A stretch of 54,119 bases of DNA, from positions 1 through 54,119 of the IMG/VR virus record IMGVR_UViG_3300022939_001635; one strand, written 5' to 3'. The translations under genes and the position numbers were made by a program. The stretch is from a virus. Its lineage: Duplodnaviria > Caudoviricetes. Shown here piece after piece: positions 1-54,119 of the stretch. The notes below the pieces were generated by a model. The model did not search any database. It was not told the DNA's origin and saw only the letters and a list, made by a program, of their open reading frames with translations. How positions within the stretch are numbered: position 1 is the stretch's first letter; each line of letters opens with the position of its first letter.

Positions 1-439
1 CACGGTGAAATGGCTTTACACGTTCTACGTAGTCTTCAAACCAACTCATCGGACGACTACAGTTTGATGTCATATGAACGCTAGTATAATTAGTATTGTT
101 GACATCATCAGCTAAGTGACCAAGTATGTCCAAGTACCCTGGATGAAAAGTAGGCTCGCCCCCAGACAAACTAAAATGAAAACTATTAAAACCGTTATCA
201 CGTGCTTGCTTCTTTATCTCGTCTATAGTTGTTAAACACAACTCTGTTGGTCTATGATCTTTACGGTCGCTACGGGCGTAAGGCCAGCAGTAACTACATC
301 TATAATTACAAAATCTGCCTAACAACCAAGACACTGTAAAAATATCTCTGTACAACAATGTACGTTGTCCTACTTGGACAATATCCTCAAATGGTATTTT
401 AGTGAAGTCATAATTACTCCATTTTAAATCTTCAGTCAT
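1..439 (-). CDS. radical SAM protein, 3'-truncated by the window edge (missing from the ORF track)
   Basis: Manual translation from ATG at 439: MTEDLKWSNYDFTKIP...VSWLLGRFCNYRCSYCWP...FSLSGGEPTFHP...HMTSN. It has CxxxCxxC and GGEP and is open to base 1. Confidence 0.9.
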   Translation of the reverse strand, partial: MTEDLKWSNYDFTKIPFEDIVQVGQRTLLYRDIFTVSWLLGRFCNYRCSYCWPYARSDRKDHRPTELCLTTIDEIKKQARDNGFNSFHFSLSGGEPTFHPGYLDILGHLADDVNNTNYTSVHMTSNCSRPMSWFEDYVERVKPFHR

Positions 440-445
440 ATTTTA

Positions 446-1189
446 TTATAACAGCCTATAGTTTTTTGTCAATACTTTTTGTCGTAAAAAAGGTAGCATT
501 ACTTTCTTAACATATTCTTTATGTTGTAATCTACTAGGGTGATGATCATTTTTGTGCTGATTTCTCCAAGGCTGCTGTGTATTTTTTATTAACCATTCAT
601 ATTGCGATTCTTCTATAAAATACGTATAATCAATCATGTCTTTCAAACGATCAGTTTGTATATGTTTATAGTCTTCAGCTTTCCAATCGTCTTTATACCC
701 AGCAAAAATATATCTTATATTGTTTAATTTTAAATACCATTGTAAAGCTAAAATAGCTTCATACGATTCTACTAAACTATATGTGGTATTATCATAATTT
801 TTATACCAATTTGTTATATATCTACTACGCATACCTCCGGTAGCTAAACACCAATATCCATTTACATCCTCTTCTGGCCATATAACAGGATTGACTGTAT
901 CAAATTTTTCAGAAGTTGTATTCAATACTTCGCCAACTTTATAATTGTAAAATTCTTTATCATCAAAATAAAACGATTTTCTACTCGAGCCGCTCCACAT
1001 AACTACTACCAAAACATCATTAAAATTATCGAACTGTTGTAATTGATGAATTACTCTTCTAGTAATCATAGGATTTGAAGCAGATCCTATTCCCACATTG
1101 TACAAATCAAATTTAATAATGTTGGCTAGATGATTTGGCCAAGTATAATCTCCTGCTGTAAAACTACAACCACCCGTCACTAAAAGCAT
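446..1189 (-). CDS. SGNH/GDSL-like acyl hydrolase or transferase
   Basis: N-terminal GCSFT (block I-like), G-x-G-x-SN, and C-terminal DHHP catalytic-His-like motif. Confidence 0.65.
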   Translation of the reverse strand: MLLVTGGCSFTAGDYTWPNHLANIIKFDLYNVGIGSASNPMITRRVIHQLQQFDNFNDVLVVVMWSGSSRKSFYFDDKEFYNYKVGEVLNTTSEKFDTVNPVIWPEEDVNGYWCLATGGMRSRYITNWYKNYDNTTYSLVESYEAILALQWYLKLNNIRYIFAGYKDDWKAEDYKHIQTDRLKDMIDYTYFIEESQYEWLIKNTQQPWRNQHKNDHHPSRLQHKEYVKKVMLPFLRQKVLTKNYRLL

Positions 1190-2235
1190 TTTATCTCCTC
1201 AAACCATTCTGTAAATTCAGGTCTAATTTTAAGTATATTTGTACCCCGTACTTTGTCAAGGTCAGTAATCCATTTTACAAAATATTTTTGTAAATCTATA
1301 TCTTTTTTTCCTTGTGGGAAAAATTCTTTAGGTAAAACAGTGTGTACATTTAGCCATTCAGGTTTGTAAACAAAATTGCTGTTGTGTCTAACTTTGTGTA
1401 ATCCGTTGTCTTTCAACCATTTTATACCCTTTGCTGGTTGATCATATGTTACACAATGTATTGTATCAGCTATACTCATACTATGTACATTATCGTATAT
1501 TTTTGTCAATACATTTTTTACATCATCTAACTTGTGTATTCCACCTCTACTGTATTGATATACATCGTCTTCCCAAGCATCAACACTACAAAGTACATTT
1601 ATCCAATCAAATCTTTTAAAGATTTTTAAAAGATAGTCGTCAAAAAGAGTTGCGTTTGTTATAATTCTTAATTGTACTTCGGGAACACTTGTTGATAAAA
1701 ATTCTAAAAAATCTATAGCATCTTCTTGATACAATGGTTCGCCGCCTGAAATTTCTACTCCGCCTAAATTACGCCACCAATTTATATCTATTTCTTTCCA
1801 CCATTGATTGCCTATTGTGGTATGAGTTTCAATATGATAATTATAGCCGTATTGTTCGTTTAATTTTTTTTCATCTTTTATCCAAGCAGTACTTCTGCTA
1901 CTGCTACACATTATACATTTTAAATTACACTTATTACTAAAATCAATTTTTAAAAAAAACTTTTCACCATTTAATGTAATATCATTAATTTTTAAACGTT
2001 GACTTGTTCCAATGTTTTGCTCATTCTTTACACAAATATCACATGCACCAGGAATAGGTTGTGTTTCTAATATTTTGTATGCTTGTAAAAAATCTTGTTG
2101 CTGTGTTAATTTTACAAAATCTTGAGGTTTATCAAGTTTATAACTATGTCCAAGTTGAGGTATGCTACAACAAACTTGTGCTTTGTTATCATTTCTTAAC
2201 CATATGTGTTTTGATCCTGCTTGACAATATCTCAT
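1180..2235 (-). CDS. radical SAM protein with N-terminal Twitch-like Fe-S domain
   Basis: N-terminal YC...CC...CDIC; CNLKCIMC; SGGEP; ITNAT; SVD; C-terminal LDKVRG. Confidence 0.9.
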   Translation of the reverse strand: MRYCQAGSKHIWLRNDNKAQVCCSIPQLGHSYKLDKPQDFVKLTQQQDFLQAYKILETQPIPGACDICVKNEQNIGTSQRLKINDITLNGEKFFLKIDFSNKCNLKCIMCSSSRSTAWIKDEKKLNEQYGYNYHIETHTTIGNQWWKEIDINWWRNLGGVEISGGEPLYQEDAIDFLEFLSTSVPEVQLRIITNATLFDDYLLKIFKRFDWINVLCSVDAWEDDVYQYSRGGIHKLDDVKNVLTKIYDNVHSMSIADTIHCVTYDQPAKGIKWLKDNGLHKVRHNSNFVYKPEWLNVHTVLPKEFFPQGKKDIDLQKYFVKWITDLDKVRGTNILKIRPEFTEWFEEIKCF

Positions 2236-2990
2236 TTTAAGTTTTTTAATAGTTGTTTTTCTTTTAGAAAGTGTTTTTCTATTGTTTCTTTTTCGAATTG
2301 AAATCTGTCGATATCTACTTTTAATTCTTTGTATCCTGCATTTAATTGTCTAGATATTTCTTTTGCTAAAATTCTGTTGTTATCGCCTGTCAAATGATTG
2401 TATCTCATATCTATGATACCTTTTTTTTTATATTCCCAAATATTATAATGATCAAATACAGTTGCAGTTTCTTTCCATTGAATTTTATATAAATTATCTT
2501 CAGTATCAATTACATAAGGAAATGCATTTATACGAAATACTTTTGGATCTTTTTTTATATCTTCATAGATTAAATTGTAAATAATTTTATCTTTTTCAAC
2601 ATCCTGCATGTGTGCAAAATAATTTATAGCTGACTTAAAAAATAATTTTTCTTCTCCATTATGTAACTTTTCTTTTGCTATTGCAGAATCTATATTAGGT
2701 GCAGCTAAAACATAGCCTTCGTGGGTATTAGACATACGGCTTATTCTTGAATGATCTGTACAAACAAAAATAATTTTATCAAACTCATCTCTGTTTTCTA
2801 AATATTGTTTGTAACTATAATAAAAGCAAGTTCCCGGAACAGCAAAGTTTTTTATTTTCCATGACTTATACCGATCTCTTAAATAGTTAACCCAAGGTTT
2901 ACCAAAGTCGTCTAAGTACTTATAATTTTTGTATGCAGTGTATAACACTCTTTCGCTTGCAAAACTGCACCCAAAGATACCTAGTTTCAT
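2232..2990 (-). CDS. SGNH-like acyl hydrolase or transferase
   Basis: MKLGIFGCSF, NFAVPGT, C-terminal DMRYNH. Start moved to ATG 2990, which gives an ATGA overlap with the upstream stop. Confidence 0.6.
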   Translation of the reverse strand: MKLGIFGCSFASERVLYTAYKNYKYLDDFGKPWVNYLRDRYKSWKIKNFAVPGTCFYYSYKQYLENRDEFDKIIFVCTDHSRISRMSNTHEGYVLAAPNIDSAIAKEKLHNGEEKLFFKSAINYFAHMQDVEKDKIIYNLIYEDIKKDPKVFRINAFPYVIDTEDNLYKIQWKETATVFDHYNIWEYKKKGIIDMRYNHLTGDNNRILAKEISRQLNAGYKELKVDIDRFQFEKETIEKHFLKEKQLLKNLK

Positions 2991-4162
2991 AAATGTTTTC
3001 TCCAATAGTTTTTTATTTCAGTAACAATATCTAACTCTTTTGCTTGTCTTACATTATCTAATTTGTCATTCCAATCAATGAAATGTTTTACAGCATCTAA
3101 ATCTTGAGGCTTTTCTAATTCTGTTAATAGATCAGGTAGATAAAATTGATTTGGAAATTTTTCTAAAAGTCGTTGGACCTGTTGTTTGCTTTTTTCTTTT
3201 ATGTAATCAGGTGCATGTCTAGCTTGTAATTGCTTAGGTCCAGTTAACACTCTATATTCTATCCAATGAGATCCGTCATCTCTAAAGATATCTGCTTCCC
3301 AGTTCCAAAAATCTTCTACATCTAAAATATTGTAAATTTGAAATGCACCGTTTACTGTTAAAAGAATATTTTCTTGTTCTACATTTTGTATTTCTTTAAT
3401 TTTTTTATTTAATTGGTCAAAATCATAATTATATGCACGTATATAATTGTAAATTTCACCCGTTGCATCAACACTTATATTTAAATGCAATTTTTTTAAA
3501 TTTTTCAACATATGTAATTTGTTTACATCTACTTTACTAGCATTTGTATTCACAGTAACATTTATTTTTCCTAGATCACAATAATCTTTGAGTTTATCGA
3601 AAAACTCGTATACGCTATTATCCATAAATGGTTCACCGCCGGTAATCCAAATTTGTCTTAGGTCAGACAAATCCTCACCAAATTCTTGCAAAAATTTATC
3701 TGTATCAACCTGTTGCTTTGGAGGAATAGGAACACGTCTAGCATCTATTTTTTTCCAATCTGGAATCCAAGCATTACTAAACCAAGGACCGCACATTCGA
3801 CATTTAAAATTGCATATATTGTTAAAGTTCATGTACAAATGGTAAATTTTATTTCTATCTATATCTAAATTAGATTGGTATATTCCAGTTTCGCCTAGAT
3901 ATTTTTCTTCTCGTTCTAACCATTTTTGTCTTTGACTTTTTATTCCGTTTTGTTCTTTGTAAAAACAACTTTCACAACCTACTTCATCCCAAGTTCCGTT
4001 AAGCATGTTTTTTCTCAAAGATTGAAATTCATTATTACTGTATGTTTTATGTTCAATTGGTCCCATGGACCCTAAACTCATCATACAACGAGAAACATAA
4101 TTGCCAGGATTAGCCGTTAATGTTACAAACGGCATTGGACAGTATGTTTTTTTATTAAGCAT
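2987..4162 (-). CDS. radical SAM protein with N-terminal Twitch-like domain
   Basis: YCPMPF...RCMM...CESC; CNFKCRMC; TGGEP; NTNAS; SVD; LDNVRQ. Confidence 0.9.
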   Translation of the reverse strand: MLNKKTYCPMPFVTLTANPGNYVSRCMMSLGSMGPIEHKTYSNNEFQSLRKNMLNGTWDEVGCESCFYKEQNGIKSQRQKWLEREEKYLGETGIYQSNLDIDRNKIYHLYMNFNNICNFKCRMCGPWFSNAWIPDWKKIDARRVPIPPKQQVDTDKFLQEFGEDLSDLRQIWITGGEPFMDNSVYEFFDKLKDYCDLGKINVTVNTNASKVDVNKLHMLKNLKKLHLNISVDATGEIYNYIRAYNYDFDQLNKKIKEIQNVEQENILLTVNGAFQIYNILDVEDFWNWEADIFRDDGSHWIEYRVLTGPKQLQARHAPDYIKEKSKQQVQRLLEKFPNQFYLPDLLTELEKPQDLDAVKHFIDWNDKLDNVRQAKELDIVTEIKNYWRKHL

Positions 4163-5342
4163 TTGTTATTTCCTTATAAAAACTTTGCCATTCTGGAAAA
4201 GTAGTACAAAAGTCTTGCCCTCGTGTTTGATCTAATTTGTTTATAAAAAACAAAAATTGTTCTTTTAACTGCATACGTTGTGTATTACTTTTGCGTGTTT
4301 GTTTATATTGATTTCTTAACCATTTTTTATATTTTATTTTTTTCTCTGTAACAACATTAGATTTATTTAATTGTTCGATAATATTTGCAAATTGTTTTTT
4401 TGGAAGATATCCTAAACTCATAAATTCTGGATTTGTAACACTGTTAAATCCAATGTTCACATGTTTATATCTTTCCAAAACTTTTATCATGTGTTGAGCA
4501 TTAAGCCAAGATACACTACTCAAAAAAGATACATTTCCGTTGAAGTTTAAAAATTGTTCGATGTTATTTTCTACTTTTTTCCAATCATTTTTTCCACTGC
4601 GTAGATAATTATGTACATCTTGCATTCCATCGATGCTTAAACTAATATTTACTTTAGAAAAATTTTCTAATAGGCGAACAATATCTTTTTTACCGTATTT
4701 TATGAAACTAGCATTAGTGTTTATTAATATTTCAGTATCTAATTTATTTAAATTAATCATTTCTTCTAATAGCTGATATGTTCCTTCCATCATTAAAGGT
4801 TCGCCGCCTGCTAATTTTATATATCTAACATACGGCAAGTGCTGTTGCAAATCTTCCCAAGACACATTTGCTTCAATTAAACCAGTTTTATTATCATAGT
4901 TTTCTGGAACTTTATCTAACAATAAATGATCATTTAGCCAACTATTACTCGAAGATATACCGCAAAATCTACATTTATAATTGCATAAATTACTCCATCG
5001 AATATCTAACCATTCTAATTTAAAATCTTCGTAGGTGCCATCTTTTTGTGTATTTTTTATATAGTGTTTTTTTCTGTCATTAAACACTTTATTTGCTTGT
5101 GTTCTTAAACTAAATCCTTTTACTTTTTCATCTCTATAACATTCATCGCATCCTGGTAAATGTTCATCTGAGTCTAAAACTTTTTTCCTTAAATCTTTTA
5201 AAACACTGTTAGTAGCGCCGACTTTGTTTATGGTGTCATCCATATCAAAGTAACTTTTATGAACACAACAAGGTTTAGTCATTGTTTTATCTTGCGAAAA
5301 AATAAAATGATTCCATAAAAGTGCGCAATAATTATTTTTCAT
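4155..5342 (-). CDS. radical SAM protein with N-terminal Twitch-like domain
   Basis: YCALLW...PCC...CDEC; CNYKCRFC; AGGEP; NTNAS; SIDG; LDQTRG. Confidence 0.9.
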   Translation of the reverse strand: MKNNYCALLWNHFIFSQDKTMTKPCCVHKSYFDMDDTINKVGATNSVLKDLRKKVLDSDEHLPGCDECYRDEKVKGFSLRTQANKVFNDRKKHYIKNTQKDGTYEDFKLEWLDIRWSNLCNYKCRFCGISSSNSWLNDHLLLDKVPENYDNKTGLIEANVSWEDLQQHLPYVRYIKLAGGEPLMMEGTYQLLEEMINLNKLDTEILINTNASFIKYGKKDIVRLLENFSKVNISLSIDGMQDVHNYLRSGKNDWKKVENNIEQFLNFNGNVSFLSSVSWLNAQHMIKVLERYKHVNIGFNSVTNPEFMSLGYLPKKQFANIIEQLNKSNVVTEKKIKYKKWLRNQYKQTRKSNTQRMQLKEQFLFFINKLDQTRGQDFCTTFPEWQSFYKEITNA

Positions 5343-6049
5343 AATAGTATTCCTGTTTGTGATAAATCTTTTGTAACAGTAAAATACTTATTCACATTAT
5401 CTTTACTTATAATGTCATTTATGTTTAAATTTCCTTTTATATGTTTTACAAGATAATTTGCAAATTCTTTGTTTTGCTTTAAACTCATATGACAAGGTCT
5501 CAATTTGTTATCTTCAACACCTGAATACTTGGCTTTGTTTTTGTCTTCAAAATGATAATGATAATCTAATGATTGTATATTTTTTAAATTACTATCAGTA
5601 AAATCATCAAATGCATATAGTAACAAAATATTTGGATCATTAAATTGTAAACTATCAATGATGCTTTGTATATAAATTTTTTGATTGTTTGGATAATGAG
5701 AAACTTCAAACATTTTATTTTTATAGATTTTTTTATCTACATTGCTTAAATTATAGTTATATCTTTGTGTATTATGTTCAATTGTTTCATTAATGTTACT
5801 AATTCTAGTAGTCCATAGATGATCAAAATTATCAAAAAAACTAAATCTGTTGCTGTGTGTTAAAACAAATATATTTTTTTCATAGTTTTTATAATTTTTC
5901 AAAAAAATAGAATATGAATATACTGCACTAGATGCAGAAACTGCAAAATTATCAATCTTTGTATTTAAATTTTTTTCTAATAATTTTGGCCATGCTTGCA
6001 CATTACTTCCACTGTCTGCAAAACTATCGCCATAAATTGCTATACTCAT
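5339..6049 (-). CDS. SGNH-like acyl hydrolase or transferase
   Basis: IAIYGDSF (GDS block I), NFAVSASS, C-terminal RPCH. Paralogous to 2232..2990. Confidence 0.65.
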   Translation of the reverse strand: MSIAIYGDSFADSGSNVQAWPKLLEKNLNTKIDNFAVSASSAVYSYSIFLKNYKNYEKNIFVLTHSNRFSFFDNFDHLWTTRISNINETIEHNTQRYNYNLSNVDKKIYKNKMFEVSHYPNNQKIYIQSIIDSLQFNDPNILLLYAFDDFTDSNLKNIQSLDYHYHFEDKNKAKYSGVEDNKLRPCHMSLKQNKEFANYLVKHIKGNLNINDIISKDNVNKYFTVTKDLSQTGILL

Positions 6050-7215
6050 ATAAAATATTCCGTAAATTCTGGTACAATATGTATTAAACTTTGTTTTCTA
6101 CTTTTATCTAGTTGAAATGTGTAATCGATAAACTTGTCAAACTTATCGCTCCAGTCTTCTGCATACATATAATCAATTATGCCTTTTACTTTTGGAGTGT
6201 CTAAGTAAGGCATTAAATTTTCAAATGCTTTATCTTTAAGTTCAGGAGGTAACACTCTTATGTTAAGTTGCTCTGGATGATTTAAAATATTAAAATATAT
6301 TTTATGTTCATAAGGTAATGCCCACTCAATAAACTTATGTAAATGCAAAATATTGTACATTTGCACAGTACAGTGTATTTCAATATTTACTTTTCCTCTA
6401 TTTCTTACTTTTTTAAAATTTTGCTCAATTTTTATCCAATTACTTGGATATCTAATATATCTATCTAATGCTCCAATTCCGTCAATACTACAGTTTAATT
6501 GGATTTTTTTAAATTTATTCCATTTGTTTAACATTTTGTCTGGAATATTTGTTAAATTTGTATTATATTTTAATTTTATTTTATTTGATGTACCTTTTTC
6601 AATATAATAATCTAACAAACGATACTGTTCTTCGATAATTGTAGGTTCACCACCAGTTAAATATATTTCTTCAACCGAATCCGCTATCAATTCTAAATTG
6701 TCCCAAACCAAATCATTTGATGGCCAATCCATATTTTTTAATCTATTATACTCGCTTTCTTCTAGTGCATTTTCAACTAAGTGCCATTCTTTAACCCATT
6801 GATTACTTGCGTATGGATTGCACATACGACATTTTAAGTTACATAGATTTCCTAAACGTATATCAACATAACGTATAGTGAACGGTGCTTCTACAGTATA
6901 ATCTCTGTCTTGCGCCCATTTGTCATTCCAATTTTGTCTAGTGCTTGTTATACCAGCATCTTCTTCTCTAAAACAACGTGTACACATTTCAGGACGTTCG
7001 CCATTTAACATTTGTTGACGTATAGTTTTGTACGTTTCACTATTCCATGCTTCTTTGATGTTGTCTTTGTATATCCGATATCTTGTGCCATCTTCTTTGG
7101 TGATAAAATTCTTTCCAGGAGTGCTGTTACAGCATACACGTAAAATGCCACTGGCACTGGTTGCTAAACTCATCCACGGTAAAACACAAAATGTATCGCT
7201 AGGATTTTTTGTCAT
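6046..7215 (-). CDS. radical SAM protein with N-terminal Twitch-like domain
   Basis: FCVLPW...RVCC...CTRC; CNLKCRMC; TGGEP; YNTN; SIDG; YIRYPS; LDKSRK. Confidence 0.92.
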   Translation of the reverse strand: MTKNPSDTFCVLPWMSLATSASGILRVCCNSTPGKNFITKEDGTRYRIYKDNIKEAWNSETYKTIRQQMLNGERPEMCTRCFREEDAGITSTRQNWNDKWAQDRDYTVEAPFTIRYVDIRLGNLCNLKCRMCNPYASNQWVKEWHLVENALEESEYNRLKNMDWPSNDLVWDNLELIADSVEEIYLTGGEPTIIEEQYRLLDYYIEKGTSNKIKLKYNTNLTNIPDKMLNKWNKFKKIQLNCSIDGIGALDRYIRYPSNWIKIEQNFKKVRNRGKVNIEIHCTVQMYNILHLHKFIEWALPYEHKIYFNILNHPEQLNIRVLPPELKDKAFENLMPYLDTPKVKGIIDYMYAEDWSDKFDKFIDYTFQLDKSRKQSLIHIVPEFTEYFI

Positions 7216-8687
7216 GCTATGTCCTTATAATATGATTCTAATTTTTTCTCTAAAAAATGTAATTGTTTCTCATCCCATCTAACATTATACCCTAAATCAT
7301 TAGCAATTACACTTAATTCTTTTCTACGTTTTACTCTTACATCAAATGTTAGATCTTCAACAACTGTGCTTTTCCAAAACATCATATCTTTGTTATGCAC
7401 TGGCATATCATGCAAAGGAGAATCAGGAAGTATACCTAATGTTTGTCCTAAGTTAATATCTGCAACACTGCCGTTTGGGCCATCAGGATCAATTACACTG
7501 CTATTTCTATCTGCATAATATTTTAAAAATTTTATGTTTTCTTCATAATCTTCGTGTGTTTCTGTTGGATATCCAACTATAAACATTAATGTACAGTTTA
7601 TGTTATTCTTAAGTAATTCATCTATACTAAAATACATATCCTCGTTGGTAAATTGTTTATCCATGTGATTTCTAACATTTTCAGATGCAGATTCTATACC
7701 TATACTTGCCCAACGCATTCCTGCTTTTTTCATTAATTTGTAATCTTCTGCAGGACTTTGTCGTTCACTTCTTATAATAAACTGCCCACCCCATCTAATA
7801 GCTGCTTCTGGTTCCGGATTGTTTTCATGGTACTCTGCCATAACTTCGCAAAGTTCTCTAAATGCTTTCATACTACCGTTGATTAAACTATCGCTAAAAA
7901 AATGTGTTCTACTGCCATAAAGTTTTTTATTTCTAATTAATTCTTCAGCAATATTTTTTCCACTACGATACCTAAACTTTTTCCAAAAGGCACCGATATC
8001 GCAAAAACTGCAACGTCTAACACATCCTCTGCTACCAGTTAATGTAATTTTTTGAATACGCCCATAATCATCATAATAATCACTGTAATCAGGAAACGGA
8101 ATACTATCTAAATCGTCAATTTGATTATATGTAGTTGAGTTAATTCCTGGATAATTTAAATTTCCTTTTAAAAGTTCTACTAGTGCTAGTTCGCCTTCGC
8201 CGTCAATAAAATAATCAGCTAGATTTTGTTCCAACATAGTATCGCCATAGTCTTTTTTACCGCCCATTGTTACACCTAAGCCTGTCCCACCTAACACAAT
8301 TTTACTATCAGGCAACACTTCTCGTAACGACTTGCACAATATACTTGCTGATTTTTGACTGTTTTGACTAAACACACTGACTCCAATATACTCTGGTTGT
8401 AGTGGTGCTATCTTTTCTAAGACATAATCTCTATAGTAATCTAATAGTAAGTTGTATATTTCTTTATCTTGTGGATCGGCATGTATACCGCTATGCCAAT
8501 CTGCTAACAAAAAACTGTTTACTTTTTTACTGTCTTCTTTTCCAAAGTATTCTTCACTATCTCTAACAAGATCAAAACATCTACTTGTAAAACCATGAGG
8601 ATTTAGTGCTCCTTTTAAATAATAAATTGCAGGAGCAGGCACTCGTGTTTCCATTACAGGAGTGCTTATTAAAACAATATCAACCAT
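7212..8687 (-). CDS. cobalamin-dependent (class B) radical SAM enzyme, probable methyltransferase
   Basis: N-terminal B12-binding Rossmann-like region (IGVSVF, KIVLGG, GEGE), LDSIPFPDY, SRGCVRRCSFC, GIESAS, FIVGYPTET. Confidence 0.9.
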   Translation of the reverse strand: MVDIVLISTPVMETRVPAPAIYYLKGALNPHGFTSRCFDLVRDSEEYFGKEDSKKVNSFLLADWHSGIHADPQDKEIYNLLLDYYRDYVLEKIAPLQPEYIGVSVFSQNSQKSASILCKSLREVLPDSKIVLGGTGLGVTMGGKKDYGDTMLEQNLADYFIDGEGELALVELLKGNLNYPGINSTTYNQIDDLDSIPFPDYSDYYDDYGRIQKITLTGSRGCVRRCSFCDIGAFWKKFRYRSGKNIAEELIRNKKLYGSRTHFFSDSLINGSMKAFRELCEVMAEYHENNPEPEAAIRWGGQFIIRSERQSPAEDYKLMKKAGMRWASIGIESASENVRNHMDKQFTNEDMYFSIDELLKNNINCTLMFIVGYPTETHEDYEENIKFLKYYADRNSSVIDPDGPNGSVADINLGQTLGILPDSPLHDMPVHNKDMMFWKSTVVEDLTFDVRVKRRKELSVIANDLGYNVRWDEKQLHFLEKKLESYYKDIA

Positions 8688-9888
8688 TGACCCATTCCAC
8701 TATCTTTGGATCAATGTCTTCGTATTTTTTTGTTGTTATATTATCAAAAAAGTTTATTTGACGTTTTAGTGCTTCTTTATTAGTCGGTGCTTTGCTTAAA
8801 ACATCTATCAACTGTGTTATATTTGTATACTGATACTTAGAATAAAAATTACGTCTTTCTAACTTCTTACAAAAAGATAGTGCTTCTTGTTTTAATTCGT
8901 CAGGAAGATTGTTTGGTTCTAAACCCGGTTTATTAAGAACAGGTCTTACCAATATATATGGAACATTTGGATATCTTTCTGTTAAAAATTCAACAAGTTT
9001 TGGTAAACTTCTAATAGTTAAAGAAGATAGTGTTAAATCAAAAGAATCAACATGAAAGTTTTTGTAGTAAGAATCAATGACTTTGATTTTTTCTTGCCAT
9101 TCAACTCCTCCTGTGCGTTGGTAATTGTCAGTATCTTCAAATCCATCAATACTAATTCTTAAATTAAGTTTACCTTGCAATTTATCATTTTTGTCTTTAG
9201 GTAGTAATCTTGTAGCATTTGTATTAATTTCAATATAGGGATCTTTAGTAATATAAACTATTTTTTCTACATAGTCAGCAAAGTTTTTAATATAAAAAGG
9301 TTCTCCACCTGCCATGTATATCTTTTTACAATTATCATCTATGCTAGAAAAAATGTTTTGCCAACTTGATTCGTGTTCGGCCCAATTCAATTTACCGTAT
9401 TGATCTTTAATTGATTGTATGTGTCCTTGTGTTCTGTCTAATACATCAGTAGCATACTGAGGATAAAGTTTTAACCATTTGCTGCTATCTGACGGATGGC
9501 ACATTATACAATTTAAATTGCAGGTGTTTCCTGTACGTAAGTCTAAAGCTCTGATTATATTATCATCAAAGGTTGTTGCTTTTTTCATTCCAAGATGAAA
9601 ACACATACTTTTTAAATTGCGTGTTCTAAAACTCCATTCGTCAACATTTTTTTCATGATCATAACATATATCACATCCTGATGGACATTGTCCGTTTTTA
9701 ACTTGTTCACGTTTTTCTTTTATTGCCAAAGAACTGTAAAGTTCTTTTAATGGATAATTTACAATTGTACGGTCAGTATCATCTTCTAGTATAGTGTTAT
9801 TCTTACAACACATAGCAACTCTACCTTTATTATTGATAAAGGGAAAGTTATTTAAGTAGACACAATATCTATCATACGGTGTATTCAT
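8680..9888 (-). CDS. radical SAM protein with N-terminal Twitch-like domain
   Basis: YC...AMCC...CDIC; CNLNCIMC; AGGEP; NTNAT; SIDG. ATG 9888 preferred because of AGGA upstream; 9897 is possible. Confidence 0.88.
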   Translation of the reverse strand: MNTPYDRYCVYLNNFPFINNKGRVAMCCKNNTILEDDTDRTIVNYPLKELYSSLAIKEKREQVKNGQCPSGCDICYDHEKNVDEWSFRTRNLKSMCFHLGMKKATTFDDNIIRALDLRTGNTCNLNCIMCHPSDSSKWLKLYPQYATDVLDRTQGHIQSIKDQYGKLNWAEHESSWQNIFSSIDDNCKKIYMAGGEPFYIKNFADYVEKIVYITKDPYIEINTNATRLLPKDKNDKLQGKLNLRISIDGFEDTDNYQRTGGVEWQEKIKVIDSYYKNFHVDSFDLTLSSLTIRSLPKLVEFLTERYPNVPYILVRPVLNKPGLEPNNLPDELKQEALSFCKKLERRNFYSKYQYTNITQLIDVLSKAPTNKEALKRQINFFDNITTKKYEDIDPKIVEWVNG

Positions 9889-11149
9889 ATATTGCATCCT
9901 TTAGTTTTGGCAATAATTCTTGCCATGATTTTACAACATTTTGTTTTGCATCTAACTTGTTACTAAATTCAATAAATGCAGGTAGCTGCTCTGTCATATC
10001 CCCACCTTGCAAACTTGCTATTGCATCTTCAATATGAGATTTAGTATTTGTAATAATTTCTTTAGGCCAATTTTTACTATCTATAGACTCTAAATAATTT
10101 TGTAATTTGTTTATTATAAAGTCTTTATGCGCTGTTGGTATTACTCTGCAATCTAAAAATTTAGGATAATTCACTCTATGTGTATGAAAAACCAATCCTA
10201 ATTGTTCAATAAATTCATCTGCAATTTCCGGTAAATGTTCAACATTATAAACTTGAACTGTACAAGCACCTACCATTTGCGATACTTTAGGATGATTACG
10301 TACCTTTTGAATATTTTCTTTTACAATATTGTAATCGCCTAATTGTCTAATGTAATCATAAACATCATAGATGCCATCAATACTAATATTAATTTGTATT
10401 TCTTTAAAATGATTCCATAGATCTAAAATATTATCTTTTTTGTAATTAAGTTTAGTTAAGTTGGTGCTGTATTTGATTTCAATATTATCGCCATATGGTT
10501 TTAAAATGTGTAAAATTTTATAGTGAATAGGATCAATTAACGGCTCGCCACCTGCAAATTCAATACGTTCAAAGTATGGCGCTAATTCTTCAAACTCTTT
10601 CCAAAAATCTTCATTATTTTCCCAACCACTGACATACGGTTTGCGTGTTAAATTGTATTCTCTAACTTTTGTAAAAGTGCTTTCATTAGCATCTTCCATT
10701 AGGTGTTCAATTTCTATCCAATCTTTAGACCAACTTGTGCTATCTAAAGGATGACACATTCTACATTTTAAATTACAAAAATTACTTAGTTTTGCTTCTA
10801 AAATAGGAATTTCAAATGGCATAGAGTAATCATCTGTCATTTTTTCTACTTTTGGAAGATATCTTTTCATTCGTGTTTTATTGTATCTTTGACGCATACT
10901 GCGAACACCAATGTCTTCGTGCCTCCAACAAGCATGACACTCTTGTGGACGTTCTCCGTTTAGCATTTGTTTTCTTACTTCTTTGTACTTGTCGCTGTTC
11001 CACAAATCTTTTATATTTGTATCATTAATATTACCAACAGGCCAGCTTCTACAGCAAAGTTTCATGTCACCGTCTGTTTTTGTAGCCATATGTATAAAAG
11101 GTAGCAAACAGAATGTTTCACTGTTTTCAGCTAGTTTTTTTGTATCCAT
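9872..11149 (-). CDS. radical SAM protein with N-terminal Twitch-like domain
   Basis: FCLLPF...KLCC...CHAC; CNLKCRMC; AGGEP; YSTN; SIDG; LDAKQN. Confidence 0.92.
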   Translation of the reverse strand: MDTKKLAENSETFCLLPFIHMATKTDGDMKLCCRSWPVGNINDTNIKDLWNSDKYKEVRKQMLNGERPQECHACWRHEDIGVRSMRQRYNKTRMKRYLPKVEKMTDDYSMPFEIPILEAKLSNFCNLKCRMCHPLDSTSWSKDWIEIEHLMEDANESTFTKVREYNLTRKPYVSGWENNEDFWKEFEELAPYFERIEFAGGEPLIDPIHYKILHILKPYGDNIEIKYSTNLTKLNYKKDNILDLWNHFKEIQINISIDGIYDVYDYIRQLGDYNIVKENIQKVRNHPKVSQMVGACTVQVYNVEHLPEIADEFIEQLGLVFHTHRVNYPKFLDCRVIPTAHKDFIINKLQNYLESIDSKNWPKEIITNTKSHIEDAIASLQGGDMTEQLPAFIEFSNKLDAKQNVVKSWQELLPKLKDAIYEYTV

Positions 11150-12178
11150 CTAAATAATACCGGTCCATTTTTTTGGTCTTTTTTGAAAAGTTGCGTATCT
11201 TAATCCACGATGTATTTTAAATTCATTGCTTGGTCCTAACGGCTCTGCTTTGCCTATACATACAGCCAAGTTTGGTTTTAATTGATAATCATCAACTCCT
11301 ATATGAGCTTGTATAGCATTATCAAAGTATTCTTTAATTTTATCATCAAATTCTTTCTTTAATACATTATAATTATCATTGTATGCGTGTGTACAACCAA
11401 TAGTAGCTACATCGTATCCTAATGATAATGCTTCTTCCATAATTATACCTGCATGTAGTCCGATGTTTCGATTGGCGTCAAGTTCATTATAATTCCAAAA
11501 ATCTATACCTTTTTTAAGATTTCTATGTCTTATGGTCATAGCAATAAATGTAAGTGGAGAACTTAAAACAGGCATCATGTATTCCACAGCATTTTCATTT
11601 TCATCGGGATAGTTAAAAATGTTTTTAATTAACCATAATTTTAAATCGTCATATTCTGGAGTCAATGCAATCCAAATATTGTCATTTAAACTTTGCTGTG
11701 TTGGCATAAAACGCCACATGGATTTTAAATGATCGACGTGTTCATCACTTACTGGCTGACTTTCATCAAATTTTCGCACTGTATATCTATTTTGCCATTT
11801 GTCAAGTGCTTTATCTTCAAACGGACCATCATTTAATATCGTGCAGAAAATATTACACAAAGCATCTAATTTATCTGCTGCTTCTTTTGATACATTACCT
11901 TTAATAGTTTCCACAATAAACCTATGAACTTCGATTTCGGTTTCGTGTGCTATAACTTGCCTTTGTCCTCTTTTCCAAAAGTTGTTTGCAATATAGATTG
12001 TTTTAGAACTTGTATTGCTGTTCAAATCGCTAACATATGCATCAAGCATATATTTTATATCTCTAGCACATTTGTTTGTTTCTTTAGTGCGTGTAGGGTA
12101 ATTTGATTTAACATATTTGACTGCTTGTTTTGCAAGTTTATCCTTATTAGCAATTATATATGCGGTTGCTTCAATCAT
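11150..12178 (-). CDS. nitroreductase-like flavoprotein fused to an N-terminal helical domain
   Basis: RYTVRKFD resembles the FMN-binding RxSxRxF motif; IGLHAGIIMEEALSLGYDVATIG is a typical nitroreductase helix-strand. The first ~120 aa contain KCARDIKYMLDA. Confidence 0.65.
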   Translation of the reverse strand: MIEATAYIIANKDKLAKQAVKYVKSNYPTRTKETNKCARDIKYMLDAYVSDLNSNTSSKTIYIANNFWKRGQRQVIAHETEIEVHRFIVETIKGNVSKEAADKLDALCNIFCTILNDGPFEDKALDKWQNRYTVRKFDESQPVSDEHVDHLKSMWRFMPTQQSLNDNIWIALTPEYDDLKLWLIKNIFNYPDENENAVEYMMPVLSSPLTFIAMTIRHRNLKKGIDFWNYNELDANRNIGLHAGIIMEEALSLGYDVATIGCTHAYNDNYNVLKKEFDDKIKEYFDNAIQAHIGVDDYQLKPNLAVCIGKAEPLGPSNEFKIHRGLRYATFQKRPKKWTGII

Positions 12179-12189
12179 TTTATTTCCCT

Positions 12190-12576
12190 TTATTCAGCAA
12201 ACTTCTTCCCTGTTCCGTTGTTTACTCTCAATTTTTTTGCTATGTTAGCGTCTTTAGCTTTACTTGTATTTAAGTCAGCAGCACAAACACACCAGTTCTT
12301 TTGGCAAACAATAGGTTCGGTTGGAATTTCAAAGTCATCATATATGTTGCCTAATTTTTGATTTCTACAAGTTGCTACAAAAACATCGCCGTTTGCTGCA
12401 ATCATTAAACTTTCTTGTCCTGCCCAACACAACCAACCTTTGTATGTGTTTTCCTGTCTTTTGAGAATATCATTTACATTTTCTTCAACATATAATATTT
12501 CATTGTCAACTTCTTGTATTGTTGCAGTATTTGGAAAACTTCCTGCTTGTTGTGCATTTGCTATTCTTTTAAACAT
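12190..12576 (-). CDS. stand-alone SPASM/Twitch-like Fe-S domain protein
   Basis: CWAG..SLMI..NGDVF..TC...LGNI...CQKNWCVC. Own GGAG RBS, and the start overlaps the upstream stop by 8 nt. Confidence 0.8.
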   Translation of the reverse strand: MFKRIANAQQAGSFPNTATIQEVDNEILYVEENVNDILKRQENTYKGWLCWAGQESLMIAANGDVFVATCRNQKLGNIYDDFEIPTEPIVCQKNWCVCAADLNTSKAKDANIAKKLRVNNGTGKKFAE

Positions 12577-13318
12577 TGTTGTTCTCCAAATAATCTATTT
12601 CGTCTTGACTATAATAATCTTTACCGCCAGTATAATCAGCTTGCCCATTGTTAAATTTAAGTGTTACAACACCATCATAAAATGGTTCGGCAATATTGCC
12701 TGCTGTTAATTGTCCTCTATCATTGTATACTGCATCATCATCTTTTTTGTATGCAGGACGTATTCTACGCATTACTACAGGAATATCGTTTTCTTTGAAG
12801 TATGCTATTGCTTCTTTTGCTTCGTTAAAAGTACTAGGCAACATCATCATATGAACATGCATATGTATGTGTTTTTCAAAAGTTTGTGCAAGTTGAAATA
12901 ATTTTACAAGATTCTCAGGAATCACTTCTCTTTTGTGATATTCCATATGATAACTAAAAATTAAACTATCTAATTTAGGAAGTAACTTTTCGTAAAATTC
13001 ATATTTTCTACTTCCGTTTGTTGTTAGCCCAATCATACAACCTTTATCATACATGTAATCTATAATTTTTTCTATTTCAGGATTGTTAGTAGGTTCGCCT
13101 CCTGTCAAATTCATTTTAAAACGTTTGTTTGGAAGTTTACTTACAATTTTATCTATTGTTCGTTTTGCCACTTCAAAACTCATATGTGGGCTTTTATTAT
13201 CATGTGTAAATTCGTCACAATAGCTGCAATTGAAGTTGCATCTCTTTCCAAGATTCCATTCAATTTTTACCACTTGTGATTGTGCATCACTACAATGTTC
13301 TACTGCTATTGTTTTCAA
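12569..13318 (-). CDS. radical SAM core protein lacking its auxiliary domain
   Basis: IEWNLGKRCNFNCSYC; TGGEP; TTNG; FSYH. Only 249 aa. Confidence 0.88.
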   Translation of the reverse strand: MKTIAVEHCSDAQSQVVKIEWNLGKRCNFNCSYCDEFTHDNKSPHMSFEVAKRTIDKIVSKLPNKRFKMNLTGGEPTNNPEIEKIIDYMYDKGCMIGLTTNGSRKYEFYEKLLPKLDSLIFSYHMEYHKREVIPENLVKLFQLAQTFEKHIHMHVHMMMLPSTFNEAKEAIAYFKENDIPVVMRRIRPAYKKDDDAVYNDRGQLTAGNIAEPFYDGVVTLKFNNGQADYTGGKDYYSQDEIDYLENNNV

Positions 13319-14475
13319 AAATAATTCTCCAATTGTGGCACTACATCTTTTATGTTTGTGTTTCTCATATCGTCTAATATTTTAGTATAATCAATAAAAT
13401 TTTTCCATTCAGAATCATTATAATTGCTGTTAAATAATGAATTTTTAATTACTTTAAGGCTTTTGTAATTTTTTTCATCAATAATGTCAATGGCTTTTTG
13501 TTTTAATTCTTTTGGCATGATAGTAATGTCTAAATACTTTGGTTCAGTGACCATACAATCAAATTTAAAAGTATCTGGATCATTATGCCATTTATCACTT
13601 GCATTTACAGTGTCTCGCATAAACTCTAAAATATTGTTCAAATCAAAAATATTGTAAATTTGTATAGCACTGTTGAAACTGCCAGATATATTATCAAACT
13701 GATCAAACCAATGTATATTTTCTAATAACTGTGCTTGCGTTTGGATTTCTCCGCCTCTAATATATTCGTATAATTTTCCAGTACCTTCAATACTAATAGT
13801 TAATTTAACTTTTTTAAATTTAGGCCAAAGTGTTTTCAATCTTTCTGGTGTTTTTGTTCCGTTAGTAGTATAGGCTATCATGATGTTTTTTGCATATCCC
13901 CATTCGACTAGATATTCTAAAAAATCATACATTCCGTCTTGCATCATAGGTTCGCCGCCTTTGAAATCAATACGTTCTAAATATTTAAACATTTCCTTTT
14001 TATCAGCCCAATAGCTCGCAGGAATAATTGTAGGTGGTGCATAATCTTTAGCCCTTCTAAAACGATTTTTTTCTATTTTAGATAATTTAGATTCTTCTTT
14101 ATACCAAGCAGTGCTGCCCCAAGTTCCGCACATTCTACATTTTAAATTACAGGTATTACCAAAATTTAAATCCATATGTCTTAAACGCATGTCAGGATCA
14201 AGTTCGTATGTTTCAGGCCAATTTTTTATTTTATCATCATACCATGTACGTCTACTTTGTCCAAGTGTTTCTTCTCTTTTCCAACACTGAACACATTCAG
14301 CAGGTTTTTCTCCTGCTATAAATTTAGCACGTAATTCATTTAGATCTTTCCATGCACTATCAATTGTATCTCCTTTATGAATACTAGGTCCACCGCCTTT
14401 GTAAACACAACAAGGTTTAATATCACCATTTCCAGAAAGTGTAATTGAAACCCAAGGAACTTTACATGTCAACAT
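13315..14475 (-). CDS. radical SAM protein with N-terminal Twitch-like domain
   Basis: CKVPW...KPCC...CVQC; CNLKCRMC; KGGEP; TTNG; SIEG; LDDMRN. Confidence 0.92.
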   Translation of the reverse strand: MLTCKVPWVSITLSGNGDIKPCCVYKGGGPSIHKGDTIDSAWKDLNELRAKFIAGEKPAECVQCWKREETLGQSRRTWYDDKIKNWPETYELDPDMRLRHMDLNFGNTCNLKCRMCGTWGSTAWYKEESKLSKIEKNRFRRAKDYAPPTIIPASYWADKKEMFKYLERIDFKGGEPMMQDGMYDFLEYLVEWGYAKNIMIAYTTNGTKTPERLKTLWPKFKKVKLTISIEGTGKLYEYIRGGEIQTQAQLLENIHWFDQFDNISGSFNSAIQIYNIFDLNNILEFMRDTVNASDKWHNDPDTFKFDCMVTEPKYLDITIMPKELKQKAIDIIDEKNYKSLKVIKNSLFNSNYNDSEWKNFIDYTKILDDMRNTNIKDVVPQLENYF

Positions 14476-15637
14476 ATTCTTTTATGTCCCAGCCTCTTAC
14501 TTTTGTCATATACAAGTGTGTTTTTTCAAAGTCATTTATATCTACTTTTTTATCTAAACACTGAATTAAATAAGTTTTTAACAGTTCTAACCTTGGTTTA
14601 AAAATACTACTTTGAGAACAAACACCTCTCGGATCTTCTACAATTCTTTCTATTTGCTGTATTCCGCTTTCTAATCTTTTTTTGCTTGCATATGATGGAG
14701 ATATATATTTTGGAGTATTAACAACTTGAGTAAAATGACAAGCAATAGGTTTGTTATATTTTTCACTCATATCTGCTGCCCAATTATAAAACTCTTCAAA
14801 ATGATCAAGATTATAAATCATTGTTGTATAATTTAAATTAGGCGTATGGTTTACATATTGCAAACATCTTTCATAATTTTCTTCTGCATCTTTCCAATTT
14901 GTATTTCTAATCCATTCAAAAGTTTTACCAATACCGTCAAAACTTATATCTATATTAATTTTTTTAATACGATTTAACATATCTATGTTTTTTTGATTAA
15001 AATGAGTACCATTTGTGTTTGTACTAAAAGCTATATTTGGATTGATTTCTAAAACTTTATTTACAAAGTATTCAAATCTTTTATCATACAAAGGTTCTCC
15101 ACCTTTTATTTCAATTTTTTTAGTGTGTTCGCTTACTAGACTTGCAATTTGATCTAAATGATCATAACTTAAACTCCAGTTTTTCAACTGTAAATTTTGC
15201 TGTTGTCTAATATACGGCGCCTCATCCATCATTAAAATATCATCTTTTAACCACTGACTACTAAAATTACTATTACACATAATACATTTTTGATTACAAC
15301 TGTTACCAAAACTAATATCCATGTGTATTATAGCATATTTGTTTTCATTTGTAAAGTTTATATCTGCATGTGGAAACCAATTTAGCATTTTGTCTTTTCT
15401 GCTAACTAGTCCTTGTTCAGCTTTCCACTTACATCCGTTGCATTCTTCTAACCACGTATCTGTTAATTCAGTTTGTCTAGCAGATTCTAAATCTTTGTTA
15501 GTGTAAAAATAATCTACAATATTATCAATTTCAGTTATGTGTTTAAAATCAAACGAAGTAGCACAGCATGGATTTACTGCACCATATGCAGTAATACAAA
15601 GTCCATGATGTACTGCTGAGCAAACTGCTTTATCCAT
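14462..15637 (-). CDS. radical SAM protein with N-terminal Twitch-like domain
   Basis: VC...NPCC...CNGC; CNQKCIMC; KGGEP; NTNG; SFDG. Confidence 0.9.
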   Translation of the reverse strand: MDKAVCSAVHHGLCITAYGAVNPCCATSFDFKHITEIDNIVDYFYTNKDLESARQTELTDTWLEECNGCKWKAEQGLVSRKDKMLNWFPHADINFTNENKYAIIHMDISFGNSCNQKCIMCNSNFSSQWLKDDILMMDEAPYIRQQQNLQLKNWSLSYDHLDQIASLVSEHTKKIEIKGGEPLYDKRFEYFVNKVLEINPNIAFSTNTNGTHFNQKNIDMLNRIKKINIDISFDGIGKTFEWIRNTNWKDAEENYERCLQYVNHTPNLNYTTMIYNLDHFEEFYNWAADMSEKYNKPIACHFTQVVNTPKYISPSYASKKRLESGIQQIERIVEDPRGVCSQSSIFKPRLELLKTYLIQCLDKKVDINDFEKTHLYMTKVRGWDIKEYVDM

Positions 15638-16952
15638 TGACGTATTCTCCTAAGGCGGGTACAGTATCTATCAATTTTTCACCTCTAATTTTATCTAAAC
15701 TGAAACTGTACTCTATAAATTCTTTCCAATGTGTATTATAATAACTTTCGTTATTCATATAACTGCACACACCATTTTTAATTCCTTGTGCAGCAATAAT
15801 ATATTTTTTATCTAAGTTTTCATCTTCGCACCATTGTATAAAATTATCAAATTGTTGAGTAATTCTATTTTTATATCTATCTGGTAAAACACGAATATTC
15901 AGGTGCGGAGGATTGTGTGCTACATGATAGGTTACAAATGGTTTAATTGCACTGTTGTTTATTTTTGTCCAACCACTTTCTTGTATTTTCCATTTCATAA
16001 AATCAATCATATGTTCTACATTATACGCTGTTACAGTAAACGCAATCCATGCTTTGATGTTATTAGGTAACTTATCTATAGTATTTAAATTTTTTAATAC
16101 TTTATTCCATTTAACTGGATATCGTTGATATTCTAACACTGCACCCATGCCGTCGACACTTACTCCTAAACGCACTTCTTTAAACTTTTTCCATAAATTT
16201 ACAACTCTAGGAGGTAATGTAGTTCCATTTGTATTATATTCTAACATTATATTTTCTGCATAGCCACTATCTATACACTTTTGTAAAAATTCATAATGAC
16301 GTTCTATAAGCATAGGTTCACCGCCAGCAAAATAAACATGCTCCATATATTGTATATTACGTTCTAGTTGCGTCCAAAACATTTCACTGTTTGGCCAATC
16401 AAAGTCAACAGCACAAAGTTTACCATTAACTTCTTCTATTGTAACTTCGCCACTGGTATCATTAAAACTTGTTTTACCTGTTAATTTAATCCAGTCTTCA
16501 AACCATGCATTACTGTCACTCGGTCCACACATTCTACATTTTAAATTGCAAAAATTTCCAAAACGCAAATCATAATATCTCGTAGGTGATTTGTTTACAT
16601 CAATACTGCCATCTGGTTTAGTGTTTTTAAGTGCATCTATGATACTGTACTTCCATTGTACTCTTTCATATTGGCGTCTACTGGTTAAACCGTTTTCTTC
16701 TTCTTTCATACAGCGGCCGCATTCTTCACTCCATTTGCTACTCAACATGTTCTTACGTATGTCTTTCATTAATTGAGCATTACGTGCTTCGCTTAGATCG
16801 TCTATGCCGGCATTGTATGCTGTTCCGTCCTCTTTGCGTACTACACCTCTATTTTTGGTTACATTAGCTTGGCAACACACACGAATATCTCCGTTACTAC
16901 GGACTGCTTGAAATATCCATGGTATAGGACAAAATGTCTTTTCACCTTTCAT
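15630..16952 (-). CDS. radical SAM protein with N-terminal Twitch-like domain
   Basis: FCPIPW...RVCC...CGRC; CNLKCRMC; AGGEP; YNTNG; SVDG; LDKIRG. Confidence 0.92.
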   Translation of the reverse strand: MKGEKTFCPIPWIFQAVRSNGDIRVCCQANVTKNRGVVRKEDGTAYNAGIDDLSEARNAQLMKDIRKNMLSSKWSEECGRCMKEEENGLTSRRQYERVQWKYSIIDALKNTKPDGSIDVNKSPTRYYDLRFGNFCNLKCRMCGPSDSNAWFEDWIKLTGKTSFNDTSGEVTIEEVNGKLCAVDFDWPNSEMFWTQLERNIQYMEHVYFAGGEPMLIERHYEFLQKCIDSGYAENIMLEYNTNGTTLPPRVVNLWKKFKEVRLGVSVDGMGAVLEYQRYPVKWNKVLKNLNTIDKLPNNIKAWIAFTVTAYNVEHMIDFMKWKIQESGWTKINNSAIKPFVTYHVAHNPPHLNIRVLPDRYKNRITQQFDNFIQWCEDENLDKKYIIAAQGIKNGVCSYMNNESYYNTHWKEFIEYSFSLDKIRGEKLIDTVPALGEYVNG

Positions 16953-18097
16953 TAAAACAACTCCGGAGTAATGAGTGGTTCAATTTTGTTCCACAATTCT
17001 GTATTTTTATCCATCCAATGTTCTTTACGTATTTTATTTAATTGCGCATCGTTACGCACAAATAATCCAAAGTCGCCATCAACATTCATTTCATTCTTTA
17101 ATAAATTAATAATTTTTTTGTATGTCACAGGAACTTTTAAATATAAATCTTCAAGATATTGATTTACCCAAGGTTTAATTTCTTGTGGAAGATTTCTTGG
17201 CTGCATCCATTGTGGACCGTCTACAACAACACATTCGTGATATAGATCATTATCATTACAAAAGTCAATTATTTCATGCAATTTATTAACATTATAGATA
17301 CTAATTGCACTATGTACATTTATATTATCAAAATGTTGTTTGTACCATTGTATATTATTAGAGACGTTTTCCCAGTTACTATCTTTTCTTAAAAATTCGT
17401 TTAATTTACCATAACTGTCAATACTTAAATCAATATTTACATTTTTACACTGTTTTAATAAAGATAACAATTCATCATCTGGCAATATACTTACATTTGT
17501 AACTAATAATATTGTTATATTTTCAAGTGTGCATTTATTCAATACTTTTTTAAGTTTTGCTTGCTCCATCATAGGCTCACCACCTAATACTTTAATAAAA
17601 CGCAAGTCACTCAAATCATACGAATCAACAATTGTGTTATCAGTGATAACACCTTTAGGTATTTCCATACCTAGTTTTTTAGCATCACTGTACCAATGTG
17701 TGCTTAATTGAGGCATACACATTCTACATTTGTTATTGCACACATTAGATAAAGCTAAATCAATATTAGTTAATTTTTTTACACGCCCTAGCCCTTCTTC
17801 TTCACTGGGTAATCCAAAATCTCCACCCCATGGTGCAATTAAATCTGTACGCATACTTCTTGCACTGTGTTTTTCATCATCATAGCATTTTCTACAACCA
17901 TGTACGTATTCATCATTGAGCATTTTTTGTCTTAACCAATTCATATACTCGTGATTAAATGGATCAGGATGTGCTACATTTAGATCTTCAGGAACTTCTT
18001 CCTGTCTAAATACACAGCAAGGAAATATCTGCCCATCTGGACGCATTGCCATATGATGGAATGGCATTACACATGCATGTTTAGGTATCTTCTTCAT
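16952..18097 (-). CDS. radical SAM protein with N-terminal Twitch-like domain
   Basis: CVMPF...FPCC...CRKC; CNNKCRMC; LGGEP; SIDS; LNKIRK. Start placed at MKKIPK (18097), matching the N-termini of paralogs. Confidence 0.9.
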   Translation of the reverse strand: MKKIPKHACVMPFHHMAMRPDGQIFPCCVFRQEEVPEDLNVAHPDPFNHEYMNWLRQKMLNDEYVHGCRKCYDDEKHSARSMRTDLIAPWGGDFGLPSEEEGLGRVKKLTNIDLALSNVCNNKCRMCMPQLSTHWYSDAKKLGMEIPKGVITDNTIVDSYDLSDLRFIKVLGGEPMMEQAKLKKVLNKCTLENITILLVTNVSILPDDELLSLLKQCKNVNIDLSIDSYGKLNEFLRKDSNWENVSNNIQWYKQHFDNINVHSAISIYNVNKLHEIIDFCNDNDLYHECVVVDGPQWMQPRNLPQEIKPWVNQYLEDLYLKVPVTYKKIINLLKNEMNVDGDFGLFVRNDAQLNKIRKEHWMDKNTELWNKIEPLITPELF

Positions 18098-18644
18098 GCC
18101 ACATTTCCGGTTGCATAGGATCAATACTCAATTCATTAATATTTAAATGTTTTGGTTGATCAACAATCCATTTAATGTAGCTTGCAGCTACATCTATATC
18201 CATACACTTTCTATCTGGATGTTTTTTTTGGTTGTTGCTTAGTGTACCAAAACTGATATATGTGATTTTAGGGCCGCTTGCCCATACACCTGTTAATCCT
18301 AGTGTATTTGAATAATCACGCAATGCTTTCTTTTCTGCATTGTACAGCCAAGCACCGCCTTTTTTTACTCGGTCAGTTGTACTACCTATATTGATAATAT
18401 GACAGTTGTGTTTTTCTAACACACATTTTTTATAAACAATATCTAACAAACTGGTTTGATTAAATCTAAACAATGCACTGCAATTTATAAAAATATCGTG
18501 TGCCAATACTGCTTCTGCACAACGTTCCATATCTAATTTTTTACCAAAATCATAACCTGTTTCTCTGCTGATAAATTCAGCATTAGGATATATTTTTGCT
18601 AAAGATGCAGCAAGTCCTTCATTGGCATTACCTGTTATAATCAT
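18081..18644 (-). CDS. short-chain dehydrogenase/reductase (SDR), compact
   Basis: IITGNANEGLA (variant of TGxxxGxG), FINCS, IINIGS, catalytic YxxxK (YNAEK). Confidence 0.8.
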   Translation of the reverse strand: MIITGNANEGLAASLAKIYPNAEFISRETGYDFGKKLDMERCAEAVLAHDIFINCSALFRFNQTSLLDIVYKKCVLEKHNCHIINIGSTTDRVKKGGAWLYNAEKKALRDYSNTLGLTGVWASGPKITYISFGTLSNNQKKHPDRKCMDIDVAASYIKWIVDQPKHLNINELSIDPMQPEMWHEEDT

Positions 18645-19782
18645 TCATAACTCCTAAATCTATGTGATTTCCTAAAACATCAAAAAATCTATCTTGCTTC
18701 ATACTCTTTGGCGCACACAATCCACATCCACATGTTTGTTTAGGACAAACAACAGTGGGCAAAGTTCCAGTTTCCATTTGTGCTTTAAGATCTTCGATTA
18801 ATTTTTTACCTTCACTAATTTTACCTATACGTCCTCGTTTACCATCGAAACGTGCTTGACAAGTTTGGTGATGATAAATGCTGTCTGTTTGTTGTTCTAA
18901 ATGTAAGAAGAACCAGTTTACACTGCAATTCCATCCTTTGAATTCTCTAAAGTCTACAAAGTTGCTTTTGCGTGATTCACTTCCGTTGTGTAACAACATA
19001 TCCCTACTACCACAACACGGACGTCCGATACTGTTGCCAAGTTTTTTAGCATTCTTTACTACATCACCGGCAGCACTACTTGCATATAGTGCATCATTTT
19101 TTTGTTTCCAGTAGTTTTTCATCCATGCCAATTGTTCTTCGCTGTACTTGTGTGCAAATGTAGGCTTGCTATCAGGCTCTTCACCGATAACTCTTGGCAC
19201 AAAATCTACTTCATGCTGTCTTAAAAACTCGCAAAGTTCTACACACTCATCAAAATATTCAGCATGAAACATAACATTTACGCTAACTGTGAAATCAAAC
19301 ATACCACCTGCGTAATGAAACTGGAGAATTCTGTCTTTTACCTGTTGTTTAAGTTTGTTATCGCTTTCTGCATGATAACTTACCGTAGCATGACCAAAGT
19401 TATTCATTACAGCATAACCCATTTTTTCACTCATGGCACCATTAGTAGTAAGAGCAAATCCTGCTTCCCAACGATCAGCATATTTTTCTTCATAAGACTT
19501 ACGCAAGTATTCTGCAAAAGGTATAAAATTAGGATTTACAGTTGGCTCGCCTCCAGTAAAACCAAAATTTGCTTCTTTAAAATTTCTATACGTCATATAC
19601 AAGTCAGTATATTCAAATAAAAAATCTACATTGTTTTTTAGTTCTTCAAGCGTAGCATGTTTACTAAAATTGTCATGCCTATGTGCTGGACAGTATGTGC
19701 AATCGTAATTACACCGACGTCCTGTATCCCAAGTAACTTGAAAAACCTTACCTGTTAATAGGTCAATTGTGTCAAAACTCAT
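18628..19782 (-). CDS. radical SAM protein with C-terminal Cys-rich (SPASM/Twitch-like) domain
   Basis: VTWDTGRRCNYDCTYC; TGGEP; TTNG; SYH; C-terminal RPCC, GWNC, TC, CPKQTCGCGLC. Confidence 0.9.
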   Translation of the reverse strand: MSFDTIDLLTGKVFQVTWDTGRRCNYDCTYCPAHRHDNFSKHATLEELKNNVDFLFEYTDLYMTYRNFKEANFGFTGGEPTVNPNFIPFAEYLRKSYEEKYADRWEAGFALTTNGAMSEKMGYAVMNNFGHATVSYHAESDNKLKQQVKDRILQFHYAGGMFDFTVSVNVMFHAEYFDECVELCEFLRQHEVDFVPRVIGEEPDSKPTFAHKYSEEQLAWMKNYWKQKNDALYASSAAGDVVKNAKKLGNSIGRPCCGSRDMLLHNGSESRKSNFVDFREFKGWNCSVNWFFLHLEQQTDSIYHHQTCQARFDGKRGRIGKISEGKKLIEDLKAQMETGTLPTVVCPKQTCGCGLCAPKSMKQDRFFDVLGNHIDLGVMNDYNR

Positions 19783-20596
19783 TTATTTCCTTTATTACTT
19801 GCTGTACCCTGTTGTTTGCCCATTTACGTTCTTCGCACCACCAGCACTGTTCGCATTCTGGAATAAACATGCCATCTTTGTAATCTTTAAAATGTCCGCA
19901 GGCATCCTTTACAACATCGTGATGATTTATATCGCCTTCACAACTGCGTGTTGTGTTATACAAATCCAATATATTGTGTATATGATACTGTGCAACAATC
20001 CAATCTTTTTTAACAAATCTAAAAGGATGCACAAATGTAGTATTTACTTTGCCGCTGTAGAACCATAGATCTGTTAATTGTCCATCTTCTGCATCTTTGT
20101 CTCTGTTTGTCATGCGATCTTCACGTAAATCATCAGGATTTTTGCTGGTTGCATTATATACTGCATCTAAATTATATTCCCATCCTGCAAATTTATTAAA
20201 ACTACCAACAATAATTTGGTCTCCGCTACGGCCTTCTATCACAGGACCAATAACTCCATGTTCTAATTCAGGTGGAATATATGTTGTATACCTGTTTTCA
20301 ATAATATAAGGAAACATGTCTTTTAATTTGTTAAAAACTTGCATAGAAATATGCCCTTGCCAGGGCCTTGTTTCCCAACAACGTTGATATGTAATTACAT
20401 CAACTTTAGTGTTTAGATTGTAACGTTGAATAATACTACAAAGCAAATATGTTAATAACGCACTATCTGCTCCGCCACTGAGATTTACACCAACTCTTTG
20501 CCACTTGCTGTCAAACGGAATAGTAAGATGAGACACAGTATGTAGTAATACAGTATCAGCAATATTTTTATAAAGACTATTGTTTGCTTCATACAT
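19772..20596 (-). CDS. QueC-like PP-loop ATPase
   Basis: LSGGADS PP-loop; TRSC...CEQCWWCEER zinc-site-like motif. Confidence 0.75.
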   Translation of the reverse strand: MYEANNSLYKNIADTVLLHTVSHLTIPFDSKWQRVGVNLSGGADSALLTYLLCSIIQRYNLNTKVDVITYQRCWETRPWQGHISMQVFNKLKDMFPYIIENRYTTYIPPELEHGVIGPVIEGRSGDQIIVGSFNKFAGWEYNLDAVYNATSKNPDDLREDRMTNRDKDAEDGQLTDLWFYSGKVNTTFVHPFRFVKKDWIVAQYHIHNILDLYNTTRSCEGDINHHDVVKDACGHFKDYKDGMFIPECEQCWWCEERKWANNRVQQVIKEINEF

Positions 20597-21917
20597 TATA
20601 TACTAGTTCTCCGTCTACAAACTTAAAACGTTGTATATGATCATTGAAGTTTTGATTCCATAATGCGTCTGATTTAGGAATATACTTTAATAATGCTTGA
20701 TAATCTTTATTTGTGGCTTGGTGTTTCATAACATATTCTCGTACTTGCTCAATGGCTTGTAATGCACTGGTAATATCAGTCCACCATCCGTATTTTATTT
20801 CTTCATCCCAAACATAATTATACATTTCTTTGGTTGTAAGTATGTTTTTCCTGCGTTCTTTGTCTATTTTAATAACCGCATTCCTAGCGTTTTCAATTTC
20901 GTTTAAAGTAGGACCTCTAAATTTTAACATCATTACACTTGGATTTAAATATGCAGGTGTATAAACTATACTGCAATTTATGTAATCTAATTCGAGAGAC
21001 AAAAAACCACGCATAACGTCTTCAAATTCCATCAACTGATATACACTTGTAGTACATACCAAGTTGATATGACTGTGCTTGTTATCAACTGCTTTGAATT
21101 TTTCTATGTTTTCTTTTAACTTGTTCCAATCGCCTTGTCTAAAGTATGGATACAATCGAGGACCTGCATCTACACTTATCATTATATTACAATATCCAAA
21201 TTTTTTCAAGAGAAAACTGAGTTTTTCTGGATCAAAATCTGCATTAAAATTACTGTGAAATATAATTTTTATGTTTTTAGCATTTGGGTGTTCACTGAGT
21301 TTTTCAAGTGTAGGCAAAAACTGTTTTTGATATAGTACTTCGCCGCCTGCAAAATCAATGCGTTCCAAGTTAGGAAAGTTTTTGTTTAAATCTTCTGCTA
21401 TTTCCAATGCACGTTTAGTACTGATTTGCATCGTAAAATCGTCATCCATTGATGACCTATGCATACGTCCTGTAAGTTGATGCAATTGATATTTGTGATC
21501 TTCCTCATCGGGCTCATATCCTTTAAGTTTTTTCATCCAACCGCTACTAAACACTTGACTACAATGCAAGCACGCCATATTACAACTATGACTAAAACGT
21601 ATTTCTACTGTTTTTAAACCTTCAAAATCTACTTCACCTGTTTCTGGATTATAATGTTCGAGATCTGCTTCTTGTTCTTGACGCATACTTGTGCCGCTAC
21701 GGTCACGTTCTACATGCTCGCACATGTCGCAACCAAAACTCCATTCACCACGCATCATTTCTAATCTGTGCTTGCGGAATAGTTCATTGTTGTAAAACTC
21801 ACTGGGCAGCCAGGCATCATCTAAAATTTGCATTTTTTCATGCTGCTGCGGACAACTTGTTACAAAGCCATTTTTAAAGTTCAATCCACCTATTGTATAG
21901 TAGCAAGGTAAACTCAT
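20589..21917 (-). CDS. radical SAM protein with N-terminal Twitch-like domain
   Basis: PC...TSC...CDMC; CNMACLHC; AGGEV; HSN; SVD. Confidence 0.88.
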   Translation of the reverse strand: MSLPCYYTIGGLNFKNGFVTSCPQQHEKMQILDDAWLPSEFYNNELFRKHRLEMMRGEWSFGCDMCEHVERDRSGTSMRQEQEADLEHYNPETGEVDFEGLKTVEIRFSHSCNMACLHCSQVFSSGWMKKLKGYEPDEEDHKYQLHQLTGRMHRSSMDDDFTMQISTKRALEIAEDLNKNFPNLERIDFAGGEVLYQKQFLPTLEKLSEHPNAKNIKIIFHSNFNADFDPEKLSFLLKKFGYCNIMISVDAGPRLYPYFRQGDWNKLKENIEKFKAVDNKHSHINLVCTTSVYQLMEFEDVMRGFLSLELDYINCSIVYTPAYLNPSVMMLKFRGPTLNEIENARNAVIKIDKERRKNILTTKEMYNYVWDEEIKYGWWTDITSALQAIEQVREYVMKHQATNKDYQALLKYIPKSDALWNQNFNDHIQRFKFVDGELVYNV

Positions 21918-22765
21918 AAATTCTCCAATAGAAAGCCATTACAATTATCTAATCCCCATTGCTTTTCTTGACAGAAAAAACAATGTCCGCACTCTGGAGG
22001 ATATTGCCTATTGTGTCTGTATTCTTCACCAAACTCTGCAACATCACCTTCGCAACTACGTGTAAGTTTTAGCAAATCCCACTGATTGTAATTATGATAC
22101 TGTGCCATTGTAAAGTTTTTGCGTAATAAACCAAATGGATTGATAGCAGGGCCGCTAATAGCCCAATCCCAATTGTCTTTCATATATTCTTCATTGCGGA
22201 ATGTAGGTTCGTCTTCAGTAGCGAACGGAGGATTCATTGTTATACCTGTATAAATCAAATCGATCTTATACCTATGCATTACATATTCTTGGAAATCCAA
22301 TGTGCATAATACATCACAATTTGCTTCTCTTGGTAATTTTGTAAACAAATGTTCTTTACCCAAACGTGTAAGCGGCACATCTTCAAACTCAGGAGGTAAA
22401 AATCCCCATACTTGTTCTTGTATGATATTTGGAAAACGTGCTTTTAGATAATTGTACACATCTTCTGCCATAGGAGCAAGCCAAGGTTTTTCTTTCCAAA
22501 AACGTACAAGTGTCATACAATAAATTTTATTATTATAATTGTTTTTTTCTATGTAATCACACAGCATGTATGTTAGTATACTGCTGTCTGCACCACCGCT
22601 TAAACTTACAAGTAAGTTTTTCGCATTTGGATCAAAATGCACTGGTAACCCATTTATTCTATGTATATCAGGATATGGACGAAAAAGCATTTCATAAGTT
22701 TTTATAAACTTTTCATCTTTATAACCTGATTCTAAATAGTCAAGATAATGTTTATCGTCCATCAA
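21914..22765 (-). CDS. QueC-like PP-loop ATPase (paralog of 19772..20596)
   Basis: LSGGADS; TRSCEG...CGHCFFCQEK. Shares R-x-W-x-x-x-PW and PPE motifs with the paralog. Confidence 0.75.
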   Translation of the reverse strand: MMDDKHYLDYLESGYKDEKFIKTYEMLFRPYPDIHRINGLPVHFDPNAKNLLVSLSGGADSSILTYMLCDYIEKNNYNNKIYCMTLVRFWKEKPWLAPMAEDVYNYLKARFPNIIQEQVWGFLPPEFEDVPLTRLGKEHLFTKLPREANCDVLCTLDFQEYVMHRYKIDLIYTGITMNPPFATEDEPTFRNEEYMKDNWDWAISGPAINPFGLLRKNFTMAQYHNYNQWDLLKLTRSCEGDVAEFGEEYRHNRQYPPECGHCFFCQEKQWGLDNCNGFLLENL

Positions 22766-24152
22766 ATATGTCCTTCATATCAGGAAATACTTCTGAAAAA
22801 CTGTTACCACGTTGAGCATCGCATCTTTGTAAAAATTCCTCCATCTCTGGCAAACGTCTACTCCAGTCTTCGCTTTCCATAAAACTTAACATGCCTTTTA
22901 GTCGTTTTATACCATAAGGTGCAGCATCAAACATGTCTTTAGTAATCTTGCCTTTGTGCCAAACAGGCACACCAAGTTCCCAGTTTTCTTCCCACCAAGG
23001 ATAAAATTCTTCATATTTCTTACGCACTTCTGCTTTAAACCATTCTGGTAATACTTTTACATTCAAGTGTGGCGGATGATACACAAAGTGATAATTTATT
23101 CCACCTGCACCAAATGGCCACATATTGATTTTGTTAAAGTTTTGTGTTAGTTTCCATTTTATAAAGTCTGGCAAATAATAAATGTTTAGAGCTTGTACTG
23201 CACAAGCAATTGTAACTTCTACATTATTGCTTGTTTCTTTATCTAATATATGAAATACTTCTTCTGTGCGTTTCCACTTACTTGGGTAACGAATATAATC
23301 ATTCATTTCATGTATGCTATCTACACTATAATGAAAACGCACTAATTTAAATTCTTTCCATAAATCAAATAAGTCTTCACGCCACTCTACACCATTTGAG
23401 TTATAACGCAGTTCCAAATCTTTTGCTATACCTTGACGTATTGCTTCTTCAAGTATTTCATAATGTTCTTCAATGATAAGACTTTCGCCGCCTGCAAAAT
23501 AAATTTGCTGCATATTTGGCATTTGCTCATAAAACTGTTCCCAGAACACAGGATTTTGCTTGTGCCAGTTGTAACTACTGCCATTGGTGCTGCCTTTGTC
23601 TTGCCATTGCATTGTTTCTTTTAAAGATTCATTTTTTACTTCTGGAAATATCTTTTTGTAGTCTTTAATCCATCCGCTTGAATCGTGTGGGCTACACATT
23701 ACACAAGCAAGTTGACATTTTGTACCAAAACGTAAATCAATATATGCTAATTGCGGTGGTACTTCTCCGTCCTCAGTTGTATTTGCAAGAAGTTCATCTA
23801 CATTAGTTCTTTGACTCCAGTATGCAGTTTCCCACATACGTTTGGAATTGTGTCCTGCTTCTTCTTCTTTGTAACACTTTAAGCAACTAGGTGGCTTTTC
23901 ACCGTTCATCATTTGCTTGCGCACATTTTTCATATATTTGCTGTTCCAAGCAGTTTGAAAATCTGTAACATTTAAGTTGTTTGGTTTGCCGTCATCTGTT
24001 TTGAGAATACCAACTTGTCCGCCGTGTTCTTTGTCATTGGTAGGGCCAACACTTGATGCATTTGCTGTACAACACACACGCATACTACCGTCTGGCCTTG
24101 TACTTAGATGCACCCAAGGAAGGATGCAGAATGTATCACTAACTTTAGTCAT
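22752..24152 (-). CDS. radical SAM protein with N-terminal Twitch-like domain
   Basis: FCILPW...RVCC...CLKC; CQLACVMC; AGGES; YNSNG; SVDS; YIRYPS; CDAQRG. Confidence 0.92.
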   Translation of the reverse strand: MTKVSDTFCILPWVHLSTRPDGSMRVCCTANASSVGPTNDKEHGGQVGILKTDDGKPNNLNVTDFQTAWNSKYMKNVRKQMMNGEKPPSCLKCYKEEEAGHNSKRMWETAYWSQRTNVDELLANTTEDGEVPPQLAYIDLRFGTKCQLACVMCSPHDSSGWIKDYKKIFPEVKNESLKETMQWQDKGSTNGSSYNWHKQNPVFWEQFYEQMPNMQQIYFAGGESLIIEEHYEILEEAIRQGIAKDLELRYNSNGVEWREDLFDLWKEFKLVRFHYSVDSIHEMNDYIRYPSKWKRTEEVFHILDKETSNNVEVTIACAVQALNIYYLPDFIKWKLTQNFNKINMWPFGAGGINYHFVYHPPHLNVKVLPEWFKAEVRKKYEEFYPWWEENWELGVPVWHKGKITKDMFDAAPYGIKRLKGMLSFMESEDWSRRLPEMEEFLQRCDAQRGNSFSEVFPDMKDIFDGR

Positions 24153-24885
24153 TTACTGCCTTTTCTATCATAGGTTTTATATACACTTCAACTAATTCAT
24201 ATTGTGCTTCATTTGTTAAATGGGCTTCGTCTGGTCCAATATGTTCTCGTTTTTTATTACCTTTTATATTTCTAAAATATTCTAATGCACTAGGTATAGT
24301 ATGATGATCGCCTACTCTACCTGGTCGTGGATCATACACCCAAACTATTGGACGTATTTTTAAATGTTTACAAAGTGTTTTTGTTGCATGAACATCAATA
24401 AGACCTTGCATATAGAATTGTTTTGCTCTTACCAACATTAGGTTAATATCACACCAAGTTTTTGCTTTTTTAAGCGGAACATCTCCTAATACTGTATTTT
24501 TCCAACGTTTTTCATTCAACCACGGTGTATAATAGACATTTCTGTGCTTCATAAATCTTGGATAAAAGTTTTTAATTTTGCTCGGATCTTGTCCAACTTC
24601 TCTTTCCATTTTATCAAACCAGTATGAACCATCATGGAAACTTTTGTGTGTTCTATTTTCTACATTTTCAATTAACAGGTGAGTAATATTATATGTTTCT
24701 TTCAAATAAACAGTATATTGTAAAAAACGTTCACTTCCAAAACCTTGGAAAGCACAATTTATAAAATCATAATCGGGCATAAAATGTTTACACACATCTG
24801 CCATGTCATCACTCACTTGATTAGAGTCTTGATGATTATTTCCTTTACTGTTGCTACTACCAATTATTCCAACTTTAATGTCCAT
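24145..24885 (-). CDS. divergent SGNH-like protein
   Basis: VGIIGSSNS, NCAFQGFGS, C-terminal DEAH (DxxH). Confidence 0.5.
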   Translation of the reverse strand: MDIKVGIIGSSNSKGNNHQDSNQVSDDMADVCKHFMPDYDFINCAFQGFGSERFLQYTVYLKETYNITHLLIENVENRTHKSFHDGSYWFDKMEREVGQDPSKIKNFYPRFMKHRNVYYTPWLNEKRWKNTVLGDVPLKKAKTWCDINLMLVRAKQFYMQGLIDVHATKTLCKHLKIRPIVWVYDPRPGRVGDHHTIPSALEYFRNIKGNKKREHIGPDEAHLTNEAQYELVEVYIKPMIEKAVND

Positions 24886-24896
24886 ACTGTACTTAG

Positions 24897-25940
24897 TTAA
24901 TTATGTACGTAGTTTATTTCATTATGATATGCTTTGTTTTTTGCACATGTTCTAATACACCTAGTAAAATGCAACGGATGTGTAGGTTCCCAACTTGCTT
25001 CTAAAAGTTCACTAAACCATTCATGTTTCTGTATTTCTTTTATACTATGATGTTGTAAACTATTCCAATTTGGATCAAAGTGATTGAGTTTATCAACAAT
25101 TCTCTCTTTGTTTTTAAATGCACTATCCCACAAAAAACAACAAGGCCACATAGTTTGATCACTTGCTATAAAAATTTCATTTTCATGAATGTACTTGCAA
25201 ACAACAGTTTTTAATATTTCTTCAGTATTTTTTCTGTCTGCTTTATTTGCCTTATATTCTGTAATAAATTTATCTAAATCTTTTACAACATCTTTTTTAC
25301 TGTGTTCTTTTTTACCTGTTGTTGTAATTTTTTGTTCTACTTTGTTGTCTTTTTTTCCAAGTTTTGCAATCCAATCATGATAACTGTTGCGCATACCTGT
25401 GCGAGTTGCAAATTCAAATCCTAATACTGCTGCATTTGCTTTGGCTGTTGCTAGTTCATGTTCATTGTGATCAAATACAATGTATATCCAAGTGGCATGC
25501 TTTTCTGGTGCTGCTTGAGAAAATGCTATTATGTTACGTTCTACGATATTCCATTTGGTATTGACTCGATATATGTGATTTGTTTCTTTGTGTCCGTCTA
25601 TACAAAAATGTATGTGTACTAAACCAGGATGCTGTGCTGCTACATTTCCTAGTTCTGTCCACCAATTTGCTGTATTATACCCGCCGTTTGTGCTAACTTC
25701 ACAATAACCGCCCAAATCAGTTAAATATTTTATCATATCCAAAAAGTCAGGATTAACAATTGGATCTCCTAACACACCACAAAATTTAAATTCATATCCA
25801 GTGTAATCATGTGTAGGAAAAATACGTTGTAAATCTGCTAAACTAAAACTATTGATTTGTAGTTTGTCTTTGTTAAGTGTTCTAGCACAGCCAGGACAAG
25901 CTGCATTGCAATCACTGGTAATTTCTAGTTCTACTTTCAC
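24897..25940 (-). CDS. radical SAM protein with C-terminal Twitch/SPASM-like domain
   Basis: CNAACPGC; GVLGDP; STNG; CIDG; C-terminal VC...WPCC...CIRTC. GTG start in a GTGA overlap. Confidence 0.9.
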   Translation of the reverse strand: MKVELEITSDCNAACPGCARTLNKDKLQINSFSLADLQRIFPTHDYTGYEFKFCGVLGDPIVNPDFLDMIKYLTDLGGYCEVSTNGGYNTANWWTELGNVAAQHPGLVHIHFCIDGHKETNHIYRVNTKWNIVERNIIAFSQAAPEKHATWIYIVFDHNEHELATAKANAAVLGFEFATRTGMRNSYHDWIAKLGKKDNKVEQKITTTGKKEHSKKDVVKDLDKFITEYKANKADRKNTEEILKTVVCKYIHENEIFIASDQTMWPCCFLWDSAFKNKERIVDKLNHFDPNWNSLQHHSIKEIQKHEWFSELLEASWEPTHPLHFTRCIRTCAKNKAYHNEINYVHN

Positions 25941-27016
25941 TTAAACTGCGCTCCAAACGGATCAAACTCTTTACCACATTTCATACTACACACTTTTAAT
26001 TTGCCATCAGCACAACTCGACTTGTTCCAACTGTTTTCTATGTTATCAAATATACCTGTGTCAAACACTGCACGTAATCCATGAGTCTTAGCACTGATTG
26101 CATCTTTGCCGCCTACAGCATCAATAAAGTCCCATACTTGTTCTACCTTAGGGTCTTTGTGCCACCACTTGTACATGCGTCCGGCAGTCCAACAACAAGG
26201 CATAGCAAGTCCTTCTGCTGTTATAAACAAGTTACCTTCGTCTTTTACTTTACATTGTATTTCAGCACGATCATAATATGCATCCATACTACCGTGTTTG
26301 TCTTTTACTTTGTCGTACTGTTTTATTGCATCATTTTGAAACTCTTCTTTTGGCTTAGATAACTTTTGTGTTTCTTTGCCTTTGCGATTTACCGCTTGAT
26401 GCGATTCTTTCTTTTCACTGCTGGCGGTGACAAATCTTCCTGTTTTCTTTTTTATAAATCTTTCACATCCCCAAGAATTTGCTAATGCTTCTGCTTCTTC
26501 AACTTGATGTTGGTTGTGTTCAAATATTAGAAAATCCCAACGTGCTCTTCCACCAGCATCTATAAATGCCCGCATATTGCGTTCTACATTGTCCCAGACA
26601 ACACCCTGCCTGTATAAATGATTAGTGTCACTAAGACCATCCACGCTGAAAATAACAGCACCCATTCTACCAAAGACTTTGGCCAATTCACGCCACCACG
26701 CTTCATCTTTTGCTCCTGCATTTGTATTCATACTGAGCCACATTTTACTGTTATGCTCTCTAAAGTATTTGAATATATCAAGTGTATCACGGGCAACAAT
26801 AGGATCTCCTAAGTTGCCACACATATACATAGTTTCAAGTTGTGCAATAAATTCTGGTTCAAAAATACGCTTACAATCATCTAAGGTTAATTCGCTTAAA
26901 TCAATATGTGGATTTAATGCTCCGCCATTTTGATTGCGATCACACATTGGACAACTTGCTTGACAATTTTGTGTGTTTTCTAAGTGAATAACACGTATAT
27001 CTTTATAATTATACAT
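25937..27016 (-). CDS. radical SAM protein with C-terminal Twitch/SPASM-like domain
   Basis: CQASCPMC; GNLGDP; NTNAG; SVDG; C-terminal QC...MPCC...CSMKC. Confidence 0.9.
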   Translation of the reverse strand: MYNYKDIRVIHLENTQNCQASCPMCDRNQNGGALNPHIDLSELTLDDCKRIFEPEFIAQLETMYMCGNLGDPIVARDTLDIFKYFREHNSKMWLSMNTNAGAKDEAWWRELAKVFGRMGAVIFSVDGLSDTNHLYRQGVVWDNVERNMRAFIDAGGRARWDFLIFEHNQHQVEEAEALANSWGCERFIKKKTGRFVTASSEKKESHQAVNRKGKETQKLSKPKEEFQNDAIKQYDKVKDKHGSMDAYYDRAEIQCKVKDEGNLFITAEGLAMPCCWTAGRMYKWWHKDPKVEQVWDFIDAVGGKDAISAKTHGLRAVFDTGIFDNIENSWNKSSCADGKLKVCSMKCGKEFDPFGAQFK

Positions 27017-27233
27017 CGTATATCAACTTTACATCTTTACCAGGACCAGTTTTACTTGGCAAATCGCCATATTGCTCTATGTACCATTCAATAACTGCTT
27101 TGTACCAATTTTGACTATTATGATGTGCTTTTTTGTTAAACTGCCAAATGTTATTATTCGTTGCTTGCATGGTACTTAGAGCCCTTGCACTTTCTTTTTG
27201 CAATTGCCTAACATCTAAATCATTTATATCCAA
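27009..27233 (-). CDS. small hypothetical protein (74 aa)
   Basis: Fills the gap in the operon and overlaps both neighbours. No motif recognised. Confidence 0.7.
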   Translation of the reverse strand: MDINDLDVRQLQKESARALSTMQATNNNIWQFNKKAHHNSQNWYKAVIEWYIEQYGDLPSKTGPGKDVKLIYDV

Positions 27234-28263
27234 TTTTCATAAACCTTTTGTATCTCGGTAGTTCTAACTCGCCTTCGTATAAAACTTTACTCATAGGTGA
27301 TTTTTCACTAAATTCATCTAATGTTTTACTACAATTTACATGTTCTTCTATTTCAAAATAATTATTTCCTTGCACTATTATTAGTTGTTTATCCAATATA
27401 TTATCATACCAGTTTTTATAATCTTCTATATGTTCTGTGCTTGTATTGATAACAGTATTAGGATAACCCCATAGTGTTTCAGTTGTTCCGTCTAATTTGT
27501 TTACATCATATATATGTTCTTCAAACATAATTTCGTGAATATCTTGTGTTGAAGCTTTAAACTTCCAATCTTCTAACACCCATTTTTTATTAAACGTTTC
27601 TGCAATTTTCCAAACAGTAGGATCGCTATCAAAACTAACAATTTTATTTACAGGTATTTTACTTTCAAAAAGCATTGTCGCTAGTGTAGCATACCAACCT
27701 GCACATAAAAATACTGTGCCTAAATTTAAGTCTAAATTTTCAACTGTATTTACTAACCAAAGTTTACTTTTTATTTGACCCTGACTAAGACAATCTTTAT
27801 CAAATTTAACTTTATTTGTAACTAAATCCTTTAAACCTTTTACAAAATAGCTATCGGTATATTTTTGTAAAAGTTTGAACATACTCCAAATATTATCATC
27901 TAAAACAAGTTTACGCAAATCTTCATTGTCTAACAATCTAAACAAACTGTGCATGTTGTCTTCAATAGTGGCTTTTCGTAAATCATCATTGCCTGGTAGT
28001 AATCTGAACAAACTGTGTAAATTATCTTCAAGAATTGCTTTACGCAGATCTTCAACTTCGCCAATACAGCGTTTATTGGTAATCAATCTAAAAATACTAT
28101 GAACATTTTTTTCAACTACAATTTTTCTTAATTCTTCATTATTGCAAAGTCTAAAAATACTAGATAAATCTTGATCAATGTATGCACGTCTTAAATCGCC
28201 AAAGTTATTGTCGTTTGGATTTAACAGTTCAAATCTATCTAAAATTTCATATAGTTCCATCAA
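27220..28263 (-). CDS. class I SAM-dependent methyltransferase-like protein with N-terminal helical repeats
   Basis: GQIKSKLWL, VFLCAGWYA (motif I-like), SFDSD, VINTSTEH, plus five N-terminal repeats. Confidence 0.65.
   Translation of the reverse strand: MMELYEILDRFELLNPNDNNFGDLRRAYIDQDLSSIFRLCNNEELRKIVVEKNVHSIFRLITNKRCIGEVEDLRKAILEDNLHSLFRLLPGNDDLRKATIEDNMHSLFRLLDNEDLRKLVLDDNIWSMFKLLQKYTDSYFVKGLKDLVTNKVKFDKDCLSQGQIKSKLWLVNTVENLDLNLGTVFLCAGWYATLATMLFESKIPVNKIVSFDSDPTVWKIAETFNKKWVLEDWKFKASTQDIHEIMFEEHIYDVNKLDGTTETLWGYPNTVINTSTEHIEDYKNWYDNILDKQLIIVQGNNYFEIEEHVNCSKTLDEFSEKSPMSKVLYEGELELPRYKRFMKIGYK
27868..28197 (-). repeat. five intragenic tandem repeats of ~20-28 aa, consensus (D/E)LRK-x4-DNxHS(I/L)FRL
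   Basis: DLRRAYIDQDLSSIFRL / ELRKIVVEKNVHSIFRL / DLRKAILEDNLHSLFRL / DLRKATIEDNMHSLFRL / DLRKLVLDDNIWSMFKL. Units 3 and 4 are still similar at DNA level (~27935-28050). Confidence 0.85.
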
Positions 28264-29299
28264 ACTTTTCCTTTAACCAGTCAAAGTCGTTTATCTTTTT
28301 AAGTGCTTCTATATCATTTCTAAATCTTGCTCCATAAGCAGCACCTGCTTTGGCACCTTTTTTTGCAAACTCTGAAAATTCTACATCAGGCTTAGTATAT
28401 GTACACCATACACGCAACCTTGTGTTTGTTTCATCGTCTTTTTGTCTATCAATAATTTTACTCGACAATTTTACGCACTCTCTAAACGCACCTTTCCATG
28501 TGTTAAACGGATCACTATTAAAAGCAGTAATATTTGATACTTTATTTACGGCTACAAATTTATTACTAATACTTGTAGTCATATCAGGTTTTGTCAAATC
28601 CATTTCAATAGTTTGAGTTCTTGGTAGTAATTTTACGCCGCCGTATCCATATATCAATCCGTTAATAGGATTTTCACTACGCCATACATGAACTGCGTCC
28701 CAATTGTGTGCTTCAGGCGAATAATTAAAATGCCAATAATCAGTTAGTTGTGCATCGCCATCAACAACATAAAACATTCTACTATTACAAAGTTTAGCAG
28801 CTTCTATGTGTGCTTGGTGTATTCCTTTTACACCGTGTACACGTTTTACATCAGGAAAACGTTCTAGTATACGTTCATAATTTTCATCAGCATTTGGTTC
28901 ATTGTAACTGATAAACACTGCGTCAAATTTTTCTATACGAGGTCTACTAGCAACAATAGGTACAAATTTTTTGTTTACATAAAATCTTGACTTTAGTTCA
29001 CCGGGTCCGTGATGACTATTTTTTGGCATTAATGCAACACCGTCATAAAAGTCTTCTGTATAATACGGCCGTTCATTAATAAAAACGTGTGTCATGTCCT
29101 GACTATATTCATCAGGCACATATTTAAAATCAAAATTTTCGTGCACCACTAAGTCATGATAAACAATCCAAACAAATTTTGTTAAACATTTTTGTTTAGC
29201 TTCTTGTACTGTTTGAGCATGTTTTGCAGTAGGAAAACGTTTTTTTAGATTCCTGTAACTGCTCCAGTTTGATTGACCAATTAAATATATATCATACAT
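28247..29299 (-). CDS. glycosyltransferase-like protein (GT-A fold, internally duplicated)
   Basis: C-terminal half has FISYNEPNA, AHIEAA, VVDGD (DxD), YGGVKL, AFRE. The N-terminal half is a degenerate copy. Confidence 0.6.
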   Translation of the reverse strand: MYDIYLIGQSNWSSYRNLKKRFPTAKHAQTVQEAKQKCLTKFVWIVYHDLVVHENFDFKYVPDEYSQDMTHVFINERPYYTEDFYDGVALMPKNSHHGPGELKSRFYVNKKFVPIVASRPRIEKFDAVFISYNEPNADENYERILERFPDVKRVHGVKGIHQAHIEAAKLCNSRMFYVVDGDAQLTDYWHFNYSPEAHNWDAVHVWRSENPINGLIYGYGGVKLLPRTQTIEMDLTKPDMTTSISNKFVAVNKVSNITAFNSDPFNTWKGAFRECVKLSSKIIDRQKDDETNTRLRVWCTYTKPDVEFSEFAKKGAKAGAAYGARFRNDIEALKKINDFDWLKEKFDGTI

Positions 29300-29305
29300 A
29301 TTGTA

Positions 29306-29334
29306 ATTATATGATAACTTAACTTCGAAGTCAA
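29306..29334 (-). promoter_or_regulatory. sigma70-type promoter, probably leaderless, heading the 30-gene run
   Basis: TTGACT (29334-29329), 17-nt spacer, TATAAT (29311-29306). ATG at 29299 follows after only 6 nt, with no SD. Confidence 0.8.
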
Positions 29335-29344
29335 GAACAGAATA

Positions 29345-29352
29345 GATAAATA
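29345..29352 (+). promoter_or_regulatory. T4-late-like promoter motif GATAAATA
   Basis: 17 nt upstream of ATG 29370, with GGAGG in between. The identical motif precedes two other structural genes. Confidence 0.6.
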
Positions 29353-29369
29353 ATGTAGCGGAGGACGTT

Positions 29370-30812
29370 ATGGCAGATTTTATACCAGGTGAAGCATATA
29401 GATTAGATATTGTAGGCGCAGACGAATCTACACTTGTCGATAGTTGGCAAGGTGTTATTAAAGCAGATGTTGTATCAAACGAAGGATTAATTCAGGTTGA
29501 TGTTTCAACTGGAAAATTATATGGACCATTAGTTGGTGACATTCATGATCCAGAAGGTAATGTAGTTTATAATGCCAGCGAACGTTTATTTAAAGCAGAT
29601 GTATTAGGTAGTGTATATGATAACAGTGGCGCAACAAAACTTATTGACGGTATTAATGCTAGAATCAATGCGCCGGTTTACGGAAATGTTGTTGATCCAG
29701 AAGGCACAACTATTGTTGATGCTTCAAATAGGACTATTTCTGCTACAACAATTACAGGTGATTTGTATGGAGATGTCTATGGCAACATCACAAGCGAAGG
29801 TGTTGTATATGGTACATTTAGTGGCGACTTTAACGGTACTTCATATGGTGAATTTTTTGGTAATAGTGTAGGCGAGCACACTGGCGATGTTATTGGCGAT
29901 GTTACTGGTAATGTTACTGGTGTTGTTTTTGGTCGTTTAGATGGTACTGTTACTGTTACCTGGACTGAAGAAGAAGGACCAGTTCCACTGCATGGATGGA
30001 ATCCACAATTTAATCAACACGAATTTCTTGGAGGTATAGGTTCACCCCACATGCCAGCTGAAGGCGAAACTGCAAGAGGACCAGTTTTAATAGTTGGGGA
30101 AAATAGAGGAGAAACTGCACTTAGAGCAAATGTAATCCATTACAATGGCCAAGAAATTATTACACTACACGATCCTGTTGATCCAACTAATGCGTATGCA
30201 CCTGCAACCATAAGAGGACATTTTGATGGCAAGGTTATTTGGGAAGATCCAATTGATGAATGTCAAGATGTTTTAAGTTGTAGTGAGCAAGGAACTGTGT
30301 TACACGCTGTTAATGGTGTAGTAACAATTGGTGGTTATATTACAGATGATATAGATTGTGACATAAATATTTTTTCAGATGCAATTACAGTAGAAACAAG
30401 CACAGATGAAGAATTTTTAAATGTTAAAAATTATAATGGTACGGTAACTGCAAAAACTGCTATAGGACCTGACAACACACTTGCAATTATTTCAAGTGCA
30501 GGTTACAATGGAACAGACTTTGTTCCTGGTGGAAGGTTTGGTATCTATGCAGATGCTACACCAACAGATACACACGTAGAAAGTAAATTTATTGTTAGTT
30601 TGCCAAAAGGAAACGCCAATACTGAGCATACTAATCCAAGACGTTTGAGCTTTGATGGCGACGGTGTACTCACAGTACCAGTGTTCAAAGCAAGAGGTAC
30701 AACTTTTGCAGACAGAGATAGTATGATTGCAGAAGCAGGTATGATTATTTTCAATGTTAACACAAATAAATTCCAAGGGTATGACGGAACTAATTGGATT
30801 GATTTACACTAA
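29370..30812 (+). CDS. virion structural or fibre-like protein
   Basis: Acidic and Gly/Thr/Val-rich. It has ~23-aa G(D/N/S)V.D..G..(V/I)D repeats, a GD(V/L)xG run, and C-terminal GMIIFNVNTNKFQGYDGTNW typical of phage fibre modules. Confidence 0.65.
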   Translation: MADFIPGEAYRLDIVGADESTLVDSWQGVIKADVVSNEGLIQVDVSTGKLYGPLVGDIHDPEGNVVYNASERLFKADVLGSVYDNSGATKLIDGINARINAPVYGNVVDPEGTTIVDASNRTISATTITGDLYGDVYGNITSEGVVYGTFSGDFNGTSYGEFFGNSVGEHTGDVIGDVTGNVTGVVFGRLDGTVTVTWTEEEGPVPLHGWNPQFNQHEFLGGIGSPHMPAEGETARGPVLIVGENRGETALRANVIHYNGQEIITLHDPVDPTNAYAPATIRGHFDGKVIWEDPIDECQDVLSCSEQGTVLHAVNGVVTIGGYITDDIDCDINIFSDAITVETSTDEEFLNVKNYNGTVTAKTAIGPDNTLAIISSAGYNGTDFVPGGRFGIYADATPTDTHVESKFIVSLPKGNANTEHTNPRRLSFDGDGVLTVPVFKARGTTFADRDSMIAEAGMIIFNVNTNKFQGYDGTNWIDLH

Positions 30813-30821
30813 AAGTAAAGG

Positions 30822-30849
30822 TTGACTTACACAATATCTCTGTTATAAT
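30822..30849 (+). promoter_or_regulatory. sigma70-type promoter with extended -10
   Basis: TTGACT (30822-30827), 16-nt spacer, TGnTATAAT (30841-30849). GGAGG at 30867-30871. Confidence 0.75.
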
Positions 30850-30881
30850 TAAAACACTAGAAATTTGGAGGTTCTTTCAGT

Positions 30882-31871
30882 ATGATCTATATCGATGGCG
30901 TAGAATATTTAAAAAGTGATAATGAACACGTTAGGGAATCTGTTATCAATTATCTTAATAACTGGAATATTACAGTTAGTACAAGTGGAACAACAGGCAA
31001 ACCAAAAACATATCAACACAGTGAAAAACTAATGAGACAAGTTGCAGAATACAATGCAGAATATTTTATGCTCGATTCTAATAGTAGTATGATGGCGTTG
31101 TACAATCCTAGAGGTATTGGGTTTACAAGTATGAGCTTATATCCTTGTCACGTTGCAAAGTGTGATACATTCATCGAGACAACAGTTGCAAATCTACCAG
31201 ATAGAATACGCGAAGTGCAGCCAACAAATATGTTAATTCTTCCTAATGTTTGGAAAACTTGGCATAGACACAAGAAATGGAAAAACTTAGATTTAAGTTG
31301 TATGAAGCAAATGCAAGTTGGAAGTGATATTACTCCTACAGGACTAATGGAAGATTTACGAGCACGTGGTGCACAACAAGTAAACACAGGTTATGGAAGT
31401 ACAGAAGTACCACCTATCATTATGAGTACAGAACGCCAAGATATTTACAAATTCAGTGATATCAATCCAAATATTGATTTCAAATTTGTTGAGCACGATG
31501 ACGGCAGTACCGAATTTTACTGCAAATACAAAGAACAAACAGAATGGTGGGACAGCGGCGATCTTGTTGAATTTAACAGTGCAGATGAATTTAGATTGTC
31601 TGGAAGAAGATACAATGCATTTAAAATGGAAAATTGCGGCGACAGGGTATATCCAGAACAAATTGAAAAAGTTGCTATTGAAAATGGTGCAAGTTTAGCA
31701 CTATGTAGGAAAGTTGCTCATGAATGTGTTGTGTATTACACTGGAGATTTAGATGTTGAAAACTTTACCAAACAACATAAATGTGCATATGAAATTAAAC
31801 CCATCAAAGTAAATGAAATTAAAGTAGATGACAATCTACGTAAAATTTCTAGGAATCAAGAATTTGTATAG
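30882..31871 (+). CDS. compact ANL-family adenylating enzyme (acyl-CoA synthetase-like)
   Basis: TSGTTGKPK P-loop, GYGSTE, SGD, LSGR, VYPEQIE, and terminal RKISR lysine motif. Confidence 0.85.
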   Translation: MIYIDGVEYLKSDNEHVRESVINYLNNWNITVSTSGTTGKPKTYQHSEKLMRQVAEYNAEYFMLDSNSSMMALYNPRGIGFTSMSLYPCHVAKCDTFIETTVANLPDRIREVQPTNMLILPNVWKTWHRHKKWKNLDLSCMKQMQVGSDITPTGLMEDLRARGAQQVNTGYGSTEVPPIIMSTERQDIYKFSDINPNIDFKFVEHDDGSTEFYCKYKEQTEWWDSGDLVEFNSADEFRLSGRRYNAFKMENCGDRVYPEQIEKVAIENGASLALCRKVAHECVVYYTGDLDVENFTKQHKCAYEIKPIKVNEIKVDDNLRKISRNQEFV

Positions 31872-32457
31872 ATTTGAAGCGTACGACGGATCACAAGATC
31901 TAACACAATGGTTTGAAGATGCAGAAAAGCATGGATACTACAATAATAGTAGTAAAGAAATGCTTATTGATTATATTGCAAAATACGAAGATGCAACTCT
32001 ATTTTTACTTTACTACAACGATAAAATTGTAGGTAACAGTGTAGTGCATAGTTTAAAAAGCCTAGGTATACTAGGAAAAAATGCCTATCGTATTGGTGCT
32101 AGAACTTGCTTAGTTAGAGACCATATTGACGGTAATAGAGTTTATGCTCCTAGATCGTGGGGACCAATAAATCATCATACGCTACAAATGTTATTTCCAA
32201 TTTGCATTGAACATGTTGGTAGAGATAAACCAGTTTATATCAGTACGCACGAAGGCGGTGTAGGCAGTCAAAACCGTGTTCATAGAGTTTGGACTAAGCG
32301 TTTTACTAATCAACTCGGTGTAACAAAAGATCCAATTGAACTAGAATACAAAGGCACATTTCAAACATTTTATCGTATCGACGTTGATCGCTTGTACGAA
32401 TTGTTAAAAGATGCAAGATGGCCTGAAGCAGAACAAGCTGTTCCGCTTTTTAGTTAA
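31828..32457 (+). CDS. hypothetical protein, possible GNAT-fold acyltransferase
   Basis: LFLLYYNDKIVG strand followed by YRIGARTC. Coupled to the adenylation gene. Start uncertain (could be TTG ~31864). Confidence 0.4.
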   Translation: MTIYVKFLGIKNLYRFEAYDGSQDLTQWFEDAEKHGYYNNSSKEMLIDYIAKYEDATLFLLYYNDKIVGNSVVHSLKSLGILGKNAYRIGARTCLVRDHIDGNRVYAPRSWGPINHHTLQMLFPICIEHVGRDKPVYISTHEGGVGSQNRVHRVWTKRFTNQLGVTKDPIELEYKGTFQTFYRIDVDRLYELLKDARWPEAEQAVPLFS

Positions 32458-33827
32458 ACATACTTTTTACAAAGTTCAAAAAAATCTGACATTTCAGGAA
32501 ACGCTGCGGTAAAATCATTTCCGCGGCGTTTGTCTTGTTCTGTAAAGAAGTTATGAAAATCTCTACGTCCTTGAATAATTTTATCCAATGGATATTCTGT
32601 AGTTTCCATGTAGTCTACAACTCTACGAAACTTTTCATACTCAATAGTACTAAAGGCATCTTTACGATTATCATCTACGTTCTCTTTTATAAATTGTAAA
32701 TGATCATACATATAACTCATATAATTTTTTGGCAGTATGTTGATATCGTATTGCAATGGCTCTTTTAAATGTGGTGTATCAAAACCCAAACGCTGCCATC
32801 TGTGTGTTTCAACATCGTTGTACTTAGCACGCCATTCTAATATTTTTTCTAATAGTGTGCGGAATGTTGTTACACTGAATATGTTAAACGTAATCATCAA
32901 CACCATAGGTGCTTCACAGTTGCGCATAAAATAATCCAAGTTGCGTTCAAACACCTCAACGTCTAATCCGTCACGTATGTATTCTGCACGTTTGCCCCAA
33001 GTATCAATACTTGTAAACATTTTAAAACGTTTTATTTTATTGTCTGTTAGCAAGTCATTTACACGATTTGTAAACTTTTCTAACTGCTTTGGTTTTCCAC
33101 CTAAATTGCTGTTGCAGTTTAGTTCCAGTTCTGGCTTAGGATCTGCGTCTAACATATCAAACAGTTTGTATGTGCTTTGTTGTATTGTTGGCTCGCCTCC
33201 TGTTATACGCAGTATGTGTAGCTCTTTACTAAGCTCAGGCCACCACCGCCAAAATGCATCTAAATATGGATTATTTTCTTCTTCAAATATTTGAAACCAG
33301 TCAATATCACATCGGTGATTTTTTACGTTTGTGTACGGACCGTGCTGTTTGATTTCTTGATAGTATCTGCTGCTGGCTTTGGGATGACAGTATCCGCAAC
33401 GGAAATTACATTCGTTGCCAAACGATACTTCCAAGTATTCAGGATTTACATCAAACTCTGCACCACCTTCTTTTACAGCATTTAGTCTATGCTTGAAAAA
33501 AATAGTTTGATTACGTTGTTTGCGATCACTAACATAATCTTTACCCATTGCTTCAATTTTCCAGCAATAGTTGCAACCACTAGGCTGTTCACCACGCATC
33601 ATAGCAGCACGTTCTTGTTTCTTTTGCGCTGTATTGTGTATTGCACTTGGATTTTCTAATAATGGTGCTGTGTCAATCTTATGAGGAGCGGGGTGATAAC
33701 AACTGTGTGTTTCTCCTGTTTGAAAATATATATTTGCGTGATACCACTTTGCAAAACAAAACGTAGGAGATATTTCCTGCGTAATAGCATCAATACGCTT
33801 GATTTCTTCGCTTTCGCTACGCTCCAT
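32454..33827 (-). CDS. radical SAM protein with N-terminal Twitch-like domain (His-rich variant)
   Basis: FCFAKW...HSCYHP...CNYC; CNFRCGYC; TGGEP; NSN; SID; YIRDG; QDKRRG. Confidence 0.9.
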   Translation of the reverse strand: MERSESEEIKRIDAITQEISPTFCFAKWYHANIYFQTGETHSCYHPAPHKIDTAPLLENPSAIHNTAQKKQERAAMMRGEQPSGCNYCWKIEAMGKDYVSDRKQRNQTIFFKHRLNAVKEGGAEFDVNPEYLEVSFGNECNFRCGYCHPKASSRYYQEIKQHGPYTNVKNHRCDIDWFQIFEEENNPYLDAFWRWWPELSKELHILRITGGEPTIQQSTYKLFDMLDADPKPELELNCNSNLGGKPKQLEKFTNRVNDLLTDNKIKRFKMFTSIDTWGKRAEYIRDGLDVEVFERNLDYFMRNCEAPMVLMITFNIFSVTTFRTLLEKILEWRAKYNDVETHRWQRLGFDTPHLKEPLQYDINILPKNYMSYMYDHLQFIKENVDDNRKDAFSTIEYEKFRRVVDYMETTEYPLDKIIQGRRDFHNFFTEQDKRRGNDFTAAFPEMSDFFELCKKYV

Positions 33828-34744
33828 TAATTTTCTCTATCTAAAAATTTTGTACTGTTGTCTCTTACAGGATTTTGATATACACTTTTAAAGAATGCAC
33901 TTTGTTGTGCATTTAAACATTCTTCAGCGATTGGAATGTCTAATTCGTGAATTAGTTTTGCACCAAGATCTTCGGTTTGCTCTTCCATATCAGAAATGTC
34001 TTTGGTACTCCAATAATTGTTCAAATAATCAAAGTCACGTACATTTATATAATCCCAGTCTGTACACATGGTCTTGTATAGACCTTCTCTTGCACCATGT
34101 ATCGCCCAACGTCCGTTTTCAACATCAGCACCTACCATTAACCAAATATAAAGTCTGTGCAAGTTTTTCCAATGGTTACGTTTAAAGCCTTCATAGTCAG
34201 GCCGTACACCTTGATCTAATGCCATTTTAACACCTTCACGGAAACCAGCACGCCAGGCTTGCTGTGGTGTTGCATTGTTGTGTATGGTACTAAATGTACC
34301 ATTCATTTGTATGTACTGAGTATCCCAACAAAAGTCTACTTGTGCATGTGGATTGTCTGCAGGTGCATTTTCATGTGTACGCATATTTAGAACATGCTGT
34401 TTAGGCCAACACTTTAATCCACCGTTGCCGTAACTAAGTCCATTGATAATATTTTTTGCTGTCCAGCTAATAACCTTGTTAGTCAAATCTGTGTCTTCGT
34501 CAAAATCAATAGATTGATTTAAAAAGTCATCATTTATAATATTGTCAGCATCAACAGTAATAAATCTGTCTGTTGTAGATTTTTCTGCTGCTGCTTTGTG
34601 CGCACTATCGCTGCCTTTTACCCCACTAACGTGTTCAGCCCAAGGGCATTTGCTAACTAAATCAGCATAATTTTTTTCTGCATTTGGTTCATCGTAACTT
34701 AGATAGATAATGTCATAGTCAACGACTCTAAATGTATTACTCAT
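33827..34744 (-). CDS. glycosyltransferase-like protein (paralog of 28247..29299)
   Basis: YLSYDEPNA, AHKAAA, TVDAD (DxD), YGNGGLK, AWRAGFREG. Confidence 0.6.
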   Translation of the reverse strand: MSNTFRVVDYDIIYLSYDEPNAEKNYADLVSKCPWAEHVSGVKGSDSAHKAAAEKSTTDRFITVDADNIINDDFLNQSIDFDEDTDLTNKVISWTAKNIINGLSYGNGGLKCWPKQHVLNMRTHENAPADNPHAQVDFCWDTQYIQMNGTFSTIHNNATPQQAWRAGFREGVKMALDQGVRPDYEGFKRNHWKNLHRLYIWLMVGADVENGRWAIHGAREGLYKTMCTDWDYINVRDFDYLNNYWSTKDISDMEEQTEDLGAKLIHELDIPIAEECLNAQQSAFFKSVYQNPVRDNSTKFLDREN

Positions 34745-35285
34745 TTACTACCTCAAAAAAGTAACTGTCAAATCTACGTGTAGTATACACTGAAATTTCA
34801 TCATCGTCAAATTCAAAATTGTCTGTAAAAGGTAATTGCATAGTTTCATCAAAGTTTAGTAGTTTGTACAGTACGTTTGGATCACTTTGTTTAGTTACAC
34901 TAAAATAATAATTACTCATATCAATTGTTATTTTTTGATCATTTATTTGTTTTTCAAACGTTTTATCAATAGACAGTTGCCATTGTCTTTTTAAATTATT
35001 TTTTGTAATTACTATTTGTTTTTCTTCCGGCACAGTTGTAGGAATCTCATATAAAAATGCCCACATGAGTTTGTCATCGTTAAGTTGTTTTTGGCTTTTG
35101 ATGTTATATTTTTTTTCTATAAAATCAAACTCAACTTTGTGTTCTAATAAACTACACTTTCCTGTGATAAAATCTTCTACCTCAGTAAAATCTACTTCTA
35201 AGTTTTGAAACCTATCATCTGGTTTATTTGTAATTTTGTAAATAGATCCGTCTTCTTCAAAGCACACATAACGTTTTATCTGCAT
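34737..35285 (-). CDS. hypothetical protein
   Basis: 182-aa ORF in the operon with no recognised motif. Confidence 0.7.
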   Translation of the reverse strand: MQIKRYVCFEEDGSIYKITNKPDDRFQNLEVDFTEVEDFITGKCSLLEHKVEFDFIEKKYNIKSQKQLNDDKLMWAFLYEIPTTVPEEKQIVITKNNLKRQWQLSIDKTFEKQINDQKITIDMSNYYFSVTKQSDPNVLYKLLNFDETMQLPFTDNFEFDDDEISVYTTRRFDSYFFEVVNE

Positions 35286-35286
35286 A

Positions 35287-36135
35287 TTATATTCCTAAAT
35301 ATGTTTCATATTTTTTTACAATATTACTTGTAACAAAATCTTTTTCTGTATAATGAAAAATACCAGTTTGTTGATAATTGCCAATCTTTAATTTTAGTTC
35401 ATTATCTAAATAAACACCTACTCTGTCTTGCCATCTATAACTAAAATTATCTATCCAATTTTGCACTTTTGGTTTCATGTGTACAAAACTTGGATATCTA
35501 GTTTTTTCGTTTGTAATTAAATGTTGATTATCCATTATTAAACTTGCTATTGCTGCTGTTATATCCATACTAGGATGCGGTAGGTGTTTTAATGAATTGT
35601 TGACCTGCATATAAAATTGTTGCCAATTATTGGTAATTAGTTCTAACCAATTATTAAACTCGTGTGCTGTGTCACTCTTTTTAAAGTAATGAAATCCGTT
35701 GTATAAATTAGGCAAATTAAAATTATAAAATATTTTTCTGTAATGAGAATCTTTTGGAATTTGTTCCCCTCTATATGTAGTAACAGTACTTGTATAAAAT
35801 AGATCATAATTTTGTAAAAAATCAAACCACAAGGACAAATCATCCAATACAAGCATATCAGTGTCTATAACAGCCGTTTCAGTATAGGGAATCGCATGAT
35901 AAATTTTCCAACGGTTACTAACTTTCCAATTTTCATTTTCGGCATGATCTCCCCACGGAATATCTACAATGTCATCAAAAACTTGTTTATACTTTGTAGG
36001 AACTGGATCATTTGTAATTAAACAAATTTTGCTGTTTTTGTTTGTAGCTTTGATACTCATAGCTGCAAGATATGCTTGACGCACGTAGTCAAAATCACTG
36101 TTTTGTGCCAACATTGTAAAATTATTTGTTTTCAA
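35287..36135 (-). CDS. glycosyltransferase-like protein (GT-A, GT8-like)
   Basis: AMSIK, ICLITN, FDDIV, PYTETAVIDTDM (DxD), NGFHYFKK, late H motifs (FVHMK, FHY). Confidence 0.7.
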   Translation of the reverse strand: MKTNNFTMLAQNSDFDYVRQAYLAAMSIKATNKNSKICLITNDPVPTKYKQVFDDIVDIPWGDHAENENWKVSNRWKIYHAIPYTETAVIDTDMLVLDDLSLWFDFLQNYDLFYTSTVTTYRGEQIPKDSHYRKIFYNFNLPNLYNGFHYFKKSDTAHEFNNWLELITNNWQQFYMQVNNSLKHLPHPSMDITAAIASLIMDNQHLITNEKTRYPSFVHMKPKVQNWIDNFSYRWQDRVGVYLDNELKLKIGNYQQTGIFHYTEKDFVTSNIVKKYETYLGI

Positions 36136-36955
36136 TAATTCTCTCCAAACTAAATTTGTTCATCACATGACAATTGCTGCCTTTTAATTTTACAGCAGTA
36201 TATTCACCAAACCTATTTGTTTTCTGCACTAAAATTTTGATTTCGTCATCTACTATGTCAATTAATACATCTTTATCTATAGCATAAAACTTTTTACCAG
36301 GCAATGCACCTGCAAATTCTCCAGCTTGATAGCCATTCATAATGTGTATTGCCATACTAAATGCAAAATCATTTCTAAACACTGTAGTCCTAAATTGATA
36401 CATGCTTCGATAATGTAGATAGTTTTCATGTATGTGTTTAATTAAATCAAAAAATATTTTTGTATCTTGAGATTTTCTAAAAAAGAATACTGTTGCCCAG
36501 TAAAAATCAACACTAGTATCGCTTACCCTTTGGAATTCAGGAGTACCTGTATGTATTCCTATGTGTGTAGCATCTTTATAGATTAGAAAGTTTTTGTTTT
36601 GTATAAAACAATTATTCAGTAAATTATTTGAAATAATAAAATCTGTGTCCATGACAATAGTTTGTTCATAGGGAGTTAAATCATATGCAAATGCTCTATC
36701 GTTATTATAAAATTTAGTTATTTTATCATACATATCGCCGTCACAATGGCGCTTGGTGGTGCTTTTTGCCACTGATAATGTAGATGGAATAACTTGATCA
36801 AATACCTTTGATTGTTCTTTTGTTAATTTGTTACTTGTAACTAAACTAACAGGTAATTGTAAATACTTTTCAATCCGTTTTGCCAAATATACTGCTTGTT
36901 TTACATAATCAATACTTCCATTGTTATTGGCAAATAACAATACACCTCTGCTCAT
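36122..36955 (-). CDS. glycosyltransferase-like protein (GT-A, GT8-like paralog)
   Basis: VSLVTS, FDQVI, TPYEQTIVMDTD (DxD), WATVFFFRK, FRND, HVMNK. Confidence 0.7.
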   Translation of the reverse strand: MSRGVLLFANNNGSIDYVKQAVYLAKRIEKYLQLPVSLVTSNKLTKEQSKVFDQVIPSTLSVAKSTTKRHCDGDMYDKITKFYNNDRAFAYDLTPYEQTIVMDTDFIISNNLLNNCFIQNKNFLIYKDATHIGIHTGTPEFQRVSDTSVDFYWATVFFFRKSQDTKIFFDLIKHIHENYLHYRSMYQFRTTVFRNDFAFSMAIHIMNGYQAGEFAGALPGKKFYAIDKDVLIDIVDDEIKILVQKTNRFGEYTAVKLKGSNCHVMNKFSLERIIENK

Positions 36956-37299
36956 AAATTAACAACACTTTCTACAGTTCTGTTTTTCTTTAATTGATTG
37001 TATTCAACAAGATAACTATTTGCTGCTTCAAAGTATTTGGTAACAATTTCACTTAAAAAATTGTTTAAATCATCTACTGCAATAGGCAAATCATTATCAT
37101 CAATCAAGATAGTTTCGTCTTGATTAAGACTAACTAAACTTTGACAAAAACTTACAAGTCCTTGTGTAACTGTAAATTGCCCACCATTGTAATAATATAC
37201 AAGATTTTCTTGATATTGCTCTTTTAACAATCTTTTTTGATTGTTTAATGTAATCATATAATTGCTATGATCAAGTGCTTTCTGAAGACGTTCGTCCAT
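36952..37299 (-). CDS. hypothetical phage protein
   Basis: 115-aa ORF with AGGAGG RBS (37305-37310), first gene behind a consensus promoter. Confidence 0.75.
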   Translation of the reverse strand: MDERLQKALDHSNYMITLNNQKRLLKEQYQENLVYYYNGGQFTVTQGLVSFCQSLVSLNQDETILIDDNDLPIAVDDLNNFLSEIVTKYFEAANSYLVEYNQLKKNRTVESVVNL

Positions 37300-37320
37300 G
37301 TATTCCTCCTACATAACATT

Positions 37321-37349
37321 ATTATATAGTAGTTTTTTTCGATTGTCAA
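37321..37349 (-). promoter_or_regulatory. perfect-consensus sigma70 promoter
   Basis: TTGACA (37349-37344), 17-nt spacer, TATAAT (37326-37321). Confidence 0.85.
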
Positions 37350-38513
37350 TTAAAAGTCGGAATTTTTTACACCAGTCGGAGTTTCTAAAACAATACCATT
37401 ATAAGTAACACCGTCATACACAAATGTACTGTTTGGTGTTTTTGTGTAAACTGTGCTTGTAATATTTGCTGTTACACTTTCATCAACTAAAGTACCTCTA
37501 TCAGTTTCTCCAGGATATCCAGACTGACCACCTGTGCCTAAATCAGCATCATCAACTTCTATTCTAAATTGTAATTGTGTTGCAGTTGCAAATGCAGTAT
37601 TTGTTCTTGCATATATCCTAAACACGTTGTCGTCGTATATAGTTGTACCCGTTGGATCTCCAATATTTGGATTACCTATGGTAGAACCACCAAACTTTTC
37701 AAATATTTTAGTCCATGTAGTACCGCTTCCAATAGTAGTATTACTAAAGCCAGTACCCGACCCTGGAGAAATAGCTTCGCATTCCCATGTGGTTTGATTT
37801 CTGCGTCTAAATCTTACTGTTCCAGCACCTGATAATGTTTGGGCCCAATCCCAATCCTTTGTGTTAGGAGTTCCTGTACTACCTCCTGATGCACTAGCTT
37901 GGAATAATATTTCACCGCCTGCTGCTAGATAGTAAATTAAGGCATTGTGACTGCCAAAATCTACAGTTACTTCGTGTCTAATTACTTTTACTGCATCGGA
38001 ACTTCCGCCAAACTGTGTAGTTCTTGTACTACTGGTGCTTGTTCCTCCAGTAGTTTCAAGTGGCTCTAAACCTGTAAAACTGCTGCTAGGAAATTCTGTA
38101 CTTGCATGATTAAATGCTAATACTGTATCAGCTATTGTATCTAAATCTAATTTGTGTTGCCATTCGATTAAATCTCTATTAGGAATGTCAACATCATTTG
38201 GATATGTAGTTTTGCCTTGAAATTCAGTTGGAGATATGTCAGCAGCTAATGATCCATAACAATGATTATGTCCAGCTTGCAAATCTAGCCACAAATTAAA
38301 GTGTTGATCTTCAGTAACAATATCACTTACACCAGGCGTATTTCCTCCAACAACAATATCACTTGTAAAATTTCTTCCGTAACCACCACTGGTTGTAAGA
38401 GGTGTTGTTAAACTGCCATACTCTACATACACCGAAACACTGCCTAATCTTCCAGCAACAAGTTCTCTAATTGCATTATAATGTGATGCTAATATCGGGG
38501 TATTTTGAGCCAT
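37350..38513 (-). CDS. virion structural protein (tail/baseplate associated)
   Basis: Gly/Thr/Ser-rich, paralogous to 38560..39462 (A..YN, GY, V.F.S, AGG.I.F.AS, DE.V), and sits among fibre genes. Confidence 0.6.
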   Translation of the reverse strand: MAQNTPILASHYNAIRELVAGRLGSVSVYVEYGSLTTPLTTSGGYGRNFTSDIVVGGNTPGVSDIVTEDQHFNLWLDLQAGHNHCYGSLAADISPTEFQGKTTYPNDVDIPNRDLIEWQHKLDLDTIADTVLAFNHASTEFPSSSFTGLEPLETTGGTSTSSTRTTQFGGSSDAVKVIRHEVTVDFGSHNALIYYLAAGGEILFQASASGGSTGTPNTKDWDWAQTLSGAGTVRFRRRNQTTWECEAISPGSGTGFSNTTIGSGTTWTKIFEKFGGSTIGNPNIGDPTGTTIYDDNVFRIYARTNTAFATATQLQFRIEVDDADLGTGGQSGYPGETDRGTLVDESVTANITSTVYTKTPNSTFVYDGVTYNGIVLETPTGVKNSDF

Positions 38514-38530
38514 TTACATTCCTTTTAAAT

Positions 38531-38559
38531 ATTGTAATACTAATTATCTTTTTTGTCAA
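38531..38559 (-). promoter_or_regulatory. sigma70-type promoter with a nested late-like motif
   Basis: TTGACA (38559-38554), 17-nt spacer, TACAAT (38536-38531). GATAATTA (38548-38541) lies inside the spacer. Confidence 0.65.
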
Positions 38560-39462
38560 TCATAATTCGCTTGTTTTTACATATGCAGGAGCATCATTAC
38601 TCACATACGTCCCCGATGCTCTTAAATGAGATACAGAACTTGTTAAAACTCCAGCCACATATTCGTCAGCACCCCCAGTTCCTACGTCTAAATCCCAAAA
38701 TACAATATTAAATGTTATTGTAGAATCATTTTTGTTTTTGGCTTCAACATACCAGTTGTTTTCAGCATATGTTCCGCTTGGGTCTCCTTCTTTAAGATAT
38801 ATTTTTTGATATGTACTGGTAAGATCTTCATTGCCGATAGTATACGCTGTGCCGCTTCCTGTTGTAGCAGTTGCAGCTCTACCAAACTGAACTTGCCCAC
38901 TGTTATCAAGCATTGTTTCCCATGCTTGATTTTTTGCCAAGTCGGCACCGCCTACTGAACTAATGTCAATACTAGCATTAAAACGTATCTGGCCGCCTGC
39001 ATTAAAAAATGCTCTACGTTCATTTGCAGATGCAAAGCCAACATCAATAGTATGATTAATTTGCTGAGGTGTAGCAGTTCCGCCCCAAGGACTTGCTAAA
39101 CCATTTTTTATACTGTTTACACCAGCTGTTTCTGCAGTTGCTTGTGTAGGGTGTATAATGAACCTATCATTTTCTAAAGTGTTTATTAAAGATTCGTATG
39201 CAGCATACAATGCCTCTTCAATGTCGTCATCGTCGGTCACAGTTGCAATTGTTGTAGGTGTTGTACCATTTATATGTACATATACCTTTTCAAAATCAGT
39301 ATACAAACTGTTCATATGTGATGCTAAAACAATAGTTTCTTTTGGTTGACCATTAGACGATACTGTTTGGTTGTATCCTTTGTCTCTGTTTCCTACTCCT
39401 AATAAACCTGCTATCCGACCTTGTAATTCATTATATCTTGCTGCTGAAACTATTTCTGGCAT
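38560..39462 (-). CDS. virion structural protein (paralog of 37350..38513)
   Basis: Shares motifs with its neighbour (RAFFNAGGQIRF, W..ML...G.V.F). GGAG RBS. Confidence 0.6.
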   Translation of the reverse strand: MPEIVSAARYNELQGRIAGLLGVGNRDKGYNQTVSSNGQPKETIVLASHMNSLYTDFEKVYVHINGTTPTTIATVTDDDDIEEALYAAYESLINTLENDRFIIHPTQATAETAGVNSIKNGLASPWGGTATPQQINHTIDVGFASANERRAFFNAGGQIRFNASIDISSVGGADLAKNQAWETMLDNSGQVQFGRAATATTGSGTAYTIGNEDLTSTYQKIYLKEGDPSGTYAENNWYVEAKNKNDSTITFNIVFWDLDVGTGGADEYVAGVLTSSVSHLRASGTYVSNDAPAYVKTSEL

Positions 39463-39480
39463 ACTTAATCTCCGTTATAG

Positions 39481-39488
39481 TACTTATA
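39481..39488 (-). promoter_or_regulatory. late-promoter-like motif TATAAGTA
   Basis: 18 nt upstream of ATG 39462; one mismatch to T4 TATAAATA. Confidence 0.45.
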
Positions 39489-41046
39489 CTTTCAGCACAC
39501 ACTCTACTAATTTTTCTTCTGGGTTTGTGTTTGTTTCTAATGCAATACCGACAAGTGCTCTTGTTGCAGTGGTTGTGCATACACCATCTTCCCAGGCATA
39601 TACAGGCGTGCCTTTTTCAACTATACCGGTGCATCTCACTGGAACACGACCCTTTAGCGCAATTGCTTGTCCATCAATTTCACTATTCATTAAATATGCT
39701 GGATTTTCACTAATAACACCAATTGCTAAATCACTTGATCTTGCTGGTCTTGTTTCTGCACTAACATCTGCTTCTTCAACAAATCTTTGTGCAGATACCG
39801 CCATTACAGTACCTACAGGATGTTCAATTTCTGTAGTGTATTTTTCAGCCAAATCTGCATACTGTGCTTGTGTTGCAGTGCCATTAAAAAACACTGCTGT
39901 TAAATTTCCCGAACCATCTCTTGCAGCAATAGTGTTTGGCGTTGCTGCTGTGCTTGCTGTACGAGCTGTGCCTCCTACTAAAACAGCAGTTGACTGAGTT
40001 GCTGTACCTACAAAGGACGAAGCGTGTACTTCTGCAAATCTTTCATCAGCACTACCAATATTATAAACACTTGTTTGTGTTGGATATAACCCTGCAATAG
40101 TACTTACAGCAGGTGCATTCCTGCTGTTTTGAATACGAAGAATGTAACTGTTTGATGCACTAAATGAACCACCTTCAGCTGTTGCACCAAATTTCATACT
40201 ATGGCCTACTTTATTTGCAAAACCTGGTGTCACAGTGTCTGATACATCAATAAGCAAATCTGCTTGATTACCTACTGTAAACCCAGCATCGTCGTAATTT
40301 ACTGCATCTGTTGTAAGTCGATAATCGCTTGCTGGTCTGCCTCCTAATTTTAAAGCATTGCTAACTGTTCCCCAATAAATTGGCTCATTTGTTAAGCCAG
40401 AAACATCAGTGCCGCCCGATGCTAGAGTTTCAGTTACACCATCCGATCCTGTATTAACAAAAGTAATACCACGTTTAATAACATTAAAACCTGTAAGCAC
40501 AGGTGTTCCTGCTGGCTGGGTTGTAGCAAGAGTAAATTCTTCATTTGAAATAACGTAAATGGCAACGTCATTAATTAAAGCAACGATAATTGTTTTTTCT
40601 ATGTTATCTGGTGCCGATAATACATTAACACTAAGCATCTGTGTTGTACCGCTACCAGCACTTTGAGGACCAACAAGAATAAACTCGCCACCGGCAGTTT
40701 TACCATACAACTGATTGCTTGTGCTCGACCACCATAAATCGCCTTCGTCTAAGCCAACCGGTTCTGTTGCACTAACTTCTGTACCGCCCGCAGTTTTCCA
40801 TGCGCTGCCTGTATAAAATTTTAGTTTAGTGGTACTTGCATCGTACCAAACCTGTCCGTCAATTGCTTTCACAGGTGCAGTAGTACCGCTGAAGTTTTCT
40901 AATAAATGAAGATAGTTTTCATTTTGTACTTCGCCGTAACCGCTGTAATTTCTACCAACAAACTTGATGTCTGTTGTTTGATCAATTGTACCGTCCTCAA
41001 CAACTGTTAGTTGTGTACCGTTAAATCTATTTACAATATATGCCAT
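39484..41046 (-). CDS. tail fibre/spike protein with C-terminal intramolecular-chaperone-like domain
   Basis: Shared N-terminal module (NENYLHLLENF...GQVWYD). C-terminal YADLAEKY...IGVISENPAYLMN...IALKGRVPV resembles peptidase G2/IMC-type domains. Confidence 0.7.
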   Translation of the reverse strand: MAYIVNRFNGTQLTVVEDGTIDQTTDIKFVGRNYSGYGEVQNENYLHLLENFSGTTAPVKAIDGQVWYDASTTKLKFYTGSAWKTAGGTEVSATEPVGLDEGDLWWSSTSNQLYGKTAGGEFILVGPQSAGSGTTQMLSVNVLSAPDNIEKTIIVALINDVAIYVISNEEFTLATTQPAGTPVLTGFNVIKRGITFVNTGSDGVTETLASGGTDVSGLTNEPIYWGTVSNALKLGGRPASDYRLTTDAVNYDDAGFTVGNQADLLIDVSDTVTPGFANKVGHSMKFGATAEGGSFSASNSYILRIQNSRNAPAVSTIAGLYPTQTSVYNIGSADERFAEVHASSFVGTATQSTAVLVGGTARTASTAATPNTIAARDGSGNLTAVFFNGTATQAQYADLAEKYTTEIEHPVGTVMAVSAQRFVEEADVSAETRPARSSDLAIGVISENPAYLMNSEIDGQAIALKGRVPVRCTGIVEKGTPVYAWEDGVCTTTATRALVGIALETNTNPEEKLVECVLKV

Positions 41047-41070
41047 TATTGTTGTTCCTCGTGCTTATGT

Positions 41071-41078
41071 TATTTATC
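41071..41078 (-). promoter_or_regulatory. T4-late-like promoter motif GATAAATA
   Basis: In the short intergenic gap, 24 nt upstream of ATG 41046, with a GAGG RBS in between. Confidence 0.6.
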
Positions 41079-41079
41079 G

Positions 41080-42963
41080 TTATACCGCTGATGTCTCGAT
41101 TACGCCTGTGTTCACATCCCACAAAGACGAACTAATTTCTATTGTGATCACTCGTCTTGTTACAGTAAGTGTAACTGTTGCAGTAGGATCACTAATAGCA
41201 AAATCGCCTACAACGTTAACGTTCTGTACACCAGCACTGTCAACAGCAGTAAGTGTTTTTGTAATTCCTGATTGTACATCAATTGGATCTGTTGTAGCTT
41301 CTGTGTAATACGCATGAATTTTTGCAACTGTTCCGTTTCTTTGTGTTGTTGGTGGCGAAATTTCTGCCAACATAGTCGCTATTTTAACTATTAATGCATC
41401 GTCGCATGTACCGTCGCCATATGTTCCAGGATTATATGTAGTTCCTAAACCTGTAACGTCTACTCCAAATACAACCGGAGTTTGTAAAATTGAATCGTCT
41501 AAATATTTTTTGTTTACAACATCACCGTTGTCAGTAGGATCGGCAACATTTTTAATTTGTTTTGCGTTTGTTAATTCAATAGCATCTACACTTGTAATTT
41601 GCAATCCAGCAGTTGTTGAAATTGTATCTTCTGTGATAGTCATTGTTTCACCACCAGCAGGTCCAACTGTTAGATTAATTAACTTACCAACTGTTCTTAG
41701 ACTACTGTTTTCAACTGATGCGCCAAGTGTGTCTCTTGAAAGAACTTCATTTGCACCTACGTAATAACTGTCACTGTCATTTAACAATGATATATCATGA
41801 CTACTTGTCCAACTGTTTGTGCCTGTGTAAAATGCCCATTCTTTATCGTCGCCTGATACACGGATAACCATACCAGCAGGACCATTTAACGCTTCTAAGC
41901 CTGCTAAATCTGCTTCACTTATTAGTGTACTATCGTCTTGAATTGCAAGTTCAATTCTGTGATCTTCAACACGCAGTTTAGCAACATCTAAACTGACACT
42001 ATCGCCTTCAACTAAAATATTGCCAGTAACACGTAAATCACCTGCAATATCAACTGTGTATGCAGGAAGTGTGTTTTGAAAAAATCCTACACGTTTTTCA
42101 CTTGCATCAAAGTATACACTGTCTTGTAAATTATTAGTTACAAATGCTATTTTAAAATCTTGATTAGATTTCTGCATTTTTAGATTTGTTACTGCACCAT
42201 CTTGTCTGATATTAAGGTCAAAGTCGTCACCTAGAAATAATCCATTATCATCTTTGATACTAATACTGCCTGTGGTTGTACTATTGTTATTTGAACTTAA
42301 GAAACTACTTTGATCATAAACATTTCCAAAATCGTCAATAAGTTGTTTTGCACTATTCGCTGCACCTAAGAATTTGTATGAACTAAAACTTTCACTTAGG
42401 TTAAAACCAATTTCTAAATTTGTAAATCCTGGAATACTAGGTGCCGGTGTAAATGCAACTTTGGTTTCAATACCAATCAAACTTCCGTTAATATAACGTT
42501 TTACAACTGTTCTATTTTGTCCTAATGTATCTTTGATTGTTTCAACTACATCACCGGTAGTTGACTGTGTTTTATCAAAAACTGGCCCAACAAGTACAGT
42601 TTCGGTGCCGTTCCAAAAGAACACTTGATCTTTTGATCCGTCAATCCAAATATCGCCTTCTATCAATTCATCTGGTTGTGTAGCACTGTAAATTGTACTA
42701 TCTGTACTTCTAAAAGTAATACCGTCATATACTTTTAATCTACCTGTAGCAGTATCGTACCATAATTGTCCTTTGATAGGATTAGAAGGCGCAGTTGTGT
42801 TAGAAAAGTTTTCCAACATTTTAATAAAGTTTTCATTTATACTTTCGCCAAATCCTTGATAGTTTTTACCTATAAGATTAATATCAGCGGATGTTGTGTC
42901 TAATCGTCCATCTACTAATTCTACTAATAACGATCCGTCTGTTTTGTTTAATTTATAGGCCAT
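41080..42963 (-). CDS. tail fibre protein
   Basis: Shared N-terminal module (NENFIKMLENF...GQLWYD...GDIW). IKNVADPTDNGDVVNKKYLD is a trimeric neck-like motif. Confidence 0.7.
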   Translation of the reverse strand: MAYKLNKTDGSLLVELVDGRLDTTSADINLIGKNYQGFGESINENFIKMLENFSNTTAPSNPIKGQLWYDTATGRLKVYDGITFRSTDSTIYSATQPDELIEGDIWIDGSKDQVFFWNGTETVLVGPVFDKTQSTTGDVVETIKDTLGQNRTVVKRYINGSLIGIETKVAFTPAPSIPGFTNLEIGFNLSESFSSYKFLGAANSAKQLIDDFGNVYDQSSFLSSNNNSTTTGSISIKDDNGLFLGDDFDLNIRQDGAVTNLKMQKSNQDFKIAFVTNNLQDSVYFDASEKRVGFFQNTLPAYTVDIAGDLRVTGNILVEGDSVSLDVAKLRVEDHRIELAIQDDSTLISEADLAGLEALNGPAGMVIRVSGDDKEWAFYTGTNSWTSSHDISLLNDSDSYYVGANEVLSRDTLGASVENSSLRTVGKLINLTVGPAGGETMTITEDTISTTAGLQITSVDAIELTNAKQIKNVADPTDNGDVVNKKYLDDSILQTPVVFGVDVTGLGTTYNPGTYGDGTCDDALIVKIATMLAEISPPTTQRNGTVAKIHAYYTEATTDPIDVQSGITKTLTAVDSAGVQNVNVVGDFAISDPTATVTLTVTRRVITIEISSSLWDVNTGVIETSAV

Positions 42964-44981
42964 TATGAAGTTACTCCGTGATAGATAATAAAGTTGAGAG
43001 CAAGGTAGGGGTTAACAATATTCATTGGCAAATTTTGTAAATCTACTACTCCACCACTTGTTTCAAGTCTAGTACCAATACCTGTTGTATCGCCATCATT
43101 TGGTACACTGTCTGTGCCTGAGTATGTTGCTGAACTTGAAGCATAGTATTGATTGTCTCCGCCGTCTTGTAAATCATGTTTGTGTTCTGGTAAGTTTTCT
43201 TGCTGAATAGTAACTTCTGAATTACCATCTGTACTACCTAAATCTCCAGTAGTAATTGCATTAGGAGACAACGTTCTTCCTGATAATGTACTAGATGTAC
43301 TCATCAATGGCAGTTGACCTCTAAGATCGGGAATTCTAAAGTTACCAGTTGTCGGTGTTCCGTAATACCATGTGCTACTATTACTTGGATCAAATCCTAG
43401 TGCATCTGACAATGCCGAATAAGTTGTTCTAGAATATTCTTCTCCGTCACAAATAAACCATCCAGTAGGTGCAACAGGTCCACCAAACATTATAATTGTA
43501 CCAATTGGCATTGTATCTATACTACCAATAAGTTGTGCCGGAGTTGCTTTTGCTAAAACACCTCCTTGATTAATTAGTAATTCATCATCAGTTCTATTAA
43601 TAGTTGTTGCAGCAGTTTGATCGCTAATAATAGCAGGTGCAGCTTGTGTTCCAAAAGTTTTTGTACTACCGCCTGTTTGACCATCAAAAACAAAACTACT
43701 ACTAATGACCTGCCCTGTCATAGCAAAAGTTGTTGTACTATTTAATTTACTGGTACTACCTGCTGTACCGCTAACATTACCTGTAACATTACCAGTTAGA
43801 TTACCTGTAATTCTGTTTGCATACAATGTATCAAACGGTAAAACACTTGACCCAATATTTCTTACATTAGCTTGATCTGGTATCAAATTTGCTAATGTTA
43901 TATTTCCGTCAATTGTTGCATTGCCGCCAACATTTAAATTCTTTGTTACTCCTAAACCACCAGCAGTTACCAGTGATCCTGTAGATGGATCATTACTTTG
44001 ATCTGTACCGTTGACTATAACTTTACTGTCTGTTTTGATATTTCCTATAACATCTAAACTTTCTGTAGGATTTAAATTGTTGATGCCTACATTTGTATTG
44101 CTTTTTACACGTAGCGGTACAGTAAATGTGCCATTATTGTTTACACGTAAATCGATAGGTGCACCAGGAATGGTATTTTCAACAATACCGTTATTTCCTT
44201 CTACTAAAATACTAATTGTTTTAGCATTACCAACTTCAATGCCTTCGTTGTTTTTAATTTGTAATTTTTGTGTAACTTGATTGACAACGTTTGTTCTCAT
44301 AAAATCGGATGCAGGAATACTCGCACCACTGATTTTTAAATTTTCAGCTATATCTGCTGTACCGTTAAATTTAGCATCTGTTAAACTTTTATTGAAGTTT
44401 ACCCCTACCTTTAAAGGTGTTGTACTACTGTATCCAGCAAAAGGTGTTTTTGGTGAAAATTCTGATCTTGTATAAATTGTTACAGGAATATTTTCAATAT
44501 AATTAATAATTACAGTTCGTGTAACACTTGCAGTATCTACAATTTCTTCTACTAATGCCCCACTTTTATTTCCATCACTGTAATTTGGACCTACTAGTAG
44601 CCAACCGCTACCTGTATACAAATACAGTTGACTAGTGCTGGTGTTTACCCATAGATCGCCAGCAACACTATTTGATATATCAGGTTCAAATGGTCCTTTT
44701 TTTAGGCCGCCTGCTGCAACCCAATTGGTACCATCGTAGATTTTAAGTTGATCAACATCTTGTGTTGTATCATACCATAATTGTCCTTCAACCGGATTAA
44801 CAGGAGGACTAGCATTTGCAAAATTTTCTAGTAAATGTAAAAAGTTTTCATTAACACTTTGACCGTAGTCTGTTGTTAATCTTCCTGGTAATTTCATACT
44901 TGTTTCAGTGTTGATACTGTTATCTTCTACCGTGACATTACCTTTGTTTGCTTCATCTGTAAACGGAATATTATATGGCAT
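42963..44981 (-). CDS. tail fibre protein with tail-collar domain
   Basis: Shared N-terminal module; MPIGTIIMFGG..APTGWFICDG...FRIPDLRG collar; LPEHKH and NPYLALNFII tip motifs. Confidence 0.85.
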   Translation of the reverse strand: MPYNIPFTDEANKGNVTVEDNSINTETSMKLPGRLTTDYGQSVNENFLHLLENFANASPPVNPVEGQLWYDTTQDVDQLKIYDGTNWVAAGGLKKGPFEPDISNSVAGDLWVNTSTSQLYLYTGSGWLLVGPNYSDGNKSGALVEEIVDTASVTRTVIINYIENIPVTIYTRSEFSPKTPFAGYSSTTPLKVGVNFNKSLTDAKFNGTADIAENLKISGASIPASDFMRTNVVNQVTQKLQIKNNEGIEVGNAKTISILVEGNNGIVENTIPGAPIDLRVNNNGTFTVPLRVKSNTNVGINNLNPTESLDVIGNIKTDSKVIVNGTDQSNDPSTGSLVTAGGLGVTKNLNVGGNATIDGNITLANLIPDQANVRNIGSSVLPFDTLYANRITGNLTGNVTGNVSGTAGSTSKLNSTTTFAMTGQVISSSFVFDGQTGGSTKTFGTQAAPAIISDQTAATTINRTDDELLINQGGVLAKATPAQLIGSIDTMPIGTIIMFGGPVAPTGWFICDGEEYSRTTYSALSDALGFDPSNSSTWYYGTPTTGNFRIPDLRGQLPLMSTSSTLSGRTLSPNAITTGDLGSTDGNSEVTIQQENLPEHKHDLQDGGDNQYYASSSATYSGTDSVPNDGDTTGIGTRLETSGGVVDLQNLPMNIVNPYLALNFIIYHGVTS

Positions 44982-45583
44982 TAAGTGTTACCTCCACTTA
45001 AACTTTGTACTCTTACAGTGTAGTCAATTTGAATCAATCTGTTTAGTGATTTTTGTACAGGATGGAATATAACGTGTGTTAATAATCTACCGGTTCCGCT
45101 TGGCGAATAACCAATTAATCCTAGTTCATCAAATACAAATTGTTGTTCTGTATCTGTTGCAGTATCAAATGCATCTTGTCCATCTGGTTCACCATAATCT
45201 AGTAATGCACTAACAACAATATCAGTATAATTAGTACCAGTGACGTGACGTGTTTCTATTTTGTTACGTTGCGGATCTACGTTGTTAACTGAACGGTCGT
45301 CAACAACTTTACTATAGGTTTGGTTATACAAACTTGCATTTGTACCTGTGCTATTGGGTGTTAAGTATGTGATAATACCTGTAGGATCTACACTAGTTCC
45401 TCCATTACCAAACCCCATTTCATATATAAAGCCTTCGCCGGCATTACCTAAACTTTCGGCAAGACTAATACTCATGTTTTCATAATGAATAGCATTACGT
45501 TTGTTAATATACACATGTCCAGATTCAGGGTTGTATATTTTTATGTGTCCTTCAATGTGTACGCCACTTTGTTCATTAACCAT
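44981..45583 (-). CDS. putative baseplate/tail structural protein
   Basis: 200 aa, translationally coupled (TAATG) to the fibre gene and preceded by a late-like motif. Ends FDELGL...LLTHVIFHPVQKS. Confidence 0.55.
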   Translation of the reverse strand: MVNEQSGVHIEGHIKIYNPESGHVYINKRNAIHYENMSISLAESLGNAGEGFIYEMGFGNGGTSVDPTGIITYLTPNSTGTNASLYNQTYSKVVDDRSVNNVDPQRNKIETRHVTGTNYTDIVVSALLDYGEPDGQDAFDTATDTEQQFVFDELGLIGYSPSGTGRLLTHVIFHPVQKSLNRLIQIDYTVRVQSLSGGNT

Positions 45584-45606
45584 ATTTTTATTCCGTTCCT
45601 ATATTG

Positions 45607-45614
45607 TATTTATC
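45607..45614 (-). promoter_or_regulatory. T4-late-like promoter motif GATAAATA overlapping the upstream stop codon
   Basis: 23 nt upstream of ATG 45583. Confidence 0.55.
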
Positions 45615-48600
45615 GGGGTAGCGATATTGTTTTGTCTGTTATAAATTTGCAGATTTCATTTTCACTATCTGCAATTGATTTGCCTAATTCGTTCCAAATT
45701 CTACCTGTTTTTCTTACAATTTCAATAATTGTTCCATCTGCAGGAGGATCGATGTAATCTGCAAGATAAATTGCAACTCTTGTACTATCTCCCCAAACAA
45801 TTGTTTCCATAGTGTATTCTGGAGCTATTGTAATGTCAGCTTCTGGAGAATCTTGATCTATAGTTGGATCAAAAGTTACAATATTATCTTTACGTAGTTT
45901 TATACCACCTAAATAAACATCAAATTCATTAATACTTGTGGGTGTCCAATCTAACAAGAATTGTTTTGTACTACTATCACCGATAAACTTAGTTCTATAT
46001 ACTGCATCTTTGTAAGGAATATTTTCTTCAATACCTTGTCCTACAACTTTTGTATTTGCAGCATATTGTTCTTTTATACCTGTACCTAATGTTCCTCTGC
46101 GTAATTGTCTTAGAACATTTCCGTCAAGTGAGAAATATTCAATACGCTCTTTGTCAATCCAAATTACTCCCGGTAATCCTAATGCTCTGTTTGGAGATTC
46201 AAGATTTGTAGCGTCTACAAGTTGAATACTTTGATCATAATAATTTAAAGGCTGTTGTAATTCATATTCGTTCAAATTATTCAAACGTTTGTAATGGAAT
46301 CGATTTAAAATATCTTTAAATATTCTAAATCCAAATTTTGGCTTACTTACTGGTGCTGCAAATTGAAGCACATCTATTGTATCATTAGGATCAACCTTTT
46401 CATACATTTGAACTCCATCTTTACGTTCAGTAATTTTATAATCTTTTTGTGGTACTTGTATAATACCATTTTTAAAGACCCAAACATAATTTGCACTAAG
46501 AGCAGGTTTTTGTAATTTTACATACCCTGTACTCAACAAGTTTTTATCAATATATTCTTGTGAGCCTGCTGGTGCTTGACTTGTGTTCCAAACTACATCA
46601 TAACTGTTTCTTTCAAACTCATTTATGTCATGATTGCTAAATGTATAGATGTTTACTTCTTCCCATTCTTCTGGTGCTTCTAATAACACAAGATTATCAG
46701 TTTCTTGTAATTTTACATCTAATATTTTTAATCCTGGAGTACTATCATCATTTGCAATTATTGCTGGAGTATCGTCTGTACTCTTTAGATCAAACAAGTC
46801 TCTAACATAACCTTGTAATTCTAAAATTGCGTTATTGCCATCATAAGTAAAACTTTCTACCCTTGCATTAACAACTGTGCTATCATCTGATAGAGCAAAT
46901 GCTACATCTGTGCCTTGTGGAATTGGAGCAAGTTTATTTGCATTATCGCCTTCAATAGTAGCTATTGTATTAAAGAAGAAATATTCAGCATCTCTAATAA
47001 TAAAGATTTCGAGTTTATCGCCAATTAAACCTATGTTATTTGACAATATTTCAACTCTACCATTTAAAGGATCGTAGTTCCATAATGTTTCATCTAATAT
47101 TTCATTGTTGATATAAACTCTAACATCACTACTGTTAACTTGAGTTGTATCCTCAAATTGCCACGCATCAATGTCGTAATCTCTTTGCAATGTCATTGTG
47201 TAAGATTTTCTATAACCAGGATTTAGGAATTTTGAACCTTTGCTGCGTTGCACTAGTATATTATGCGAATATGGTTTCTTAATAAACGGAACAACAACTT
47301 CGTTGTTAAATCTATGTACTCTGTTGTCTCCATCAACTAACATTGTTTTATCAACAACCATTTCACTGAATTGATTAACGTTATCACTATAAACAGTGTA
47401 TTGAATTATTGATCCTGCATCGATTACAGTAGGGAATTCTAAAACTCCAAAACCTGCTGCGTTAGTATCGTAACCATATTCAGTAGTACGTTCTTTCTTG
47501 ACACCATTTATTGTTACAAATATACTTTGATCAGTTGTGAATTTAAATGGTAATTCGTACAGTGTGCTTGTACCATCTGCAACAATAATATCACTATCTA
47601 CAATATCAACACCATTAGTACCAATACACAAAATACTTAGATTCTTATTTGCTTCAATAACTGTGCTGTCAGCTAAACTAATAACTTTGCGTTCAAAATC
47701 AATAACAAGATCATCGTGTCCAATTACTTCTCCGTTTACTGTTACAATTACTGTGTTTTCTGTTTGTGGTAGTAAATCAAAGTCCCATTCTAATGTGTTG
47801 CCATCTGTAATATAATTACGAACTGCAATTAAGCCTTGTCCTTGAGACACCCTGTTATAAACTGTTATGTCCATAGTATCTAATACTTGCCCTGGAACTT
47901 GTTCTTCAGGACCTTTTGATGTAGTTTCTGTAACAAATCCGTCACCATCTACAACGATTTCACCTGGATCTATGCCTGTAGCAGTTGTTGTTTCAAAAGT
48001 GCCGCCGCCTAGACTAACATCAAAGGCTACGCTTTCAGGTGTAAAGCTACCATCACTAGTAGACTTACGTACAACTACTACATCGTCCATTTGAGTGCTA
48101 ATTACATCACTGTCTAGGAAAACTGTTTTAGTAATTCCGTCACCTGTAATAGTAACCATTTTTGCATTAGGGTTAATAGTGCCAGGCCCTGGATATTCAG
48201 GATCGTCAATACGCACATTGTTTAGATATACGTTGTACTCAACACCTGCTTCTAATTCTTTAGACAAATTAACAATTTGTGTACTTCCATCTAATACAAT
48301 AACTTCATCTTCATTGTTTGTATCAAATGTATCAAAATCAATACCGAAGCCTTGTAGATCCCAGCCTAAACTTTCGCCAAAGCCAATACTGTCCATTTGA
48401 ACACCACCGTAATCAATTCCGTCCATCAATTGTGCTAAGTCTTTGCCTGGCATACCTGTTGTAGGATTATAGAAGAAATTGATTCTATCAGCTGCTGTCA
48501 ACAAATCAGTAGACTTTTTGTAATTTATAATTACTTCTGCGTTATTTGCTGGTGCATTTGTAAATGTGATGCGACCTTTGTATCTTTCAAAGTTTTTATT

Positions 48601-51600
48601 TTTATCAAGTTCATTGCTAATAGTAAAATCACTAATAAGTTGATCAACTCCTCCTACAGTAATACTAATATCAGCACTACGTGTGCTCACCGGCCATTTT
48701 AAGTTAAATTCTGTTAATCCGCCATTGCCAATAAATGTTTCAGTTTCATCTAGCGTAGTAAACAAATAATTTCCTGTAACACGATCAAAACGCATCAACA
48801 TATGTGTGTTTCTAACTAGGTTATTACCTATGATAGCATAAACGATAGCTTCTTCGCCGTCCTCAGTTAAACTACCGTTAATTGTTACAGTTGGAGTGTT
48901 GAAGTATTTTGCACCACTGGTATTAACATCAATATAACTGATACTGCTACCGCCTAAATATGCAAATCCTTCTAGTGTAGGACCACCTCCTCCACTTACA
49001 GTTACATTAGCTGTATTAGTATAACCACTACCGCCATCAAAAATTACAAACTCTTTGATTTCAAAACCCACATTGTCTAGCCAGTTGCGTTTTGGATATG
49101 TCAATGCACTAGCACTAACGTTTGTTAATTCATTGTTTATAAATTTAATTGCTTCAGGAATCACTCGTCCTGTTTCTGCATCATATGCAGGTGGCAAATC
49201 AAAGTCGGTTGTTACAGTTTGTGTAGGTTCTACTTTTTCATATGCACTGATATATTCACGAACTTTAGTGCTAAATGGTTTTACTTCATTAATGTATTCT
49301 TGATAGTTTGGCAAATTATCATTTTGATATGTGATTTTTTGTTGCAACTCGCCAACATTGTGTTTTGCTGTAACAAAACTGGATTTGAATATCCAATCTA
49401 CATCTATTTGCTCACTTATAGCATAACGAATACTGCTAAAGAATAACTTATTCCACTCAACTTCTAATTGATCAACAAATATATTTTCCTGTATTGTTTT
49501 TAAGATAATTCTTATTTCTTCACTAGGTTCTCTATCATAGAAACTAGTATCATAAATTTGTTTATCGTAACCTACACTGTCGCTTTGATATAACTGGCTA
49601 CTAAATTGTATAGTGCCGTTTTGTCTACCAATTGATTTGTAGTTAACAGTATAATCTACATTTTGTTGGTTGTCAATCTTTTCTAACAACAACCAACCGC
49701 CGCTGCCAATAGTTTCAATTTTTACAACACTACCAATTTTGTCATCTAAACTTTCTAGTGCATAAGCGCCAGGAATAATAAAGTTGATTGCAGTTTCTGA
49801 ATTGTATCCATCAGCATACCAGTCTGTGTAGTTCCAATACAAAGATACATCATAATCTTGTATTTGATTTCTAAACCATTCACCTGTACTGCTAATCCAG
49901 TTGTAAATTGCCCAGAACCCGCCAATGTCACTATCATTTTTAACAAGAACGCTAAACGGACGCACAATTAGTGTAGTATTATCTAAATAATTTTTACCGC
50001 CGTTTAAAACTTCTGCACTGATAATTTGGCCCAAGTTATTGATATAGGTTTTAATTTCGGCACCAGTACCTGTTCCTTCTATAGTTACTGTAGGACCGTG
50101 TCTTGTTGTTCCTTCAGTATAGTTACTGTCAATATAGCCTCTGCCTGGATTTGTAATTGTGACAGATTTAATTTTACCATCTTCAATTACTGGAGTTAAA
50201 ACTGCTTGTGTAATTTTTGCTGTACCGATAAACCTAAGTAAACTTTCGCTTTCAATTTCGGTATCCCAAAGATTACTAAATTTACTTGGCGTTGGATCAA
50301 TTTGCATCAACGGTGAAATATCAAATTCGTCTACTACAACATATTCAGTAAGTATTCCATTTACTCGCTCAATAATTTGTTTTAGAGCTTCTTTTCGGTT
50401 TACAAACATACTTTGATTTGGTTCGTTTAGTATACCAAAGCGTCTAGCAATACTTACTCTTGTATCTGGTAATTGAATATTCTGCTCGTTGTAACCTACC
50501 AAGCTGTCTACCCATTTGTCCACAATATCTGCATTTGGTTTGCTGCTTGCAAGACCTTCAGTTAACAATTGATATTCACTGTGAATATTATTTTCTTCGT
50601 TGTCTGTTGTGTAATAATCAATATGTAGAACAGTATCTTTATCTTTTATTAAATTTCTAACATTGTGTAAAGCATAATTCTTACTATCAAATAAATTGAT
50701 ATATCTATAGCCTTGTGCTGCTGGATCTTTAATTAAATTTTCAACATCTAATGCAGAAATTTTTCTGCCATAGGTATTAGGTAATGTTGTTTTAGATTTT
50801 ACCCAGAAATAATATTTAGGTATTGCAACACCTGTTATAGAATCGTAACTGTTTGCCACAGTATAGGTCTCGTCGCCATATAAACTTGTACCGCTTACAC
50901 CTTCTGCTAAACCTTCAGTTGTATCTGCTAAACTATCCCATTCACTAGGAATGTAATCGCTTTCAACCCACTCATAAATGTCAACATCGAAACCTGGAAT
51001 AATTTGATTCCAAGTATTTGTTTTAAATTGAAGGTCACCTTGATATGGATTATACCACTTTATTGTGTCTAAATTCCACCATAGTTTTCCTACATATTGT
51101 GTTGACCAAAGATCTTTAGTTCCTGTGTCAGTCGAGCCTACATTATATACAGCAGGATCATAGTACAACTTGTATGAAAGTTCTTGTTCAGCTGGTCCAG
51201 CAATACGTCCTTGTATTGGATCAATAAAATCTAAATATGTAATTAAATCTTTTGTGGTATTGTCGTACAACCAAACACCTTTGATTTTGCTTAAATTTAC
51301 GAAAGGTTGAATTTGAGAATTTACTGTCCATGCAGTTGCATTTAAGTCATTTCTAAAATCTTGAATAACTCCGTTATTGTTAGAAGAATCACCAAGTATG
51401 TTTTCAATTGGTTGTGATGGTGCTACCATGTACAAATGGTTTCTATTTAAATATCCATAATTCATATCAGAATCACTAATGTCGGTACTTGACATTAATT
51501 TTTCAGAGTAAATTAATTTGTTATTAATAGTTTCATATAGATATACACGGCTGTTATCAGCAACTTTATCAACAATATTTGTTGCTCCGTTGTCAAAAAT

Positions 51601-54119
51601 AGTTTCTCCACCATCTAACGTAATTTCATATTCGGTGTCACCTCGTTGACTTGTAACAGCTAATTTATCGCCATCTAAATCTACATGCACACCAAATCTA
51701 TTGTTCTTTTCTCCGTCTGGTGAAAATAATTTTTGATCTAAAACAAATTGTTGATTTTCTAATTTATAGACGTATACTTGTCCATTTTTAATTCCAGCTT
51801 CATCTGAGTCGGGCGCTCCAATAGCAAGTTTATCACCTAATGTGTTCAAAGACACACTGTGTCCAAAAAATTCTCCGTCTGTTGGTGAATCTATATTTTG
51901 ATCAAATACATATCTGTTGTTTTGCTTTCTATAAATTGCTACTCTAAATTCGGCACCACTTAATACACCACTGAGTGCTATTACTTCAGCATTATCACTT
52001 ATATCAAATGTAGTACCTACATCTGTTGCTAAACCAAAACCACTGCTGTCCTCGTTATATAAATCTGTGTGATCAGATAAATCTGCTGTTAAATATCCTG
52101 TGTAGTCCACAAATGTGTCTAGCTGATTCCAATGTGCAACATCAAAGGGATTACCTGGGAACACTGTTTGGTTAGCTTGATATAGATTACCTTCATAATA
52201 AACAACTTCGTTTTCTATATACTTTGCAACAGTTTGCCACTCTCCTCTATAATTTTCATCAATATTATAGGCATATGATTCTACATCATTTACACCTTTG
52301 TTATTGATGATGTACAATCTACCATTGTCAGCAAGACTGCGTACATACAAACTATGATCATAATCACCAGGTGATACAACTTTAAGTCCTATACCAAATT
52401 TTTCATTTGTTCCAGGCGCACTACTACAAATTACGTCTATTAGATCAAAAGTATTATCAATCAGTTTTTTGTAAATGTATACAACACCTTGTTGAGTATA
52501 TGACAGAGCAGGTGCGTTTGGATCTGCAGGTATAATTGTTACACGTTGCCAATCTTGGCTTTCTAAATTAATAGTGCTACTTTCAACTGTAACTGTTCTT
52601 TGTGCTTCCCATAATACGCCCTTGCTACTAACAATATCGCCTTGCTCATATTCTTGTAGTGGGTCTAATATACCTTTATATCTACTATGCACATTTGACG
52701 CAAGTGGAGCACCTACATATAGATATAACCCATTGCTAGACATTGCAACACTATCACCAAATTGACTATTGTTGTCGTGATACAACGTGCTTGGTTCTAG
52801 TATTTGATTTAATTTTAATTGTAATGCATCACTCCCACGTGTATACACATATACTTTACCGTCATTGATATCAGGTACGCCTACTGCTAAAACAGTATTA
52901 TTATAACTTGCTGCAATACTTTGTCCAAATAATGTACTGTCTTCTTCAGTTGCTAATATATTTTGAACTTTTTCTAAGATAGGTTTGTTATCATATACAC
53001 CAGAGATACTATCGCCTATATCGTCAATCCAAAATCTATCATTATTTAAATCATAGGTTTGTAGCGCAATGTTTACATCAGTAACTTGAGTAACTCTACG
53101 GATGCAGAATTCACTTACAATACCTAGTGTACTGTCTGCTAAATCAATGAATTCATCACTGATAGGATTATCAGTTTCGATTTCTATATTTGGATTAGTT
53201 ATAGTGCTATCATTGTTGTTAACTATATTTCTTTGAATATTTGTTGCCAGCCAAAATCCGTTTACTTCATCATTGATATTGTTAACACCTATAATAGCAT
53301 CTTCTTCTAATTCAATATTTCTATCAAAATACATTTTAAAACCTAAATCGGTTTTTTCAATGTGTGTAATTTTGTATGGAGCAATTACATGACGATAAAC
53401 CATCCAACTTGTTCCATCTTTTGGTGTCCAAATATATGAACCAATATCTACAGTATCAATATCAACTGTTAAAATATCTTCTAATACTTTTGCCAAAAAG
53501 TCAACCTGATCTAATTTAACATACCCGCCAGTTTTTGTGTATTCATTTACAGTGTTATTAACAGGTAAAAATCCTGCATCATAATCAGCAGGTTTGACTA
53601 GCACATCAGAACTAGGATATTGATAAACTAGATCTGTTCTAGTATTATCTACTTGATTTACCAACTCCATAGTTTGAGGTTCAATTCTAAATTGTTTTTC
53701 GTCTAACTTAAATTCTACTTCATCAAAACTTGTTACAGCACCGTATTGTCCAACACGTATCGCCCATTCTTCATACAATTCAATGCTATCACGATTTGCA
53801 CTTCCTAGTTTGTCAAACAATTTTGTTATACTATTTGACGTACCTTTGTCTTGAATAAATCCTTGGTAGAATTTATACTGACTAACATCATCTTGAATAA
53901 TGTTTGACAAATAATTGCGTTTTTGATAACCAATCAAGTGTTGTGCTAAACGTTGTTGTTCTGCATCAAAATTGTCAGTGTCTAAGTCGTAAAAGTCTGC
54001 AAACTGATTTGCTCTATAATCCCAGTTAGGCTGAAGTTTATTTTCTGGCTTTTCTGGTAATCTTGACCATAATCCAAAATCAAAAGTTTGTGTTCCACTG
54101 TGAGACACTGTTGCTGCAT
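45610..54119 (-). CDS. giant virion structural protein (baseplate wedge/adhesin-like), 5'-truncated
   Basis: >2,830 aa, with the frame still open at the window edge (..GCA GCA ACA GTG). It has FG-GAP-like repeats (FGxSV...GAP...GxVYVY), SVTITNPGRGY / GGSGY repeats seen in T4-like phage structural proteins, and LRRGTLGT near the C-terminus. Confidence 0.8.
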   Translation of the reverse strand, partial: AATVSHSGTQTFDFGLWSRLPEKPENKLQPNWDYRANQFADFYDLDTDNFDAEQQRLAQHLIGYQKRNYLSNIIQDDVSQYKFYQGFIQDKGTSNSITKLFDKLGSANRDSIELYEEWAIRVGQYGAVTSFDEVEFKLDEKQFRIEPQTMELVNQVDNTRTDLVYQYPSSDVLVKPADYDAGFLPVNNTVNEYTKTGGYVKLDQVDFLAKVLEDILTVDIDTVDIGSYIWTPKDGTSWMVYRHVIAPYKITHIEKTDLGFKMYFDRNIELEEDAIIGVNNINDEVNGFWLATNIQRNIVNNNDSTITNPNIEIETDNPISDEFIDLADSTLGIVSEFCIRRVTQVTDVNIALQTYDLNNDRFWIDDIGDSISGVYDNKPILEKVQNILATEEDSTLFGQSIAASYNNTVLAVGVPDINDGKVYVYTRGSDALQLKLNQILEPSTLYHDNNSQFGDSVAMSSNGLYLYVGAPLASNVHSRYKGILDPLQEYEQGDIVSSKGVLWEAQRTVTVESSTINLESQDWQRVTIIPADPNAPALSYTQQGVVYIYKKLIDNTFDLIDVICSSAPGTNEKFGIGLKVVSPGDYDHSLYVRSLADNGRLYIINNKGVNDVESYAYNIDENYRGEWQTVAKYIENEVVYYEGNLYQANQTVFPGNPFDVAHWNQLDTFVDYTGYLTADLSDHTDLYNEDSSGFGLATDVGTTFDISDNAEVIALSGVLSGAEFRVAIYRKQNNRYVFDQNIDSPTDGEFFGHSVSLNTLGDKLAIGAPDSDEAGIKNGQVYVYKLENQQFVLDQKLFSPDGEKNNRFGVHVDLDGDKLAVTSQRGDTEYEITLDGGETIFDNGATNIVDKVADNSRVYLYETINNKLIYSEKLMSSTDISDSDMNYGYLNRNHLYMVAPSQPIENILGDSSNNNGVIQDFRNDLNATAWTVNSQIQPFVNLSKIKGVWLYDNTTKDLITYLDFIDPIQGRIAGPAEQELSYKLYYDPAVYNVGSTDTGTKDLWSTQYVGKLWWNLDTIKWYNPYQGDLQFKTNTWNQIIPGFDVDIYEWVESDYIPSEWDSLADTTEGLAEGVSGTSLYGDETYTVANSYDSITGVAIPKYYFWVKSKTTLPNTYGRKISALDVENLIKDPAAQGYRYINLFDSKNYALHNVRNLIKDKDTVLHIDYYTTDNEENNIHSEYQLLTEGLASSKPNADIVDKWVDSLVGYNEQNIQLPDTRVSIARRFGILNEPNQSMFVNRKEALKQIIERVNGILTEYVVVDEFDISPLMQIDPTPSKFSNLWDTEIESESLLRFIGTAKITQAVLTPVIEDGKIKSVTITNPGRGYIDSNYTEGTTRHGPTVTIEGTGTGAEIKTYINNLGQIISAEVLNGGKNYLDNTTLIVRPFSVLVKNDSDIGGFWAIYNWISSTGEWFRNQIQDYDVSLYWNYTDWYADGYNSETAINFIIPGAYALESLDDKIGSVVKIETIGSGGWLLLEKIDNQQNVDYTVNYKSIGRQNGTIQFSSQLYQSDSVGYDKQIYDTSFYDREPSEEIRIILKTIQENIFVDQLEVEWNKLFFSSIRYAISEQIDVDWIFKSSFVTAKHNVGELQQKITYQNDNLPNYQEYINEVKPFSTKVREYISAYEKVEPTQTVTTDFDLPPAYDAETGRVIPEAIKFINNELTNVSASALTYPKRNWLDNVGFEIKEFVIFDGGSGYTNTANVTVSGGGGPTLEGFAYLGGSSISYIDVNTSGAKYFNTPTVTINGSLTEDGEEAIVYAIIGNNLVRNTHMLMRFDRVTGNYLFTTLDETETFIGNGGLTEFNLKWPVSTRSADISITVGGVDQLISDFTISNELDKNKNFERYKGRITFTNAPANNAEVIINYKKSTDLLTAADRINFFYNPTTGMPGKDLAQLMDGIDYGGVQMDSIGFGESLGWDLQGFGIDFDTFDTNNEDEVIVLDGSTQIVNLSKELEAGVEYNVYLNNVRIDDPEYPGPGTINPNAKMVTITGDGITKTVFLDSDVISTQMDDVVVVRKSTSDGSFTPESVAFDVSLGGGTFETTTATGIDPGEIVVDGDGFVTETTSKGPEEQVPGQVLDTMDITVYNRVSQGQGLIAVRNYITDGNTLEWDFDLLPQTENTVIVTVNGEVIGHDDLVIDFERKVISLADSTVIEANKNLSILCIGTNGVDIVDSDIIVADGTSTLYELPFKFTTDQSIFVTINGVKKERTTEYGYDTNAAGFGVLEFPTVIDAGSIIQYTVYSDNVNQFSEMVVDKTMLVDGDNRVHRFNNEVVVPFIKKPYSHNILVQRSKGSKFLNPGYRKSYTMTLQRDYDIDAWQFEDTTQVNSSDVRVYINNEILDETLWNYDPLNGRVEILSNNIGLIGDKLEIFIIRDAEYFFFNTIATIEGDNANKLAPIPQGTDVAFALSDDSTVVNARVESFTYDGNNAILELQGYVRDLFDLKSTDDTPAIIANDDSTPGLKILDVKLQETDNLVLLEAPEEWEEVNIYTFSNHDINEFERNSYDVVWNTSQAPAGSQEYIDKNLLSTGYVKLQKPALSANYVWVFKNGIIQVPQKDYKITERKDGVQMYEKVDPNDTIDVLQFAAPVSKPKFGFRIFKDILNRFHYKRLNNLNEYELQQPLNYYDQSIQLVDATNLESPNRALGLPGVIWIDKERIEYFSLDGNVLRQLRRGTLGTGIKEQYAANTKVVGQGIEENIPYKDAVYRTKFIGDSSTKQFLLDWTPTSINEFDVYLGGIKLRKDNIVTFDPTIDQDSPEADITIAPEYTMETIVWGDSTRVAIYLADYIDPPADGTIIEIVRKTGRIWNELGKSIADSENEICKFITDKTISLPR

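Follow-up and report, generated by a model that had tools for sequence, protein, structure and literature searches.

Why should a phage carry a long array of radical SAM genes beside the genes for its tail fibres, and what could be made by their products? The question is raised by a stretch of viral DNA of 54,119 nt with 45 open reading frames (ORFs) of at least 100 aa, here called the window. The CxxxCxxC motif was found in 19 of these ORFs, 18 of them within positions 2-27016 and the 19th at 32454-33827. An initial annotation had suggested an island of enzymes for the modification of a virion glycan.

Viral origin and structural region

The source contig represents part of the genome of an uncultured marine jumbo phage. 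Its viral nature was confirmed by tail genes with sequence matches to those of cultured jumbo phages; the island is common to records of 137-257 kb, a terminase is present in three of five large relatives, and in all five a homolog of o44 is located at most about 12 kb from the first radical SAM gene. The structural genes and promoters were as follows:

o45, 45610..54117 (-): giant virion structural protein, >2832 aa, continuing beyond the window
o44, 44981..45583 (-): structural or baseplate protein, conserved in jumbo phages
o41, o42, o43, 39484..44981 (-): three tail-fibre paralogs with a common N-terminus
o39 and o40, 37350..39462 (-): paralogs between the fibre genes and the island
o30, 29370..30812 (+): fibre-like protein with a long stretch carrying glycine at each fourth position; varies among relatives
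Promoter, 38531-38559 (-): near-consensus, upstream of o39
Promoter, 37321..37349 (-): TTGACA-17-TATAAT, sigma-70-type consensus (12/12), in the gap upstream of o38
Promoter, 30822-30849 (+): near-consensus (11/12), intergenic, upstream of o31; divergent partner of the next
Promoter, 29306..29334 (-): near-consensus (11/12), intergenic, upstream of o29

The giant protein o45 contains FG-GAP repeats and matched phrog_10938 with 351 bits; o44 matched phrog_11259 (231.7 bits), and gave matches in 93 records, with identities of 55% in Sinorhizobium phage Phosso and 45% in large enterobacterial phages. Tail-fibre PHROGs and a Collar domain (51 bits) were detected in o41-o43; the C-terminus of o30, a protein with 34-73% identity in alignment A5, matched tail-fibre PHROGs weakly. 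The island was correctly placed by the initial annotation, directly downstream of the fibre and giant-structural-protein genes on one strand. Its genes overlap tightly, with only 559 intergenic bases. Its strongest promoters are host sigma-70-like and stand apart from the fibre operon, a possible sign of early and not late expression. A TM-like segment was found in none of the 45 ORFs, and the window thus lacks genes for a flippase, a polymerase or a lipid-carrier transferase.

Radical SAM genes

o1, 2..439 (-): o20-type radical SAM, core followed by C-terminal Cys-rich domain; C-terminus lost at the window edge
o3, 1180..2235 (-): divergent N-terminal-twitch radical SAM
o5 and o6, 2987..5342 (-): N-terminal-twitch paralogs, both in alignment A1
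o8, 6046..7215 (-): N-terminal-twitch radical SAM with an N-terminal SPASM match (Pfam)
o9, 7212..8687 (-): class-B-like radical SAM with B12-binding-like N-terminal domain
o10 and o11, 8680..11149 (-): N-terminal-twitch paralogs
o14 (12569-13318) and o13 (12190-12576), 12190..13318 (-): o20-type radical SAM, split into core and Cys-rich C-terminal piece
o15, o16, o17, o18, 13315..18124 (-): four N-terminal-twitch paralogs in succession
o20, 18628..19782 (-): radical SAM with C-terminal Cys-rich (SPASM/twitch-like) domain, from its Cys pattern
o22, 20589..21917 (-): N-terminal-twitch paralog
o24, 22752..24152 (-): best-conserved N-terminal-twitch radical SAM
o26 and o27, 24897..27016 (-): paralog pair with C-terminal Cys-rich domain, without N-terminal twitch
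o33, 32454..33827 (-): N-terminal-twitch radical SAM of the conserved core

The count of 19 was right. The Pfam Radical_SAM gathering score of 29.5 bits was exceeded by 17 genes, among them o1 (46.9 bits), o5 (53.4), o6 (51.7), o9 (67.7), o14 (56.1) and o20 (39.1); the other two, o26 (20.9) and o33 (24.7), are clear paralogs of the others. Since all are homologous radical SAM genes, the 19 motifs are not due to chance. The 18 genes of the first 27 kb, as reported earlier, include o1 (2-439), which is interrupted by the window edge.

By class, 13 of the 19 are paralogs of the uncharacterised NCBIfam family NF033640 with an N-terminal twitch Fe-S domain, five possess a C-terminal cluster domain and one is class-B-like. 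Against the NF033640 cut-off of 170 bits, 423.8 bits were obtained for o24, 403.8 for o8, 354.3 for o11 and 150.9, which is below it, for o3, where all seven cluster cysteines are kept in the alignment. For o24 there are >2000 homologs, with identities of 80-90% among the 120 matches listed. The B12-binding domain of o9 scored 25.7 bits versus a cut-off of 32.1, and its best NCBIfam matches were B12 radical SAM families, every one under its cut-off. Paralogs of o1 are o14 and o20; a single 353-aa Bacteriovoracaceae ORF (L104:16025-17086) covers both o14 and o13, and their split also fits the Cys pattern.

An analogy to BtrN had been drawn; the twitch domain of BtrN matched the N-terminus of the family at E 0.0068. 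With the AF2 model of o24 (pLDDT 90.7), no close solved structure was found (TM about 0.3, shared radical SAM core only); the structural neighbours were generic, with the peptide maturases CteB, SkfB and anSME outranking the sugar enzymes DesII and BlsE.

Accessory enzymes and conserved core

o2, 446..1189 (-): DUF6071 protein; SGNH-like N-terminal G-C-S block by motif alone
o4, 2232..3005 (-): o7 paralog in an all-against-all comparison; SGNH-like by motif alone; no Pfam or PHROG match
o7, 5339..6049 (-): SGNH-like by motif, GDS at residue 7; o4 paralog; no family match (Pfam, NCBIfam)
o12, 11150..12178 (-): weakly nitroreductase-like C-terminal part
o19, 18081..18644 (-): short SDR-like protein, 187 aa
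o21, 19772..20596 (-): PP-loop ATP pyrophosphatase-like, SGGADS at residue 40; o23 paralog
o23, 21914..22765 (-): PP-loop protein, SGGADS; o21 paralog
o25, 24145..24885 (-): SGNH-like by motif, N-terminal GSS, DEAHLT near the C-terminus; no family match (Pfam, NCBIfam, PHROG)
o28, 27220..28263 (-): member of the conserved core; may be a class I methyltransferase
o29, 28247..29299 (-): GT-A-like protein, o34 paralog
o31, 30882..31871 (+): short ANL adenylating enzyme
o32, 31828..32457 (+): no match (Pfam, NCBIfam)
o34, 33827..34744 (-): GT-A fold (AF2 model), invariant DxD
o35, o36, o37, o38, 34737..37299 (-): start of the conserved core; o36 and o37 paralogs with GT8-like lead; o38 115 aa; no Pfam matches for all four

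The ANL ligase of the initial annotation is real: o31 matched AMP-binding with 50.1 bits (cut-off 29.9), and acyl-CoA and amino-acid adenylation families of NCBIfam, every one under its cut-off. Other assignments were weaker. Four genes had been called SGNH-like, of which o2 gave a match to DUF6071 (34.1 bits) and o4, o7 and o25 show the motif. The putative nitroreductase o12 reached 18 bits, which is under the cut-off, and its residues 4-117 resemble a segment of giant tail-fibre families (phrog_4527, E 1.2e-6; phrog_5342, E 1.2e-5). The putative SDR o19 matched adh_short (Pfam, 16.6 bits) and YdfG (NCBIfam, 26.1 bits) and is 44% identical to a Bdellovibrionota ORF inside a radical SAM array. 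Of the label QueC-like for o21 and o23, the PP-loop and a C-terminal Cys cluster (TRSCEG and CxxCxWCxER, invariant in 17 sequences) stood, but the QueC model was not matched; a PDB profile search with o21 returned weak PP-loop matches only (E 0.07). A deazaguanine link of the two proteins is not supported, TGT/DpdA and QueC above its cut-off each being found in none of five records.

Four DxD proteins had been regarded as GT-A-like. Two of them, o29 and o34, form one family, for which the o34 model (pLDDT 81.5) suggests a GT-A fold: the top Foldseek matches were all GT-A glycosyltransferases (E about 3e-4 (3.3e-4), probability 0.99-1.0), the VIA comparison with the GT-A / nucleotide-diphospho-sugar transferase fold gave Z 10.3 and rmsd 3.0 over 142 aligned residues, and the DxD (D65, D67) was invariant in 11 sequences. 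The same fold is also seen in the nucleotidyltransferases MobA and IspD (VIA, Z 9.0). For the other two, o36 and o37, a language-model (Atlas) lead, run on o37, points to the GT8, Mannosyl_trans3 and Nucleotid_trans families (score 0.95). Pfam GT models did not match o29, o34, o36 or o37, nor did the glycosyltransferase models of Pfam and NCBIfam match any window protein; a search of five relatives with PF00535 yielded nothing, and a nucleotide-sugar synthesis gene was not recognised in the window. The methyltransferase proposed earlier would be o28, for which Atlas pointed to Methyltransf_31 clusters (score 0.94, 193 shared features); no Pfam match was over the threshold.

The core order o38-o37-o36-(o35)-o34-o33, with o29-o28 further on, is the same in Ralstonia phage RsoM2USA and in three relatives (G001, G003, G005), and in all of these the module follows the genes for the giant protein and the fibres. 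Identities to RsoM2USA were 43% for o29, 35% for o33 with the gene at the matching position and 28% for o28; o40 resembles the ORF at the corresponding position. The radical SAM set differs among relatives with identities of 80-91% in the flanking genes; orthologs of o1 in G001, G003 and G005 share 77-91% identity. The synteny check thus showed a conserved GT-like core beside fibre genes and a variable radical SAM content: outside its core, the island is variable. Related phages would be expected to show such synteny through shared ancestry.

Carbohydrate link and possible acceptors

A survey of fusions covered 17 long proteins (817-2330 aa) matching the N-twitch profile at E<=1e-10. A glycosyltransferase domain was present in four (three GT2, one WbsX) and a methyltransferase domain also in four, one of these with a sulfotransferase in addition; WbsX and methyltransferase domains occur together in one protein. 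Three of the 17 are fusions of class-B radical SAM with N-twitch proteins. Relatives of o9 are fused to an o8-like protein (e.g., P0246), and o8 itself is 69-70% identical to the C-terminal half of fusion proteins of 891-893 aa. Among 10 further long members there was no glycosyltransferase domain; two contained TPR, one an FkbM methyltransferase, and the remainder were tandem or unknown. N-twitch members number 9-16 per genome in three Bdellovibrionota genomes and in an unclassified MAG of 4.0 Mb (0/14 control genomes positive). Of ten flanking ORFs tested from three arrays, three were glycosyltransferases (GT2, PMT_2, GT1-like); there are 3-4 copies of o27-like genes in the Bdellovibrionota arrays L092 and L104, and o1 is 75.5% identical to a Bdellovibrionota ORF. 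A carbohydrate role of the main radical SAM family, as initially suggested, thus receives independent support from the fusions, the o34 fold and these arrays.

Our favoured explanation, held tentatively and at somewhat less than an even chance, is a soluble, cytoplasmic locus for building and tailoring of carbohydrates, with fibre or baseplate proteins of the phage as the most likely acceptor; the product would most likely be an unusually heavily modified sugar coat. Sugars would be transferred to the acceptor by the GT-A-type enzymes o29, o34 and probably o36 and o37; the radical SAM enzymes could take hydrogen from sugar carbons by means of a 5'-deoxyadenosyl radical, with the help of an auxiliary Fe-S cluster, and the sugars might in this way undergo oxidation, epimerisation, deoxygenation or C-methylation, perhaps with one tailoring step for each paralog, as initially proposed. 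If all genes serve a single pathway, amide, acyl and methyl groups might be attached by the PP-loop proteins, the SGNH-, SDR- and methyltransferase-like enzymes and the ANL enzyme, and exchange of radical SAM cassettes between relatives would alter the glycan. This explanation is based on the o34 fold, the glycosyltransferase fusions, the Bdellovibrionota arrays, the conserved core, cassette variability, the fibre-like o30 inside the island and the lack of TM segments in the 45 ORFs. Against it stand the absence of matches to GT models, a fold common to nucleotidyltransferases, the generic structural neighbours, no recognised nucleotide-sugar synthesis gene, the second fusion set (0/10) and the separate sigma-70-like promoters.

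The same chemistry could be directed at a glycan of the host envelope (LPS, capsule, glycolipid), remodelled during infection, e.g., to block superinfection or to keep progeny from sticking to debris. Host-type promoters inside the island are compatible with the early expression this would need, its cassettes vary in an O-antigen-like manner, and the Bdellovibrionota arrays adjoin genes of a kind usual for envelope glycans, encoding a membrane GT-C (PMT_2) and GT2 enzymes. However, host lipid carriers and export machinery would have to be relied upon, the 45 ORFs including neither a membrane protein nor a priming transferase, a flippase or a polymerase, and the position after the fibres is kept out to RsoM2USA, with fibre-like o30 inside the island; we consider such a target unlikely. 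That the radical SAM enzymes act on proteins or peptides, by cross-linking, epimerising or oxidising virion proteins or a small RiPP-like product, with the GT-like genes as a side activity, appears improbable. The best solved-structure matches are indeed SkfB (E 2.9e-15 with the family profile), a RiPP cyclopropyl synthase (8vpo), CteB and anSME, sub-threshold NCBIfam matches are mostly to peptide maturases, and TPR fusions exist among long family members; yet the maturase matches span the common radical SAM core alone (TM about 0.3), none of the Pfam matches of the 19 proteins was to a PqqD/RRE-type domain, the few intergenic bases leave scant space for precursor peptide genes, and the GT2 and WbsX fusions and adjoining glycosyltransferases favour sugars.

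Pathways for small molecules usually employ twitch-type radical SAM enzymes, class-B methylases, adenylating and PP-loop amidating enzymes and transferases. The island has candidates for these types, and the N-terminus of its main family matched the twitch of BtrN, which would suit a free aminoglycoside- or nucleoside-like glycoside acting on the host or on competitors; but a scaffold-forming enzyme (cyclase, aminotransferase, nucleotidyltransferase) was not recognised by Pfam or NCBIfam, no exporter is encoded in the window, and the location in the structural region is conserved, so that there is in our opinion only a small chance of such a product. Hypermodification of phage DNA or nucleotides, e.g., with deazaguanine or sugar, as an escape from restriction, is most improbable. 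It would account for the QueC-like Cys cluster of the PP-loop proteins and for the weak matches of small radical SAM genes to QueE and viperin, but their scores were far below the cut-offs (42 versus 260 and 55 versus 180 bits), the searches for TGT/DpdA and QueC were negative as given above, and the island sits in the structural region, away from replication genes.

The earlier statement that no characterised phage pathway has so many radical SAM genes should be qualified: a marine T4-like viral genome of 183 kb, mentioned in 2017 as an Fe-S curiosity (PMC5332604), contains 12 such genes.

Likeness to BtrN is confined to the twitch domain. The cultured phage RsoM2USA carries the GT-like core and one N-twitch radical SAM gene after its fibre genes; its 2541-aa giant protein ORF361, encoded just upstream of the homologous module and detected in virions by mass spectrometry, is a candidate counterpart of o45. 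The cassette variability of the island, in turn, resembles that of bacterial O-antigen loci, and N-twitch radical SAM genes, which in the phage stand beside GT-like genes, are found beside glycosyltransferases in the Bdellovibrionota arrays sampled.

Viral identity and gene layout

The window comprises an entire virus contig of 54,119 bp, for which a completeness of 14% was estimated by CheckV; the GC content varies between 26 and 39% along its length. It contains 45 ORFs of at least 100 amino acids (designated o1 to o45 by rising coordinate), almost all of them on the minus strand and with tight overlaps, and no tRNA genes were found in the 54,119 bp. Since the numbers rise with the coordinate, transcription proceeds from o45 towards o1 on the minus strand.

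The initial annotation had taken the stretch to be phage DNA, and this was borne out: o41–o45 are tail or virion genes, and the contig is a member of a large uncultured clade, with a terminase present in three of five large related viral records (G001–G005). In the direction of transcription, the first genes of the window encode a giant virion protein (o45), a structural or baseplate protein (o44) and three paralogous tail fibres (o41–o43), with a Collar domain in o43. A structural protein matching o44 is encoded in 93 deposited phage records; the identity is 55% in Sinorhizobium phage Phosso, 53% in Agrobacterium phage Atu_ph07 and 45% in enterobacterial jumbo phages (337–383 kb). A DNA search with the tail region against deposited phages gave no match. 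The five large records are 137–257 kb long and 38–72% complete by CheckV, which implies a genome of about 350 kb. In all five, no more than about 12 kb separate a homolog of o44 from the radical SAM gene that comes first. In IMG/VR, 177 loci encoding a relative were found. More than 2000 homologs of o24, one of the radical SAM proteins, were obtained; among the 120 matches listed, identities were 80–90%, and the sequences stemmed from marine and other metagenomes, on contigs of up to 353 kb. The window sequence itself is present in 18 salt-marsh DNA runs.

Radical SAM genes and their companions

Phages seldom encode radical SAM enzymes, and the island of 19 genes for them which follows the fibre genes is real and striking. 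The count of 19 made at first inspection was confirmed, since 19 of the 45 ORFs contain the motif CxxxCxxC (o1, o3, o5, o6, o8, o9, o10, o11, o14, o15, o16, o17, o18, o20, o22, o24, o26, o27 and o33). Eighteen of them are located within positions 2–27016 and the nineteenth at 32454–33827, so that together they occupy 34 kb; o1 is truncated by the window edge. Seventeen exceed the gathering threshold of PF04055 (29.5 bits), and the two below it, o26 (20.9 bits) and o33 (24.7 bits), are clear paralogs of members. Similar numbers were found in the five large records, which contain 10–19 matches to PF04055 each and 10–20 matches each to NF033640, the NCBIfam family of radical SAM proteins with an N-terminal twitch Fe-S domain (N-twitch family in the following). 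The genes of the window are of four kinds, namely the following three groups and a single class-B-like gene, o9.

Radical SAM groups of the window
N-twitch paralogs (13): o3, o5, o6, o8, o10, o11, o15, o16, o17, o18, o22, o24 and o33; mutual identity 20–37%
C-terminal cluster type, group one: o1, o14 and o20; radical SAM core followed by a Cys-rich C-terminal domain
C-terminal cluster type, group two: o26 and o27, a separate pair; C-terminal part Cys-rich

In the N-twitch family a SPASM-like segment precedes the radical SAM core; N-terminal matches to the Pfam SPASM model were found in seven of the window paralogs, three of them above the cut-off. The NF033640 model (cut-off 170 bits) was scored for four proteins, of which o8 (403.8 bits), o11 (354.3) and o24 (423.8) exceed the cut-off and o3 (150.9) is below it; the other nine paralogs were placed by BLAST and alignment. 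All 13 paralogs share four N-terminal cysteines (C10, C28, C78 and C81), whose equivalents (C9, C27, C90 and C93) do not vary among 68 sequences. Since all 13 retain these cysteines as well as CxxxCxxC and a GGE motif, none of them appears decayed. In fold searches with a model of o24 (pLDDT 90.7), the matches to CteB, SkfB, anSME, viperin, DesII, BlsE and others were confined to the common core, with TM scores of about 0.3, and no solved structure close to the family was found by this search.

Among the remaining radical SAM genes, o14 and the adjoining o13 (12190–13318; overlap of 8 bases) correspond to one protein of 353 amino acids in Bacteriovoracaceae (locus L104:16025-17086). The split may be stable, since o13 is likewise a separate ORF in another relative (L059:14420-14785). 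For o9, the match to the B12-binding domain PF02310 is weak (25.7 bits, cut-off 32.1), and its best NCBIfam matches are B12 radical SAM families at 85–98 bits, all far under their cut-offs.

Four genes of the island had been described as GT-A-like glycosyltransferases with a DxD motif. The description holds for o29 and o34, which form one family, by fold and by the DxD itself (D65 and D67, invariant in 11 sequences of the family); o36 and o37 are leads from a language model, without a Pfam match. The lead was obtained with o37 (Atlas score 0.95, 163–166 shared features) and points to the clusters Mannosyl_trans3, Glyco_transf_8 and Nucleotid_trans. With the AlphaFold model of o34 (pLDDT 81.5), the top Foldseek matches were exclusively GT-A enzymes (WrtF, PBCV-1 A64R, SunS, RmlT and TarP; E values from 3.3e-4), and the VIA aligner gave Z 10.3 with an rmsd of 3.0 Å for 142 residues over model residues 4–159. 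Judged from this model, o29 and o34 are likely to be transferases acting on sugars; the activity is likely rather than proven, since nucleotidyltransferases sharing the fold reach Z 9.0. No Pfam glycosyltransferase family was matched in the window and PF00535 in none of the five relatives; four homologs of o29/o34 among the 120 matches listed carry PF13641 or PF00535, possibly by way of a fused domain. PDB sequence searches gave no match for the o29/o34 family, o30 or o12.

The further tailoring genes proposed from the sequence fared unequally. The ANL ligase was recovered as o31 (Pfam, 50.1 bits). The two QueC-like genes, o21 and o23, have the layout of QueC, with an SGGADS PP-loop and a C-terminal cysteine cluster (TRSCEG...CxxCxWCxER), both invariant in 17 sequences; they match neither the QueC model nor any other Pfam family, and a PDB profile search recovers the PP-loop motif alone. 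In the four SGNH-like genes (o2, o4, o7 and o25) the N-terminal G-x-S block is present throughout and a DxxH-type block is clear in o25 only; the one family match is DUF6071 for o2. The supposed SDR is a short SDR-like protein (o19), the nitroreductase rests on a match of 18 bits (o12), and the methyltransferase (o28) is a lead to class I methyltransferases only. As a separate observation, the N-terminal 115 residues of o12 (11150–12178) weakly match an internal segment of phrog_4527, phrog_5342 and phrog_701, which are families of giant tail-fibre or virion proteins.

Another member of the island, o30 (29370–30812, opposite strand), is variable between relatives. Every fourth residue is glycine in a stretch of about 60 positions of the protein, and its C-terminal segment (…FQGY.GT.WVDLH) is conserved. 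By these sequence features o30 resembles a fibre protein, here situated among the enzyme genes.

Conserved core, variable array and cellular relatives

A counterpart among cultured phages is Ralstonia phage RsoM2USA (343.8 kb). Its ORF346–354 repeat the gene order of the window: after the giant structural protein and fibre-like genes follow homologs of o40, o38, o37, o36, a small gene, o34, o33, o29 and o28, with identities of 39% (o38), 31% (o37), 34% (o36), 45% (o34), 35% (o33), 43% (o29) and 28% (o28). RsoM2USA differs in having only two N-twitch radical SAM genes, compared with 13 in the window. Its giant protein, ORF361, was detected in virions by mass spectrometry; in the part of the publication that was accessible, the genes of the module are listed as hypothetical and the word "radical" does not occur (PMC8504454). 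Among 50,697 deposited phage records, the N-twitch family was found in three (RsoM2USA and two Vibrio phages) and the o34 family in RsoM2USA only.

The core (o38-o37-o36-(o35)-o34-o33 and, further on, o29-o28) was found in the identical place in G001, G003 and G005. Downstream of it, orthologs of o24 (83–90% identity), o27 (58–75%) and o1 (77–91%) recur in the relatives, whereas the remaining radical SAM genes of G001 and G003 mostly show just 25–30% identity to any gene of the window. In G005 the o1 ortholog comes immediately after an o17-like gene, whereas in the window the two are about 15 kb apart (o16 to o2); in G001 the ortholog of o8 adjoins that of o1. Thus, a prediction set beforehand, that a GT-like core would be conserved beside the fibre genes and that the radical SAM content would vary, was confirmed with RsoM2USA, G001, G003 and G005.

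Two o33-like genes of G001 are also separated by about 13 kb (G001:C1:141328-154242) without homologs in the window, including a radical SAM ORF of 667 amino acids, which indicates that the relatives carry further, different cassettes. In three of the records an N-twitch homolog with a single in-frame TGA was noted (G001:C1:223219-224286, G002:C1:33266-34327 and G004:C1:31854-32921); the TGA could reflect a pseudogene common to the three, recoding, or a feature of the sequencing.

Outside phages the N-twitch family is very large, comprising 8,480 representative clusters (E ≤ 1e-30; about 8,500 at 50% identity), and literature searches found neither a functional study of NF033640 nor a description of such an island. 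Contigs from one genome per prokaryote species were scanned with an alignment of four paralogs, that of all 13 being too divergent. The scan yielded 192 relatives, and 68 of the 79 loci kept were labelled Bdellovibrionota, some of them on megabase chromosomes. Three Bdellovibrionota genomes and one unclassified MAG of 4.0 Mb contain 9–16 copies each, in several clusters, compared with none in 14 controls; their arrays also include genes resembling o27, o1/o14/o20 and o19. Of ten flanking ORFs tested for three arrays, three encode glycosyltransferases (a GT2 enzyme with 114 bits, a membrane enzyme of the PMT_2 type and one resembling GT1); the same ten include EF-G, a Leu/Phe-tRNA transferase and a transposase, by which the cellular setting of the arrays is shown.

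The best cellular identities to the window were 75.5% (o1), 63.7% (o24), 52% (o17) and 49% (o8). Bdellovibrionota genes 64–75% identical to o24 and o1 are present at L104 (OZ242254.1, a chromosome of 2.9 Mb), L091 and L099. Such closeness of o24 and o1 is unusual between a phage and a cellular phylum and could reflect recent gene exchange or give a hint of the host. In a FastTree phylogeny of 249 members, the window paralogs did not form one clade and were intermixed with those of Bdellovibrionota; in view of many long branches, the tree was used only for this non-monophyly. Two other loci, L081 (JBDNIA010000282.1) and L082 (NZGL01000008.1, a contig of 108 kb), with relatives of o8, o5 and o6 at 44–67% identity, were binned in Crocinitomicaceae and Gammaproteobacteria MAGs; the MAG of L082 (1.2 Mb) has 11 family members, nine on one contig and two on another. 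Probably these loci belong to phage contigs of the clade of the window which were misplaced in bacterial bins.

A direct link to glycosyltransferases was provided by fused forms, which, like the GT-A fold and the flanking glycosyltransferases, speak for sugars as the substrate. Seventeen proteins of 817–2330 amino acids with matches to the N-twitch profile (E ≤ 1e-10) included tandem copies (five or six proteins), fusions of a class-B radical SAM domain with an o8-like domain (three), and fusions with GT2 (three) and with a WbsX glycosyltransferase (one); methyltransferase domains were found in four, one of which has a sulfotransferase in addition and three of which also have TPR repeats. The adjacent o9 and o8 of the window (6046–8687) correspond to the class-B fusions, three metagenomic proteins of 891–893 amino acids which are 68–70% identical to o8. 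In a second set of 10 long family representatives no glycosyltransferase was found; TPR repeats are present in two and an FkbM methyltransferase in one, the others being tandem or unknown.

Expression, acceptor and comparison with known systems

Consensus or near-consensus promoters of the sigma-70 type (11–12 of 12 matches) were predicted at six places in and beside the island:

Predicted sigma-70-type promoters
37321–37349, minus strand: intergenic, upstream of o38
38531–38559, minus strand: intergenic, upstream of o39
29306–29334, minus strand: intergenic, upstream of o29
30822–30849, plus strand: intergenic, upstream of o31
445–472, minus strand: just upstream of o1
1232–1259, minus strand: just upstream of o2

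Four of the 12 near-consensus promoters of the window fall within its 559 intergenic bases. By this placement the island has its own predicted host-type promoters, which suggests that several units within it may be transcribed by the host polymerase and counts against the picture of a simple late operon. RNA-library contigs of 200–580 nt, identical to the window, were obtained from four salt-marsh runs and cover o24, o29, o30, o31, o34, o37/o38 and o39–o41 (within 20001–40000), the island and the fibre genes being represented alike; they were not counted as proof of expression, since such libraries may hold DNA and the contigs give neither strand nor level.

No TM-like segment was detected in any of the 45 ORFs, and no flippase, polymerase, ligase or priming transferase was found among them. 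Thus, unless machinery of the host is used, the enzymes should act on a soluble acceptor in the cytoplasm. The lack of membrane genes, the fibre-like o30 within the island and the conserved position of the latter favour virion proteins, which would be a reasonable guess for the acceptor.

According to the initial annotation, the GT-like enzymes build a glycan on virion proteins (or on the host surface) and each radical SAM paralog performs one step of its tailoring. Of the readings considered, that of a glycan is the best supported, although the support is indirect. Maturation of peptides by the radical SAM enzymes is possible as well. No PqqD-type domain was found by Pfam, a method not sensitive for RREs, in the 19 proteins; the 559 intergenic bases, calculated with ORFs of at least 100 amino acids only, leave little room for a precursor gene; and this explanation has no link as direct as the fusions with glycosyltransferases. 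A modification of DNA with deazaguanine is not supported: TGT/DpdA (PF01702) is present in none of the five large records and QueC (PF06508) exceeds the cut-off in none, and models of the partner QueE reach at most 42 bits, with cut-offs of 206–260; viperin is likewise far below. Synthesis of antiviral nucleotides by viperin-like enzymes was discarded for o1 and o14, with scores of 42–55 bits and a cut-off of 180.

A tailored glycan on virion proteins could be extended to a more general scheme, which we regard as rather improbable in its entirety: a widespread clade of marine jumbo phages would coat its fibres or baseplate with a radical-hypermodified glycan and vary it by swapping radical SAM cassettes, and the N-twitch family would be a large and unrecognised class of carbohydrate-tailoring enzymes, common to jumbo phages and predatory Bdellovibrionota and exchanged between them. 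If sugars are indeed tailored by these enzymes, radical carbohydrate chemistry would open up as a new field, and a new route for phages to vary their surface would be indicated. The question is open to experiment, since the core module is present in the cultured RsoM2USA. Also, genes are shared with Bdellovibrionota at up to 75.5% identity, and it may be asked whether genes flow between the phages and that group, both of which prey on bacteria.

Unusually many radical SAM genes in an uncultured marine phage have been noted once before: TARA_ERS488813_N000010, a T4-like viral genome of 183 kb, contains 12 of them together with a gene for an Fe-S A-type carrier, and is mentioned in passing in the accessible part of the source, solely with respect to Fe-S cluster supply (PMC5332604). 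Such a carrier gene was found in none of the five relatives of the window.

BtrN and other twitch enzymes with sugar-like substrates likewise consist of a radical SAM core and one auxiliary-cluster (twitch) domain, and the twitch of BtrN (residues 186–257) aligns to the N-terminus of the N-twitch family with an E value of 0.0068. The twitch is C-terminal in BtrN, in contrast to its N-terminal position here, and beyond the core the similarity is low in sequence and in fold.

Glycosylation of virions is known in chloroviruses and mycobacteriophages, whereas for the island it is proposed. In glycosylated mycobacteriophages the transferase genes reportedly lie near structural genes. A64R of chlorovirus PBCV-1, a virus-encoded soluble GT-A enzyme of virion glycosylation, is among the top Foldseek matches of o34 (E 4.7e-4). 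Radical SAM enzymes are not known to occur in either of these systems. Bacterial O-antigen and capsule loci differ from the window, which is without export or polymerisation genes and membrane proteins and is dominated by radical SAM enzymes; they resemble it in their conserved flanks, in tailoring genes which are gained or lost like cassettes among close relatives, and in the mixture of transferases with modifying enzymes.
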